Positions 1 to 64,000 are shown, counted from the stretch's first letter. The stretch is 64,000 bases of DNA from Candidatus Eiseniibacteriota bacterium (GCA_963823555.1 CAWGMA010000003.1:416001-480000), one strand, 5' to 3'. Made by a program: numbers and translations. The notes: generated by a model not told the origin, from the sequence alone.

Positions 1-173
1 GCTCGTGCCGCCCGGGCTTGAGGCACGCGTTTTGGGCGGAGAGTGCGCTGGTGTAGCCAGCTCCCGCCGCTCGTGCTTCGGCGAGGAAGAAGTGGGGAGA
101 GGTGTAACGGTAGGGGCGGAGTTCAGGAGAGCCGAGATTTCTGGGAGTTGTCGGGAGAGGGCGTCGTCGCTGC

Positions 174-341
174 GCCTAACGCGCGGCTAGGCGGCTCCGC
201 TCACTCGCTGCGCTCGCATCGCTTCGCCCAACCCGGCGCTTCCGTCACGGCGCTTGCGGCCGGGGGCGATGTTGAGGTTCGACCTTTCTGCGGCAAGCGC
301 CGCGCCGGGCGCCGGGTTCGCCAGCCGCGGTATCGTTTGGC
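174..341 (+). repeat. attC-like site 1
   Basis: gcctaac...cgccagccgcggtatc GTTTGGC; arms aacccggcgc/gcgccgggtt and cggcgcttgc/gcaagcgccg. Confidence 0.92.
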
Positions 342-362
342 GCCACGCTACATCTAGCTCAT

Positions 363-1001
363 ATGAGAGACTTCATGCAGCATCTTTGGATGTCCATGTG
401 GGTCGCATGCTACCTTGCATGCGTCGTTGGCTGCCATCGGGACGATCACGAAGTGTCCGCCATCTCGTTGAGAATCGAGCGCCGCCTCGGACTCAAGTTG
501 CCCTGCGAAATCCATAGCGCCCAAGAGTACGATGATGGGGGGTCAATTGGCGGGACAATCCTGGACGCTACCGGGCAACAACTCCAGTTCTGGTGGGATG
601 GCGGCATGCGCCTTCGTCCTGAGGATGTTAGCCACTTAGGCGATCGATTCGGTACTACAGATCCCGTAACCTCAGGTCCACGTTTGGTGTACTTGGGCGC
701 CCATCATCGAGAAGACCGCCAGGCGCGCGCACTTCTAGTTGGCAGCGCGGAGGAAAGTGCCTTCGTTGATGTGCTGCGTCTGGCTGTGTCGAAACACTTC
801 CCATTAGCCACTCAGGACAGCATTGCGGCCATCTGGATGGACCACCGCCCACTTTCCGGCAGAACCGCTTTGGCAGATCATCTTTCCCGTTCAGAGACTC
901 ATGAACTCGAAGCCATTCGCCTTGCGGTCCTTCTGAGAATGCAGCGTTCGGGCACCACAATCGATCCAATGTCGTGCCCGTCGGCGACGGTTCCCCAATG
1001 A
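363..1001 (+). CDS. Cassette 1: hypothetical exported protein or lipoprotein
   Basis: 212 aa ORF filling the cassette; hydrophobic N-terminus ending VVGC. Confidence 0.65.
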   Translation: MRDFMQHLWMSMWVACYLACVVGCHRDDHEVSAISLRIERRLGLKLPCEIHSAQEYDDGGSIGGTILDATGQQLQFWWDGGMRLRPEDVSHLGDRFGTTDPVTSGPRLVYLGAHHREDRQARALLVGSAEESAFVDVLRLAVSKHFPLATQDSIAAIWMDHRPLSGRTALADHLSRSETHELEAIRLAVLLRMQRSGTTIDPMSCPSATVPQ

Positions 1002-1021
1002 TAGAACAAGTTACGCGTGGC

Positions 1022-1180
1022 GCCAAACACGCGGCCTGGCGGCTCCGCTCGCTACGCTCGCTTCGCCTAACCCGGCGCTTTCCGTCACGGCGCTTGCAGT
1101 GACGGGCCGCGCTGGAGTCCATCTTGCTGCGGCAAGCGCCGTGCCGGGCGCCGGGTTCGCCAGCCGCGGTATCGTTAGCC
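1022..1180 (+). repeat. attC-like site 2
   Basis: gccaaac...GTTAGCC, same repeat family. Confidence 0.92.
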
Positions 1181-1202
1181 GCCCGCCCGGGGAAGCACCT
1201 TG

Positions 1203-1756
1203 ATGAAGTTCGGCTTGGCCTCGTCGCCCTCATTCGCCGCACTGCACCTGGTGTTGACCATTGCGCATCGGGCCCAGCGGTTGGCTACAGCCAGGAGCCA
1301 GGCGACGCAACCTACGTATTCGTTGCGCGCGCCAGCGGTTGCTATCGTCTCGAAGTGCTCGGCCGTTCAAGAGTCCTCCCCCGCGGGGCGCCGCCGGGGT
1401 TCCCCCAGGCGTCACTTCCTCGGGTGTTTCGCTTGCTCCCACAGCGAGATCAGCGTCGCATCGTTGACTTCGAGGGCATCGGCTCGCGATCATCGACCCG
1501 CTCTGACGCACTCGGAGCATGGCAAGTAGCGCCTCTACCATTCCCGCCCAATTCATCATCGTGGAGCCATTCTGGTTGGGAACCCTTCGCTGAGGGCGAC
1601 AGCATCAAGGTCACATGGGTGTGGGGCTACGAAGCCAGCGTGCTCCTCCTCGGTGTAGCTCCGGATACTCTCCACGGCGTGCTAGAACGGCGCGCCGACA
1701 TTGGTGGACCACAGAGCATCGAAAGAGTCATCGCCATTCGCATGAAATGCCAGTGA
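1203..1756 (+). CDS. Cassette 2: hypothetical protein; start uncertain, possible 5' frameshift
   Basis: Long frame ends at 1756 just before the next attC, but the ATG at 1203 is in another frame. Confidence 0.4.
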
Positions 1757-1772
1757 TGGTGTTCCACAGGGC

Positions 1773-1937
1773 GGCTAACGCGCGGCTAGGCGGCTCCGCT
1801 CGCTCGCTCCGCTCGCATCGCTACGCCCAACCCGCCGTCCGTCACGGCGCTTGCGATCGGAGACGGGTTGAGGTTCGCTCTTGCTGCGGCAAGCGCCGCG
1901 CCGGCCGCCGGGTTCGCCAGGCCGCGAAACGTTATAC
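1773..1937 (+). repeat. attC-like site 3
   Basis: ggctaac...GTTATAC. Confidence 0.92.
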
Positions 1938-1966
1938 GCCCGCACGCTAACCACCGGGAGGTGGTG

Positions 1967-2862
1967 ATGATCAGACATCTCTCCTTGTTGGGATGCATCC
2001 TGCTCTCGGTCCTTCCAGTGGCAGCGGCTGTAGTGCCGACCAATGCCTTCGCAGACGGCACCTGGCAATTCCTAAGTTCGTTTCTCTGTAATGCCGACGA
2101 CATCGCAATTGACTCGCAACACAACGTCTACGTCCTAGACATGGGCGAGTACCCTACGATAAAGGTCTTCAATTTCCAGGGCGACCTCTTGCGTGAAGAA
2201 TGGGGCTTCGCCTATGCAAGGGCCATCGCTATCGATGACGATGACTTTCTCTATGTCTTGAACTACCTTCACGAGGGCTACTCCCGGCGAGGTTGGGTTG
2301 AAACGGTACGACCTGAACTTCCAACCGCATGGAGGCTGGGACTATGCCAGTAGCGATCTCGAGATGGGCACAGCAATCGACGTACACGGTGGGATTGCCT
2401 ATATAGCCACGGTGCAATAGTCTACTCAAGTTTTCGACCAGCGGGGTACTGCTCGATACCTTCGCCTGGGGCTGGTGGCGGGTCGCGGTCGCAATCGACG
2501 GAAGCGTATGGGTCGCGCAGTACTACGGAGGCTTGGTGCGACACTACTCCGCCGACGGCGACATCCTCCACGAGTGGCGCACGATTCTTCCAGGGGAGCA
2601 ATACAGTGCCCCGAACGACATCGCAGTCGACTCGCGGCAGCGCGTCATCGTTGCAGATTTGGAGGCAATGCTGGTGAAGGTCTTTCGCGCGGATGGCATT
2701 CTCGATAGCACGATTGAGCTCTGGCCCTTTTCTATCGCTCTGGATGGCGACAACATCCTCCATGTCGGTGCGTCGGAGCCAATGTACCTTATGAAGTTTG
2801 TATACGTCCCAGTTTCGGTGGATCAGTCATCGTGGGGCAGGATCAAGGCCGCATTCAAGTAG
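1967..2862 (+). pseudogene. Cassette 3: secreted NHL-repeat beta-propeller with C-terminal SWGRIK tail; two apparent frameshifts (~2303, ~2410)
   Basis: Signal peptide; repeats DIAIDSQHNVYVLD, AIAIDDDDFLYV, VAIDGSVWVA and PNDIAVDSRQRVIVAD; coding sense switches across three frames; RBS GGAGGT. Confidence 0.75.
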
Positions 2863-2912
2863 ATGACAACGCGAGCGAAAGAACAGCCCGATTCTGGTCC
2901 CTTCGTGCGGGC

Positions 2913-3077
2913 GCATAACGCGCGGCTGGGCGGCTCCGCTCGCTCGCTGCGCTCGCATCGCTTCGCCCAACCCGCCGTCCGTCACGGCGCTTGCCGTGAC
3001 GGGCCGCGCTGGAGGTCACCTTGCTCCGGCAAGCGCCGTGCCGTCCGCCGGGTTCGCCAGCCACGGTATCGTTATGC
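2913..3077 (+). repeat. attC-like site 4
   Basis: gcataac...GTTATGC. Confidence 0.92.
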
Positions 3078-3159
3078 GTCCGGCACCTCCGCCGACAGGG
3101 GTCTTTGAACTACCGGCTTTGTCGAGTACTCTCTTCGCCCGGAGGCCAGCCAGGAATCC

Positions 3160-3504
3160 ATGCCACCCATCGCCAACGCGGACCGGGCCGTCATCGAGCC
3201 GCAAAAGCTCAGGGGCTATCTCCTCTCCCGAACTCACGCCGTCGGGCGCTTCAAAGCCATCTTCTTTCGGTCGCTCGGCTATTCCGCCTCTCGCTGGCAA
3301 CGTCTCGAGGCCGACCTCCGGGCTCACCTCTTGGCCAATGACCCCGCCTTCGAGGAGGAGTCTCCCTACGGCCGCAAGTACCTCATTCGTGGTACCCTTC
3401 GTGGACCCAATGGCCGCCAGGCGGAGGTCGTCGCCATCTGGATCCTCCTCGCCGGGGACACCATCCCTCGCTTCGTAACCGCCTATCCGGGGGAACGGAA
3501 ATGA
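3160..3504 (+). CDS. Cassette 4: DUF6883-like putative toxin
   Basis: KLRGYLL..H..GRFKA.FF..LGY and W....G.TIPRFVTAYP resemble DUF6883; overlaps next gene (ATGA). Confidence 0.7.
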   Translation: MPPIANADRAVIEPQKLRGYLLSRTHAVGRFKAIFFRSLGYSASRWQRLEADLRAHLLANDPAFEEESPYGRKYLIRGTLRGPNGRQAEVVAIWILLAGDTIPRFVTAYPGERK

Positions 3505-3734
3505 GCTTTCACACCCTCGATACCGTCGTCCTCAACAAGGACCTGCCCGAGCACAGCCTGAGGGCTGGCGATCTCGGTGCCGTTGTCCAGGTCTACGAAC
3601 CTGACGGCCTCGAGGTCGAATTCGTCACCGCCTCTGGGAAGACCGAAGCCGTGGTCACACTTCATGCCTCCGATGTCCGCCACGTCGAGGACAGCGACAT
3701 CATCGCCGTTCGACGCCTTAAGCGCTCTGCATAG
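3501..3734 (+). CDS. Cassette 4: DUF4926 family protein (putative antitoxin)
   Basis: LDTVVLNKDLPEHSLRAGDLGAVVQVY..EVEFV..G.T.AV pattern. Confidence 0.8.
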   Translation: MSFHTLDTVVLNKDLPEHSLRAGDLGAVVQVYEPDGLEVEFVTASGKTEAVVTLHASDVRHVEDSDIIAVRRLKRSA

Positions 3735-3808
3735 CGTCAAGCTCCCCGCGAGCCGCGCTCTCCGCTTCTCAACAGAGATCATCGGGCGACATTGAAGGGG
3801 TGCCGGAC

Positions 3809-3968
3809 GCATAACACGCGGCCTGGCGGCTCCGCTCGCTGCGCTTGCTCCGCCCAACCCGGCGCTTTCCGTCACGGCGCTTGCCGTCAGGGGCTGGGTT
3901 GGGATTCAGTCTTTCTGCGGCAAGCGCCGCGCCGGCCACCGGGTTCGCCAGCCGCGGTATCGTTTTGC
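3809..3968 (+). repeat. attC-like site 5
   Basis: gcataac...GTTTTGC. Confidence 0.92.
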
Positions 3969-4015
3969 GTCAACCCCTGCCACCAGCTGCACCACAACCG
4001 GGGCCCGCGGCTCTC

Positions 4016-4052
4016 TTGATGTGGCGAGGCGATCTCGCTACAATCGCGCCAC
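4016..4052 (+). promoter_or_regulatory. Sigma70-like promoter of the antitoxin/Fic cassette with overlapping inverted repeat
   Basis: TTGATG-N17-TACAAT (4016-4044); gtggcg...cgccac inverted repeat. Confidence 0.6.
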
Positions 4053-4064
4053 GAGGTGAATCCA

Positions 4065-4259
4065 ATGGAACTGTCTCTCAAGCTCACACAGGCTCAGGAG
4101 CGCCAGCTGGCGGATATCGCCGCTCGCCTTCACGTCTCACCATCCGACCTCGCCGCCGCTGCGATCCGCGACCTCCTATCACACCCCGACGACGCTTTCA
4201 CCGAGGCTGCCGAGCGCGTGCTGGCCAAGAATCTCGAGCTCTATAGACGGTTGGCGTAA
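4065..4259 (+). CDS. Cassette 5: small antitoxin paired with Fic/Doc toxin
   Basis: 64 aa, ends AAERVLAKNLELYRRLA as seen in Doc-associated antitoxins; RBS GAGGT. Confidence 0.75.
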   Translation: MELSLKLTQAQERQLADIAARLHVSPSDLAAAAIRDLLSHPDDAFTEAAERVLAKNLELYRRLA

Positions 4260-4658
4260 GTGCGCTACCTCACGCTGGCCGAAGTCCTTGAACTCCACCA
4301 GTTGCTCGTTCAACGCACTGGCGGCGCTGCTGGCGTTCGGGACTTCGGGGCACTCGAGTCAGCCATCGCCCAGGCGCGGCTGTCTTTCCAAGGTGCCGAT
4401 TTCTACCCCGAGATCGAGGACAAGGCGGCAGCTCTCGGCTACTTCATCATCAGCGGGCACCCCTTTGTTGACGGCAACAAGAGGGTCGGGCATGCCGCCA
4501 TGGAGGTTCTGCTGCTTCTCAACAACAGGCGTTTGGATGCGTCCGTCGACGACAGCGAGCACATCGTTCTCGAGATCGCTAACGGCCGCTGCTCACGCGA
4601 TCAGCTCGCGCATTGGCTTCGCGCACACACCTCGCCTATCTCGACCGAATCTCCCTGA
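4260..4658 (+). CDS. doc: Cassette 5: Fic/Doc (death-on-curing) family toxin
   Basis: HPFVDGNKR Fic motif; GVRDFGALESA. Confidence 0.9.
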   Translation: MRYLTLAEVLELHQLLVQRTGGAAGVRDFGALESAIAQARLSFQGADFYPEIEDKAAALGYFIISGHPFVDGNKRVGHAAMEVLLLLNNRRLDASVDDSEHIVLEIANGRCSRDQLAHWLRAHTSPISTESP

Positions 4659-4709
4659 AGCGCAGGCCTTCGCCTCTCAGCCTCTCTGTGTCTTCCTCCC
4701 GGGGTTGGC

Positions 4710-4884
4710 GCAAAACACGTGGCCTGCTGGCTCCCCGTGCGCCGGCTGCGCCGGCCACGGGGTCGCGCAACCCGCCGCTGTCCGTCACGGCGCTTGCTTG
4801 CTTGGTTGCTGCTGCCTTCTCCGCCTCCGTCGCGGCAAGCGCCGCGCCGGGGCGGCGGGTTCAGCAGCCGCGGTATCGTTAGGC
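4710..4884 (+). repeat. attC-like site 6 (most divergent copy)
   Basis: gcaaaac...GTTAGGC; retains ccgtcacggcgcttgc/gcaagcgccg and agccgcggtatc. Confidence 0.85.
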
Positions 4885-4929
4885 GCACGCCGGACGCCGA
4901 TTCTCCTGGCGATCCGAGGAGGAAGAGAG

Positions 4930-6255
4930 ATGCTGTTGTTTGGCAAAGGCGCGGTTTTGCTTGGACTGGCAGCCTTGCTCCAAGTCTCGCCGGGCGAGGC
5001 GCGCACATTGATCGTCCCTGACCAGTACCCGACCATCCAGCAGGCGGTAAATGCGAGCGCCCAGGGCGATACGGTGCTCGTTCGACCGGGGACATACTTC
5101 GGCACGGTCGTGCTCGACGAACGCGGACTCACTCTCACGAGTGAACAGGGTGCGGAGGCGACCGTCCTCGATGGCCAGCAGTCCGGCCCCGTCCTGGCGT
5201 TCTCCTATGCCGGAGTTACCATCGAGGGATTCACCATCCGTAACGCTGGCGACAACGGCATTCGCGGGATCAACTCGACGGTCACCGTCCGCGACTGCGC
5301 CATCATCGACAATCAGGGGGCCGGAAACGATGGTGGTGGCGTTATGTTTCGCGCCTGCATCATCACATTCGTGAACAACCGAGTCATTGGCAACGTAGCC
5401 ATGCTCGATGGTGGCGGCTTGTATCTGTATGCCTGTCAGGGCCTCATCGATGGTTGCATCATCGCAGACAATCGAGCGAGTTCCGGCGGCGGCGTCATTT
5501 TCAACGTCTCCACATTTCCATATCTACATCTGCGGAACACCGTGATCGCGCGGAACACCGCCATGTTGTATGGCGGGGGTGTGCTAGTCAACAGCGGCGC
5601 GCGGCCTCATCTGTGGAACGCGACCATAGTGGGGAATTCTGCCGAGCATTCCGGCGGTGGCATATGGCTCAACGCTACCTCTGCTCCTTATGTCTGGCTG
5701 ACCCTCGTGGCCATAAACGCGGCACCGGTGGGCGGTGGCGTTCACGGATTCCAGCCTGGCGCGAATCCTACCTACTATTGCAGCGACCTTTGGGGGAACG
5801 CTGGCGGCAATTTCGGCGGCTACTTACAGAACCCGATCGGCATTAATGGCAACATCTCACTGGACCCGCAGTTCTGCGATGCGGACGCCGGGGACTACCG
5901 GGTTCTACCGTCTTCGCCTTGCCTGCCGGAGAATCACCCGGGCGGCTGCGGCCCAATCGGTGCCCTCGGTGCTTGCCCTGCAAGCGCTCTCGAACTCCCT
6001 GCCTCTGAACAGATGCTCCATCTGACCGTCTCGCCGAATCCGAGTCGGGCGTCGGTGACAATCGCGACGCCAGCCAGATTCCTCCCGGCGATGGCCGAGC
6101 TGTACGATGCCAGCGGCCGGCACCACGGACGACGGCTGCTACGTTCGGAGCATGAGGAATGGGTACTCGATACCACTGCCCCGGGAGGCGTGTACTTTCT
6201 TGTGGTCCAGCACGGCGCCGCAACCTCGACCGTCAAGGTTGTCGTGGTACGGTGA
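4930..6255 (+). CDS. Cassette 6: secreted right-handed beta-helix (pectin-lyase fold, GGG repeats) with C-terminal T9SS/FlgD-like Ig domain
   Basis: Signal peptide; VPDQYPTIQQAV..GDTVLVRPGTY; N.A..GGG repeats; C-terminal SPNP..YDASGR..GVYFL. Confidence 0.85.
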   Translation: MLLFGKGAVLLGLAALLQVSPGEARTLIVPDQYPTIQQAVNASAQGDTVLVRPGTYFGTVVLDERGLTLTSEQGAEATVLDGQQSGPVLAFSYAGVTIEGFTIRNAGDNGIRGINSTVTVRDCAIIDNQGAGNDGGGVMFRACIITFVNNRVIGNVAMLDGGGLYLYACQGLIDGCIIADNRASSGGGVIFNVSTFPYLHLRNTVIARNTAMLYGGGVLVNSGARPHLWNATIVGNSAEHSGGGIWLNATSAPYVWLTLVAINAAPVGGGVHGFQPGANPTYYCSDLWGNAGGNFGGYLQNPIGINGNISLDPQFCDADAGDYRVLPSSPCLPENHPGGCGPIGALGACPASALELPASEQMLHLTVSPNPSRASVTIATPARFLPAMAELYDASGRHHGRRLLRSEHEEWVLDTTAPGGVYFLVVQHGAATSTVKVVVVR

Positions 6256-6297
6256 TCGCTTCGTTGCTTTCGGCGTGTCTTTGAGTTGCCCGCGTGC

Positions 6298-6456
6298 GCC
6301 TAACACGCGGCCTGGCGGCTCCGCTCGCTGCGCTCGCTTCGCCCAACCCGGCGCTCTCCGTCACGGCGCTTGCCGTGACGGGCCGTGCTGGAGGCCACCT
6401 TGCTGCGGCAAGCGCCGTGCCGGGCGCCGGGTTCGCCAGTCGCGGTATCGTTATAC
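6298..6456 (+). repeat. attC-like site 7
   Basis: gcctaac...GTTATAC. Confidence 0.92.
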
Positions 6457-6516
6457 GGCAGACGAGTGCCCTGTCGATCTCCTAACGACCCGCTGTCGGA
6501 GACAAGGCGGACGTAC

Positions 6517-6545
6517 TTGCCAAAGCCCTGATGCTCCGCTAGTCT
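6517..6545 (+). promoter_or_regulatory. Promoter of cassette 7 TA pair (probably leaderless transcript)
   Basis: TTGCCA-N17-TAGTCT, 6 nt before the GTG at 6552. Confidence 0.55.
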
Positions 6546-6551
6546 CGCTGC

Positions 6552-6833
6552 GTGGAGCTTCGGTTCTACATCGACCCAGAAACCGGCGAGCCGCATATCA
6601 ACGGTCACGGTGTTTCGGACATTGAGGTGTCCGACGTGATGGCCCGTCCACTCGAGGATCGACCCGGCCGCGAGGGGGCTCGAGTCACCCTCGGTCAGAC
6701 TCGCGGCGGTCGCTACCTTCGGGTCATCTATGTCCCGGACCCCGTTCCCGGCTCGGTGTTCGTGATCACTGCCTACGAGGTTGGGCCAAAGGTGCGGCAC
6801 GCGTTGCGGCGGCGCCTCAAGAAGAGACAATGA
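6552..6833 (+). CDS. Cassette 7: BrnT/DUF4258-like (RelE-fold) putative toxin
   Basis: HI..HGVS..EV...LGQT.GGRYLRVIY..VFVITAY pattern. Confidence 0.75.
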   Translation: MELRFYIDPETGEPHINGHGVSDIEVSDVMARPLEDRPGREGARVTLGQTRGGRYLRVIYVPDPVPGSVFVITAYEVGPKVRHALRRRLKKRQ

Positions 6834-7039
6834 GCCAAACACAAGACAGCAGGTTCCCCCCGGGCTGGGATGAGGAGCGGGTACGCCGAGTGCTGGAGCA
6901 TTACGCTTCGCAGACGGATGAAGAAGCCCTTGCTGAGGACGAAGCGGCCTACGAGGAAACTACCCACACGACGATCAGTATCCCCGTCGAACTGGTGCCC
7001 GAGGTCCGCGAGCTTCTTGCCAAGCGAAAGCTCGCCTAG
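6830..7039 (+). CDS. Cassette 7: small acidic putative antitoxin
   Basis: FPPGWDEERVRRVLEHY..QT.EEA.AEDEAA; ATGA overlap with toxin. Confidence 0.7.
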   Translation: MSQTQDSRFPPGWDEERVRRVLEHYASQTDEEALAEDEAAYEETTHTTISIPVELVPEVRELLAKRKLA

Positions 7040-7144
7040 CGCCTCAGGTGCCCTCAGCGCGGCATCACCACAGCCGAGCCACTTCGTGCCTCGAGTGACA
7101 CGCGGCGCGCAACCGAGCCTGCGCTGTCCCATTCCACGCCGCTC

Positions 7145-7310
7145 GCATAACACGCGGCTGGGCGGCTCCGCTCGCTCGCTACGCTCGCATCGCTCCGCCC
7201 AACCCGGTCGTCCGTCACGGCGCTTGCCGTGACGGGCCGCGCTGGAGGCCACCTTGCTGCGGCAAGCGCCGTGCCGGGCGCCGGGTTCGCCAGCCGCGGT
7301 ATCGTTATAC
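7145..7310 (+). repeat. attC-like site 8
   Basis: gcataac...GTTATAC. Confidence 0.92.
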
Positions 7311-7367
7311 GGCAGACGAGTGCCATAGCCAGCCCCCGAAGCGCCAATCCAGCCGCTAGCTGAACTA

Positions 7368-7403
7368 ATAACGCTTGCCGTTATGTCCAGCGATTGCTAC
7401 CCT
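7368..7403 (+). promoter_or_regulatory. higBA promoter with operator palindrome
   Basis: ATAACG-N5-CGTTAT (7368-7384) overlapping TTGCCG-N17-TACCCT, with extended TG. Confidence 0.65.
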
Positions 7404-7410
7404 CGGTGGC

Positions 7411-7692
7411 GTGATTCGCAGCTTTGGCGACCGCGAGACCGAGAGGGTCTTCCGTGGAGGGCATTCGCGCAGGCTCCCGACTGACTTGCAGCGCATTGCC
7501 CAGCGAAAGCTCGCTATGCTGGACGCTGCCCAGAACCTGCATGACCTTCGGGTGCCCCCAGGCAATCGCTTGGAGCGGCTCTCCGGAGATCGCGCGGGCC
7601 AGTATAGTATTCGAATCAATGACCAGTGGCGCATCTGCTTCGTCTGGGCAGAGGGAGATGCGCACGACGTTGAAATCGTCGACTACCACTGA
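7411..7692 (+). CDS. higB: Cassette 8: HigB (RelE family) toxin
   Basis: MIRSF.D.ETE; DLRVPPGNRLERLSGDRAGQYSIRINDQWRICF..VEIVDYH. Confidence 0.93.
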   Translation: MIRSFGDRETERVFRGGHSRRLPTDLQRIAQRKLAMLDAAQNLHDLRVPPGNRLERLSGDRAGQYSIRINDQWRICFVWAEGDAHDVEIVDYH

Positions 7693-7704
7693 GAAGCGTA
7701 AGCA

Positions 7705-8010
7705 ATGCCTAAGAAGAACCGACCACCAGTTCACCCCGGTGAGATCTTGCTGGAGGAGTTCCTCAATCCAATGGGGATCAGCCAGTACCGGCTTGCGCGG
7801 GACATCAGTGTCCCTCCCCGCCGAATCAACGAGATCGTGCATGGCAAGCGAGCGGTCACTGCGGATACGGCGCTTCGGCTGTCACGGTACTTCGGTACCT
7901 CGGATCGGTTCTGGCTCAATCTGCAGGTGAGATACGATCTGGAGGTTGAGCGTGCCCGTCTTCGGGGTCGGCTCACTCGGGAAGTGACTGTCCTGCGGAA
8001 GGCGGGATAG
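7705..8010 (+). CDS. higA: Cassette 8: HigA antitoxin
   Basis: PVHPGEILLEEFL.PMGISQYRLA..RINEIVHGKRAVTADTALRL..FWLNLQ..YDL. Confidence 0.93.
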   Translation: MPKKNRPPVHPGEILLEEFLNPMGISQYRLARDISVPPRRINEIVHGKRAVTADTALRLSRYFGTSDRFWLNLQVRYDLEVERARLRGRLTREVTVLRKAG

Positions 8011-8045
8011 CACAGGGCGCTGCGCGGGCTCTTGGTTCGTCTGCC

Positions 8046-8063
8046 GCATAAGGGCAGTTAGCC
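8046..8063 (+). repeat. Collapsed attC scar (R'' and R' boxes only)
   Basis: gcataa-gggca-GTTAGCC; left side complements the start of cassette 8, right side complements the end of cassette 9. Confidence 0.8.
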
Positions 8064-8099
8064 GAACCCCACGGGTCCCGAGCACATGAGGCTACGTCC

Positions 8100-8723
8100 A
8101 TGCTGTGTAGATGCCCTCTTCCGCACTTGCTCGTGGTCGCCATCGCTATTGGCTTCACCGCGGCCATGGACGCCGAGGCAGTGCCGACGATCGTGATGGA
8201 CGTGCAGGGTGAACTCGTCTTCTGCCCTGCAGTAGACCCCTGTGTCGCACCGAATCAGCCGCGGGTGAATATCCCGGCGATTGAGCAGTGGTTCTATGCC
8301 TACGTCTTCGCGCGCAACTACGACGATGTCGCCGCGATCCAGTGGGCCTTTGACTGGCCTCCGACCTTGGTCGTCGGCGGTGGCTTCTGGCTGTGCCCTC
8401 CCGGCTCCATCGGGATTCCCGAGCAGCCACCGTATGGTCCCGGCCCGATCGCCGGCAGCTGCGGTGCCATCTTCAATTGCGTCTCCGGCGGGGCTTCGAT
8501 GTTGATCGGGTGGGTTGGCGTGCGCCCCGGAACTGGATGCCTCGAGATCATTGAATCCGGGTTTCCAAATGGCACGCATATTGTCACATGCTCCGGGGCG
8601 ATCGTACCCGTCCCACCTGCCAACCGAGGCAAGATCTGCGTCGGTGAGGGCGGCATTGACGCCTGCAAGTCTCTGGTTCCTGTCACGCCAGCAACCTGGG
8701 GTGCAATCAAGAACACCTATTGA
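8100..8723 (+). CDS. Cassette 9: secreted Cys-rich protein with C-terminal TWGAIK tail
   Basis: Signal peptide; ARNYD..IQWAFDW; GCLEIIES..P.GTH; PANR..ICVG.GG..C; paralog of 18427-19065. Confidence 0.8.
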   Translation: MLCRCPLPHLLVVAIAIGFTAAMDAEAVPTIVMDVQGELVFCPAVDPCVAPNQPRVNIPAIEQWFYAYVFARNYDDVAAIQWAFDWPPTLVVGGGFWLCPPGSIGIPEQPPYGPGPIAGSCGAIFNCVSGGASMLIGWVGVRPGTGCLEIIESGFPNGTHIVTCSGAIVPVPPANRGKICVGEGGIDACKSLVPVTPATWGAIKNTY

Positions 8724-8759
8724 TCTGTCGTGAGAGCGCACTATGGTGGGGTGGGGTTC

Positions 8760-8917
8760 GGCTAACGCGTGGCCGGCGGCTCCGCTTGCTGCGCTCGCTA
8801 CGCCCAACCCGGCGCTTTCCGTCACGGCGCTTGCAGTGACGGGCCGCGCTGGAGGCTCCCTTGCTGCGGCAAGCGCCGCGCCGGGCGCCGGGTTCGCCAG
8901 CCGCGGTATCGTTAAGC
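8760..8917 (+). repeat. attC-like site 9
   Basis: ggctaac...GTTAAGC. Confidence 0.92.
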
Positions 8918-8958
8918 GCCCTACGCCATTGGTCTTAAGAAGAACCGGCCTGGAGTCC

Positions 8959-9565
8959 ATGAAGCCCCTTTGCCTTACGTTAGCCTTCGCACTCTGCCTC
9001 TGCACATTCCCAACCGCAGTCCCGGGGCAGATTCTCTCTGGCTTTCCCCTGCATGCGATTCAGCTCGGCGCGGGCGAGTGCGACATCACTGACCCCTGCG
9101 CCTTTGGCATCAGCACAACGGTTCTTCCTGGATTCCTCACGGTCATCTACATCTGGACTCGCAACACCGGTCCGATCGCTGGAATCCAAACCGCTTTCGA
9201 TTGGGACCCCGGCACCTGGACCCTCGCCTACAGCGAGTGGGACTGCCAGCAAGGCCAACTCACAACGCATGTTCCTTCGGGACCGGGGCCCGTTGATGGC
9301 ACCATCTCGACCGTGTTCGACTGCGCGACCTACGGTGCTAGCTCGTGGATCATCGGAAAGCTCTACATGATCCCCTCATCTGGCTGCTTGCGACAGGTTC
9401 AATCCGCCCTGGCCTTCGGGACCTGTGTTTGCTTGTCCTGAGGGTGCATGGCCGATCTACCCAGAGGCCTGCGGTACCATTTGCGTCAACGAGCCTGGCA
9501 TGATCGCCTGCTGGCCTGGACGAGGAACCGGCGAGCGTGAGGGCCACGAGGCGCAGTACTGCCAG
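8959..9565 (+). pseudogene. Cassette 10: secreted Cys-rich paralog, frameshifted at ~9428 (3' end approximate)
   Basis: FPLHA..DPC..IQTAFDW..GCL; family homology continues in a second frame (CGTICVNEPGMIAC). Confidence 0.65.
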
Positions 9566-9585
9566 TGGTTTGCGTGCGTAGGGCG

Positions 9586-9745
9586 TCATAACACGCGGCC
9601 TGGCGGCTCCGCTCGCTGCGCTCGCTCCGCTGCAACCCGGCGCTTTCCGTCACGGCGCTTGCCGTGACGGGCTGCGCTGGAGTACCCCTTGCTGCGGCAA
9701 GCGCCGCGCCGGGCGCCGGGTTCGCCAGCCGCGGAGACGTCATAC
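9586..9745 (+). repeat. attC-like site 10 (GTC core)
   Basis: tcataac...GTCATAC. Confidence 0.88.
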
Positions 9746-9773
9746 GCCCTTGGCCGTGGGTCGTAGGAGAAAG

Positions 9774-10190
9774 TCACGCTGGGCGATCACCGAGGTACTT
9801 GTCCGCAAACTCCCTCGGGCGCTGGACGCTTATCCCTCGATATCCGCTGACCTTTAAGAGATGCCTGTCGCCACTGATAACGCGCCTCGCTCGGCCGGCC
9901 ACGGCGCAGGCCAGAAACTTGTCGTCGGCCCTGTCTTCGCACACAGGCAGCGGGAGAGCTGGGGCGACAACGATCGTGGCCTTTGAGATGAGCAGGACCA
10001 GTATTGGCGTGACATCAACTCCAGGGAAACGCTGGGCAATCCTCTGCGCCGTGCCCCAGTACTCATCGACAATCTCTGGCGACACAACCACATCCAGCTC
10101 ATCGTCTCTCCACGCCAAGACGATCCGGTACGGTGCGCCACCGAAGAAGATCCCCGAAATCAGCACGTTGGTGTCGACCACGATCCTCAC
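9774..10190 (-). CDS. Cassette 11: PIN-domain (VapC-like) toxin
   Basis: RIVVDTNVLISG..CEDRADDKFLACA..VISGDRHLL. Confidence 0.9.
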   Translation of the reverse strand: MRIVVDTNVLISGIFFGGAPYRIVLAWRDDELDVVVSPEIVDEYWGTAQRIAQRFPGVDVTPILVLLISKATIVVAPALPLPVCEDRADDKFLACAVAGRARRVISGDRHLLKVSGYRGISVQRPREFADKYLGDRPA

Positions 10191-10450
10191 TGCCGGCCTC
10201 GGGTCGCGGCTACCGCTCGCGTGATGTCCGAGCGCTTCACCTTTGCGCGGCGCGCGGCCTTGCGCGTCTCGGCCACCAAGTCATCAAACTCAGCGACCGA
10301 GGGCGGAGCGATGACCTTGAGGATTACGACATCCCCATTGCCGATCACGACGAACTGGGCGCCGGGCTGCAACCCGAGTCGTTTGCGGATATTCTCGGGA
10401 ATGACGACCTGTCCCTTGGCAGACATTTTGGTTGTAGCGAGCGTAGGCAT
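10187..10450 (-). CDS. Cassette 11: AbrB/MazE-family antitoxin
   Basis: TKMSAKGQVVIPENIRKRLGL.PG. Confidence 0.9.
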   Translation of the reverse strand: MPTLATTKMSAKGQVVIPENIRKRLGLQPGAQFVVIGNGDVVILKVIAPPSVAEFDDLVAETRKAARRAKVKRSDITRAVAATRGRQ

Positions 10451-10464
10451 CTGGTTCCTCCCCT

Positions 10465-10488
10465 GGTAGTCTTACCAGTAAGACTACC
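10465..10488. promoter_or_regulatory. Operator palindrome upstream of the AbrB-PIN operon
   Basis: Perfect 11-bp inverted repeat GGTAGTCTTAC-ca-GTAAGACTACC. Confidence 0.7.
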
Positions 10489-10584
10489 CCAAGCACCGAG
10501 GCCCCGCAAGGGGCGGTTTTCTGTGACCGGAGTGCGGGTGCCCGTGAGCAAAGGAACCCGATGTGCTACGGGTTGGCCAAGGGC

Positions 10585-10598
10585 GCATAACGCGCGGC
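10585..10598 (+). repeat. Left stub of attC-like site 11 (interrupted by IS21)
   Basis: gcataacgcgcggc followed directly by IS terminus TGTCAAC. Confidence 0.85.
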
Positions 10599-10712
10599 TG
10601 TCAACGAACATTGAAAACTGGTCCAAGGTGAACGGCGAAAAGTGGACCACCCCTGCTGAGGATCCGGGCTGATCACGGTAAGTTCTGACCTCCTTTCTGG
10701 TTCCGAGTCTGC

Positions 10713-11168
10713 TCAGGCCGGGGCGAGAGCAGGGGCCTGGGTCGTGGCCAGGGTGCGTTCCCGCAGCCGGTAGCTGTGTCCCTTGATCGATAACACATGG
10801 CTGTGATGGAGTCGCCGATCGAGGATGGCGGTGGCGATGGCGTGATCGCCGAAGACCTCTGGCCACTCGGTCACGGACTTGTTCGAGGTGAGGATCACAC
10901 TCGAGCGTTCGTAGCGGTAGGCGACGACCTGGAAGAGGTAGTTGGCTTCGGCACGCGAGAGCGGTAGGTACCCGACCTCATCGAGCACCTTGATCCGCCG
11001 CTCCTCCCGCGCCGCGATCTCTTCTTCGAGCAGCTGGTCGAGGAAAGCCGCATACCCGAGCTCGCTGTCTTCAGCACTCTTGAGCGCCTCAGGCAGGGTG
11101 TCCTTGACGCGCCACAGCCCGAGTCGATCGAGTTGCGTGACCAGGCGATCGTAGGTGGGCTGGCTCAT
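10713..11168 (-). pseudogene. istB: IstB ATPase with in-frame internal deletion (no Walker A)
   Basis: FLDQLLEEE..RRIK joined directly to VLDEVGYLP; TSN, ATAILDR..HH, G.SYRLR. Confidence 0.85.
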
Positions 11169-12276
11169 CGCACACCTCCGAGGACGGAGACATACTCCGC
11201 GATCGGGCGCTGCTCGACCTCGGCCGCGGCCCAGGGCACCACCGAGAGCAGGTGGACGCGACGGGTGACCGGTCGGCGTTTCGCTGCCCGTTCCTGCAGC
11301 CGTTCGAACCGGGGGCGTCGCAGGGCAGCCACATGCTCCTCGATGATCGAGCGCTCACCCTTGGCCACCTGGCGGTGTTCGGCTACACGCTCGGCTTGCG
11401 AGAAGATCTCGATCGCATCGCCCAGCGGATCGATCTTGACGACCACGCGAGAGCCGACTAGATGATGCGGAACCGAGTAACGTCCGGCATGGAAGCTCAC
11501 GGTGCAATCGCTCAGCACCCGTCGGGTCTCCGGCAACCGTGGATCAAAGCTGATCTCCGGCAGCGCCAGAAGTTCCGGTCGCTCCCGTTCCAGACGCGCC
11601 CAGGGCACTTCGCCCGTGGTGCCGTGAACGCGTCCGTTGCGGGCCCGATCGAGCGCGGTCACGGCATCTTGCAGTGCGTACAGGCCCGGGTACTGCTCTT
11701 CGAGCAGGCCGGCATCCTCGATATCCCGGTAGCTCCGTTCGGTCTTCCCCTTCCGTTCGGGGTGATACGGCCAGGCCGGGTCCGGCTCGCAGCCATAGTG
11801 TCGACAGACGTCCAGGAAGAAGGGCTGGAGCTCGAGCTGCGGGCGCGGCCGCAAGACCGCCGCCTTCGTGTTGTCGAACAACACTCGCGCCGGCACACCC
11901 CCGGCTGCGATGAACGCCCAGCGCAACGCCGCCAGGAGGGCGGGCAGATTGATGCTGCGCACGACGAGTGTCCACTGTGCCCGCGACCACCCGAGCAGAA
12001 AGCGGAAGAAGTGCACGCTGGTCTCGGGCTCGGCGCGGAGCAGACCACGTGCCGGTCCTTTCCAGTCGAACTGGCCTTCGAGTCCGGGCGCGGTCTCGAA
12101 CCGCACGCAGGCGCGCCGACGAGCGCGCTCCAGGCGCCGCCGCTCGCGCACCCAACACTTCACCCGTTCGTAATGCCCCTGGTAGCCCTCGCGCACAATC
12201 AGCGCATGGAGCACCGTCGCCGGTGCCGCCGGCCGTGCCGCCAGCAACTCTTCGAGACGACCTACGAACGGTTCGA
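11165..12276 (-). pseudogene. istA: IstA DDE transposase, 5'-truncated
   Basis: RFETAPGLEGQFDW, FDNTK, ERKGKTE, RVHGTT, YSVP; begins at LEPF, lacking the N-terminal HTH. Confidence 0.85.
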
Positions 12277-12316
12277 GCGCCGGCCGCCGGGTTCGCCAGC
12301 CGCGGTATCGTTATGT
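12277..12316 (+). repeat. Right arm of attC-like site 11
   Basis: gcgccggccgccgggttcgccagccgcggtatcGTTATGT. Confidence 0.85.
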
Positions 12317-12467
12317 GCACGGCCTCGGATCGCCTTGGTCTAGCTCTCAGCGTCGCCATGGAGCACCCTCGATGGCGATCTCGCGACGCCCCTTGTCCGG
12401 GCCATCGTGGCCGTCGAACGCACGTCCCCGGCTGGCATGATCGTGGCTGCGGTGCTACTCTCGTCCC

Positions 12468-12737
12468 ATGCCCGAACTGTCGCGGTTCTTTGGGATCATC
12501 GTCCGAATGTTCGCTGAGGCTGGAGAACCACATCACGCGGCTCATTTCCATGCCTACTACCAGGACCATATCGGCGTCTTCGGCATTGACCCCGTCGAGT
12601 TGCTCGCTGGCTCTTTCCCTCGCCGCCAGCAGCGGCTGGTTGAGGCATGGGCGGAGCTCCATCAGCAGGAGCTTCTTCAGGACTGGGAGCGCCTGCAGGC
12701 AGGCCAGCGGCCTTTGCCCATCGATCCACTTCGCTAA
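12468..12737 (+). CDS. Cassette 12: DUF4160 family protein (putative TA component)
   Basis: MPELSRFFGIIVRM..H..AHFHAYY..LVEAWAELHQQEL..W..PIDPL. Confidence 0.88.
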   Translation: MPELSRFFGIIVRMFAEAGEPHHAAHFHAYYQDHIGVFGIDPVELLAGSFPRRQQRLVEAWAELHQQELLQDWERLQAGQRPLPIDPLR

Positions 12738-12746
12738 CGAGGCCAT

Positions 12747-13043
12747 ATGAAGCACCCAATCGTCCGCGTCGAGTCCTTCGAGATCGTTGGGCCTTATACC
12801 CTGCGTGTCGCCTTCGACGATGGTTCTGCACAGGTCATTGATTTCCGCCCGGTCCTCTTCGGCGAGCTATTTGGACCGCTTCAGGACCTCACGCTGTTCA
12901 ATCGTGTTGGCATCGACCCCGAGGTTAGAACCCTCGTTTGGCCCAACGGCGCCGACTTCGACCCTGCTACACTTCACGGATGGCCGCAGCACGCTCGCGC
13001 CATGGAGCAACTGGCTCGTCGCTGGGAGCGCGGCGCTGCTTGA
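12747..13043 (+). CDS. Cassette 12: DUF2442 family protein (putative TA component)
   Basis: YTLRVAFDDG..FGPL.D..LF..TLVWPNGADFDP. Confidence 0.88.
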   Translation: MKHPIVRVESFEIVGPYTLRVAFDDGSAQVIDFRPVLFGELFGPLQDLTLFNRVGIDPEVRTLVWPNGADFDPATLHGWPQHARAMEQLARRWERGAA

Positions 13044-14059
<1,016 letters not shown>

Positions 14060-14117
14060 CCATCGCAGGCTGAGGCCTTCTCGTCCTGGGCTTCATCGCA
14101 GTTTCCCTTCGCTCCTC

Positions 14118-14277
14118 GCATAACACGCGGCCTGGCGGCTCCGCTCGCTGCGCTCGCTTCGCTGCAACCCGGCGCTCTCCGTCACGGCGCTTGCCGTGAC
14201 GGGCCGCGCTGGAGGCCCCCTTGCTGCGGCAAGCGCCGCGCCGGCCGCTGGGTTCTCCAGCCGCGGAAACGTTATGC
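14118..14277 (+). repeat. attC-like site 13
   Basis: gcataac...GTTATGC. Confidence 0.92.
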
Positions 14278-14311
14278 GCGCAGCAAGGACGCAGTCCGGA
14301 GGTGCATCCCA

Positions 14312-15691
14312 ATGAAAGCAGCGATCCCCCTCGTGGCTCTTGCCCTGCTCGTGGGTGCCAACCCCCTGAGCGCGGCGACCCTCGTCGTCCCTGACCAGTA
14401 CGCATCGATCGGTGCCGCCATCCTCGCGGCCACCAATGGCGACACAGTCTTCGTCCGTGCTGGGACCTATGTCGAGAATCTGAACTTCATGGGCAAGGGC
14501 ATCTCCCTGGTCAGCGAGGACGGACCGGTGGCCACCATCATTGATGGATCGAACCCATCGCACCCCGACTCGGGGAGCGTGCTCTTCATTCCGCCCGCGC
14601 CGACGCCAATCCTCGTGAGAGGTTTCACCATCACTGGGGGCAGCGGAACGCTCGATCAGAACATGTTCTCCAGAAGAGCCGGTGGCATCTATCTCCTGAC
14701 GGCTGGGGCTATCAAGGACAGCTGGATCACCGAGAATCACGCCGCTAGCATCACTGGAGTTGCGGGCGGGATCGAAGTGGCCGCCCAAGGCGTGACACTC
14801 CAGGGGAACCGCATCTACTCGAACACCGCGGGCTTGTCGTCCAGCGGTTCACGAGGCGGCGGGATCCTCATCAACGGATCCGACACAATCATCGAAGACA
14901 ATGTGGTGTTTGCCAATCAGGCTCTGGGGGAGCCAGGCACGGGTGGTGGTTGCTACGCGGACGGTATCACCACATTCCTTCATAACGTCTTTGCGTGCAA
15001 CCGAGGGTCGAACCGCGGAACTGCCATCAACGGCGCGTATCTCATCGAGAACTGCACGATTGTCGGAAACAGCGGCCTCCATCCCGCTTTCGATTCGGCG
15101 CTCGGCCGAGTCCAGACGGTCCGTCGTTCGAGCATCACCAGCAACGTGGGCCCGGGGATCGATGCTTGCAACCATCTCACGACTCCCTGCAACAACTTCT
15201 TCGATAACATTGGCGACGATCCAGCCTGCTATGACGCTGGCAACGGGAACATATCGGTCGAGCCTCTCTATGAGGAAACCCAGTGCGGCAGCACGTTCTG
15301 CCTCTTGCCGGAGTCACCTCTCCTGCCTGAGAACTCGCCACCTGGGTGCGGGCTCATCGGGGCGAGCGAGCAGTGCGTGTCAACGGCAATCGACGCGCCG
15401 ACAAGTCCCGATTACGCCTCTGGGCCGCTGGTTGCGCGACCGAATCCGTTCAACCCCGCGACTACCATTGCGTTCGTGCTCCCGGGTCGGCGCAGCCTCA
15501 CACTCGCCGTGTATGACACGTCCGGGCGTGCGGTGCGGATTCTCTTTGACGGTACCCTGCCGTCCGGGCCGCACGAGATCGTCTGGGACGGCCGTGACTC
15601 TCGCGGCACCTTGGTCGAGTCCGGGGCGTACATCGCAGTGCTGCAATCACCGGAGGCACGCTGGAGCCAGAAGCTGCTTCTCGTGAAATGA
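14312..15691 (+). CDS. Cassette 14: secreted beta-helix protein with C-terminal FlgD/T9SS-like Ig domain
   Basis: Signal peptide; VPDQYASIGAAI..GDTVFVRAGTYVEN; PNPFNPATTI..YDTSGR..WDGRD..SGAY. Confidence 0.88.
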   Translation: MKAAIPLVALALLVGANPLSAATLVVPDQYASIGAAILAATNGDTVFVRAGTYVENLNFMGKGISLVSEDGPVATIIDGSNPSHPDSGSVLFIPPAPTPILVRGFTITGGSGTLDQNMFSRRAGGIYLLTAGAIKDSWITENHAASITGVAGGIEVAAQGVTLQGNRIYSNTAGLSSSGSRGGGILINGSDTIIEDNVVFANQALGEPGTGGGCYADGITTFLHNVFACNRGSNRGTAINGAYLIENCTIVGNSGLHPAFDSALGRVQTVRRSSITSNVGPGIDACNHLTTPCNNFFDNIGDDPACYDAGNGNISVEPLYEETQCGSTFCLLPESPLLPENSPPGCGLIGASEQCVSTAIDAPTSPDYASGPLVARPNPFNPATTIAFVLPGRRSLTLAVYDTSGRAVRILFDGTLPSGPHEIVWDGRDSRGTLVESGAYIAVLQSPEARWSQKLLLVK

Positions 15692-15725
15692 GGGCGAGTG
15701 TCCAGTAGCCTATCTATGGCGGCGC

Positions 15726-15884
15726 GCACAACCCGCGTCCTGGTGGCTCCGCTCGCTGCGCTCGCTGCGTCCAACCCGGCGCTCTCCGTCACGGCGCTTG
15801 CCGTGACGGGCCGCGCTGGAGTCCTCCTTGCTGCGGCAAGCGCCGCGCCGGGCGCCGGGTTCGCCAGCCGCGGTATCGTTAAGC
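15726..15884 (+). repeat. attC-like site 14
   Basis: gcacaac...GTTAAGC. Confidence 0.9.
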
Positions 15885-16069
15885 GCACCTCGCTCCCGGG
15901 GTCACGCGTGCAGGAGGGGTCCGAGCCCCCTTTCACTGACAGCTTGGTGGAGGGGACCCGTTTGCGTACACTGGAGTCGGGCTCGGAGACGCCCGAGCCC
16001 CCTATGGCGGGCGAGCGGTTGGAACTGATGGCTGCCACTCCTGGCACCGGTGGGCCGCGGAGGTAGAAG

Positions 16070-16327
16070 CTGCGACGGCGAGAGTGGCCCCTCTGGTGTG
16101 CCTGGGAACTCGAACTGAGCCCGCACCTGGTCAAGCGCATGATTGATCGCCGGTTCTCCGAGATCGATCTCAGGACGATGCTTGAGCGCGCATCAGGCTA
16201 TGAGAGAGACGTGGTTGTCGGGCGGTGGGTCATCGAAACGCGGTTACGGAGACGGCGATGGCAAGTCATCGTCGAGCCTGATATTGCTACGGAGAGGCTC
16301 GTTGTCGTCACGGCCTATCCACTCTGA
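16070..16327 (+). CDS. Cassette 15: DUF4258-like putative toxin (probable CTG start)
   Basis: Open frame WP.W..WELELSPHL.KRM.DR.F..W.VIVEPD..LVVVTAYP; GGAGGT 5 nt before CTG at 16070. Confidence 0.7.
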   Translation: MRRREWPLWCAWELELSPHLVKRMIDRRFSEIDLRTMLERASGYERDVVVGRWVIETRLRRRRWQVIVEPDIATERLVVVTAYPL

Positions 16328-16338
16328 GAAAGAGCGCA

Positions 16339-16608
16339 ATGCATGAGCCATACTTGGAAGTGACCTTTCGTCACGGTCGCCCGCTGGCGGCCTATCTGTA
16401 CCTGCCACGACGACCGGGGCAACGCAGCTTTCGAAGTCGACCTGTGGACCCCGGCATGGTTATCGACTTCAGCCGCGGTGGTCACCCCATCGGCATCGAG
16501 ATAACCGCACCAGATAGAGTCTCGCTTGCGGCAATCAACCGCGTCCTCCGTTCCCTTGGCTGCGCCCCCGTCAAGAAGGCCGATCTTGCGCCGCTGCGCG
16601 CTGCCTAG
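16339..16608 (+). CDS. Cassette 15: DUF2283-like putative antitoxin
   Basis: AAYLYL...G.VIDF...G.PIGIEI pattern. Confidence 0.72.
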   Translation: MHEPYLEVTFRHGRPLAAYLYLPRRPGQRSFRSRPVDPGMVIDFSRGGHPIGIEITAPDRVSLAAINRVLRSLGCAPVKKADLAPLRAA

Positions 16609-16692
16609 GCAGGTGTCACACCGAGTCCGGTCCGGCAAGCGAATACGACGACGGTGACAGCCAACCTCGAATATGGCCGCCATGCGAGGTGC

Positions 16693-16859
16693 GCTTAACG
16701 CGCGGCTAGGCGGCTCCGCTCGCTCGCTGCGCTCGCATCGCTTCGCCCAACCCGGTCGTCCGTCACGGCGCTTGCGGTCGGGGGCGGGGTTGAGGTTCGA
16801 TCTTGCTGCGGCAAGCGCCGTGCCGGGCGCCGGGTTCGCCAGCCGCGGTATCGTCATAC
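16693..16859 (+). repeat. attC-like site 15 (terminal; GTC core)
   Basis: gcttaac...GTCATAC; no further copy found downstream. Confidence 0.9.
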
Positions 16860-16917
16860 GCGCGGCCGCAGCACTTGGGGTGTGGCAAGCTTCGCTCACC
16901 GGAAGGTGGTGGATGCC

Positions 16918-18369
16918 ATGCGTGTATTGTTCCCGCTCCTTCTCCTCGCTGTTTGGCTCCCTGGATCGGCGACGGCGGCGATCATCCGCGTCCCCGCCGA
17001 CCATCCCACCATCCAGGCCGCGATCGACGCCGCGGTCACCGGCGACGAGGTGCTCGTGGCGCCGGGCACCTACACCGGCCCCGGGAACAAGAACCTCCGC
17101 ATCGAGCTCAAGGACATCGCGGTGCGCTCTGAAGGCGGGCCGGAGATGACCATCATCGATTGCGAGGGGAGCGGCCGGGGGTTCACCATCGCGGGCGTCT
17201 ATCCGCCCCTGGGGATCGTCGAGGGCTTCACCGTCCAGAACGGCGATGGCGATGGCGGCGATCTGACCGGCGGCGGCGCACTCTTCATCGCCGGCGGATC
17301 GCCGACGATCCGGAGCTGTGTCTTCCGGTACAACACGGGAGGGGGGCCGCCCAACTCCCCCCAGGTTGGCGGCGGTGGTGGTGCGGTCTGCTACGGATCC
17401 TTCTCCCTCTTCGAGGACTGCACCTTCGAGGCCAACGCCGCACCCTATGGCGGGGCCCTGGCGCTGCATGGGTCGGGACTGGTGATCCGGGACTGCCGGT
17501 TCGTGGGTAACACGGCGGCCTGGGATGGAGGTGGAATCACGACGGAGTACGACGTGAACCTCCCCAAGACCTGGATCGAGGGTTGCGACTTCATCGAGAA
17601 TCTGGCGCGGGATGGGGGCGGGGCCACCCTCACCCGATGCCGGGTGGAAGACTGCAGCTTTGTGCGAAACATCGCGCGGGCCGGAAGTGGGGCGGGGCTT
17701 TCGGCTTACGCATCCTCAGTGGTCGGATGCAGGTTCGAGGAGAATACGTCGCAGGGAAGGGGTGGCGGTGTCGTCATCCATCGTACTCAGCTCATCGGCT
17801 GCACCATCTCCGGCAACCGGGCCGAGCAAGGCGGTGGCGTTGGGATCGGCGGCGAATCGACCGTCGAGAACTGCACGATCACCGATAACGTGGCCGAGGA
17901 GCTGGGCGGTGGACTCCACTCCTCCGCCAGGGGGGAGACCGTGATCAAGTTATGCACGTTCGCCCGCAACTCGGCACCGCTCGGCAGCGGACTCGCCTTC
18001 GAGTTTGCGACCGCGAACATCATCGAAACGTCAATCGTGGCGTTCGGCCTTGGCGCTGCCATCGAGTGCATCGGTTCCCCCATGAGCCTGAGCTGCACCG
18101 ACATCTACGGGAACGAAGGCGGCGACTGGGTGGGATGCATCGCCGAGTTCGCCAGCATCAACGGTAACCTCGAGGCCGATCCGCGCTTCTGCGATCCGGA
18201 GGCTGACAACTGGCTCCTGTGCGAGGATTCGCCGTGCGCGCCCGGGGAGACCGGCGACTGTGGCCTCATCGGTGCATTCGGCGTGGGCTGCTCCTGTCCG
18301 AACGCGGTCGAACCCGCGACCTGGGGCCGGATCAAGGCACAGGGTCGGAACGGGGCGCCAAACCCGTAA
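16918..18369 (+). CDS. Secreted beta-helix (GGG-repeat) protein with C-terminal TWGRIK tail
   Basis: VPADHPTIQAAID..GDEVLVAPGTY; DPRFCD..SPC.PG..CGLIGAFG; ends AVEPATWGRIKA. Confidence 0.87.
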   Translation: MRVLFPLLLLAVWLPGSATAAIIRVPADHPTIQAAIDAAVTGDEVLVAPGTYTGPGNKNLRIELKDIAVRSEGGPEMTIIDCEGSGRGFTIAGVYPPLGIVEGFTVQNGDGDGGDLTGGGALFIAGGSPTIRSCVFRYNTGGGPPNSPQVGGGGGAVCYGSFSLFEDCTFEANAAPYGGALALHGSGLVIRDCRFVGNTAAWDGGGITTEYDVNLPKTWIEGCDFIENLARDGGGATLTRCRVEDCSFVRNIARAGSGAGLSAYASSVVGCRFEENTSQGRGGGVVIHRTQLIGCTISGNRAEQGGGVGIGGESTVENCTITDNVAEELGGGLHSSARGETVIKLCTFARNSAPLGSGLAFEFATANIIETSIVAFGLGAAIECIGSPMSLSCTDIYGNEGGDWVGCIAEFASINGNLEADPRFCDPEADNWLLCEDSPCAPGETGDCGLIGAFGVGCSCPNAVEPATWGRIKAQGRNGAPNP

Positions 18370-18426
18370 CGGCACTCGCCGGCAGGAGGCCATGCCTCAA
18401 GCCCGCCCATTCCCAGAATCATCGCC

Positions 18427-19065
18427 ATGATCTCGTCCTTCCGATATCGAGTCGCAGCTCTCATCCTTGCCGCTCTCCTCCTCAACGCGGGCGATGGCGC
18501 GGGAGCGGGACCCAACCATCGCACCACCCTCGTCATGCACGCGCAGACCGAGTTCGTTCACTGCGCCCTCGCGGATCCCTGCCTCGCCCCGGCCGGGCCC
18601 AGCGTCACCATCACCGATCCGGGCAGGCTCGTGAACATCTACGTCGTCGCTCGCAACTACGACCATCTCGCCGGCATCCAGTGGGCCTTCGACTGGCATC
18701 CCTCGTGGATCGTCTACGGCGGAGGCTGGACCTGTCCTCCCGGCGCCCTCGGCATTCCCTTCCCGCCGCCATACGGCCCTGGTCCCGTCCAGGGAAGCTG
18801 CACTTCAGCCTTCGACTGCCTCTCCGGCGGTTCCTCGCAGGTCATCGGATCCCTGCAGGCGGTGCCCGGCGAGGGATGTCTGGAGATCATCGAATCCGCG
18901 CTTCCCGATGGCACGCATGCCCTGAGCTGCTCCTATGAGGTGGATCCCATCGCGCCGGCCAACCGCGCTCGGGTCTGCGTCGGCTCCGGTGGCCTGAACA
19001 CCTGCGAGTCAGCCGTTCCGGTCGAGCCGGCGACCTGGGGGACGGTGAAGGCCCTCTATCGCTAG
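18427..19065 (+). CDS. Secreted Cys-rich protein with TWGTVKALYR tail
   Basis: Paralog of cassette 9 (ARNYD..IQWAFDW..CPPG..GIP..PPYGPGP). Confidence 0.82.
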   Translation: MISSFRYRVAALILAALLLNAGDGAGAGPNHRTTLVMHAQTEFVHCALADPCLAPAGPSVTITDPGRLVNIYVVARNYDHLAGIQWAFDWHPSWIVYGGGWTCPPGALGIPFPPPYGPGPVQGSCTSAFDCLSGGSSQVIGSLQAVPGEGCLEIIESALPDGTHALSCSYEVDPIAPANRARVCVGSGGLNTCESAVPVEPATWGTVKALYR

Positions 19066-19083
19066 GCTCTGGTCGGAGTCCAG

Positions 19084-19698
19084 ATGAGGCTCTCCTTCAA
19101 AGCGATGGTTCTCGCCTGGGGCCTGGGCGCATGTCCTGCCGCGGCCGGTCCCAATGCCAACTTCACCCTCCCTCTTCACGCCATGCCTTCCTACTCCTGC
19201 GGTGATCCACTGCCGATCGACTGCCGCGACTCGCGGCCCACGACGACCATCCCCGCCCATGCCGCGAGCACCATCCTCCTCTTCATCGCCAACCACTCCG
19301 AGGTCATGCTCGTTCAGGCTGCCGTCTCATGGGACCGCTCGTGGACGCTCTGCTGCGTCGACTTCGAATGCCAGCCGTCCCAGGGGCACGCCCTCGTGCT
19401 CGATGACATCACGCTCTCCTTTGCGACGATCGTCCCCTGCCTCACCGGCCCGAGCCTCACCATCCTCGGCACCCTTTCCTACGAGACGGCCGAGGCGGGG
19501 TGTCTGCGCTTTGTCGAGCCCTCGTACTCCGGCGGCATCTATGCGGAGGACTGCGCTCTGCACGATGACAGGATCTCCGACCTCGAGTCCCCGCGGCTCG
19601 GGCGGATCTGCGTCGGGCAGGCAGGGCATGACGCATGCGATCCGCTGACGCCCGTAACGCTCACGACCTGGGGCGCGATCAAGGAATCCTATCGGTGA
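19084..19698 (+). CDS. Secreted Cys-rich protein with TWGAIKESYR tail
   Basis: AGPNA..LPLHA..GCL..RICVG..G.DAC. Confidence 0.8.
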   Translation: MRLSFKAMVLAWGLGACPAAAGPNANFTLPLHAMPSYSCGDPLPIDCRDSRPTTTIPAHAASTILLFIANHSEVMLVQAAVSWDRSWTLCCVDFECQPSQGHALVLDDITLSFATIVPCLTGPSLTILGTLSYETAEAGCLRFVEPSYSGGIYAEDCALHDDRISDLESPRLGRICVGQAGHDACDPLTPVTLTTWGAIKESYR

Positions 19699-19712
19699 TT
19701 CGGCTGAGCCAG

Positions 19713-20285
19713 ATGATCCGCCTCGCACGGATCGTCATCATCGTGCCTCTGCTGATCTCGGCCTTGCCCGCCGCGGGCCGGGCGAGCCCTCCCGATTCGG
19801 TGCCGGCCTTCCGCGACGCGCAGATCACCCTCTTCGACGGCACCAGGTTCGAGGCCGACATGATCCGGGTCACCCGGGATACGGTGACCGCCTATGAGCA
19901 CCGATCCCGGCCGGCCGACGCGCTCATCTGGCCGCGCGACCTCGTGCCCGTGCAGTCGCTGGACATGCCGGAGGTCGCTCGTCTCGAGGTATCGAAGAAC
20001 GACGCGGGCAAGGGAGCGGTGATCGGCGCCGTCGCCGGTGCCGGTGCGCTTTGTGTGTGGTTCGGAACGTCGGACGATGAATGGGGTCAACTATCCGGCG
20101 CTGGTATCGTCATCCTGCTCGCTCTCTTCACCGGCGCCGGTGCTGGAGTCGGGGCGACCACCGGCGCCTTCTTCCACCATTGGGAGACCGTCTACGAGCC
20201 GGAATCCGGCCTCCGCGTCGAAGAGGCGGTCGAGTACACATCCGGAGTTGGATACCAGCCGATCCGGGCTCCAGGCAGCGAGTGA
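19713..20285 (+). CDS. Exported protein with glycine-zipper helices
   Basis: Signal peptide; GAVIGAVAGAG and GAGAGVGATTG; start may be GTG 19695. Confidence 0.7.
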   Translation: MIRLARIVIIVPLLISALPAAGRASPPDSVPAFRDAQITLFDGTRFEADMIRVTRDTVTAYEHRSRPADALIWPRDLVPVQSLDMPEVARLEVSKNDAGKGAVIGAVAGAGALCVWFGTSDDEWGQLSGAGIVILLALFTGAGAGVGATTGAFFHHWETVYEPESGLRVEEAVEYTSGVGYQPIRAPGSE

Positions 20286-20433
20286 GCGCGCCTCCGGGAT
20301 CCGGAGAATATGGGCCATCGAGATTGGCGCCACAGAACCGGCGACGCCCGGCCAGGAACCGGGCGCAGCCCCCACGGTACTATTCCTCATAGCGTCCACC
20401 CTTCCGATCGCCCCGCACGTGGGATGGAGTGCG

Positions 20434-21555
20434 ATGGATCGTCGCAGAGTGGGATTCGCCGCCTTCGTGGCCGTCGGCGTCTCAGCGGGGTTCCTTTCCA
20501 GCTGCTCGGACGATGACATCATCCTGTGTCCCGATGGCCGCACGCTCGCCTTCGCGGATGCGGACTACGAGGCCCGCCGCTTCTTCTTCGTCGTCGATCC
20601 GGTGGATCCACTTCTCACCGGACGGCTGGTCCCGCCCGGTGATCCCGACTGGATTGCCCCGCCCGAGATAACGGACCTTCGCCTCTGGCACGACGACCGG
20701 AATGCGGCCAACAACGGGGCCGCCCTCCGTGGCGTCGCGTATCTCGACCCGCGCCCCGGTGCCCTGGCGGCCCTCGACTCGGTGATCGGGTTCTTCGATC
20801 CGCTCACCGCGGGCGTCGACTTCACGATCCTCGAAGATCTCTACCCGGTGGATGCCGGATCGGCGCGGGGCGCGAGCGCCGCGCCCCGCTCGTACCTCGT
20901 CGTCGACATCACGGACCGCGTGCGGCCCGGAGAGGCGCTGGCGGCCACCTTCACGGCGACCTACACGATTCCGGGTGAGCCCGATCCTCTGGTCATCCGC
21001 TACGGCACGGAGGTCGACACCGGCCCGACCCCGGACACGATCCTCTTGAAGGCGCTCCGTATCCCGGATGCGAGGTACACGCAGTTCGACGGCGAGTATG
21101 TGAGTCGAGATGATTTCTGGTATCCCACACGACGCCTCGAGATCAGGAGCATCTACCCGTTCGAGCTCGTCGCAGATGAGGAGCTCGTCGGGGCCCGGGT
21201 CGCGGAGAACACGAGCCACAGCGCGCACTTTCCCGGCGCCAGCGAGGAGGCCACCTATCTCCGGGGCCTGGGAATCGACAAGGAGGATGCTTCGGGACAG
21301 CCCGGCTTCGACCATGTGATCGACCGCGCCTACCAGCGCCGCGATCTCTCGCTCATCGTGTTGCCCGACCTGCGTCCGTTCGCCCCGGCCGCCGAGGATT
21401 CGGTGTGGCCGTTCTTCCATGCGGACCTGTCGCAGCGCGAGGCTCGGCCGGCCTACTTCGTCGGTGCCGATGCCAACCGCGCTCTCTATGACCGGCTCGT
21501 CATGGCCCCGGAAACCGATTCCCGATACACCTTCGACCTGAACCTGTCGCCATGA
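20434..21555 (+). CDS. Lipoprotein resembling an internal segment of the T9SS translocon SprA
   Basis: Lipobox LSSC; DY...RFFF, LLK, EIRSIY and YL..LGID...D..ID....LI.LPDLRPF recall SprA (recognition, not a search). Confidence 0.55.
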   Translation: MDRRRVGFAAFVAVGVSAGFLSSCSDDDIILCPDGRTLAFADADYEARRFFFVVDPVDPLLTGRLVPPGDPDWIAPPEITDLRLWHDDRNAANNGAALRGVAYLDPRPGALAALDSVIGFFDPLTAGVDFTILEDLYPVDAGSARGASAAPRSYLVVDITDRVRPGEALAATFTATYTIPGEPDPLVIRYGTEVDTGPTPDTILLKALRIPDARYTQFDGEYVSRDDFWYPTRRLEIRSIYPFELVADEELVGARVAENTSHSAHFPGASEEATYLRGLGIDKEDASGQPGFDHVIDRAYQRRDLSLIVLPDLRPFAPAAEDSVWPFFHADLSQREARPAYFVGADANRALYDRLVMAPETDSRYTFDLNLSP

Positions 21556-22004
21556 TCTCCTGTCCTCGCGGCAATTCGCCGCCCCTCTCCAGCTTTCTTC
21601 TTGCCGTCATGCTGGCGGTGCTGGCGGCCATCGCGCTCTCCTCGCCCGGATGCGACGATGAGGACTCCGAGGCCAGAGACATCGCCCGCCTCGAGGCCAT
21701 GGAAGAGGAGATTCGCGAGCTCATCGGTGACGCGCCCTGTGCCGACTCCACCGATTGCGCAGTCATCGCGCTGGGCACGAAGCCCTGTGGCGGGCCCTGG
21801 GGCTATCTCGTCTACGCGAGGTCGGCGGTCGACTCCCTCGAGCTCATCGCCCGGGTTCGCGAATACACCGCCTACAACGACGAGCTCAATCGCCGCTGGG
21901 GCTGGGTTTCCACCTGCGACCTGGCCCCGCTGCCGCGCGTCGCCTGTGTCGATGGCCATTGCGTGGACACGCTCCACCTCTATGACCACGGGATCCCTCC
22001 CTAG
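21552..22004 (+). CDS. Cys-rich lipoprotein (KPCGGP family, unknown function)
   Basis: SPGC lipobox-like; C....DC...LG.KPCGGP..YLVY; STC. Confidence 0.75.
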   Translation: MISCPRGNSPPLSSFLLAVMLAVLAAIALSSPGCDDEDSEARDIARLEAMEEEIRELIGDAPCADSTDCAVIALGTKPCGGPWGYLVYARSAVDSLELIARVREYTAYNDELNRRWGWVSTCDLAPLPRVACVDGHCVDTLHLYDHGIPP

Positions 22005-22035
22005 GCGAGATCCCGCTTCAGGGGCGTAAACGGCG

Positions 22036-22068
22036 AAGCCGGGGATGGAGAATCCACCCCCGGCTTTG
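22036..22068. terminator. Rho-independent terminator between convergent genes
   Basis: aagccgggg-a-tgga/tcca-c-ccccggctt hairpin. Confidence 0.6.
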
Positions 22069-22135
22069 CTTCTGCCAGTCATTGGCAACAGCTCTACGAC
22101 CACACCGGTCCATTCCCTGGACCAGCGCGATCCTG

Positions 22136-22747
22136 CTAGAAGTGCATGCGCATGCCGCCACGGACCGGGATGAAGGTCGAGCTCTCGCCGTCGGTGAACG
22201 CGGTCGTGATCCGGAGCTCGGTGAAGGCCGAGGCCTTCTCGCTGACCATGCCCTCGACGCCGCCGCCCAGGCTGATCCCGAGCGCGTTCTCCGAGTAGCC
22301 GAAGAACTCCTGGGAGCTGACGCCATCGGTCACGGTCAGATCATCGATCGAGGCGTGAACGAGACCCGCGTTGAACCCGACGTACGGGGTGAACCCCTGC
22401 GGGATGAAGCGGACCCGGAGGCCGCTCATGAGGGAGACCATGCTGATGCTGGCGCCGGAGGCGCCAAGGCCGGTCTCGCTCGCGAACTGGTTGCTATCCA
22501 GCCCGAACCGGTCGTAGCCGACCGACATGACATCGATGGCCAGGTGCTTGTTGAGCTGATACGCCATCCCGCCGCCGATCGAGAATCCCATGCTGTGATA
22601 GTCGGTCATCGAACCGGTCGGGGAGGACATGCCGCCGTACATGGATACGGAAGTTCTGGGCTGACCATAGAGGTCATCGGCCGCCGCCGCGCCGTAACAG
22701 AACACCACGGCCGCCGCCGCAACGCAGATCGTGACTAGCAGTTTCAT
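22136..22747 (-). CDS. Small outer-membrane beta-barrel protein (OmpA-like transmembrane domain)
   Basis: Signal peptide, alternating strands, PYVG motif, terminal F. Confidence 0.8.
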   Translation of the reverse strand: MKLLVTICVAAAAVVFCYGAAAADDLYGQPRTSVSMYGGMSSPTGSMTDYHSMGFSIGGGMAYQLNKHLAIDVMSVGYDRFGLDSNQFASETGLGASGASISMVSLMSGLRVRFIPQGFTPYVGFNAGLVHASIDDLTVTDGVSSQEFFGYSENALGISLGGGVEGMVSEKASAFTELRITTAFTDGESSTFIPVRGGMRMHF

Positions 22748-23000
22748 TGCCTTCTCCCGGTGACTGACAGACGAAAGGACTCGATCCCGAGTCCACGAGG
22801 TATCCGATGACGTTTTCGGTTATCCGCCGCCAGTCAATGAGCCGGGCCTGAGGTGGCTTTCCAGGTGTCTCATGCTGGCACACAGGACTGGCGATCAGCC
22901 CCAGAAGGGCCTATGCTCTTCCGCCAGGCCGCTGCTGATACCCGCGTGGTGACCGCCGTGCCACTCGCCACCACCGAAATCGGAGCCGGGAGGGGAATTC

Positions 23001-23168
23001 GTGGGGACACTCGAGCTCACGCCCATGCAGACCGCGCTCGTCGTCGCGGTCGGGCTCATCGCTTTCTACGTCGCCTTTCGCACAAGGAAGCGCATCCTGA
23101 AGGTGTTCTTCTGGGCGGTCGCGCTCCTCGTCGCCGCCTGGGCGGCGTGGCGGCTCTTTCAGGGCTGA
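23001..23168 (+). CDS. 55 aa two-helix membrane protein (not in ORF track)
   Basis: GGAGGGG RBS, GTG start; MGTLELTPMQTALVVAVGLIAFYVAFRTRKRILKVFFWAVALLVAAWAAWRLFQG. Confidence 0.6.
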   Translation: MGTLELTPMQTALVVAVGLIAFYVAFRTRKRILKVFFWAVALLVAAWAAWRLFQG

Positions 23169-23177
23169 GCCGGCTCC

Positions 23178-25577
23178 TCAGCGTGCAACGGGTGACGGCG
23201 GCAAGTCGGCAGTCATCTCGATCAGGCTGCCGCCCATGACATCGTCGGCGGTGATCTCGGGAAGCGGTAACCGGATCTCCGGAGATGTGGCGACGAGGAT
23301 CTCGCCGCGGTCGAAGTGGCTCTCGCCGGGCGATGCCGGGGCCAGGTCCGTCGTGTCCGCGCGACGCCGTGTGGACGCGGTCGGATAGGGCACGACGATC
23401 TCGATCACGCCGTTCCGATCGGCGGCCAGCGGCGACACGTAGGGGAAGAGCCGGCCGTCGGGTGAGCGGACGGCGGCGAGCAAGACCCCTTCCGTGGATG
23501 CAGGGAGGCCGTTCACGCGGAGGCGTGCTCCCGGGACGATCTCGAAGAGCTTGACGAAGGGGGTCGTGCTGCCCTCAGGGAGCGTCTCGAGCGAATCGCT
23601 CGCCGCCACGAGCCGGAGCCATCCGATCGGGGGAATGAAGCGGCTCTGCCCCTGGAAGCCGCTGCCGAAGCGCCGCGAGAGCCGATAGAGCATCGTCTCC
23701 TCGATCTCGGGGGTGAACTCGATCGTGGCCTGTCCCGGTGCGCTGAGCGTGGCGCTCGCCAGGTAGCGCCGGCGCGTTGCGTCATCCGGCACCAGTCCGT
23801 CGAAGCCCCCGGCGAGGTCCCGCACCAGCACGTAGCGCACGCGCAGGGAATCGGCCACCGCGTGCGCCTCGTTCTCGCTCGTCGCCAGGAAGAACTGCTG
23901 CACGCGGCGCGGATCGCCGGCGTGATCGCCGAAGTTGTCGGTGACCGCCGGCCTTCTTGCGTGGTACTGGATGAAGTGTCCGAACGACCATTCGGCGAGC
24001 ACACCGCCGGCCGGTTCGCGGGCGGCGAGATCGCGCAGCACCGCGCGCGCGCGATCGAAGCCGAGATTCGCCTCTTCCTCGCGCCCGAAACCGGCAGCAC
24101 AGGGCAGCACAGCGACGAGCACCAAGACGAGGATGATCGCCATGCCGAGCGCTCGCGGGCGCGGGGTGCCGCGGCCCAGGCGCGCGATGATCGGCTCGGC
24201 CGCGATCGCGGCGCCGAAGCCGATGAAGAGGGAGAGGTGCGGCATGAACCGGATCTGCTGCACGGCGAGCGCGGCAAAGAGGATCGATGTCAGCAGGAAG
24301 AGCCGGCGCCTGGGGTCGGCGTGCTCGATCTGCGGGGCCAGACGCCACCAGGCCACGGGGAGGAGCAGAGCGAGAGCGGAGAGGGCGATCACCGCCTGGC
24401 GAAGGCCGCTGGCGATACCGGTAGCGAACAGCGGGCGACTCTCGCCGATCGTCGCCTGCCACGGCGCGAAGCGGCGAGTGACGTAACCGAGGCCGCTCAG
24501 GAGCTCGCGGCCGAGGATGGCGATGAGGACGACGAAGAGAACGGCGGCCGCGACGAGGAGGAGGTCGCGGCGCGAATCCCCCGCCGGCTCGCGGTCCCGA
24601 GCGCGCCGCCGCCGCGCATCCCGCGGCCGCTGGCTGAAGAGCGCGCTTGCGAGGTAGGTGCCGAGGGCGACGGCCGCGGTCAGAGCCGGCTGGAAGAGCC
24701 CGAACTGATAGTGGTGGAACGGAGCTCCCGCGAGCGCGTAGGCAAGCGCCCAGGGCAGGAGCACGAGGGTGGCGATCCCCAGGCTCGTCGCTGTCATCTC
24801 GAGCGCGCGCCCGCGCTCTCGACCGGGAGCGAGAACAGCGGCGAGCACGGCGAGCCCGAGCAGGATCACGAGCGTGAGCTGGGTGAGAAGGGCCGCGGCC
24901 AACGCCAAGCCGGGGACGATGGCGGTGCGCAAGAGCGGAGCTCCCGCTGCCGTGCGGGCGAGTGCCGTTCCGAGCGCCATCACCGCGAGCACGACGGCGA
25001 GCAGCTCGGCGGCATGGTGGTCGAGGAGCCCGAGCGTCGTATAGGGATAGTTGGCGGGGAGGAGGATGGGCAGCGCTGCCACCGCCAGCGCGAGCGCAAG
25101 GCGACCCGGCCACATGGCGCGCGCCAGGAAGAACAGCGCGACCACGGTGAGAGCGAAGAGCGCGGGCGGAAGGAGCGCCACTGCCAGGCTCGGTCCCACC
25201 TCGCTCGCGCCGGCGGGCGCGGGGAAGAGCCGGGTCATTGCCGCCAGCACGAGATCGTAGAGCGGCGGCCAGATCACAGAGGCGCCGCGAGGATGATTGA
25301 TGAAGCGATCGAAGACAGCCAGATCGGGGAAGCGTTCGGCGATGAGCTCGGCCCGCCGGAGGTGATAGCAGGCATCGGGGTCGCGGATGATCGCGATGCC
25401 CCCCTCCATCACCGCGCCGAGCCGGGGCACGGCGCGGGCGATGACGGCAGTGGCCATGAGGAAGAGCGCGGCCAACGCCACCCCGGGGCCGCTGCTCGCT
25501 TGCGGCGCGGAGCCCGTCAGCGGCTCGGGTGCCGGAAGGGATCCCGGCGCCGAGGGCGAAGGCTGGTCCTCGTTCAC
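23178..25577 (-). CDS. STT3/AglB-like oligosaccharyltransferase (GT-C)
   Basis: DPDACYHLR, DHH..E, TIGE, EWSFGH (WWDYG position), DNFG; many TM helices; GTG start overlapping upstream stop. Confidence 0.8.
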   Translation of the reverse strand: MNEDQPSPSAPGSLPAPEPLTGSAPQASSGPGVALAALFLMATAVIARAVPRLGAVMEGGIAIIRDPDACYHLRRAELIAERFPDLAVFDRFINHPRGASVIWPPLYDLVLAAMTRLFPAPAGASEVGPSLAVALLPPALFALTVVALFFLARAMWPGRLALALAVAALPILLPANYPYTTLGLLDHHAAELLAVVLAVMALGTALARTAAGAPLLRTAIVPGLALAAALLTQLTLVILLGLAVLAAVLAPGRERGRALEMTATSLGIATLVLLPWALAYALAGAPFHHYQFGLFQPALTAAVALGTYLASALFSQRPRDARRRRARDREPAGDSRRDLLLVAAAVLFVVLIAILGRELLSGLGYVTRRFAPWQATIGESRPLFATGIASGLRQAVIALSALALLLPVAWWRLAPQIEHADPRRRLFLLTSILFAALAVQQIRFMPHLSLFIGFGAAIAAEPIIARLGRGTPRPRALGMAIILVLVLVAVLPCAAGFGREEEANLGFDRARAVLRDLAAREPAGGVLAEWSFGHFIQYHARRPAVTDNFGDHAGDPRRVQQFFLATSENEAHAVADSLRVRYVLVRDLAGGFDGLVPDDATRRRYLASATLSAPGQATIEFTPEIEETMLYRLSRRFGSGFQGQSRFIPPIGWLRLVAASDSLETLPEGSTTPFVKLFEIVPGARLRVNGLPASTEGVLLAAVRSPDGRLFPYVSPLAADRNGVIEIVVPYPTASTRRRADTTDLAPASPGESHFDRGEILVATSPEIRLPLPEITADDVMGGSLIEMTADLPPSPVAR

Positions 25578-26056
25578 GCCTGGTCTTCGCCGGCGGCACG
25601 CGCCAGATCGTCGCCGTCGAGGTTGAATATGCGGCCGAAGCCGGCGACGAAGCGCGCGCTTGCGGGCTCGATCCGGAAGATGGCGAAATCGCCCAGCGCG
25701 AAGAGCGGGGCAGCTTCCGGGAAGCGGGAGACATAGAGCTGGCGCGCGGCTTCGAGACCCGGATCCCCGGCAGGCATCTCCCGGGCTCGACCGACGACCG
25801 AGAAGCGAGCCAACGTCTGCGGGTCGCCTGTGCCCGGGTCCGGCTCGCTGATCATGAGCGAGGCCCGAGGATCGGCGAGGAGATCTTGCGTGTGGTAGGC
25901 CAGCCGGCTCACATGGATCAGGAAGGCGGAGAAGTCGGCTACCGGCGCATAGGCCACGAGCGACACGAACGGCGTCCCTTCGCGCAGCGTGCCGAGGGCG
26001 GCGACGCGCTGGGACCGGACGAGCTCGGCGAGGGTGAGGCGCGACTGGCGATCCAT
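25574..26056 (-). CDS. Pyridoxamine 5'-phosphate oxidase / HugZ-like protein
   Basis: ALGTL..G.PFVSLV..S.LA.HT..L.ADPRASL; DF.IFRI....RFVAGFG. Confidence 0.85.
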   Translation of the reverse strand: MDRQSRLTLAELVRSQRVAALGTLREGTPFVSLVAYAPVADFSAFLIHVSRLAYHTQDLLADPRASLMISEPDPGTGDPQTLARFSVVGRAREMPAGDPGLEAARQLYVSRFPEAAPLFALGDFAIFRIEPASARFVAGFGRIFNLDGDDLARAAGEDQA

Positions 26057-26117
26057 TCAGGGAACTCCTCGAGTGATGTGGGCCGGCCGCGAGGCCGGAG
26101 ATGCTCTTGTTGCCGGC

Positions 26118-26183
26118 GAGCGCGGCCGGCCGAGCGTCGCTATGGAGCGCGGCCGGCCGAGCGTCGCATGGCGCGCGGCCGGC
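26118..26183. repeat. ~27 bp tandem repeat, 2.5 copies
   Basis: gagcgcggccggccgagcgtcgc(t)atg repeated. Confidence 0.7.
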
Positions 26184-26482
26184 GTCCAGGGTCGGAACCC
26201 CGGCCGGAATCGAGTCGGGGCGCCGCATTCGCCGCCGCCCGGCGGCCCGGCGCTGGCTCGACCCGGGTCAACTGGCGGCACCCTCAGGGCGAACTCTCCC
26301 AGCCCCGGTCCTCCGCGAGCGGGATCGCGCCCATAACCCATTGCCAGATCGTGGGCACGCGACTGTCTCGAACTGGCATGGCGAGTGCACAAGCGGTCAG
26401 CGGGGCGATAGCGCCGATCACGCGCGCCTGGGTCACTCCGACCCCGGCGCGGCGTGGTTCACGGCGTCATGCCTATAACTGG

Positions 26483-26809
26483 ATGGATTCGCTAATCAGC
26501 CTTCTCTTCCAGATCGAGACCATCGAGACCGCATTGGCCGGCGCCCAGGGGCTCGAGGCCGAGGAGGCGCGAGTCCAGCTGAGCCTCCTTCTGGCCCAGC
26601 TACCCAAGCCGATTCGCGATCAGTACGAATGGCTGCGCACGTGGACGAGCTACCCGATCGCCCGACTGCGCAGCCGGACGTGTACCGGATGTGGCGCTGT
26701 CTACCCCGCGGACCATGCTTTCATCATGGCCCATGAGACCCGGGTCACCTACTGCGAGCACTGCCTGCGGGTGCTCCTGATTCGCGACCTGGGGCTGGTA
26801 GCCGCTTGA
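26483..26809 (+). CDS. C4-type zinc-ribbon domain protein
   Basis: Y..LR....IA.L...CTGC ... CEHC.RVL. Confidence 0.72.
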   Translation: MDSLISLLFQIETIETALAGAQGLEAEEARVQLSLLLAQLPKPIRDQYEWLRTWTSYPIARLRSRTCTGCGAVYPADHAFIMAHETRVTYCEHCLRVLLIRDLGLVAA

Positions 26810-26969
26810 GCAGGGGGGAGCAAGGGGGAGTATAATTGAGCGAGGAGCCGCAAGAGTCTGCGGTTCCGTCATGACGAGATGGCGGGCGCCCGGCGCTGGA
26901 GGTGGCGCAGGGGGTTAAGGCGTTTCTTTCCGGCGGGCGCCCGACCATTCTCGCGAGGAAGGTGAGCCC

Positions 26970-27305
26970 ATGTCTCGTGCAGTTCGTCTGTGGATTCTCA
27001 TCGTTGTTCTCTTCATCGCCGTTGCCGCAGCGTTCCTGCCGCGGGCCGGGGCATCGGAAGATCCTGAGCGCACCGCGCTCCTGGAGGACCTGCGGGCCTT
27101 CCAGCGGGGGCAGGTCGGGCCGATCGGGGATGACATCTTCCATCACCCCGAGCGCCCCGGCAAGGTGGTGCGCGTCGTGCCGTGGTTCGGCGCCGATGGT
27201 CACTACGCGATCGTCGCCATCACCGAGGTGGGCTGGGTCTATCGCACCAACGACCTCTCCAACTGGGAGCTGGTCGGGAAGATCCTGGAGACGCCGGAGT
27301 TCTAG
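26970..27305 (+). CDS. Hypothetical exported protein
   Basis: Signal peptide, AAGGTG RBS-like sequence. Confidence 0.65.
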   Translation: MSRAVRLWILIVVLFIAVAAAFLPRAGASEDPERTALLEDLRAFQRGQVGPIGDDIFHHPERPGKVVRVVPWFGADGHYAIVAITEVGWVYRTNDLSNWELVGKILETPEF

Positions 27306-27456
27306 GAAGGCTGGCTCGAGTTCCGGGGCGCCGAGCCTCTGCTCGGTCCCCGATCGCGGGTAGCCCGCGTGCTAGCATGCGGGAGGCGCCAGGCGCCTCC
27401 CGGGTTGGTGGGCTCCCGGTTGCGCTCGCGCGCGACCGGGAGCCCTTTCCTTTGCT

Positions 27457-29766
27457 GTGACCGCTAGCTCAAGCGAGGTCATCGTGCCCTTGCCTTCCCT
27501 CGCCATCGAACCGAACGAGGTGCTCTTCGGCGCCGATCCGAGCCCCGGGATCCTGGCCGTGGAAATGCTGGATGACCGCACGATGGAGCTCTTCATCCGG
27601 AGCGGAAAGCCCGCCCGCGGCGCGGCGCCGCCGGCTGTCGAGCGCGTGCGCCAGGAGTTCCGGCCCTGTCTCTGGATCGCCGACCGGGATCTCCTCACCG
27701 GTTACTCGGGAACGACCGCCGTCGAGGAGCTCAGCGGCGAGGGGGAGCTGCGCTACCTCGTGACCGTGCCCGGCGGCCGCGAGCTCGAGGCGCTCCGCCG
27801 GCACCTGCGGACCGCGAGCGGGGAGACCTCCTCGAGCCGGAGCGCACCCTATCTGTACATCGGCGATCGCGTTCACCTGCACCTCCTGCGCACCGGGCAG
27901 ACGCTCTTCAAGGGCATGACGTTCACCGACCTGAACCGAGTCCAGATCGACATCGAGACCGACTGCCAGGAGGGATTCGAGTTCTCGAACCCGGAGCGGG
28001 AAACCGATCGCATTCTCTCGATCGCGGTCACCGATTCGACCGGCTTCGAGGAGGTGATCTGGGGCGGCGATGGGGATGAGAAGGCCATGATCGAGCGCCT
28101 CGCCACGGTGATCAGGGAACGGGATCCCGATGTCATCGAGGGGCACAATCTCTTCAAGTTCGATCTCGAGTACCTGCGCGTGCGCGCCAAGCGCTACAAG
28201 CTCGATCTCGAGTGGGGCCGTGACGGCTCCCCGGCGCGGAGCCGGCCGTCGCGGGTCCAGATCGCCGAGCGCATCATCGACTACCCGCGCTGGGAGGTCC
28301 GGGGCCGCCATCTCGTCGACACCTGGCTTCTCGTCCAGTTCTACGATGTCAGCGCGCGCGAGCTCGAGAGCTACGGGCTCAAGGACGTGGCGAGCCACTT
28401 CGGCCTGGCTGCACCGGATCGCGAGATCGTCGACGGCCTCGATGTGTCCCGGGTCTTTCGCACCGACCCCGAGCGGCTCCGCCGCTACAACCTGGCCGAC
28501 GCCCAGGACGTGGGGAAGCTCGCCGAGCTCCTCTCCGGGAGCTATTTCATCCAGACCCAGATCTTCCCCTATGACTACCAGAGCGTGGTCGTGCGCGGGA
28601 ACGCGACCAAGATCAACGCGCTCTTCCTGCGCGAGCACCTGCGCCGGGGGCAATCGATCCCGCTCTTACCCGACGTCGATCGCGAGATCGCGGGCGGCAT
28701 GACGGCGGTCTACCGCCAGGGTGTCGTGTCGCCGGTGCTGCATGCCGACGTGCGCTCCCTCTATCCCTCGGTGATGCTCGCCTACGGACTCCGCCCGGAG
28801 CGCGATGATCTCGATCTCTTCCTCGGATTGCTGCGCGACCTGCGTGAGTTCCGCCTCAAGGCGCGCGCCGCCATGGCCAAGGCCCAATCGCCGGCCGAGC
28901 GCCATCACTTCGACGCGCTCCAGTCCACGTTCAAGATCCTCATCAACTCGTTCTATGGCTACCTGGGGAGCGGCTTCGCCCACTGGGCCGACACCAAGGC
29001 GGCGAACGAGGTCACGCGGCGGGGCCGGGAGATCATCCAGCAGATGATCGACTGGCTCAAAGGCCGGGGCGCCGAGCCGATCGAGGTCGACACCGACGGT
29101 GTCTACTTCGTGCCGCCGCCGGGGGTCGGCGGCGACGAGGCGAGCGCGGAGGCCTTCATCGCGGAGCTCTCCACGGAGCTGCCGGAGGGAATCCAGGTCG
29201 AGCTCGCCGGCCGCTATCGCGCCATGCTGAGCTACAAGATGAAGAACTACGCGCTCCTCGACGAGGATGGGCGGCTGGCGATCACCGGATCGGGGCTCCG
29301 CTCGCGTGGTCTCGAGCGTTTCCAGCGCGATTTCCTCCGCGACATGCTACGGCTCGCGCTCGAGGGGCGGGCGGCGGAGATCCCCGCGCTCCATGCGCAG
29401 CTCGACGAGAAGTTCGCGCGCCACGAGCTCCACGTGCGCGACTTCATGAAGACCGAGACCCTGGCCGATTCGCTCGCCGCCTATCGCAACAAGGTCGGAG
29501 GCGGATCGCGCAACCGGTCGGCGGCCTACGAGCTGGCGCTCGCGTCGGGGCGCGACCTGCGTCCCGGCGATCAGGTCTCCTACTACGTGACCGGGGACTC
29601 GAAGCGGGTGACCGTGGCCAAGGCGGCGCGCCTCGCCGCGGAGTGGAATCCGGAACAGCCGGACGAGAACGTGGCCTATTACCAGGCCAAGCTCGCCGAT
29701 CTCTATGCGAAGTTCGCACCCATCTGCGGTGTCGAGGCGGGTGGCCAGGGCGAGCTCGGGCTGTAG
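27457..29766 (+). CDS. polB: Family B DNA polymerase with 3'-5' exonuclease domain
   Basis: DIET, GHN..FD, YNLAD, DVRSLYPS, KILINSFYG, DTDG, KNYA. Confidence 0.93.
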   Translation: MTASSSEVIVPLPSLAIEPNEVLFGADPSPGILAVEMLDDRTMELFIRSGKPARGAAPPAVERVRQEFRPCLWIADRDLLTGYSGTTAVEELSGEGELRYLVTVPGGRELEALRRHLRTASGETSSSRSAPYLYIGDRVHLHLLRTGQTLFKGMTFTDLNRVQIDIETDCQEGFEFSNPERETDRILSIAVTDSTGFEEVIWGGDGDEKAMIERLATVIRERDPDVIEGHNLFKFDLEYLRVRAKRYKLDLEWGRDGSPARSRPSRVQIAERIIDYPRWEVRGRHLVDTWLLVQFYDVSARELESYGLKDVASHFGLAAPDREIVDGLDVSRVFRTDPERLRRYNLADAQDVGKLAELLSGSYFIQTQIFPYDYQSVVVRGNATKINALFLREHLRRGQSIPLLPDVDREIAGGMTAVYRQGVVSPVLHADVRSLYPSVMLAYGLRPERDDLDLFLGLLRDLREFRLKARAAMAKAQSPAERHHFDALQSTFKILINSFYGYLGSGFAHWADTKAANEVTRRGREIIQQMIDWLKGRGAEPIEVDTDGVYFVPPPGVGGDEASAEAFIAELSTELPEGIQVELAGRYRAMLSYKMKNYALLDEDGRLAITGSGLRSRGLERFQRDFLRDMLRLALEGRAAEIPALHAQLDEKFARHELHVRDFMKTETLADSLAAYRNKVGGGSRNRSAAYELALASGRDLRPGDQVSYYVTGDSKRVTVAKAARLAAEWNPEQPDENVAYYQAKLADLYAKFAPICGVEAGGQGELGL

Positions 29767-29782
29767 CGTGGGTCAGGGGCGC

Positions 29783-30247
29783 TCACGTCTTCAAGCGCGC
29801 CGATCCGGGCTCCTCGAAGGCGAGGATGGCGGCGCGCTGCGCCTCGCTCAAGGGTTTCGACCTCTCGGCGGCGTAATCGTACATGACCTGGACGCTCTCG
29901 GCGCGCACCGCCAGGCGATCCCCGGCATAGAGCTCGTACGCGAAGCGGAAGCTCCTCTTGCCGATCTCGTTCACCCGGATCCATACCGTGCACTCGTGCT
30001 GCACCTTCACCGGCGCCACGAAGTCGATCTCGACGCGGGCCAGGATGAAATCAACTTCATTGTAGGATGGGATGGCGAACAGGCGGTCCCAGTAGGCGGT
30101 CCGCGCTATCTCGAGATAGGTCAGGTAGACGGCGTTGTTGACGTGCCCCATGGCGTCGGTGTCGCGGAACCGCACCTGCACGGGGGTCGAGAAGCGGAAC
30201 GGCGGGCGCGGCGGCAGGGCCGTTGATGGCTTGTGGACGGGTGTCAT
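29783..30247 (-). CDS. Acyl-CoA thioesterase (4HBT family)
   Basis: VRFRDTDAMGHVNNAVYLTYLEIAR. Confidence 0.9.
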   Translation of the reverse strand: MTPVHKPSTALPPRPPFRFSTPVQVRFRDTDAMGHVNNAVYLTYLEIARTAYWDRLFAIPSYNEVDFILARVEIDFVAPVKVQHECTVWIRVNEIGKRSFRFAYELYAGDRLAVRAESVQVMYDYAAERSKPLSEAQRAAILAFEEPGSARLKT

Positions 30248-30376
30248 GAGCGTAAAATAGGCGATTCGCGCTTTGCGGGCCAACGGGATCTTCGCCGGCG
30301 CCGGACTCACGCTTCCGGCGCTCGTTGCGCCCCAGGACAGGATGGCCCCCGCACCAGGGGCCGCTGGGAGGACGGG

Positions 30377-31384
30377 ATGGAATATCGAAAGCTCGGTTCG
30401 GCCGGGGCCAAGGTGAGCGTCATCGGCCTCGGCACCTGGATCACGTTCGCGAAGCAGGTCGATGACAAGACCGCCGCCGCTCTGGTCGGCCGCGCCCTCG
30501 ATCTCGGCATCCAGTTCATCGACACCGCCGATGTCTACGCCAGCGGAGCCGCCGAGGAGATGCTCGGCCGCGCCCTCGCCAAGCATCGCCGGTCGGACAT
30601 CTTTCTCGCCACCAAGGTGTACGGGGAGATGGGCACCGGTCCCAACGACCGCGGGCTCTCGCGCAAGCACATCGTCGAGGCGTGCGAGGCCTCGCTCCGC
30701 CGGCTCAAGACCGAGTACATCGATCTCTATCAGTGCCACCGCCACGATCCCGATACCCCCCTCGGGGAAGTGATCGCGGCCATGGACACGCTCGTGCGCC
30801 AGGGCAAGATCTTCTACTGGGGCGTGAGCCAGTGGTCCGCGGTCCAGATCGCCGAGTGCGTGCATCTGGCCCGCGCCCGCAACATGGCCCAGCCCGTCTC
30901 GAATCAGCCCATCTACAACCTGATGAACCGCAGTCTCGAGGTCGATGTCATGCGCACCTGCGAGGACCTGGGACTCGGCATCGTCTGCTACTCGCCTCTC
31001 GCCCAGGGCATCTTGACTGCCAAGTACTCGGGCGGGAAGGTGCCGCGCGGAAGTCGTGCCGCCGACAAGGAAGCCTCGATGTTCATGCAGCGGCGGATGA
31101 CCGAGGAGAACTTCTCGCGCGCTGATCGCCTGGCCCGGATCGCCGCCGGCATGGGCATCACCGCGGCCCAGCTCGCCCTCGCCTGGTGCCTGCGCCTCCC
31201 GGCCATGTCGAGCGCCATCATCGGCGCCCGCACCGTGAAGCAGCTCGAGGAGAACGCCGGAGCGGCCGGCGTCACCTTGCCGGCGGAGGTCGAGGCCGAG
31301 ATCGAGGAGATCTTCCAGAGCGCACCGCGCGACCAGTACACCGGGCAGCGGGTCGGCTATGGCCATGAGCCCACGGGGTGGTAG
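30377..31384 (+). CDS. Aldo/keto reductase
   Basis: MEYRKLG..DTADVY..ATK..SLRRLKTEYIDLYQCH..YSPLAQG. Confidence 0.93.
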   Translation: MEYRKLGSAGAKVSVIGLGTWITFAKQVDDKTAAALVGRALDLGIQFIDTADVYASGAAEEMLGRALAKHRRSDIFLATKVYGEMGTGPNDRGLSRKHIVEACEASLRRLKTEYIDLYQCHRHDPDTPLGEVIAAMDTLVRQGKIFYWGVSQWSAVQIAECVHLARARNMAQPVSNQPIYNLMNRSLEVDVMRTCEDLGLGIVCYSPLAQGILTAKYSGGKVPRGSRAADKEASMFMQRRMTEENFSRADRLARIAAGMGITAAQLALAWCLRLPAMSSAIIGARTVKQLEENAGAAGVTLPAEVEAEIEEIFQSAPRDQYTGQRVGYGHEPTGW

Positions 31385-31431
31385 CCGGCCACCCGCGGGC
31401 CGGGTCCTGGGCGCCGGGTCGGGAAGGGGGG

Positions 31432-31507
31432 TGGTAGCGGCGGAGGGACTTGAACCCCCGACACGCGGATTATGATTCCGCTGCTCTACCAGCTGAGCTA
31501 CGCCGCC
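31432..31507 (-). tRNA. tRNA-Met (CAT), elongator-like
   Basis: 76 nt cloverleaf GGCGGCGTAGCTCAG...anticodon CAT...GGTTCAAGTCC...ACCA. Confidence 0.93.
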
Positions 31508-31641
31508 ACCGAGACTGAAGCGCCGGCAAGGTTATCACAGGTCCGGGCGGGGAGGCAGGCCCCGGCCACCTCCCCGGCTCGGTGCCGGCCCGGGCCGGCG
31601 GGTCCCACGGGCCCCGGCCCTCCAGGGTGGGCGGGCCTACC

Positions 31642-31670
31642 TTGACAATCGGGAGGGGGATCCTTAGATT
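31642..31670 (+). promoter_or_regulatory. Sigma70 promoter
   Basis: TTGACA-N17-TAGATT. Confidence 0.7.
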
Positions 31671-31738
31671 CAGTCATTCCCAATTCCCCCACCGTTATGC
31701 GCGACCTCGAAGCCTCTCACCGTAAAGGAGCCGGTCTC

Positions 31739-32764
31739 ATGGGAAAGGGGGCGGGCAGCCGCCTGCTGCAAGTGGTGGTTGCCGCCGGCCTCGCTCTGGG
31801 CCTCGCGGGCCAGGTGCGGGCGGCGGATCTGACGGGCCGGTTGGGACTGGGTGGCAGCATCGGCAGCTCCCTTCTTATCGGCGACTACGATTACCGTAAG
31901 CACGCGCGTCCGCGCCTCACCCTCGACGCGCTCTTCAAGTACGGCTTCCGGCCGCGGTGGGCTCTCGTCGGGCAGTTCGGGTACGGGTGGAACTCCTACG
32001 CCTACGAGGAGAGCTGGCTCTCCTCCCCGGACTACGCCGACCTCCGCGAGAGCCAGGGACTCAACGCCGACGGCGTCGAGAAGCTGACGGTCATGTATCC
32101 GTTCACCGGAGGGGTCGAGTACCGCTTCGGCAAGGAGACCTGGGTGCCCTACGTCGGCGCGGGCGGTGGGGTCTACATGATCGACCTCTTCCACGACCGG
32201 CGAGTGGCCGTCGACTACCGCACGCTGGCCAAGCACCGCACCTACAACCTCGGTTTCTACGGGCGGGCCGGCGTCGAGCAGTTCCTCAGCGATGCGGTGG
32301 CCATGGACTACGAGATTCTCGGCCATGTCGTCTTCTCCGAGGACCGGGAGAAGTTCCCCTATCCGAGGGGCAACGATCTCGAGGTCTACGGCTCGGATTT
32401 CCTCCCACACGGCGGCGATCTCCAGTTCATCCAGATGCGGATCGGCCTGCGCTACTACTGGGGCCAGGAAGAAGCGGAGGAGATCGAGGCCATCGAAGAG
32501 GTCACTCCCGAGGCGGTCACACCGGACGTCATCACGCCCGCGCCGGTAACGCCGGAGGCGGCGACTCCCGAGGTGATCACTCCGGACGTCATCACGCCGG
32601 CGCCGGTAACGCCGGAGGCGGCGACTCCCGAGGTGATCACACCGGACGTCATCACGCCCGCGCCGGTAGTGCCGGAGGCGGCGACTCCCGAGGTGATCAC
32701 GCCGGATGTCATCACGCCCGAGCCGACACCGCCCACCGAACCGGCACCTGAAGAAGATCCCTAG
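31739..32764 (+). CDS. Outer-membrane beta-barrel protein with C-terminal Pro/Thr/Glu repeat tail
   Basis: AAGGAG RBS, signal peptide, [16 protein letters not shown], then repeats. Confidence 0.8.
32504..32720 (+). repeat. 60 bp coding tandem repeat (~3.6 copies; [20 protein letters not shown])
   Basis: Near-identical 60-mers visible in consecutive lines. Confidence 0.92.
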
Positions 32765-32800
32765 CGGGTGCGCCCCGCAGGGCGAGTCGAGGAAAGGATC

Positions 32801-34438
32801 ATGAGCAGCGAACACCAGGGCGAACCATCTCGAATCGCCACTGTGCAGCGGCCCGCTGCGCCACCGGTCGCGGGAAAGTCGGCCGCCACGAACCCCGCGC
32901 CGGACTCGCCGCCGGCCGCCGCGGAGCCCGGCGGATCCGTGGGGATGCCAGCGATCCGCGTCACGCCCGTGCCGCCGCTCATGAGCCGCTTCGTCGGGGA
33001 AGCGCTCACCTTCGACGATGTGCTCCTCGTCCCCAACCACTCCGCGATCCTGCCTTCCCAGGTCGATACGCGCACGCTTCTCTCACGTCGCATCGAGCTC
33101 CGCATTCCGCTCCTCTCGGCGGCGATGGACACGGTGACCGAATCGGGCCTGGCCATCGCGATCGCGCGCGAAGGCGGCATCGGGATCGTGCACAAGAACA
33201 TGTCCATCGACAATCAGGCCCACGAGGTGGACAAGGTCAAGCGCTCCGAGAGCGGGATGATCGTCGATCCGATCACGCTGGTGCCCGAGGCCCCCGTGAG
33301 CGAGGCGCTGCGCCTGATGGCGCATTTCAAGATCTCGGGCGTGCCGATCACCCGCGAGGGCCGGCTGGTCGGCATCCTCACCAACCGCGATCTGCGCTTC
33401 GTCGATGACAAGAGCCAGCCGGTGTCGAAGCTGATGACGAAGGAGAATCTGATCACGGTTCCGGTGGGGACGACGCTCGACAAGGCGCGTGTCATGCTGC
33501 AGCAGAATCGCATCGAGAAGCTCCTTGTCGTGGACGACGAGTACCAGCTCAAGGGCCTCATCACCTTCAAGGACATCCAGAAGCAGATCGAACATCCGGA
33601 TGCGTGCAAGGATGAGCTCGGTCGCCTCAGGGTCGGCGCCGCGGTCGGCGTCGGACCCGATATGGAGCAGCGCGCCGCCGCCCTCGTCGAGGCCGGAGCC
33701 GACGTGCTGGTCATCGATTCAGCGCACGGGCATTCGGCCAATGTGATGAACGTCGTGCGTAGCCTCAGGCGCGCGTATCCCGACGTCGATCTCATCGCCG
33801 GCAACATCGCCACCGCGGAAGCGGCACGCGCCTTCGTCGACCTCGATGTCGACGCCATCAAGGTCGGGATCGGACCGGGTTCGACCTGCACCACGCGCGT
33901 GGTCGCCGGCATCGGCGTGCCCCAGCTGACGGCGATCTCCGACGTGGTCCAGGTGGCCGCTCCGGCCGGCATCCCCGTGGTCTCGGACGGCGGCATCAAG
34001 TACTCGGGCGATGTCGTGAAGGCGCTCGCCGCCGGAGCCAGTTCGGTCATGATCGGCAACCTCTTCGCCGGTACCGAGGAGAGCCCGGGCGAATCCGTGC
34101 TCTACGAGGGCCGCAGCTACAAGGTTTATCGCGGCATGGGCTCGGTCGGAGCCATGAAGCGCGGCAGCAGCGACCGCTACAGCCAGGCCGGGGTGGATGA
34201 AGGGAAGCTCGTGGCCGAGGGCATCGAGGGTCGCGTGCCGCATCGCGGCCCGCTCGCCCGCACCATCTATCAGCTCATCGGCGGGCTGCGCTCGGGGATG
34301 GGCTACTGCGGTGCGGCGACGATCGAGGAGCTCCGCACCCGCACCCGCTTCGTGCGCATCACGCTCGCCGGTCTCCGCGAGAGCCATCCCCACGACGTCA
34401 CGATCACCCACGAAGCGCCGAACTACCGCTCGAGCTAG
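32801..34438 (+). CDS. guaB: IMP dehydrogenase (conserved core from ~32981)
   Basis: [22 protein letters not shown] pair, [24 protein letters not shown]. Confidence 0.96.
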
Positions 34439-34562
34439 ATCCGGCCGCGAGAACCTGAAACCTGGCTCCTGGGACTCCCAGTAGATATAGTAAAGCCGAT
34501 GGCGACGCCCGGCGCCGCATGGCGCGCCGTCGCTCGTAAGCTCCCGCCTCGGGAGGTGTTCC

Positions 34563-34925
34563 ATGGTCGAGTTGCTCTTGCTGGTCGGGTTCGCGAGCTT
34601 GGTCGTTTTCCTCCTGGCCGCGGCCATCGGGATCAAGCTCCTGGCCGCCGTCTTCGCCGCCGCCTTCCTGGGTCTGGTTCTGTTGCCGCTCCGACTCGCA
34701 GGCTGGATCCTGGTCCTGCCCTTGAAGATCCTGGGCGCGGTCCTGGGTCTCCTGTTGCTCGTCCTGGCTGCCCCTCTGTTCATCGCCGGGACCATCGCCA
34801 CCGTGGTTGCCGGCGCCGTGCTCGGCGCCATCGCCCTCGTTCCCGCTCTCGTTCTCGCCTTGCCGGTCCTTGCGCTCTGTCTCCTCGTCAAGGGCGGCGG
34901 GCACCCCAGGACTCCGGCGACCTGA
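34563..34925 (+). CDS. Hydrophobic membrane protein
   Basis: GGAGGT RBS; almost entirely hydrophobic. Confidence 0.65.
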   Translation: MVELLLLVGFASLVVFLLAAAIGIKLLAAVFAAAFLGLVLLPLRLAGWILVLPLKILGAVLGLLLLVLAAPLFIAGTIATVVAGAVLGAIALVPALVLALPVLALCLLVKGGGHPRTPAT

Positions 34926-34969
34926 TCTTGCTCCGCCTGCCGTGGCGCCGGAGCGCGGCGCACTCCGCG

Positions 34970-35710
34970 TTGCCCACTTCCGCTCCGGGCCCGAGCCACC
35001 TCGGGCTCTCCGACGATCCGTTCGTCTTTCCCGGCCCGGCAGGAAGCGATGCCTGCCTCCTCATCCATGGGTCCACCGGAACCGCCGGCGACATGCGGTT
35101 CCTCGGGGAGTTCCTCCATGAGCAGGGCTACGCGATCGAGGGTGTCGCCTTGCCCGGGCACAGGCGACGGCCGAGCGAGCTCGATGGAGTCGATTGGCGG
35201 GCCTGCTACCGGGCTGTGAACCAGAGCTGGCGCGATCTCGGCGCGCGCCATGAGCGCGTGCACGTGATCGGATTCTCATTCGGCGCGGCTCTCGCCATTC
35301 ATCTCGCCGCCCGCGAGGACGTGACGAGCCTCGTCCTGCTCGCGCCCGCGCTCTTCGTCCACATGCGGCCGCGCGCGCTCATGAATCTTACCGTCACCTC
35401 GGGACAGGGCATCCCGTTTGCCACCTATGTGCGCTGGTACGCGGGCCTGGCTCGGTTCTTCCGGCTCGTGCGCCAGGATCTGACGCACGTTCGCTGTCCG
35501 CTGATCGCCATCCATGCGCGTGACGACGACACGGTGCGCGTCGAGAGTTCGCTCGAGATCTACAAGCGAGTGACCACGGGAGACCGGCAGCTCCTGGTGC
35601 TCGAGCGCGGCGGGCATCTGTTGCCGAACGGCATCGCGCGCGAGAAGATCAGCCTGGAGATCGAACGTTATCTCAGGCGATTGAACGGGCAGTCGGGCGG
35701 GGCGAGCTAG
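34970..35710 (+). CDS. Alpha/beta hydrolase (carboxylesterase-like); start uncertain
   Basis: LLIHG, LPGH, GFSFG nucleophile elbow, D and H downstream. Confidence 0.85.
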   Translation: MPTSAPGPSHLGLSDDPFVFPGPAGSDACLLIHGSTGTAGDMRFLGEFLHEQGYAIEGVALPGHRRRPSELDGVDWRACYRAVNQSWRDLGARHERVHVIGFSFGAALAIHLAAREDVTSLVLLAPALFVHMRPRALMNLTVTSGQGIPFATYVRWYAGLARFFRLVRQDLTHVRCPLIAIHARDDDTVRVESSLEIYKRVTTGDRQLLVLERGGHLLPNGIAREKISLEIERYLRRLNGQSGGAS

Positions 35711-36540
35711 AGGCCGGATCCCGAGGCCGGCGCGGCGTGGTCGATGGCGTCACCGCCCGAGGTCCCCACCGCCGGCAGGTCGAAACGGGTGATGTCGACG
35801 CGGAAGCCGGGCTTGAGCGCCTCCAGGTCGGCAGCGAGGCGGGCCACGCGAGCCCGGGATTCCTGGCTTCCCGTGCTCCGGTACTCCGAGATCGCATCGA
35901 GCAGGTGGTCCTTCTTCTCGGCGAAGGTGGTTTCCTCGAGATCGTGGTTCACGATTCGCTCGAGCACGAACGCCTCGCCTTGCGCCAGGCGCGCGAGCAG
36001 ATCTTCCTTCTGCTCTCCCCGCATGTGGGCCAGGATGCGCGCATAGCGGTCGAAGCCCAGCGACAGTTTCTCGAGAACTTCCCCGATCACCGCGTTCGAG
36101 CGGTGCAAGCGCTGGCTGTACGAATAGGCGAAGTGGTAGTAGGACTTGCCACGCCCGATGTAGCCTTCCTCGATCGGCTCCTGCTTGACGCGGCCGCGGC
36201 GGAGCGGCGCGCTGGCAAAGGTGCAGGCCGATACCAGAAGGAAGTCCGCCGGTGTGCGCAACACTCGGTACCGAACATGGGCGAGTTCCGATCGCCGCAG
36301 CCGCTTGAAGACCTCGCCATCGTACTTGGAGAGGAAGCGGCGGGTGCGATCGAACGAGCTCGGATCCGAGAACGTCGCGAGCAGCTGCTCGAGGTAGACG
36401 TCCACATCCTGGATGTAGTTGTCTGGTTCGCTGAGCCAGCCGACCTGCGTGCGCGAGCAGAGCAGGCAGTTCATCGTAAAGAAGTAGCTCGGCTGCTCGA
36501 TGCGGTTCGTGCTCTTGGATTCCAGCTGTCTTGGATTCAC
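35707..36540 (-). CDS. Hypothetical protein
   Basis: 277 aa ORF with coding-like composition. Confidence 0.65.
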   Translation of the reverse strand: MNPRQLESKSTNRIEQPSYFFTMNCLLCSRTQVGWLSEPDNYIQDVDVYLEQLLATFSDPSSFDRTRRFLSKYDGEVFKRLRRSELAHVRYRVLRTPADFLLVSACTFASAPLRRGRVKQEPIEEGYIGRGKSYYHFAYSYSQRLHRSNAVIGEVLEKLSLGFDRYARILAHMRGEQKEDLLARLAQGEAFVLERIVNHDLEETTFAEKKDHLLDAISEYRSTGSQESRARVARLAADLEALKPGFRVDITRFDLPAVGTSGGDAIDHAAPASGSGL

Positions 36541-37100
36541 CTGGCGGTCCTCTTGGCTCGCGGCGCCCCCTGGATCGCAATGCCGCCGGCGACGGTGCGC
36601 AGCGGCGGCGGAGTGATCGCATCCTGTCCGGTGCGTCCCTCGTCATGCCCAGGTGAGCAACGGGCATGCCACGGCCGAGGTCGCGACGACCCGCATCGCG
36701 ACAGTCGCGGCAGCGATGGTGCGACTCATCCATCTGACTTCATCGCAGGGGGTTGCGAGTGCGAGTGTGGGACACAAGAACGCGCCGCCGGCGCGGCACC
36801 GCCGGCGACTCGCGATGAGGCGGTTCAGGCGGGGGAAGGGTCCGACCAGGGGTGGATCCGTAGTTGCCGGCCGCTTGCGAGCGGTGCAAACCGCAGAGGA
36901 TCCGCGCGTCCGGTGGGCCATGAGGCGCGGCGTGGAGCGCGACTTGGCCCAACCTGGAGTGGTCGCGCCGCGAGCCCGGTCGCTGCAGGCACCATCCTGA
37001 TCTGGTACGCTTGACGGGTCATGCTCCCGTGTGATCCGCGTCTCCTTCACCATGGAATGCAGAAACGGTGCGATCAGCCGGCAGCCTGGACCGGACGCCG

Positions 37101-38171
37101 ATGAGCCGGCTCCCTCCCATCATCCTCGGTGCGCTCGTTGCCTGTGGCTTCAGTATCTTGATTGCGCGCGTGATTCTCTCTCGACGCTTGCGCCAGCGTG
37201 AGGCGCTTCTCGGCGAGATCGCCGATCTGGTGGCGGCCGCGACCAACGGGGCCTCAGGCAGCGCCCTGCTCGCCAGCGGCTATCTCAAGGACGAGATCTC
37301 TCAGGTGATCGCCGCCTATCGTGAGACACGAGAGCTTGCGGCTCGTGTCGCCGAGCTCGAGGTGGAGCTGGCGGCGGTCCGGGTCCAGCTCCCCATGGAG
37401 GAGATCGAGGAAGCGAGGACCGAGGAGCCGGATCTCATCCTCGACCAGGCAAGACGGCTGACCGAGTCGAGCTTCCTCGCCGGTTCCGATGCGCTCGTGC
37501 GCGTCCGGGCCGCCGTCAAGAACCTCCAGGACTGGCGGTTGCGGCTCGTGGCGAACGAGGAGCAGAGGACCGGGCCGGAGCCGATCACGGCTCGGCCCGA
37601 CGCAGGACCGGGCTCCAGCTCGGGCGCCGCCTCGAACGCCGCTCCTGGTGAGATGGATGGCGATGCCCCGCCCGTCGCCGCGGTGTTCTCCGCGCTCTCG
37701 ATGGAGATTGCCGAGCTAGCCGCCCAGGCCAAGGGTCTCAAGCCGCTGGCCGACGCCACCGAGGCCATTGCCGGTCTCCGTCCCAGGGGGGTGGGTGCGG
37801 GCCAGGGCGACCCCGCTTCTGTCCCGGGATGGAATGTTCCGGCCCAGGTTCTCTCCTCCCGCCGGCTCCTCCTCCTCACCGCTCTCAAACTAAGGGGCCT
37901 GGCTGCCGAAATAGAGACCGGGCTCGTGGGTGTCAGCGCTGAGCTGCGCGTGCTCGGCACGGTGCCGGCGAGCAAGCTGCTGCAGAACGGCAGACGTCGT
38001 CAGCCGGCGCGGGTGAAGACCGATCCCGCCTTCGTGCGCGCCCTGTCCCGGCTCGAAACCCAGCTCTCGGAGGTGGCTCATGACATCGCCAGTCTCACGC
38101 GCGATGCCGAACACCTCTCCCGCGAGCTGGGTCGGGTGCGATCGGCGCCCAACGGCCGGCATACCCCCTGA
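37101..38171 (+). CDS. Membrane-anchored coiled-coil hypothetical protein
   Basis: N-terminal TM helix, helical composition. Confidence 0.55.
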   Translation: MSRLPPIILGALVACGFSILIARVILSRRLRQREALLGEIADLVAAATNGASGSALLASGYLKDEISQVIAAYRETRELAARVAELEVELAAVRVQLPMEEIEEARTEEPDLILDQARRLTESSFLAGSDALVRVRAAVKNLQDWRLRLVANEEQRTGPEPITARPDAGPGSSSGAASNAAPGEMDGDAPPVAAVFSALSMEIAELAAQAKGLKPLADATEAIAGLRPRGVGAGQGDPASVPGWNVPAQVLSSRRLLLLTALKLRGLAAEIETGLVGVSAELRVLGTVPASKLLQNGRRRQPARVKTDPAFVRALSRLETQLSEVAHDIASLTRDAEHLSRELGRVRSAPNGRHTP

Positions 38172-38273
38172 CCTGCGGGGAAGCGCGCGCTCGATCTTCC
38201 TTCGCGCGCGGCCAGAGCCATCGGCCCGGGCTCCCTCCCGGGCGGCTCCCATCATGACGAGCGGGGACCTCGG

Positions 38274-39890
38274 ATGACCGCTCCGCCAGACGAAGACGCA
38301 GCGGTGGTTCCGGTACCGGTGCCGCTTCCATCCCTGCTCGTCGTCGACGACCAGTCCGACACGCTCGAGGTGCTTCGTGTCACCCTCGAGAGCGAGGGCT
38401 ATCAGGTTCGCTGCGTCGAGAGCGGGGAAGAAGCGCTGGCCTCGGCCCAGGCCGAGGTTCCGGCGCTCGTCATCCTCGACGTGCACCTGCCGGGAGTCGA
38501 TGGCTTCGAGGTCTGCCGCACGCTCAAGCAACGCGAAGCAACGGCGGCTGTTCCCATCATCATGATCTCGGCTGACGCCGAGGAGGAAGCGCGGGTCCGG
38601 GGTCTCGATGCCGGCGCCGCCGAGTTCCTGGCCAAGCCGTTCTACCCGCGTGAGCTCCTGGCCAAGGTCTATCGCTGTCTCAAGTCGGCCGAGGAACAGG
38701 ATCGCCTCACCAAGCGCACGACCGCCCTCGAGGAAGAGGCCGAGCGCCAGCGGCTGAACCTCGACCTCACCGAACGGCGGTTGAAGAAGCAGGTCTACTC
38801 GACCCAGACCTTGATGAGCATGGTCCATGAGCTGGCCGGCTCCCTCAAGCCCGATCAGCTCATCAACACCTTCATGCTCATGGTGCTTGGTCAGCTCGGG
38901 GCGTCGTCGGTCTGTCTCCTGCTGCCGGCGGAGAACAGCGAGAGCGTGTTGCTCCCGCAGGCTGCGAAGGGTCTGCGCGGTGGCGTTCTCAGCAATACCT
39001 GCATCAGCGTCACGGACGAGCTGGGGCGCTATCTGCGCGAGCGCAACCGCCCGGCCGAGATCGAATGGTTGCTACGGCGTCCGGGGCTCCGCCGCTCGCT
39101 CGAACCGTTCCGGGCCGCCGGACTGCATATCGTCGATCCGGTGGTGATGAAGGGGCAGATCGTGCTTGTCGTTCTCCTCGGGGAGCGGGTGAACGGCCAT
39201 CCCTACGAGCGCGCCGATCTCGAGCTGCTGGCGAGCCTCAGTCGCACGGCGGGGGTGGCGCTCGAGAACGCCAAGCTCTTCCGCGAGCTGCAGGAAACCT
39301 GCCTCGGCATGATCCGCACGCTGCTCTCGACGCTCGAGGCGAAGGACACCTACACCCGCGGCCATACCGAACGGGTCGCCATGTACTCGGTGGCGATCGC
39401 CGAGGAGATCGGGGTGGAGGGCGAGGAGCTCGAGAACATCCGGATCGGAGCCAACCTGCATGACATCGGGAAGCTCGGCATCATGGACAAGGTGCTCAAC
39501 AAGCCGGCGGCGCTCGATCGTGAGGAGCGCGCTCACATCATGAGTCATCCGGCGCGCGGCGCCGCCATTCTCGAGGGCATCCGCTTCTTCGAGCCGGCGG
39601 TCGACATGGTGCGGCACCACCATGAGTACATCGACGGCACCGGCTATCCCGACGGGCTTGCCGGGGAGGAGATCTCGCTCGGCGCCCGCATCGTGGCCGT
39701 TGCCGACGCCTTCGATGCCATGACCTCCGGGCGGGTCTACATGCAGGCGATGGCGGTGCAGGGCGCCATCGATTCGCTCAAGAAGCGCTCCGGCAAGCAA
39801 TACGACCTCGAGGTCGTCGAGGCCCTGGGACGCGTGATCAACAAGGGGGTTGTGATGCTCGGAGCGGCCGAGCTGCCCCCGGCGGCCTGA
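38274..39890 (+). CDS. Response regulator with REC, GAF-like and HD-GYP domains
   Basis: VVDD..LDVHLPG.DG..KPF; YTRGHTERV, LHDIGK, HHE.IDGTGYP, ADAFDAMTS. Confidence 0.92.
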   Translation: MTAPPDEDAAVVPVPVPLPSLLVVDDQSDTLEVLRVTLESEGYQVRCVESGEEALASAQAEVPALVILDVHLPGVDGFEVCRTLKQREATAAVPIIMISADAEEEARVRGLDAGAAEFLAKPFYPRELLAKVYRCLKSAEEQDRLTKRTTALEEEAERQRLNLDLTERRLKKQVYSTQTLMSMVHELAGSLKPDQLINTFMLMVLGQLGASSVCLLLPAENSESVLLPQAAKGLRGGVLSNTCISVTDELGRYLRERNRPAEIEWLLRRPGLRRSLEPFRAAGLHIVDPVVMKGQIVLVVLLGERVNGHPYERADLELLASLSRTAGVALENAKLFRELQETCLGMIRTLLSTLEAKDTYTRGHTERVAMYSVAIAEEIGVEGEELENIRIGANLHDIGKLGIMDKVLNKPAALDREERAHIMSHPARGAAILEGIRFFEPAVDMVRHHHEYIDGTGYPDGLAGEEISLGARIVAVADAFDAMTSGRVYMQAMAVQGAIDSLKKRSGKQYDLEVVEALGRVINKGVVMLGAAELPPAA

Positions 39891-40623
39891 TCCCGCGCCG
39901 GGTCGGGGGTCGCGAAATCCAGGGGGAATCCGTGACCACGAAGCGCCACGGCTTCTCGCGCCAGGGACCGGCGTAATCCACTCCGATTCGCTCGGTGGTC
40001 ATGATGTGGCGCGGCCGGCGCCCGGCCTCGAGGAAGAGATCCGATCCGAGAAGGCTCGTCCCCGAGAGCCGGCGATCGATCGCCAGCGCCTGGCAGAGCT
40101 TCCCGGGGCCCGAAAGGAGAGAGCGGAAGATCGGGCCCGGGTTCCGGCTCGCGGCGGACAGGAGAGGGGTGAGATCGGTTCCGGCCGCGCCTTCTCTGCG
40201 GCGCCCGCCATGGTCCGCTCCTGGTCCCCCGCCGCGCCGCCGCACTTCGGCCTCGAGCTTGGGCCCGAGCCGGCGGTGGGTCGCCATCTCGAGGATGCCC
40301 TCGGTCGGTTCGAGCGCCCGGATCAGGACCGCCGCCGGAAACTCGACCGCTTCGCTCACCACGTTGAGGCAGTGGTGCATGCCATAGACAAGGTAGACAT
40401 AGGCATGTCCCGGTGGGCCGTACATCACCTCGGTTCGCGCCGTCCTCCCGGCCGCGGCGTGACAGGCGAGATCCTCCTCGCCGATGTAGGCCTCGGTCTC
40501 GACGATGATTCCGCCCAGCCTCCGGCCGGCCACCTGGCGTACGAGCTGCTGGCCGATCAAGGAACGCGCCAGCGTCAAGGTCGGCCTGGCGAAGAAGCGC
40601 AGGTCGAGACGGGAGCCGGTCAT
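39838..40623 (-). CDS. mpg: DNA-3-methyladenine glycosylase (MPG/AAG family)
   Basis: IVETEAY, YVYLVYGMHHCLN, AVLIRALEP, GPGKLCQAL, RIGV, PWRF. Confidence 0.92.
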   Translation of the reverse strand: MTGSRLDLRFFARPTLTLARSLIGQQLVRQVAGRRLGGIIVETEAYIGEEDLACHAAAGRTARTEVMYGPPGHAYVYLVYGMHHCLNVVSEAVEFPAAVLIRALEPTEGILEMATHRRLGPKLEAEVRRRGGGPGADHGGRRREGAAGTDLTPLLSAASRNPGPIFRSLLSGPGKLCQALAIDRRLSGTSLLGSDLFLEAGRRPRHIMTTERIGVDYAGPWREKPWRFVVTDSPWISRPPTRRGIRPPGAARPLRASQPPC

Positions 40624-40989
40624 GGCAGGTGTCACCTTGGTGAGCGAGACGGTCATCCAGGTTGTCGGCGCGCAGATGCATCGAACTCTTCCTGACAGCG
40701 GCGTCTTCACGTTAACCGATGCACGGGCTCCCTCATAGACCGCGGGAGACGTGCCGAGAGAGCCGGCATCGCTGGCAGGAACGGAATGTGCAAAAGGAGT
40801 CGTGCGGCCGGAGGCGGGAGTCCCGAGCCCTTCTTGGTCGCCCGGGGCCGAGGCTCCCGTGCTCCGGCCGCATCTCCTCCTGGCCGGTGTCCCGCAGGCC
40901 GCACGACTCGGAGCTCCCGGCCCCCGGCAGCTCACGCGGTCCCGAGACGTGCTTCGCCACGCACGCCCGAGAGGAGGAAAGAACGCCTG

Positions 40990-41018
40990 TTGACAGCTTG
41001 GTGATTTGGCCATATTCT
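40990..41018 (+). promoter_or_regulatory. Promoter of arsR operon with putative operator
   Basis: TTGACA-N17-TATTCT; TTGGCCATAT at 41006 recurs at 41372. Confidence 0.6.
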
Positions 41019-41024
41019 CATGTC

Positions 41025-41333
41025 ATGAGCCAGCCCATCGCGACCAGGGATCGGGCCGTGTTCCGCTCGCAGGCACGCATCTTGAAGGCGCTTGCGAACG
41101 AGTCGCGGCTCATGATCATCGACCGCTTGAGCCGGGGCGAGTGCAGCGCCGGAGATCTCACGCGGCTCGTCGGCTCGGATCAAACGACGGTCTCCAAGCA
41201 CCTCGCCGTCCTCCGCGCCCATGGCATCGTCGAGGATCGCCGGGAAGGGAGCGTCGTCCATTACCGCCTGCTGACTCCGTGCGTCACGAACTTCTTCTCC
41301 TGCGCGATGCAGGTCATCAAGGAGTCGCGCTGA
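41025..41333 (+). CDS. arsR: ArsR/SmtB transcriptional repressor
   Basis: LKALANESRL..QTTVSKHLAVLR..G.V..RREG..Y; C-terminal Cys pair. Confidence 0.9.
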   Translation: MSQPIATRDRAVFRSQARILKALANESRLMIIDRLSRGECSAGDLTRLVGSDQTTVSKHLAVLRAHGIVEDRREGSVVHYRLLTPCVTNFFSCAMQVIKESR

Positions 41334-41420
41334 GGCCGGGCTCTCCGTTTTTTTGGCCGGATGATGTCGGGTTGGCCATATCGCCAAACAGGATGCGTGG
41401 GGGCCGAGGGGAAGAGTCGG

Positions 41421-42599
41421 ATGAGGGACCGAACGAAGCTGCTCTGGATCGCGGCCGCGTTCCTCGTGGCCTGGTTCCTGCCCGCCGGAAATGCGCGCGT
41501 CCAGGGCGCGATCCTCGAGGCCTTCGCCATGGTCCACGAGTACGCCCGCGACCATGTGCTCCTCTGCCTCGTGCCGGCCTTCTTCATCGCTGGCGCGATC
41601 AGCGTGTTCGTCAGCCAGGCCTCGGTGATGCGGTACCTGGGCGCCGGCGCCTCGAAGTGGGTGGCCTACCCGGTCGCCGCGGTCTCCGGCACGATCCTCG
41701 CGATCTGCTCCTGCACGGTCCTCCCGCTCTTCTCCGGAATCCACAAGCGAGGCGCAGGGCTCGGTCCGGCGACCGCCTTCCTCTACTCGGGTCCGGCCAT
41801 CAATGTCCTCGCGATCATCCTCACCGCCCGCGTGCTCGGGCCCGAGATCAGCATCGCCCGCGCCGTCGGGGCGATCGCGTTCGCCGTCGTCATCGGGCTC
41901 CTCATGCACCTCATCTTCCGGCGGGAAGAGGAGGGGCGCGCAGCCGCCGCAGCCGCACCACTGGACCTTCCGGCGCCCTCGCGGCGGCTCTGGCAGGACG
42001 GTGTCTTCTTCGCGAGCATGATGGGCGTCCTCGTCTTCGTGAACTGGGGGCGCCCTGTCGGGCCGGACAGCGCCATCTGGGCGGCGATCTTCCAGGGCAA
42101 GTGGTTGATCTCGGTCGTCTTCCTCGCCGCCGTGGTCGCGGCGATCGCCCGCTGGTTCCAGCGGGACGAGCTCGGCGCCTGGGTCGAATCCACCTGGGGA
42201 TTCGCCAAGCAGATCCTGCCGCTCCTGCTTGCCGGAGTCCTCGTTGCTGGCTTCCTGCTCGGGCGGCCGGGGCGTGAGGGGCTCATCCCCTCGGCGTGGG
42301 TCGCCCGACTCGTCGGCGGCAACAGCCTATCTGCGAACCTCTTCGCCGCCTGCTCCGGGGCCTTCATGTACTTCGCCACCTTGACCGAGGTGCCGATCCT
42401 CCAGGGGCTCATGGGCTCCGGCATGGGGAAGGGGCCGGCGCTCGCGCTCCTCCTGGCCGGGCCGGCCCTGTCCCTCCCGAGCATGCTCGTCATCCGGAGC
42501 GTCATCGGGATGAAGAAGACGATCGTCTATGTCTCCCTCGTCATTGTGCTCTCGACGGCGGCAGGGCTCGTCTATGGCTCGCTCTTTCCGGGGAGGTGA
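41421..42599 (+). CDS. arsP: ArsP/DUF318 permease
   Basis: CSCTVLPLF, FLYSGPAIN, MYFATLTEVP, ALLLAGPALSLP. Confidence 0.85.
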   Translation: MRDRTKLLWIAAAFLVAWFLPAGNARVQGAILEAFAMVHEYARDHVLLCLVPAFFIAGAISVFVSQASVMRYLGAGASKWVAYPVAAVSGTILAICSCTVLPLFSGIHKRGAGLGPATAFLYSGPAINVLAIILTARVLGPEISIARAVGAIAFAVVIGLLMHLIFRREEEGRAAAAAAPLDLPAPSRRLWQDGVFFASMMGVLVFVNWGRPVGPDSAIWAAIFQGKWLISVVFLAAVVAAIARWFQRDELGAWVESTWGFAKQILPLLLAGVLVAGFLLGRPGREGLIPSAWVARLVGGNSLSANLFAACSGAFMYFATLTEVPILQGLMGSGMGKGPALALLLAGPALSLPSMLVIRSVIGMKKTIVYVSLVIVLSTAAGLVYGSLFPGR

Positions 42600-42681
42600 C
42601 AGGGATGCTGCCTGGAAACATCGAACCCCGCGTGTCGAGCCCGGCCAGTCGACTCATTGCAGATTTCAAGGAGGACGCTCC

Positions 42682-42915
42682 ATGTCCAAGATCCAAGTGC
42701 TCGGCCCCGGCTGTCCGAATTGTCAGCTCCTCTACGAGCGCACGAAGCAGGTGGCCCGGGAGATCGGTCTCGAGTGCGAGATCGAGAAGGTCTCAGACCT
42801 CGACCAGATCGTGAGCTTCGGCATTCTCTCGACTCCCGCCCTCGTCGTCGGGGGCAAGGTCAAGGTGAGTGGTCGCGTCCCGACCGTCGCCCAGCTGAAG
42901 GAGATCCTTGCATGA
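42682..42915 (+). CDS. Small redox-active disulfide protein (MTH895/TM0996-like thioredoxin fold)
   Basis: KIQVLGPGCPNC..TPALVV.G.VK..GRVP. Confidence 0.9.
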   Translation: MSKIQVLGPGCPNCQLLYERTKQVAREIGLECEIEKVSDLDQIVSFGILSTPALVVGGKVKVSGRVPTVAQLKEILA

Positions 42916-43445
42916 CGCCGCTTCTCTCCCGCATCGAGGATGCAACGGGCCGCCCATCCGTTCGTCGACATCGCCGCCTAGCTTTCCTCCTCCTCGCCCT
43001 CGCCGCCGGCGGCTGGGTGCTCCCGGGGAGCGCCCAGGCCGACCCGCCGGCCTCGAAGGCTCATCCCGACACCACGGCGGCGGCCGCCGACTCGACGGTC
43101 GCGCACCGCGTGCGCGCCTACTACTTCCACACGACCTGGCGCTGCGACTCGTGCCGGAAGATCGAGGCGTACACGTCCGAAGCGATCACGACCGGCTTCG
43201 CCGCGGAGCTCGAGGACGGCCGGCTGGTCTTCCAGGCCGTGAACATCGAAGAGGAGGCGAACGAGCACTTCATCGACGACTACAAGCTCTTCACGAAGTC
43301 GGTCGTGCTCGTGGATGAGCACTCCGGGAAGCAGGTGGCCTGGAAGAACCTCCCCAAGGTGTGGGAGCTCCTGGGCGACAAGGGGGCTTTCATCCGCTAC
43401 ATCCAGGGTGAGACGCGCGCCTATCTGGGCCGCAAGCCGTCATGA
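42912..43445 (+). CDS. ArsF-like exported CxxC protein
   Basis: YYFHTTWRCDSC..IE; WKNL.KVWE. Confidence 0.75.
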   Translation: MTPLLSRIEDATGRPSVRRHRRLAFLLLALAAGGWVLPGSAQADPPASKAHPDTTAAAADSTVAHRVRAYYFHTTWRCDSCRKIEAYTSEAITTGFAAELEDGRLVFQAVNIEEEANEHFIDDYKLFTKSVVLVDEHSGKQVAWKNLPKVWELLGDKGAFIRYIQGETRAYLGRKPS

Positions 43446-44134
43446 CGGCGCTCTTCGTCGCGATCGGAACCGCCCTCTGGCTCGGGATCCTCACCTCGAT
43501 CAGCCCGTGCCCGCTCGCCTCGAACGTGGCCGCGATCTCCTACGTCGGGCGCAGCGTCGGGAGCCCGGGGCGGGTGCTCCTCGCCGGGTTCCTCTACTCG
43601 CTCGGGCGCGCGCTCACCTACGTGCTCGTTGGCGCGCTCGTCGTCTCGAGCGTGCTCTCGGTGCCGAGCGTGTCGTTCTTCCTCCAGGAGCGGATGAACC
43701 AGATCCTCGGGCCGCTTCTCATCCTGATCGGAGTCGGGATCCTGGGCTGGCTCCGGCTGCCGCTCCCGAACTGGAACGTCGGCGCGGCGATCCGGGAGCA
43801 CACCGCCCGGTCGGGGGTCGCCGGCGCCGGTCTCCTCGGAGTGCTCTTCGCGCTATCCTTCTGCCCGGTCTCGGCCGGGCTCTTCTTCGGCGCGCTCATC
43901 CCGCTCGCGGTGAATGCCCATTCGCGCGTGCTCCTGCCGGCGGTCTACGGTCTCGGCACGGGCCTGCCGGTGGTGGCCGTCTCCGTGCTCCTGGTCCTCG
44001 GCGCCCAGGGGATCGGCCGGGCATTCAACGTCCTGACGAGGATCGAGCGCGTCGCGCGGCCGCTGACCGGCGCGGTTTTCGTCCTCGCCGGGCTCTACCT
44101 CACGGTCATCCACGTCTTCGGCGTCAACCTCTAG
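43442..44134 (+). CDS. ArsG-like / DsbD-type membrane protein
   Basis: LGILTSISPCPLASN..Y.LGR..FALSFCP.S..FFG. Confidence 0.8.
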   Translation: MTALFVAIGTALWLGILTSISPCPLASNVAAISYVGRSVGSPGRVLLAGFLYSLGRALTYVLVGALVVSSVLSVPSVSFFLQERMNQILGPLLILIGVGILGWLRLPLPNWNVGAAIREHTARSGVAGAGLLGVLFALSFCPVSAGLFFGALIPLAVNAHSRVLLPAVYGLGTGLPVVAVSVLLVLGAQGIGRAFNVLTRIERVARPLTGAVFVLAGLYLTVIHVFGVNL

Positions 44135-44472
44135 AGCGTGGGGGAGCTTGAAGAGGCCACCGGCACGAGCGGTCGGCGGCCTCGCGGGAGCGCGCCCCGG
44201 GTCGTTTGACACCGCCGCTGCCGCCATGATAGCCTCCGCCGGCTTGCGCCATTTTTCACAAGCCTCACCGAGCACCGTAACCCCAAGTAAAACTGTTCGT
44301 TGCAATCGCAGGGGGATGGCGGTTAGCGAGACCGGGCAACTCCCCGCCGGTGACTGGCGCGCCGTCCAGAGCGGCGGGCTGGCGGCTGGCGAGGCCGGCA
44401 GGGTTGTGAGGTGGTGCGGGCGCGCAAGCCCCCACCTCCGATCAGCGTCCCGGTGACGCTCAGAGGCAGGCC

Positions 44473-44730
44473 TTGGCGCGAATGTCGAAGGAGCAGGCGC
44501 GGCTCGCGCGGCAGGTCGGAATCCTCACGGTTATCCCGTTCATGCTGCTGGCTGGCCCGTTGCTCGGTTACGTGGTCGGGAGCTGGCTCGATCGCAAACT
44601 CGGCACCGAGCCCGTGCTGCTCATCGTGTCGATCATCGTCGGACTCATAGCCTCCGGGCGCGAGACGTACGAGTTGATCAAGCTCGCGAGCCGCGAAGAT
44701 GTTGAGGGTGATAAGGGCGATGGTAGATGA
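44473..44730 (+). CDS. AtpZ/AtpI-family protein
   Basis: G..LG..LD.KLGTEP; first gene of atp operon. Confidence 0.8.
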   Translation: MARMSKEQARLARQVGILTVIPFMLLAGPLLGYVVGSWLDRKLGTEPVLLIVSIIVGLIASGRETYELIKLASREDVEGDKGDGR

Positions 44731-45133
44731 AGCGGGCAAGGGTACCGGCTATGTCCAGAAGATCGCCCTGGCCAGCATCGGTAGCGGGCTCGTCCTAGCC
44801 ATTGTGCTCCTGGGACTTGGATTCGGCAACTGGGGCGCCGGTGTTCTCGCCGGCGATCTGTGGGCCGTCGGTAACCTCTACTGTGTGCGTTTCGTGTTGC
44901 AGCGAGTGCTCGTGACGGAAGAGGAGCGGCGCGCTCATCCGAGTCCGTTCGGACTCCTCCTCGGCCTCTCGGTCAAGTTTCCCCTTCTCTACGGACTTGG
45001 ATATCTGATGCTCAGCTCCGGTTGGTTCCGTACTGAAGGTCTGGTGATCGGACTCATCGTGCCCTTCGCGGTGGCCTTTGCCGATGCTCTGGCCCAGTTC
45101 GCCGCCGAGAGGCGGCAGGCGGCCGCGTCATGA
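44720..45133 (+). CDS. atpI: ATP synthase subunit I-like membrane protein
   Basis: Four hydrophobic segments; position before atpB. Confidence 0.7.
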   Translation: MVDEAGKGTGYVQKIALASIGSGLVLAIVLLGLGFGNWGAGVLAGDLWAVGNLYCVRFVLQRVLVTEEERRAHPSPFGLLLGLSVKFPLLYGLGYLMLSSGWFRTEGLVIGLIVPFAVAFADALAQFAAERRQAAAS

Positions 45134-46242
45134 CCGGACGTCCCGAACGGGTGAGTCCCCGCGCCGCGCGAGGCGACAGGAGCACGTTTCGGCGCTGGTT
45201 CCGGTTGGGTCTCGTTTTCGCCGCGCTCGTCACGCTGGCGAGCTTGCCGGCACTACGGCCCGGCCGGCTGGTGCCGCCGGCATCGGGCCAGCACCCGGGG
45301 ACGGTGGAGCCCGGTACGGCGGATACGGAGGCAGAAGAGCAAACTGCGGCGCCGCATGGCGTCGCGGAGCACGGGGCCACGGAACCCGGCGCCACAGAGC
45401 ACGGGGCCACAGAGCCCGGCGCCACAGAGCACGGGGCCACAGAGCACGGGGCCACAGAGCACGGCGCTCCGCACTCGGAGCATCCACCCGAGCTCCCCAA
45501 CCTCATCACCATCCTCTACGATCGCTATCCCGACGCTGCCTGGGCCCAGTTCCTGCACACCTGGGAGAACCAGGCGTTCATGTTCCTCTATATCATGGTC
45601 ATCCTCGTGGTGGCGGCCGCCGGATCGCGCGCGCTCAATCGCATCCCAGGTCCGCTGCAGAACGGCGTCGAGTTCGTGGTCGAGAGCCTCGACGACTTCG
45701 TGACGGGCATCCTCGGACCGCAGGGCCGCCGGCTGGTGCCGTTCCTGGGCACGCTCTTCGTATTCATCCTGACCATGAACTACGCCGGGCTCGTGCCGTT
45801 CTTGAAGTCGCCGACCGCGAACCTCAATACGACGCTGGCCATGGCGCTGTGCGTCTTCTTCTACGTGCAATGGACGGGGATCCGGTCGTTCGGCATCGTC
45901 GGTTACCTCGATCACCTGGCCGGCTCGCCCCGGGATCTGGTCGGCTTCATCCTGATGCCGATCATGTTGCCGCTGCATATTGTCGGCGAGCTGGTGAAGC
46001 CGATGAGCCTCTCCCTCCGTCTCTTCGGCAATGTCACCGGCGAGGACGTCCTTCTGGCCGTCTTCGTCGGCCTGGGCGTGGGGTTGCTCGGGGCTTTCGT
46101 GCATGGGTTGCCCTTCGGCATCCCCCTGCAGGCGATTGTCTATCCGCTGCTCCTCATCTTCGGATTCATTCAGGCTCTGGTCTTCACCCTGCTCAGCACC
46201 ATCTACTTCTTCATGATGCTTCCCCACGAGGAGCATCACTAG
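45130..46242 (+). CDS. atpB: F0 subunit a with long N-terminal extension
   Basis: [32 protein letters not shown]. Confidence 0.95.
45367..45468 (+). repeat. 15 bp coding tandem repeat (E[H/P]GAT, ~7 copies) in atpB
   Basis: gagcacggggccaca and gagcccggcgccaca units. Confidence 0.9.
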
Positions 46243-46306
46243 GGGAGAAGGGCCGGTCCTGCCGGCCCCTCGGACACGAACGACTCTGAAAGGGGGTCTT
46301 ACGTTC

Positions 46307-46543
46307 ATGGATCACAGCGCAACCATCGGACTCGCTCTCCCGATCGGTCTGGGGATCGCCGCCTTCGGGTCCGCTTTCGGTCTCGGCCGCGCGGTCGGTG
46401 CCGCCATGGAGGCGATCGGTCGCCAGCCGGAAGCGGCGGCCAAGATCCAGACTGCCATGATCATCGGCTGCGCGCTCATCGAGGCGCTCACCATCTACGC
46501 CCTGGTCAGCGTGTTCGTGCTGCAGGGGAAGATCGGCAGTTAG
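46307..46543 (+). CDS. atpE: F0 subunit c
   Basis: GxGxGxG helix, RQPE loop, conserved Glu in IEAL. Confidence 0.96.
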
Positions 46544-46609
46544 GGCGATCAACCGGGAGGCGCGGCGGCGGTATTCGCCGGAGCAGCGCCTCGAGGTCCA
46601 GGGAACGCG

Positions 46610-47101
46610 ATGCTTGAGATCAGCTGGCCACAGCTCATAACCAACGTCATCGGCTTCTTGATTCTCTTTCTCGGGCTCAAGCGCTTGGCCTGGGGGCCGA
46701 TCCTCGGCCTCCTCGAGGAGCGCCAGAGCCGCATCAAGAAGGAGATCGAGACGGTCGAGCAGGCCAGGCAGCAAGCCGCCGCGCTCGAAGCCGAGTTCGA
46801 GAACAAGCTCAAGGAGATCGATGCCCTCGCGCGCAAGCGCATCGAGGAGGCCGTGCGCGAGGCGCAGGCGGTGGGCGCGGACATGAAGGAGAAGGCGCGT
46901 CTGGAGGCCGCCGCAATCTACGAGAAGGCCAAGGCCGATATCGAACGCGAGCGCGAGCAGGCGCGAGTGGCGCTCCGTGATGACCTGGTGAAGATGGTGA
47001 TGGTTGCCGGCGAGAAGGTGCTCCGCGTGCAACTGACGCCGGGGGTGCACGAGCAACTCATCACCCGGTACATCGACGAGCTCGAAGGCATCAAGCCGTA
47101 G
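46610..47101 (+). CDS. atpF: F0 subunit b
   Basis: TM helix, WGPI..LEER, coiled coil. Confidence 0.93.
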   Translation: MLEISWPQLITNVIGFLILFLGLKRLAWGPILGLLEERQSRIKKEIETVEQARQQAAALEAEFENKLKEIDALARKRIEEAVREAQAVGADMKEKARLEAAAIYEKAKADIEREREQARVALRDDLVKMVMVAGEKVLRVQLTPGVHEQLITRYIDELEGIKP

Positions 47102-47116
47102 CGGAGCGGAGGGATC

Positions 47117-47698
47117 GTGCCTCGGTCAGCGACCCAGAGCAGCGGAACGCATATCAACTCCGGTCTTGCGCGCCGGTACGCCGCCGCGCTCTATGCGAGC
47201 GCCAAGCAGCGGGGCGTGCAGGACCAGGTCGAAGCGGACCTGACATCCGTCGTGGAGCTGCTCAAAGCCGAGCGCGCTTTCCGCGATTTCCTCCTCAAGC
47301 CGGATGTCCTCGACGAGCAAAAAGCGGAGATCGTGACGCGGAGCCTGGGGCCGCGCGTGCGGCCGCTCACGCTCCACTTCCTTCAGCTCCTGCTCAAGAA
47401 GCGGCGTCTCGACCACCTGGAGGTGATCCAGGAGGTCATGCGCGAACTCATCGAGACCGACCGCGGGATCGTTCATGCCAGGGTGACGACGGCGGTCGAG
47501 CTCAAGCCCGAGCTCAGGGAGAAGCTCAAGGCCCGCCTGGAGGCGACCACCCGTAAGACGATCATCCTCGACCTCGAGGTCGATCCGGAGATCATCGGCG
47601 GGGTCGTCGTCCTTCTCCACAACCAGCTCGTGGACGGGAGCTTGCGGCGGGAGCTGGATCGCCTGCGCGACGATTTGATGGCGGTGCGCGTCATCTAG
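47117..47698 (+). CDS. atpH: F1 subunit delta
   Basis: ARRYAAAL; VDPEIIGG..DGS. Confidence 0.93.
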   Translation: MPRSATQSSGTHINSGLARRYAAALYASAKQRGVQDQVEADLTSVVELLKAERAFRDFLLKPDVLDEQKAEIVTRSLGPRVRPLTLHFLQLLLKKRRLDHLEVIQEVMRELIETDRGIVHARVTTAVELKPELREKLKARLEATTRKTIILDLEVDPEIIGGVVVLLHNQLVDGSLRRELDRLRDDLMAVRVI

Positions 47699-47753
47699 GT
47701 GACGCCGGAAGATTGCTCGAGATAGACGACCTCGAAACAGGGAGCTAGAAGTC

Positions 47754-49289
<1,536 letters not shown>

Positions 49290-49298
49290 CGGAAAGCC

Positions 49299-50174
49299 AT
49301 GAGCTCCCTACGTGTTCTCAAGCGGCGCATCCGCAGCGTCCAGAGCACGCAGCAGATCACCAAGGCCATGGAGATGGTCTCGGCCTCGAAGCTGCGCCGG
49401 GCGCAGAGGGCAGCCGAGTCGGCCCGGCCTTACGGCCAGGCCATGGGCGCCATCCTCGAGCATCTGGCCGAGGCCACGGCGGCCCGCGACCATCCGCTCT
49501 TCGAGCTGCGGGCGGAGGGGCCGGTGCTCCTCGTCGTGATCTCGGCCGATCGCGGGTTGTGCGGCTCGTTCAATACCAATGTCGTGCGCCGCGCGGTCCA
49601 GTTCTTGAAAGAGCGCTCGGGCGACGAGGTCGAGCTCATGTTCGCCGGCAAGAAGGCCTGGGAGTACTTCCGCCGGCGGAGCTGGCCCATGACCGGCGTC
49701 TACAAGGATTTCGGCGGCCGGCTCGAGCTCGAGCGGGCGCAGGAGATCACCGACGATCTGATCGGCCGCTTCACGGCGCGCCAGGTGCGCGAGGTGCACC
49801 TCTTGACATCGCGCTTCGTGACCACGCTCGTCCGGCGGGTGGTGGTGGAGCCGTTCCTGCCCATCGTCGCGGCGCCGCCGGCGGACGGGACCGCAGCGTC
49901 GAGCGCGGACCTCGCCGTCGAGTACATCTTCGAGCCATCGCCCGAGGAGATCTACTCGCGCCTCCTGCCGCGCTACGCGCTGACCCGGGTCATGGCGGCG
50001 ATGCTCGAATCGTTCGCCTCCGAGCATTCGGCGCGCATGGTGGCGATGGGATCGGCGTCGAAGAACGCGGAAGAGATGATCGCGGACCTGGTCCTGCTCC
50101 GGAACCGGATCCGGCAGGCGGCGATCACCAAGGAAATCTCGGAGCTGGTCGGGGGCGCGGAGGCGCTCCGGTAG
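49299..50174 (+). CDS. atpG: F1 subunit gamma
   Basis: QITKAMEMV, DRGLCG.FN, RQAAITKEI.E. Confidence 0.97.
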   Translation: MSSLRVLKRRIRSVQSTQQITKAMEMVSASKLRRAQRAAESARPYGQAMGAILEHLAEATAARDHPLFELRAEGPVLLVVISADRGLCGSFNTNVVRRAVQFLKERSGDEVELMFAGKKAWEYFRRRSWPMTGVYKDFGGRLELERAQEITDDLIGRFTARQVREVHLLTSRFVTTLVRRVVVEPFLPIVAAPPADGTAASSADLAVEYIFEPSPEEIYSRLLPRYALTRVMAAMLESFASEHSARMVAMGSASKNAEEMIADLVLLRNRIRQAAITKEISELVGGAEALR

Positions 50175-50238
50175 CACGGCGGAGACAGGACCGGGCGGAA
50201 CGCCCGCGGGCGATCGATCGCCAGGAGAAGCGACTGGA

Positions 50239-51673
<1,435 letters not shown>

Positions 51674-51676
51674 GCG

Positions 51677-52102
51677 ATGGCGGAACCGGTCTTCACGCTC
51701 GAGATCCTCACCCCGAGCCGGCAGGAGTTCACCGGCAAGGTGACTTCGCTCGTCGCCCCGGGGATCGCGGGCTACCTGGGCGTCCTCGCCCATCACGCCC
51801 CGCTCATCACGCCGCTCGCCGCGGGGAACCTCGAGGTCAAGCTGCCGTCCGGCGAGACCCTGTTCTTCTACGTGAGCGGAGGGTTCCTCGAGGTCTCACG
51901 CAACCGCGCCATCGTGCTCGCCGACGCGCTCGAGCCGGCCAAGGAGATCGATCCGGCGACGGCCGAGGCGGCGGTCCGGGCGGCGCGCGAGGCCCGGCGC
52001 GAGGCGACGGCACCGCCGGCCGTGGAACGGGCCGAACTCGAGCTGTCGCAGGCGCGGGCGCGCCTGCGCGCCGCGCGCAAGCAACGCGGCGAGCTCAACT
52101 GA
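51677..52102 (+). CDS. atpC: F1 subunit epsilon
   Basis: LEILTP..G.LGVL..HAPL..VSGGFLEV. Confidence 0.95.
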   Translation: MAEPVFTLEILTPSRQEFTGKVTSLVAPGIAGYLGVLAHHAPLITPLAAGNLEVKLPSGETLFFYVSGGFLEVSRNRAIVLADALEPAKEIDPATAEAAVRAAREARREATAPPAVERAELELSQARARLRAARKQRGELN

Positions 52103-52167
52103 CGTAGCGGAGCCGGGTCGGCCCGGATCCCGACCGGCGACCGGGAAGCCCTGACCGGGCCGCTTGA

Positions 52168-53562
52168 CTAGACCGCCTTGAGAGCTGCGTTCAGCTCGAG
52201 GATCGCCTTCTTCCCGTCGCCGAAGAGCATCAGGGTGTTGTCGGCGGCGAAGAGCGGGTTCGGGATGCCCGCGAAGCCCGGGCTCAGGCTGCGCTTCACC
52301 ACGACCACGGTGCGTGCCTTGTCGGCATCGATGATCGGCATGCCGGCGATCGGACTCGAGGGATCGGTGCGAGCCACCGGGTTCACCACATCGTTGGCGC
52401 CGATCACGAGCGCCACATCGGTCTGCTCGAACGTCGGGTTGATCTCGTCCATCTCCTTGAGCTTGTCGTAGGAGACGTCGGCCTCGGCCAGGAGCACGTT
52501 CATGTGTCCCGGCATGCGGCCCGCCACCGGGTGAATGGCGAACTCGACCTCGATGCCGCGGGCGGTGAGAATGTTGGTGAGATCGCGCACCGCATGCTGC
52601 GCCTGCGACACCGCCATGCCGTAACCCGGGATGATCACCACGCGCTGCGCGGTGTCGAAGAGCATCGCCACTTCCTCGGGGCTCGAGGACTTGACTTTCC
52701 CCGCATAGACCTTGTCAGCGGTCGGTTGCTCGGCACCGGCGACCCCCATCTTGCCCATCAGCACATTGCCGAGCGAGCGGTTCATGGCCTTGCACATGAT
52801 CTGGGAGAGGATGATCCCCGAGGCGCCGACCAGCGAGCCGGCGATGATGAGGACATTGTTGGCCAGCACGAAACCGGTCGCCGCTCCCGCGAGCCCGGAA
52901 TAGGAGTTGAGGAGCGCGATGGCGACCGGCATGTCGGCGCCGCCGATCGGGATCACGACGAGGACGCCGAGCAGGGAGGCGACGGCCACCAGGAGCAGGT
53001 AGGGCATCATGTTGCCGGGATCGGTCACGATCCAGGCGCCGAACCCGAGGCAGATGAGAAGGAGCACGAGATTGATGAACTGCTGCCCCGGAAAGTGGAT
53101 GAAGCGGTCGGTCATCAGCTCCTGGAGCTTGGCGAAGGCGATCATGCTGCCGGTGAAGGTGACCGCACCGATGAGCCCCGAGGCCACGCTGGCGACGGCG
53201 ACCTGGGCGATGGGTGCCGAGCTCACGACGTGCGCCTCGACCAGGGCGGCTCCCGCGACCAGGACCGAAGCCGCGCCGCCGAAGCCGTTGAGGAGCGCCA
53301 CCATCTGCGGCATGGCGGTCATCTGCACCCGGGTCGCGAGCAGGGCGCCGATCGCCGAGCCGATGATGACGCCGAGGAAGATGTACTGGAACTCGACGAT
53401 GTTGCGGTCGAGGAGGGTGATCACCACCGCGAGCAGCATGCCCATGGCGCCCGTCATGTTGGCGCGCACCGCGGTGCGGGGCGAGGCCAGCCCCATGATG
53501 CCGAAGATGAAGAGGATCGACGAGATCAGGTATCCGACATTGATCAAGACTGTGGTTGGCAC
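52168..53562 (-). CDS. pntB: NAD(P) transhydrogenase beta subunit
   Basis: GGADMPV, HPVAGRMPGHMNVLLAEA, GANDVVNP. Confidence 0.96.
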   Translation of the reverse strand: MPTTVLINVGYLISSILFIFGIMGLASPRTAVRANMTGAMGMLLAVVITLLDRNIVEFQYIFLGVIIGSAIGALLATRVQMTAMPQMVALLNGFGGAASVLVAGAALVEAHVVSSAPIAQVAVASVASGLIGAVTFTGSMIAFAKLQELMTDRFIHFPGQQFINLVLLLICLGFGAWIVTDPGNMMPYLLLVAVASLLGVLVVIPIGGADMPVAIALLNSYSGLAGAATGFVLANNVLIIAGSLVGASGIILSQIMCKAMNRSLGNVLMGKMGVAGAEQPTADKVYAGKVKSSSPEEVAMLFDTAQRVVIIPGYGMAVSQAQHAVRDLTNILTARGIEVEFAIHPVAGRMPGHMNVLLAEADVSYDKLKEMDEINPTFEQTDVALVIGANDVVNPVARTDPSSPIAGMPIIDADKARTVVVVKRSLSPGFAGIPNPLFAADNTLMLFGDGKKAILELNAALKAV

Positions 53563-53565
53563 GGC

Positions 53566-53844
53566 TCAGCCCTTCTTGCGGAACATACCCAGCATGCGGT
53601 GGGTCACCATGAACCCGCCGACGACGTTGATCGTGGCGAAGACCACGGCGGCCACGCCGAGAATCGTGCTCAGCGGATTGGGCGTACCGGCGGAGATCAT
53701 GGCACCGATGAGCGTGATCCCGGAGATGGCGTTGGACCCCGACATGAGCGGGGTATGGAGGAGCGGGGGCACCTTGGTGATCACGTAGAAGCCCACGAAC
53801 ACGGCGAGGGCGAAGATGGTGATGCTTTGCACCAGAGCTTCCAT
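53566..53844 (-). CDS. pntA: NAD(P) transhydrogenase alpha subunit, part 2
   Basis: LHTPLMSGSNAISG, NVVGGF.VT.RML. Confidence 0.94.
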   Translation of the reverse strand: MEALVQSITIFALAVFVGFYVITKVPPLLHTPLMSGSNAISGITLIGAMISAGTPNPLSTILGVAAVVFATINVVGGFMVTHRMLGMFRKKG

Positions 53845-55061
53845 CAACCTTTCCTTTCGGGAGCGGGATTCTCGTTGGCGGCGGGAGCCTCGTTGGCGGC
53901 GGAGGCCGGGGCGAGGCCGAGCAGCTCGCGCAGGCGCGCGTGAACCACGTCGCCGTCGCGCGCCACCAGGGTCTCGCGGGTGATCTCATCCTCCATGTCG
54001 AGCTTGAGCTGGCCTTCCTTCACGAGATGGAGCAGGAACGTGCTCACGTTCTTGGCGTACATCTGGCTGGCATGGGCGGGCACGGTGCCCGGGAGGTTGG
54101 TCGGGCCGAGGATCGTCACCCCGTGCTCGACCACCGTCTGGTCCGGGCGCGTGAGCTCGCAGTTGCCACCGCGCTCGGCTGCCAGATCGACGACCACCGA
54201 GCCGGGGGCCATGCGCTGGACGGCGTCCTTGGTGACGAGAACCGGGGCCCGCTTGCCGGGGACGGCCGCCGTGGTGATGACGACATCGAATTGCCCGATC
54301 GCGGCGGCCATCGCCTCCTGCTGGCGGCGGTAGAAGTCCTCGCCCATGGCTCGCGCGTAGCCGCCCTTGTCCTCCGCGTCGCCGGCGTCGACGTTGAGCT
54401 CGAGGAACTTCGCCCCCATGCTCATCACCTGTTCCTTGGCCGCGGCCCGCACGTCATAGGCCTCCACCCTCGCGCCGAGGCGACGGGCGGTGGCGATGGC
54501 CTGGAGGCCGGCGACTCCCGCGCCCATGACCAGCACACGCGCCGGCGCCAGCGTGCCGGCTGCGGTCATCATCATGGGGAAGATGCGCGGCAGTGCGATG
54601 GCGGCGAGGAGCACGGCCTTGTACCCGGCGAGCGAGGCCATCGAGGACAGGACGTCCATGCTCTGCGCGCGCGTGATGCGCGGCATCAGCTCGAGCGCGA
54701 AGAGCGAGACGCCGCTCGGTGCGAGCTCCTTCACGTGTTCGGGGGCCGAGAGCGGATCGAGCATGCCGACGAGGACCTGTCCGCGGCGGAGGTGGGCCAT
54801 GTCGGCACGGCCGGCCTCGGGGTTGGCTCCGGCGGCGCGCACGGTGAGGAGGATGTCCGAACCGGCGAACACGTCCGCGCGGGAGGCGACGATCTCCGCC
54901 CCCTTCTCCTCATAGGCCGCATCGAGGAACCCGGCGTCGGCACCCGCACCGGCCTGGATCTTGATCTTGAGTCCGGCCTTGGTGAGGCCAGCCAGAGAGG
55001 CGGGGATCAAGGCGACTCGCTTCTCGCCCGGAAACGATTCCTTGGGAATGCCGACGATCAT
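53844..55061 (-). CDS. pntA: NAD(P) transhydrogenase alpha subunit, part 1
   Basis: GEKRVA, RITRAQSMDVLSS, GAGVAGLQA, DLAAERGGNC. Confidence 0.95.
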   Translation of the reverse strand: MIVGIPKESFPGEKRVALIPASLAGLTKAGLKIKIQAGAGADAGFLDAAYEEKGAEIVASRADVFAGSDILLTVRAAGANPEAGRADMAHLRRGQVLVGMLDPLSAPEHVKELAPSGVSLFALELMPRITRAQSMDVLSSMASLAGYKAVLLAAIALPRIFPMMMTAAGTLAPARVLVMGAGVAGLQAIATARRLGARVEAYDVRAAAKEQVMSMGAKFLELNVDAGDAEDKGGYARAMGEDFYRRQQEAMAAAIGQFDVVITTAAVPGKRAPVLVTKDAVQRMAPGSVVVDLAAERGGNCELTRPDQTVVEHGVTILGPTNLPGTVPAHASQMYAKNVSTFLLHLVKEGQLKLDMEDEITRETLVARDGDVVHARLRELLGLAPASAANEAPAANENPAPERKG

Positions 55062-55273
55062 GGCGTGGACCTCGAGCGTCTTCGCTCTGCGACCGATACC
55101 CATCCGCATCCGGGCTGGCGGTCGCGGCCAGTCGGGGCGGGATCCGGTGGCGCGGAGGGCGCGCTCCGGGCCGCTCGGGCGAGCGGCCGGAGGATTATAC
55201 GCATTTCACGCCGGCTGTCATCCGCTCCGATCGCGAGGACGGGTGTGGTGCGAGATGCGGCCTCGCGGGTGGC

Positions 55274-55711
55274 CTAAGTCCCGATCAGAGCGGAGTGTTC
55301 GACCATCAGACAGCGGTCCATGACCACGAGGATGCCGGCATCGCGGGCGCGTGCGGCCGCCCCCTCGTCGACGATGCCGATCTGCATCCAGATCGCGCGC
55401 ACGCCGCGCTCGATCGCCTCGTCGATGTGCGGGCCGACATGGGACGAACGGCGGAAGAGATCGACGATGTCGATCGGCGTCGCCGCCGGGATCGCGGACA
55501 GGCGCGGGTAGCTCGGTTCACCGAGGATCTCCCCGTGGCCGGGATTGACCGGGATGATCCTGTAGCCGCGTTCCTTGAGGTAGCGGGCGACCCGATAGCT
55601 CGCGCGTTCGGGTTTGGGCGAGAGCCCGACCACGGCGATGTGCCGCGCGTCGAGGAGGAGATCGCGGATCTCGTCGCGGCCGGGGTTGGTCCGGGTCATC
55701 GTTTTCGACAT
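55274..55711 (-). CDS. CoA-binding protein (YccU-like)
   Basis: IAVVGLS.KPERAS..V..YL...GY.IIPVNP; WMQ.G; DRC..EH. Confidence 0.9.
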   Translation of the reverse strand: MSKTMTRTNPGRDEIRDLLLDARHIAVVGLSPKPERASYRVARYLKERGYRIIPVNPGHGEILGEPSYPRLSAIPAATPIDIVDLFRRSSHVGPHIDEAIERGVRAIWMQIGIVDEGAAARARDAGILVVMDRCLMVEHSALIGT

Positions 55712-55817
55712 CCCTCGCTCGGGCCGATGGTGACCTGGCGGCCAGGCCGCCCGGAAGAGAGGGCGACTCTACCATGCGGGCCGCCGCTCCCGGCCGTGAT
55801 GTGGGATAATGCGGCCC

Positions 55818-57152
55818 ATGTTTCGGCCGGTCCAAGAACAGCTGGAGATTCTCCTGTCCGGATGCCTCTTTGCCGACGAGGTCGAGGGCGTCGACATCGG
55901 CGCCTCGGCTCTCGCCGTGGACGCGGCGCCGGGTGGCGGTCCGGGTACCCCCGCCCCGGGTCCGGAGCGGACCCTGCGGACGCAGATGACCGCCGAGCTC
56001 CGCGAGCGTCTCACCGAGAGCGCGCGCACCGGGCGCCCGCTCCGCGTCTACCTGGGCGCCGACCCGACGGCGAAGAGCCTCCACATCGGACACTTCGTGT
56101 CGGTGCAGAAGCTCCGCCAGTTCCAGGAGCTGGGCCATCAGGTCGTGTTCCTGGTCGGTGACTACACGGCCCTCATCGGCGATCCGAGCGGTCAGGAGAG
56201 CGAGCGCAAGCGCCTCACACACGAGCAGGTGACGGAGATGGCGCGCGACTACCAGAGCCAGGTCTTCCGCCTCCTCGATCCCGAGCGCACCGAGGTCCGC
56301 ACCAACGGCGAGTGGCTGGCCAAGATGTCCTTCGCCGACATGATCGAGCTGGCCGCGCTCTTCCCGCTCAAGTGGATCGTGAGCCGGCGCGATTTCGCCG
56401 AACGCCTCGAGCGCGGGGAGTCGCTGCGCCTGCACGAGACGCTCTACAGCATCATGCAGGGCTACGACGCGCATGCTCTCCGGTGCGACGTTCAGGTGGG
56501 TGGCTACGACCAGCACTTCAACCTGCTCGCCGGACGCTGGATCCAGGAACACTTCGGCGAGAAGCCGCACATCATGCTCACGACCCCGCTCTTGCCAGGT
56601 ACCGACGGGCGCAAGATGAGCAAGTCCTACGGCAACGAGATCGCCATCCGTGATCGCGCCGAGGACATCTACGGCAAGACGATGCGGGTGGCCGACGAGT
56701 ATCTCGCGAGCTACATCCAGCTCGCCACGGCCTTCACCCCGGAACGGAAGCGGGAGCTCGTCGCGCGCCTCGAGCGCCCGGGCGAGAACCCGATGACCGT
56801 GAAGAAGGAGCTCGCCTTCCATCTGGTCGAGCTGTACTACGGTCATGACGCGGCGGAGGGTGCGGCGGCGCATTTCCAGACGGTGGTCCAGGAGAAGGCG
56901 GCGCCGGAGGAGGTGGCCGAGGTGCGGTTGCCGGCTGAGCTCGCCCGCGCGGCGGCGGGGGAGGGCGTCAAGTGGCCCGACCTCCTGGTCGCACTCAAGC
57001 TCGCGGCGTCGAAGAGCGAGGTGCGGCGGCTCATGCAGCAAGGCGGGTTCTACGTGGAGCAGGAACCGGTGACGGATGTCGAAGCGCGCTACCGCGGCGG
57101 CGGGGCGCTCATCCGCCTCGGCAAGCGCAAGTACTACCGCCTTGCCGACTAG
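55818..57152 (+). CDS. tyrS: Tyrosine--tRNA ligase
   Basis: YLGADPT..LHIGH, GG.DQ.FN, KMSKS, C-terminal S4-like domain. Confidence 0.95.
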   Translation: MFRPVQEQLEILLSGCLFADEVEGVDIGASALAVDAAPGGGPGTPAPGPERTLRTQMTAELRERLTESARTGRPLRVYLGADPTAKSLHIGHFVSVQKLRQFQELGHQVVFLVGDYTALIGDPSGQESERKRLTHEQVTEMARDYQSQVFRLLDPERTEVRTNGEWLAKMSFADMIELAALFPLKWIVSRRDFAERLERGESLRLHETLYSIMQGYDAHALRCDVQVGGYDQHFNLLAGRWIQEHFGEKPHIMLTTPLLPGTDGRKMSKSYGNEIAIRDRAEDIYGKTMRVADEYLASYIQLATAFTPERKRELVARLERPGENPMTVKKELAFHLVELYYGHDAAEGAAAHFQTVVQEKAAPEEVAEVRLPAELARAAAGEGVKWPDLLVALKLAASKSEVRRLMQQGGFYVEQEPVTDVEARYRGGGALIRLGKRKYYRLAD

Positions 57153-57255
57153 GTCCGGGCCGCCGGAACGGGAGCGGCGCCGCGGGCGCTCCCGGGCTCC
57201 CCGTTCCGGGGGGCGAGGGGGGCGCCGGGAGGGCGCCACCACCCGCGCCACGCTG

Positions 57256-59130
57256 ATGCGCCTGCCAGGGTCTCTACGGTGGGTTTCCGGCTTCAATGCC
57301 GTGCTCGAGCGCTTGCCGGGACCGGTGTGGGCGGTGGCGGGGGCGGTGCTGGCTCTTGCCTTTCTCCTTCTCGCTTGCCGCGGCGCGCCGGTCGGCACCG
57401 CCGTCGCGGACGACTACGCCTACCTCGGAAAGCTGCTCTTTGCCGGGAAAATCGACCTCTTCGATTCGATGGGATCGCCCTTCTACTGGCGCCCGCTGAG
57501 CCGGCAGGTCTACTTCTCCGCGGTCGGCCCCTGGCTCAGGGTGGCGCCCTGGGGGGCGGTGGCCTTGCATGCCACGATGCTGCTTCTCATCTACGCCGTC
57601 ATCTACCGGACGGCAAGGCGCATCTTCTCGCCGCCGGTGGCGGCCGCCATGGCGGGTTTTCCTCTGCTCGCCGAGCCGACGCGCGTGCTCCTGGCGTGGC
57701 CCAGCGGGGCGCATTATCTGTTGCTCCTCCTCGCCGCGGCGGCGGCGCTCGCCGCCGGCTTCGCCGGCAAGCGCTTGCCGGCAGCGCTCGCCGCGGGTGC
57801 GGCGCTCCTCGCTCATGAGTCTGGGCTGCTCGTCCTGGCCGCGCTGCCGGTGGCGGCCTATTTCCATTCGCACGAGCGCCGGCGGGTCCAGAGCTGGGCC
57901 CTTCTCGCCGTGGTCATCGGCGTCGCGTGGGCTGCGGGGATCGGAGTGGCGCGGGCACACGGCGTGAGCTGGCCTGCCGGCGGTGATGCCGCAGTCAGCG
58001 CGTGGTCCTCGGCGCCACGGGTTCTCATGGAGAGCCTCTCCGCACAACTCAACTTCGAGGACCTTCGCGGCGTCGACCGCATCATCCTGCTCTCGTCGTA
58101 CGGCGTGCTCATCCTCGCCGCGCTGGTGGCCGCCGCCGAAGCCGGGGCGCGGGCCCGACTGCGGCGGCAGGCTCCTCTCCTCCTCGGTGGGCTCATCTGG
58201 TTTGTCGCCGGCTCCCTCCCGCAGGTTGTCGTGCCGCCGTGGAATTCATGGCGGACCACGCTGCCGGCGCTCGGATTGGGAGTGGCTGCGACCTCGGCGG
58301 CCGGCGCTCTGCACCCGGGTCTTGCTGTGGGCCTGGCTGCCAGCCGCGGTCTCGGCCTCCTCCTGGCGGAACCGGCGCCCACCGTGGTCGCGACCGAGCC
58401 GCCATCATCAGCCTCGCAGATCTCCTTCACGCGGCTCGCGCGTCTGCAGCGCACCGTTCGGGCCACGGAGCGCGCGCTCCTCGGGCGCCATGCGGAGCTG
58501 CCGCCGGGTGCGGACGTTCGCTACTGGGCCATGCCGCGGATGACCGAACTCGCCTTTCTCGGCCAGGCGGCGCCGCGCGTGTGGTACGGCGACTCGACCC
58601 TGACCTGGCTCGGATTCGGCGGCGACCAGGGGTTCCGGCGCCGCCCGCCCGACGCGATCGTGCAGTTCAGCCCTGATCGACGCGATTCCGAGCTCGCCGT
58701 GGTCATCGAGCCCGAGGCGTTCCGCTTCTACGCCGGGGCGCGTATCGCCTTCAACAACGAGCAGGACCGGCTGGCCGATTCGCTGTTCACGCGTGCCGCA
58801 CGCGCCCAGCCGCGTCTGGCGCCTGAGTATCTGGCCTGCGTGGCGCGCGATCAGGCTCGTCTTGCCTACAACCAGGGTGAGCTCGCCCGCGCCGACTCGC
58901 TGAATCAGCTCGATCTGCGCTACGGCGGAGAGACTCCCTATCATGCGGCGCTCGCCGCGCATATCGCCTACCAGCGCGGCGATCGAGGGGCCGCGCGGCG
59001 CTGGCTCCGGGTCTGTCTGTCGCTGGATCCGAATCATCCCGAGGGACGCCAGCTCGCGCAGGCGATGGGGTTGACGCCGATATTCGCCGACCCCGGCGCC
59101 GAGGGCAGAGCGTTGCCGCCGGGTCCGTAG
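57256..59130 (+). CDS. Multi-pass membrane protein (GT-C-like) with C-terminal TPR-like helices
   Basis: DDY and YWRPL motifs, many TM helices, LDPN.P. Confidence 0.6.
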   Translation: MRLPGSLRWVSGFNAVLERLPGPVWAVAGAVLALAFLLLACRGAPVGTAVADDYAYLGKLLFAGKIDLFDSMGSPFYWRPLSRQVYFSAVGPWLRVAPWGAVALHATMLLLIYAVIYRTARRIFSPPVAAAMAGFPLLAEPTRVLLAWPSGAHYLLLLLAAAAALAAGFAGKRLPAALAAGAALLAHESGLLVLAALPVAAYFHSHERRRVQSWALLAVVIGVAWAAGIGVARAHGVSWPAGGDAAVSAWSSAPRVLMESLSAQLNFEDLRGVDRIILLSSYGVLILAALVAAAEAGARARLRRQAPLLLGGLIWFVAGSLPQVVVPPWNSWRTTLPALGLGVAATSAAGALHPGLAVGLAASRGLGLLLAEPAPTVVATEPPSSASQISFTRLARLQRTVRATERALLGRHAELPPGADVRYWAMPRMTELAFLGQAAPRVWYGDSTLTWLGFGGDQGFRRRPPDAIVQFSPDRRDSELAVVIEPEAFRFYAGARIAFNNEQDRLADSLFTRAARAQPRLAPEYLACVARDQARLAYNQGELARADSLNQLDLRYGGETPYHAALAAHIAYQRGDRGAARRWLRVCLSLDPNHPEGRQLAQAMGLTPIFADPGAEGRALPPGP

Positions 59131-59181
59131 GCAAGGTCCGGCCTCTGGCGGCGCTCGCCTCGAGAAGAGCGCCTCGAGCCG

Positions 59182-61803
59182 CTAGCGCGCGAGTACGAGG
59201 CGCTGGGTCATCACCACGCCCGGCGCTTCGATCCGTGCGAAGTAGATCCCCGAGCCCAGGCCGAGCTTTCCGGCATCGATCACCAGAACATGCGTTCCGC
59301 GCTCGACCGGGCGGTCGAGGAGCGTGGCTCTGGCGCGCCCGGTCACGTCGATGACCCGGACCGTGACCGGAGCGGAAGCGTCGATGGCGAAGCGGAGCGT
59401 CGTCGTCGACGTGAAGGGATTCGGGGAAGGGGTGAGAAGCGTGAGCCCGGGACTCGGAACCGGCGGGAGGTCGGTGACAGCGTTCGAGGGATCGATGAGC
59501 GGGCGCTCGTAGACCCCGTTGCCGTGCGTGGCGGCGCGCAGCAGGCGACCGGTCGGGGGCGCCGTCCTTATGTAGACGACGGAAAGATCCATCACGATCG
59601 CCGGTCCCGGCATGCCGCTGACGAATTCCTGCCAGTTCTCGCCGCCGTCGGTCGAGGCATAGACGCCGAGGTCGTTCCCGAAGTAGAGGTGGTCGCGGTA
59701 ATCGGGATCGATGGCGATGGCCGAGGAGGGGACATCGGGGAGCGCCGTGCTGAGATCGGTCCACGTGGTACCGGCATCGGTGGTACGAAAGAGATGACCG
59801 GTGCCGAAGCCCGAGAACACCGCGTACGCGATCTCGTGGTTCACCGGATCGACGGCGAGGTCGACCGGGTAGCGATCGGGCAGCGTCCCGGTCACGTCCT
59901 GCCAGTTCTCGCCGCCGTCGGTGGTCAGGAAGATGCGGGCGCGCGATTCGACGGGCGCCGTACTGACATAGACCCAGTCGGGTGATGTCGATGAGATGCC
60001 CATCGCCAGCGCGGGGTTGCCGTCGAGCGGGGCCTCGTCGTTGGTCGGCGTCCAGTTCTGGCCGCCGTCCGTCGATCGGTAGATCTTGGTGCGTCCCGCG
60101 TACATGATCTCCGGAGCCGCCGGCGAGAGGAGATAGGGCGCGATGAAGGCCGGGGTCTCGGTACCCATGCCGGCGGTCGCCGTCTCCCAGGTCGCGCCGC
60201 CGTCGGTCGAGCGCCAGATGCGCAGGTACTGAGCTGATCCGTAGAGGATGTCGGGATTTCCGGGATGCATGGCGGTCCAGGCCCCATCGCCCCCGATGAG
60301 CTTCCGGCGCCACGACACCGATCCCTCGTAGAGATTGGTCCAGCTGTCTTGAAGGCCGCCGATCGCCAGGCTCTGGTCCAGTGCGGACGATGTGAAGCCG
60401 TTGTAGAACTGCGCGGACTGGTAGCCGCCGTTGCGTCCCTCGAAGGTCTGCCCGCCGTCGGTGCTCAGGAACACACCGCCATCGGTGCCGAAGTAGAGCG
60501 TGTCGGGGCGTGCCGGATCGTGGATCACGAAGTGATGATCGGCGTGCGCGTAGTCGGGCGGGCCCTCGGGCTCGCCCGCCGGGACGATACCGGTGTACGC
60601 CTGGTCCGAGTAGGAGACCGCTTGCAGCTGGCGCCCGCCATGCGTCGAGCGCCAGATATTGAGCCCGCCGCACAGGACGAGCGTCGAGTCATTGGGGTCG
60701 ACGTGTACCCAGTGCGAGTACCAGCCCTGGTAGGAGGCGTAGTTGGTGGGGTTCAGGCGCTGCCAGCTATCGCCGAAATCGGTCGACCGGTAGAGCCCGA
60801 GGCCGGCTTCCGCATTGGCGAGGCTCGCGTAGACGACGTTCGGGCTCGCCTCGTAGATGTCGAGCCAGCCCTTCCCGGACCACTCCTCCGGAAGCCCGTC
60901 GGCGAGCCGCTCCCAGGTGGCGCCGGCGTTGGTGGAACGATAGAGGCCGGTGCCGGGGCTCCCGAGATCGCCACAGGCGACATAGACGCGATCGGGGTTC
61001 GAAGCATCGATGACGACGTGCATCGCCATCAGCACATCGTGCACCTCTACCCAGCTCGCCCCGCCGTCGGTCGTCTTGTAGACGCCCTCGGTGGTGCCGG
61101 CATACACGATGTCGGGATCGGTGGGGTGCATGGCGAGCGAGGCGACACCACGCTTCTGGTTGTAGGACCAGTCGAGCGAGTGGTTCCAGGTCTGGCCGCC
61201 GTCGGTGGTCTTCAGGATGCCGATGCCGTAGGAGCCGCGGGTCAAGCGGATGGCGAGCCCGCCGAGCGCGTTCTGGTAGCCGTAGACCTCACCGGTCCCG
61301 ATGAAGAGGGTGTTGGAGTCCTGGGGAGCGATGGCGATCGAGCTGACGCCGAGGACAGGGAAGCCGGTGTCGACGAGATCCCAGGCATCGGCTCCGACGC
61401 CGGTGTTGAAGGTGCGCCAGAGCCCGCCGGAGGCGGCACCCGCCCACAGGGTCCGGGGGTTCTGGGGGTTCATGGCGACGGCGAGGGTGCGGCCGCCGAT
61501 GTTGTGCGGCCCGATCTCCTGCCAGGGATCGACGCCGCCGTCGGCGCGGTCGAGGGCGCCCCCGGCGAGCATCGCCTTGGAGTAGGCGAAGGCGGCGGCG
61601 TGGCCGACGTCGGGGATCACCTTCCCCGGATACGCGCGGGCGTTCGCCCAGAATTCGAGAGCGGCGAGGGCCTCGCTCGGCGAGGTCGGAGGAGCCGGGT
61701 CGCGGCTCGACTCACGCGGGGATGCGTACCGGGCCGCCACGGCGGCCACCATGACGGCGACGGCGAGCCGTAGCGCCGGCGATGTGCGAGGGCCGCCCAG
61801 CAT
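59182..61803 (-). CDS. Secreted BNR/Asp-box repeat beta-propeller with C-terminal T9SS/FlgD-like domain
   Basis: Repeated S/TTDGG..W; HADHH; ATHG.GV; PNPF..DVTGR..GIYF. Confidence 0.88.
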   Translation of the reverse strand: MLGGPRTSPALRLAVAVMVAAVAARYASPRESSRDPAPPTSPSEALAALEFWANARAYPGKVIPDVGHAAAFAYSKAMLAGGALDRADGGVDPWQEIGPHNIGGRTLAVAMNPQNPRTLWAGAASGGLWRTFNTGVGADAWDLVDTGFPVLGVSSIAIAPQDSNTLFIGTGEVYGYQNALGGLAIRLTRGSYGIGILKTTDGGQTWNHSLDWSYNQKRGVASLAMHPTDPDIVYAGTTEGVYKTTDGGASWVEVHDVLMAMHVVIDASNPDRVYVACGDLGSPGTGLYRSTNAGATWERLADGLPEEWSGKGWLDIYEASPNVVYASLANAEAGLGLYRSTDFGDSWQRLNPTNYASYQGWYSHWVHVDPNDSTLVLCGGLNIWRSTHGGRQLQAVSYSDQAYTGIVPAGEPEGPPDYAHADHHFVIHDPARPDTLYFGTDGGVFLSTDGGQTFEGRNGGYQSAQFYNGFTSSALDQSLAIGGLQDSWTNLYEGSVSWRRKLIGGDGAWTAMHPGNPDILYGSAQYLRIWRSTDGGATWETATAGMGTETPAFIAPYLLSPAAPEIMYAGRTKIYRSTDGGQNWTPTNDEAPLDGNPALAMGISSTSPDWVYVSTAPVESRARIFLTTDGGENWQDVTGTLPDRYPVDLAVDPVNHEIAYAVFSGFGTGHLFRTTDAGTTWTDLSTALPDVPSSAIAIDPDYRDHLYFGNDLGVYASTDGGENWQEFVSGMPGPAIVMDLSVVYIRTAPPTGRLLRAATHGNGVYERPLIDPSNAVTDLPPVPSPGLTLLTPSPNPFTSTTTLRFAIDASAPVTVRVIDVTGRARATLLDRPVERGTHVLVIDAGKLGLGSGIYFARIEAPGVVMTQRLVLAR

Positions 61804-61886
61804 GGGGTCTCACTCCTCAGTGCTTCCGGACGAGGACCCTCTGCCGCTTGTCCGCGATGGCAGAGCGGCAGAGGGTCCCGTCGTTC

Positions 61887-64000
61887 CTAGCGGGCGAGGA
61901 CGAGGCGCTGGCTCTGAACCTCGCCTCGCGCCTCGACGCGCGCGATGTACACGCCGGCCGCCAGCCCGAGCCGGCTGGCATCGAGCACCACCCTGTGTTC
62001 GCCGCTCTCGACCCGACCATCCAGGAGCGTGGCCACGGCGCGTCCGGTGACGTCATAGACGTGCACCGAAACCGGCATCGCCCGATCGACGGCGAAGCGG
62101 ATCGTGGTGGCACCGGCGAACGGATTCGGTGTGGCCGCGAAGAGACGGAGCCCGGCGGCGGGAGCCGCTTCCGGCTCGCCCATCCCCGCGCTCGGGTCGA
62201 TGAGCGGGCGCTCGTAGACGCCGTTGCCGTGGGTAACGGCTCGGATCCGGCGCTCCAGGCGCACCACCGAGAGATCCATCACGATGGAGGCCGAGGGCAT
62301 GCCGAGCATGTATTCCTGCCAGGTCTGGCCGGCGTCGGTGGAGGCGTAGACGCCGACATCGTTCCCGAAGTAGAGGACGTTCGGATAGTCGGGATCGACC
62401 AGGATGGCGGAGGAAGGCACATCGGGAAGCGCCGCGCTCAGATCCGACCATGATGCGCCGGCATCGGTGGTGCGAAAGAGATGGCCGGTGCCGAAACCGG
62501 AGAAGGCGACATAGGCAATCGTGTGGTCGACCGGATCGACGGCGATGTCCACCGGGTAGCGATCGGGGAGGCTTCCCGTCACGTTGGTCCAGGACGCACC
62601 GCTATTGGTCGTCAGGAACACCCCGGCCCTCGTGCTCGTGGGCGCGGTACCGACATACACCCAGTCGGGCGAGAGCTGGGAGATGCCCATCGCCAGCGCC
62701 ATGTTGCCGTCGAGCGGCAGGTTCGAGTTCGTCGCGGACCAGCTCGAGGCGCCGTTCGACGTGCGGTAGATCTTGGTCCGTCCTGCATACATGATGTTGG
62801 GCACAGCCGGCGACAGCACGTAGGGAGCCGCGAACGCCACGTCATCGCTGCCGATTCCCGAGGTGGCGCTCGCGAACGTCTGACCGGTGTTGGTCGATTT
62901 GCGGATGGCGAGGTACTGCGAGGTTCCGAACATGATGTTGGTCTGGAGCGGATGCATGGCCGTCCAGCAGCCGTCGCCCCCGATCACGCGCCGCCAGCCG
63001 AGGTTGCCCTCGTAGATCGCCGTCGCGTTGTCCTGCATGCCGCCGATCGCCAGGTTGTTGTCGAGGAGCGCGCTCGAGAAACCGTTGTAGAACTGGGTCG
63101 ACTGGTAGCCGCCGTTGTGTCCCTCGAAGGTCTGCCCGCCGTTGGTGCTCAGGAACACACCGCCATCGGTGCCGAAGTAGAGCGTGTCGGGGCGTGCTGG
63201 ATCGTGGATCACGGAGTGATGATCGGCGTGCGCGTAGTTGGGCGGACCCTCGGGGCCGCCGGGCGGCACGTTGCCGAAATACCAGGCGCTCCAGTCCGAA
63301 ACCCGGCTCAGGGTGCGCCCCCCGTTCGTCGAGCGGAAGATGTCGACTCCGGCGCAGAGAACATAGGTCGAGTCGGTGGGGTCGACGTGTACCCAGTGCG
63401 AGTACCAGCCCTGGTAGGTGGCGTAGTTGGTCGAGTTCAGGAATTGCCAGCTATCGCCGTAGTCGATGGAGCGATAGAGCCCGATCCCGGACTCCGCATT
63501 GGCGAGGCTCGCGTAGACGACGTTCGGGCTCGCCTCGTAGATGTCGAGCCAGCCCTTCCCGGACCAGGTCGAGGGGAGCCCGGTCGAGAGCTGCGTCCAG
63601 TTCTGGCCGGCGTTGGTGGAGCGATAGAGGCCGGTGCCGGGGCTCCCGAGATCGCCACAGGCGACATAGACGCGATCGGGGTTCGAAGCATCGATGACGA
63701 CGTGCATCGCCATCAGCACATCGTGCACCTCTACCCAGCTCGCCCCGCCGTCGGTCGTCTTGTAGACGCCCTCGGTGGTGCCGGCATACACGATGTCGGG
63801 ATCGGTGGGGTGCATGGCGAGCGAGGCGACACCACGCTTCTGGTTGTAGGACCAGTCGAGCGAGTGGTTCCAGGTCTGGCCGCCGTCGGTGGTCTTCAGG
63901 ATGCCGATGCCGTAGGAGCCGCGGGTCAAGCGGATGGCGAGCCCGCCGAGCGCGTTCTGGTAGCCGTAGACCTCACCGGTCCCGATGAAGAGGGTGTTGG
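61887..64000 (-). CDS. Tandem paralog BNR beta-propeller with T9SS/FlgD-like tail (5' end beyond window)
   Basis: Same architecture; frame continues to the window edge. Confidence 0.88.
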   Translation of the reverse strand, partial: NTLFIGTGEVYGYQNALGGLAIRLTRGSYGIGILKTTDGGQTWNHSLDWSYNQKRGVASLAMHPTDPDIVYAGTTEGVYKTTDGGASWVEVHDVLMAMHVVIDASNPDRVYVACGDLGSPGTGLYRSTNAGQNWTQLSTGLPSTWSGKGWLDIYEASPNVVYASLANAESGIGLYRSIDYGDSWQFLNSTNYATYQGWYSHWVHVDPTDSTYVLCAGVDIFRSTNGGRTLSRVSDWSAWYFGNVPPGGPEGPPNYAHADHHSVIHDPARPDTLYFGTDGGVFLSTNGGQTFEGHNGGYQSTQFYNGFSSALLDNNLAIGGMQDNATAIYEGNLGWRRVIGGDGCWTAMHPLQTNIMFGTSQYLAIRKSTNTGQTFASATSGIGSDDVAFAAPYVLSPAVPNIMYAGRTKIYRTSNGASSWSATNSNLPLDGNMALAMGISQLSPDWVYVGTAPTSTRAGVFLTTNSGASWTNVTGSLPDRYPVDIAVDPVDHTIAYVAFSGFGTGHLFRTTDAGASWSDLSAALPDVPSSAILVDPDYPNVLYFGNDVGVYASTDAGQTWQEYMLGMPSASIVMDLSVVRLERRIRAVTHGNGVYERPLIDPSAGMGEPEAAPAAGLRLFAATPNPFAGATTIRFAVDRAMPVSVHVYDVTGRAVATLLDGRVESGEHRVVLDASRLGLAAGVYIARVEARGEVQSQRLVLAR

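Follow-up and report, generated by a model that had tools for sequence, protein, structure and literature searches.

In the standing model, integron integrases gained single-strand recombination through the acquisition of I2 (PMC7790495). According to the cited passages of that source, IntI1 no longer functions once I2 is deleted, and I2 is proposed to prevent a harmful second strand exchange; because the deletion kills IntI1, direct proof of the model is lacking. In the cited part of Cury 2016, which reports 21 non-IntI recombinases, recombinases without I2 near attC sites were judged not to be IntI (PMC4889954). An 'Integron-like' subgroup of tyrosine recombinases in which the insertion is not fully conserved has also been described (Smyshlyaev et al. 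2021, PMC8138268). The passages of that paper considered here give no cassette arrays or function for the insertion-less members. A literature search, outside of which lay most subscription papers and supplements, returned no description of an I2-less integron class and no link between an integron and NusG; DUF1802 gave one unrelated paper.

The window analysed here is a 64,000-nucleotide stretch of DNA (G000:C3:416001-480000); plain positions below are counted from its first base and those with C3 along the contig. An earlier note, made from this stretch alone, had proposed a cassette array with 14 intact copies of a 158-175 bp repeat bounded by xxxxAAC and GTT or GTC, together with one split and one collapsed copy. 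All 14 were found at the same coordinates and with these lengths, each starting with xxxxAAC and ending with GTT (12 copies) or GTC (2 copies), and the split and collapsed copies were confirmed. The sites are indeed longer than the 57-141 bp quoted for attC sites (PMC12901181). The array extends 4.8 kb upstream of the window, up to an attI-like site, and comprises 23 cassettes with 21 intact long sites, seven of which lie upstream of base 1. A site profile built from 13 window copies was searched against the 4.62 Mb genome and gave 21 full-length matches (98-156 bits), all within C3:411510-432858; the six matches outside this region reached only 12.6 bits at best (E 0.26).

In each case the sequence that follows GTT is part of the next cassette and is complementary to the far end of that same cassette. 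The four variable R'' bases were complementary to R' of their own cassette at 3.42 of 4 positions in G000 (19 pairs; 2.64 when permuted) and at 3.95 of 4 in a second genome, G001 (20 pairs; 2.69 when permuted), a complementarity matched in 0 of 20000 permutations. Since the cassette ends are mutually complementary, the crossover can be placed within GTT. Long, GC-rich, strongly folding repeats directly downstream of genes might instead be elements of the REP/MITE kind, or terminators, that built up in an island with no recombination platform, and scatter of that kind was what the earlier note had set against its own reading. No such scatter was found: 21 of 21 full copies lie on one strand within a single 21 kb stretch. 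This clustering and the complementarity of each post-GTT sequence with the far end of its own cassette refute the REP/MITE reading, and an attI-like site heads the array in three lineages, leaving that reading extremely improbable. Rfam gave no match in the array, the sole match in the window being a tRNA (31435-31507), and no sigma-70-type promoter or terminator was found within 1 kb around attI. The reads (four runs from at most two samples, all contigs, at few-fold depth on unique parts) contained no excision joint. Some loose read ends at a site end run into other cassette-like DNA, which other strains or species could explain.

Cassettes 1-7 lie upstream of the window (C3:411176-415847). 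The window opens in the fifth copy of an ORF-less cassette, X, which begins 159 bases before base 1 and of which the last part, with its 168 bp site (174-341), occupies 1-341 on the plus strand; the five copies are at least 99.6% alike, and one has an 87 bp deletion. On the same strand follow a 212 aa ORF without a Pfam match (363-1001; cassette 335-1180, site 1022-1180), a cassette with short ORFs only (1174-1937, site 1773-1937; for example 1490-1756, without a Pfam match) and an NHL-repeat-like gene in two frames (1967-2353 and 2533-2862, both with weak PF01436 matches; cassette 1931-3077, site 2913-3077). A DUF6883 and DUF4926 pair (3071-3968, site 3809-3968) and a small gene with a Fic/Doc gene (3962-4884, 175 bp variant site 4710-4884) have 92.8% and 89.7% matches, respectively, in the G001 array. 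Further along the plus strand are a 441 aa beta-helix protein (4930-6255; cassette 4878-6456, site 6298-6456), a DUF4258-like gene (PF14076 below cut-off) with a small partner (6450-7310, site 7145-7310) and a HigB/HigA-type pair (7304-8063). The last of these ends in the collapsed site (8046-8063), a delta-attI type in which R'' GCATAA is fused to the final 8 bases of the platform attI; this attI-derived 8-mer occurs 72 times on both genome strands (0.008 per kb).

Beyond the collapsed site, a 207 aa protein with a C-terminal TWG motif (8100-8723; cassette 8057-8917, plus strand) has a site (8760-8917) with an R'' exactly complementary to GTTAGCC at 8057, and a 160 aa ORF without a Pfam match follows on the plus strand (8959-9441; cassette 8911-9745, site 9586-9745). 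The MazE-like and PIN pair is reverse-oriented (9739-10598, minus strand) and ends at the left stub of the split site (10585-10598). The middle of this site is deleted and replaced by an IS21-family remnant with a truncated istA and a shortened istB (10599-12276, minus strand), and the right stub lies at about 12277-12316. The remaining plus-strand cassettes carry a DUF4160 and DUF2442 pair (12310-13300, site 13133-13300; 84% match in G001), a DUF433 and DUF5615 pair (13294-14277, site 14118-14277), a 459 aa protein with a FlgD Ig-like domain (14271-15884, site 15726-15884) and, lastly, a small gene with a DUF2283 gene (15878-16859), the GTC of whose site (16693-16859) is the distal array end. 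Five cassettes are common to the G000 and G001 arrays, in a different order.

The earlier note had pointed upstream of base 1 for an attI and for a tyrosine recombinase with the IntI-specific I2 insertion. An attI-like site is present at the array head (C3:411164-411182), and a tyrosine recombinase gene diverges from the array (C3:409234-410850, minus strand), but its product is without I2. It has PF00589 (140.7 bits) and PF13495 (56.7 bits) domains, and its residues R139, H235, R238, H261 and Y270 are invariant across 54 aligned sequences. TIGR02249 covers only 1-174 and 216-314 (211.6 bits, cut-off 265). The I2 region measures 22 residues compared to 58 in VchIntIA, making it 36 residues shorter, and the GKG-to-RHS distance is 73-75 compared to 110 with I2. 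The best PDB match was VchIntIA (2a3v), aligned as two pieces, and the second was XerA (5hxy). The recombinase scored under every Xer cut-off (XerC 146.9/335, XerD 140.8/330 and XerA 174.5/220 bits), and in a FastTree phylogeny (88 sequences, 276 columns) it was separate from the two other Xer-like genes of the genome, both on C1. The IntIs formed one clade (0.996) with the three I2-less orthologs outside it, deeper nodes being weakly supported. Since it branches outside the IntI clade, the recombinase does not appear to be a recent IntI that lost I2.

The recombinase ends in a DUF1802-like domain, and a NusG-domain paralog is encoded nearby (C3:408567-409322, plus strand); the tail and the neighbouring paralog would be additions of this lineage. 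PF08819 matched seven of the eight aligned members of the domain (best E 6.6e-7), with 18.5 bits against a cut-off of 25 for the copy in the window genome. The domain's atlas neighbours were DUF365 and ASCH (0.90-0.92). A model of the domain from the 8-sequence alignment had a pLDDT of 49 and a best fold match of Z 2.8 among 48,161 chains, a model of the full-length G001 recombinase built without an alignment had a pLDDT of 37, and a PDB sequence search with the domain gave two chance-level matches only. The tail is probably accessory, because it is in another frame in the third ortholog, L140, and was not found in other relatives. It may aid nucleic acid binding.

The bottom strand of site 174-341 is predicted to fold with -56.6 kcal/mol (z -3.9), and 0 of 200 shuffles were as good. 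In the predicted fold of the long sites, which is accompanied by covariation, R'' (xxxxAAC) pairs with R' (GTTxxxx), a 4-nt bulge lies next to the R box and the arms meet in a three-way junction. Across 42 sites from three lineages, two-sided changes were found at 6 of 37 pairs, and wobble cells favoured the bottom strand by 64 to 12. Canonical sites have a spacer loop, and in their L box the base at position 9 after AAC is extra-helical. Applied in a strict form that we devised from known attC examples, this rule gave no match in the long arrays (21.7 kb and 39.4 kb) compared to 3 and 18 matches in those of IntI. A 1-nt bulge of variable identity is present at position 7-8 of the long sites but absent from some copies. 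Judged from these alignments and folds, the long sites seem to depart from attC in geometry and not in length alone.

We considered whether the I2-less recombinase runs the array by the ordinary double-strand reaction with two exchanges, or acts on extruded cruciforms together with a host protein such as XerC/D. It has no I2 to block a second exchange; the sequences of the 21 sites are alike (mean pairwise identity 0.82, range 0.62-1.0), which would permit sequence-specific binding; and, of the eight VchIntIA residues that hold extra-helical bases, four lie in the segment that is missing here (PMC3053210, in the part cited). Nevertheless, the two-sided changes preserve long-range pairing, the wobbles favour one strand, and GTT is the sole sequence that attI and the long sites have in common around the crossover. 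Furthermore, unrelated sequences at other I2-less loci have the same excess in the right arm (+3 at L055, L069 and L106, +4 at L141 and L143, all five loci chosen because of their repeats), an asymmetry needless for double-strand sites. We therefore regard a double-strand route as quite improbable and a folded single strand as the better reading of the long sites. No IntI over the cut-off was found in the three searched genomes among the sources of these five loci. The sites of another locus, L123, lie 1.6-3 kb from a true IntI and have an intermediate offset of +2, with one of +3, which indicates that the offset geometry is not exclusive to I2-less loci. Automated geometry surveys of related loci did not discriminate and carry no weight in our reading. 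The first was too noisy, and the second, of 128 loci of at least 3 kb (99 I2-less, 16 IntI and 13 unclassed), had a mirror control that was lopsided by design and lacked a positive control, because no canonical site was found beside the IntI controls.

The layout is conserved in three of three close orthologs (G000, G001 and L140). In each, a simple attI-like sequence consisting of an L box, a 5-nt spacer and GTT adjoins the recombinase gene, and all three read CGC-N4, a 5-nt spacer ending in CA, and GTT. The L140 ortholog is 70% identical, with the putative attI 259 bp upstream and then five sites of 156-160 bp. The G001 ortholog is 67% identical; contig C1 stops 207 bp upstream of the gene match, its end falling precisely on the GT of the attI-like site, and contig C4 starts inside the first cassette and has 27 near-full-length site matches in 38 kb. 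We rejected population cassette turnover as the cause of this break, which is explained by the repeated first cassette; the break only marks the attI-cassette junction. In G000, the sequences that flank the G001 unit match C3:152583 and 151293, two positions separated by 1.3 kb and lying 260 kb away from the window locus, and this other chromosomal address suggests that the platform moves as one unit. G000 and L140 may share the ancestral address, and for this reason, and because they are kin, the three orthologs do not represent three independent events. Of 206 genomes of the phylum, 2 contained the long-site family, as did 1 of 159 related recombinase loci, most of which are without a repeat array; the family matched no viral contig. 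At the weaker recombinase matches in relatives (one on G001 C2, two in G023 and one in G014; 37-39%), no array was evident in the stretches read by eye.

The true IntI of G000 lies 395 kb from the long array and has its own attI and canonical sites of 60-131 bp. Both genomes searched whole, G000 and G001, hold an intact IntI (462.9 and 467.1 bits), raising the alternative that the long array is a CALIN served in trans by this canonical IntI, in which case the I2-less recombinase would be a bystander or a former integrase in decay. CALINs have been proposed to arise through off-target insertion by an IntI located far away (PMC8618304, in the part cited), the long sites retain AAC/GTT cores and have some internal motifs in common with two IntI-array sites, and the non-canonical offsets of L123 lie near a true IntI. 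On the other hand, attI is recognised by its cognate integrase only, according to the cited part of PMC2095811, and the attIs of the IntI arrays read GATAC or TATAC, 5 nt and GTT, unlike the platform attI. The long-family profile had zero matches in either IntI array and the long arrays hold no strict canonical site, so the two arrays keep separate site types in both genomes. The recombinase stays beside its attI in all three orthologs and at a second chromosomal address, and its position outside the IntI clade means that it is not a recent I2 loser. Service in trans by IntI is thus unlikely in our view.

The earlier note had read the array as the distal end of a chromosomal integron or a CALIN. 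The window does hold the distal portion of a cassette array in the chromosome, but the array as a whole fits neither the canonical integron nor the plain CALIN, because an attI-like site and an I2-less recombinase adjoin it and the IntI, 395 kb off, has a separate canonical array. We are fairly confident that this is an integron-like platform, in which the adjacent I2-less recombinase likely captures and reshuffles the 23 cassettes. The layout, the complementary cassette ends, the absence of I2 with catalytic residues kept and the separate site types are read directly; from them we infer that the I2-less enzyme is active and is the one using the long sites. The recombinase probably joins its attI to the bottom strand of the long sites, which is predicted to fold and would be the substrate, and the 4-nt bulge by the R box may replace the orienting role that extra-helical bases and I2 have in integrons. 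Exchange would involve a single strand, with replication resolving the product, and this would also account for the five copies of cassette X close to attI. The platform is likely a second gene-capture system, parallel to the ordinary integron of the same genome. With somewhat less assurance, we favour its being a second, orthogonal integron class, in which a recombinase related to IntI, and without the I2 helix from the outset, acts on branched single-stranded sites oriented by a 4-nt bulge, with no cassette exchange with the coexisting canonical integron.

A natural enzyme without I2 that has an attI and an array of its own makes the I2 model directly testable. The locus is well suited to such a test, since both enzymes, both attIs and both site types come from one genome. 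If our reading is true, single-strand cassette capture predates or bypasses I2, and detection that requires I2 undercounts integrons: some of the arrays counted as CALINs, or overlooked altogether in Bacteroidota, Bacillota and candidate phyla, would then represent complete platforms. As an engineering part, too, an orthogonal recombinase for cassettes would be useful.

Among known systems, the platform shares with the sedentary chromosomal integrons (Vibrio cholerae, VchIntIA) a divergent recombinase, an attI, a long array of homogeneous sites, a crossover in GTT and an abundance of toxin-antitoxin-type two-gene cassettes, and its recombinase likewise combines SAM_4 and catalytic domains, with VchIntIA as best PDB match. 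In contrast to those integrons, the recombinase is without I2 and has a DUF1802-like C-terminal domain, and the sites are 158-175 bp long and, as predicted, three-way branched with a 4-nt bulge by the R box, where sedentary integron sites have a spacer loop of 5/6 nt and, at position 9, an extra-helical base. CALINs, as described in the cited part of PMC4889954, are similar clusters of attC-like sites without an adjoining IntI, the IntI lying elsewhere in the replicon; the platform differs in having an attI-like site of its own next to an intact recombinase, the two being conserved together in three lineages, and sites that are not of the IntI-array type. Like XerC, XerD and XerA, the recombinase is a simple tyrosine recombinase without I2, but it groups with IntI-related SAM_4 proteins. 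Finally, the collapsed site has the same R''-attI joint as the delta-attI cassettes of mobile integrons (PMC12901181, in the part cited), although it sits in the chromosomal array of a non-IntI platform.

The earlier note had described 14 intact copies of an attC-like repeat of 158-175 bp at 174-16859 of the window, together with one split and one collapsed copy. All were recovered, the split copy with an IS21-family remnant inside it. A profile built from 13 window copies was searched against the genome (G000), where the window occupies C3:416001-480000, detecting 21 full-length copies, all on the plus strand of one contig (C3:411510-432858), and six matches elsewhere at chance level. The genome-wide scatter of a REP or MITE, which the note held would speak against an integron, was thus not seen, and the confinement of full copies to a single stretch and strand rules out either identity. 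When the split site and the collapsed one are counted, the array totals 23 cassettes, and seven of these lie entirely before base 1 of the window. Directly past the last site, at 16882-19698, are three genes of the same secreted-protein families as the cassette genes, with no intervening sites, and over a stretch of 210 nt the segment 18427-19065 matches the cassette gene at 8100-8723 at 72%; these genes are either resident cassette sources or old cassettes with their sites lost. A C-terminal TWG-type motif has 104 matches in the genome. An NHL-repeat-like cassette gene at 1967-2862 lies in two frames through either decay or sequencing error. The window also holds a tRNA gene (31435-31507), 15-bp tandem repeats within coding regions (32495-32733 and 45354-45473) and, on the minus strand at 59182-64000, a tandem pair of paralogous genes rich in repeats, which resemble each other at about 80% and contain many internal repeats of 45-49 nt.

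We compared the four variable bases of R'', the xxxxAAC end of each site, with the bases after the opening GTT of the same cassette. Complementarity was 3.42 of 4 in G000 (19 pairs, five of them copies of one cassette) and 3.95 of 4 in the related genome G001 (20 pairs), compared to 2.64 and 2.69 on permutation, and values as high arose in 0 of 20,000 permutations. We excluded pairs separated by a gap of more than 1.7 kb and those spanning the split or collapsed sites. This complementarity marks the crossover zone and is the trace expected from circles integrated within GTT. Five cassettes have counterparts in the G001 array (66-93%), arranged in a different order. Eight window cassettes have two genes and toxin-antitoxin-type domains (HigB/HTH, Fic, PIN/MazE and DUF pairs, the last of which we take to be of this type). 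An ORF-less cassette of 340 bp is present in five copies, at least 99.6% alike, at array positions 1, 2, 4, 5 and 8, with no further copy elsewhere in the genome. The head of the G001 array also contains a repeated cassette, different from this one. Repeats of this kind close to attI suggest that cassettes were recently excised replicatively and inserted again. Within C3:411176-416341 (window 1-341 and upstream), the five ORF-less copies share their left end and differ in their site bodies, of 158 bp for the first copy and 165-168 bp for the other four; this suggests that sites have recombined with or converted one another.

Upstream of base 1, where the earlier note had proposed to look for an attI and an IntI-type recombinase, we found an attI-like site and a tyrosine recombinase, the latter without the IntI-specific I2 insertion. 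The first cassette starts at C3:411176 and is preceded by CGCCAAT-GGGCA-GTT, the attI-like site. The recombinase gene (C3:409234-410850) is divergent, begins 326 bp upstream of the first cassette and encodes SAM_4 and catalytic domains with every catalytic residue present. TIGR02249 matches the protein as two pieces, below cut-off, and alignment to VchIntIA revealed 22 residues at the segment where IntI has 58. Eight VchIntIA residues grip the extra-helical bases according to the available text of PMC3053210; K209, Y210, W219 and P232 fall in the segment unaligned with the recombinase, and the remaining four correspond to A (Q145), R (W157), G (H240) and H (H241). In a tree of 88 sequences and 276 columns, with weak deeper nodes, the IntIs formed one clade (0.996), and the recombinase and two orthologs lay outside it and separate from the two Xer-like proteins of the genome. 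The collapsed site at 8046-8063 consists of a cassette R'' fused to the final eight bases of the platform's attI. It resembles the delta-attI cassettes known from mobile integrons, as described in the accessible part of PMC12901181, and it ties the distal array to the platform's attI.

A consensus fold was derived from 42 bottom strands (20 of 21 copies from G000, 17 of 26 from G001 and 5 of 5 from a third locus, L140). The predicted fold comprises, in order, a paired R box, a 4-nt bulge on the side of R' (the GTTxxxx end), two short stems and a three-way junction carrying a long hairpin and a variable side arm. Two-sided changes at 6 of 37 pairs exceeded 500 of 500 shuffles as well as slid controls, the sequences being related and the structure derived from them. 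G-T wobbles occupied 64 cells on the bottom strand versus 12 on the top, and the bottom strand folded better in 18 of 21 copies in G000 and 19 of 26 in G001. A 1-nt bulge of variable identity lies 7-8 nt from AAC and is missing from some copies; bulges are therefore not entirely lacking from long sites.

G000 also contains a complete canonical integron (C3:7500-16110; L017 and L019), whose intact IntI (C3:15024-16110, 462.9 bits) is 395 kb from the long array. Its attI and cassettes, with about five mixed sites of 60-131 bp, lie downstream of intI in the same direction (inverted type). G001 likewise has an intact IntI with an array, which is longer and includes short cassettes of about 315 bp that are repeated. 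Under a strict rule for canonical geometry, devised for this analysis from attC examples of general knowledge, the IntI arrays yielded 3 and 18 sites, and neither long array yielded any. When the long-site rule was applied, the counts were 18 and 22 for the long arrays, 0 and 1 for the IntI arrays, and 0.1 and 0.06 per 10 kb for the background. The long-site sequence profile had no match in either IntI array, and the attI of the long array differs from the IntI attI. The two systems stay separate in both genomes. Action of IntI on the long array in trans would fit the presence of IntI in both whole genomes and the reported necessity of I2 (available text of PMC7790495), but attI is reported to be specific to its cognate integrase (PMC2095811, in the part accessible), and we regard such action as unlikely.

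Cassettes are probably captured by the I2-less recombinase itself, via attI and a folded bottom strand, in a single exchange resolved by replication. The sequences themselves show the layout, the crossover zone, the lack of I2 and the separateness of the two systems; we infer the activity of the recombinase, its substrate strand and the route of resolution as follows. The recombinase would bind its own attI as double-stranded DNA together with a long site in the form of its folded bottom strand, cut within GTT and exchange one strand, and replication would then resolve the product. The 4-nt bulge would orient the long site, substituting for the I2 contact.

The G000 and G001 recombinases carry a C-terminal domain of 146 residues, 52% alike; at L140 its counterpart is downstream of the recombinase in another frame. 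The domain shows a weak match to DUF1802 (best E 6.6e-7, with 7 of 8 members matching), has DUF365 and ASCH proteins, presumably PUA-like nucleic-acid-binding folds, as atlas neighbours, and was found only in two proteins with lengths of 255-812 residues and in five short ones. At each of the five platforms examined, of which three are I2-less and two have IntI, a NusG-domain paralog is a neighbour gene, upstream of the array and co-oriented with it (C3:408567-409322 and C3:16371-16889 in G000; L041:11972-12483 and C1:1491312-1491518, both on contig C1, in G001; L140:7804-8322). G001 has additional NusG paralogs elsewhere. Speculatively, the paralog may be an antiterminator for cassette transcription; our literature search found no paper pairing an integron with NusG.

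Among 1965 homologs of the recombinase, two are close orthologs (68-70%; G001 and L140), and the other 118 listed are at most 47% alike. The layout is the same in both. In G001, the GT of the attI-like site is the end of contig C1, and C4 starts inside the repeated first cassette. In G000, the genes that flank this unit are separated by 1.3 kb and lie 260 kb away from the window's locus; this supports the C1-C4 join and gives the unit a different address from that in G000. At L140, the attI-like site is 259 bp from the recombinase gene and is followed by five sites. A wider survey covered 79 genome and 80 metagenome loci, of which 15 and 4 with self-repeats were inspected besides L140. Five I2-less loci (L055, Firmicutes; L069 and L106, Flavobacteriaceae; L141; L143) have attC-like repeats with the right arm 3 or 4 nt longer, an excess that a script registered in 14 of 18 copies. 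An IntI search of the draft genomes of L055, L069 and L106 gave none over cut-off. At L055:220-4728, in a Firmicutes MAG, attC-like sites of about 280-385 bp beside the I2-less recombinase far exceed the window's in length. A Calditrichia array (L123, 88-5991), 1.6-3 kb from a true IntI with two genes between, has sites of 135-137 bp whose arms are offset by +2 and most of which have a C bulge on the top strand; this intermediate geometry counts against the offset reading of the I2-less loci. No repeats were seen at most of the 159 related loci, and the automated survey of these loci failed its control; both count against wider conservation.

In its workings the long array would resemble a sedentary integron, whereas its recombinase fails the IntI test and its sites fail the canonical attC geometry test. 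The available text of Cury 2016 (PMC4889954) reports 50 non-I2 recombinases near attC sites, judged not IntI; the four closest had fewer than three sites next to them, in contrast to 21 or more here. Integrons are very rare in Firmicutes, and one complete integron is named in Bacteroidetes, in the accessible part of IntegronFinder 2.0 (PMC9024848). Our literature search, with most subscription journals outside its reach, found no description of an I2-less integron class. This analysis adds the presence of both systems together in two genomes with their site types separate, the DUF1802-like tail, the delta-attI-type site and the NusG paralog beside every platform examined.
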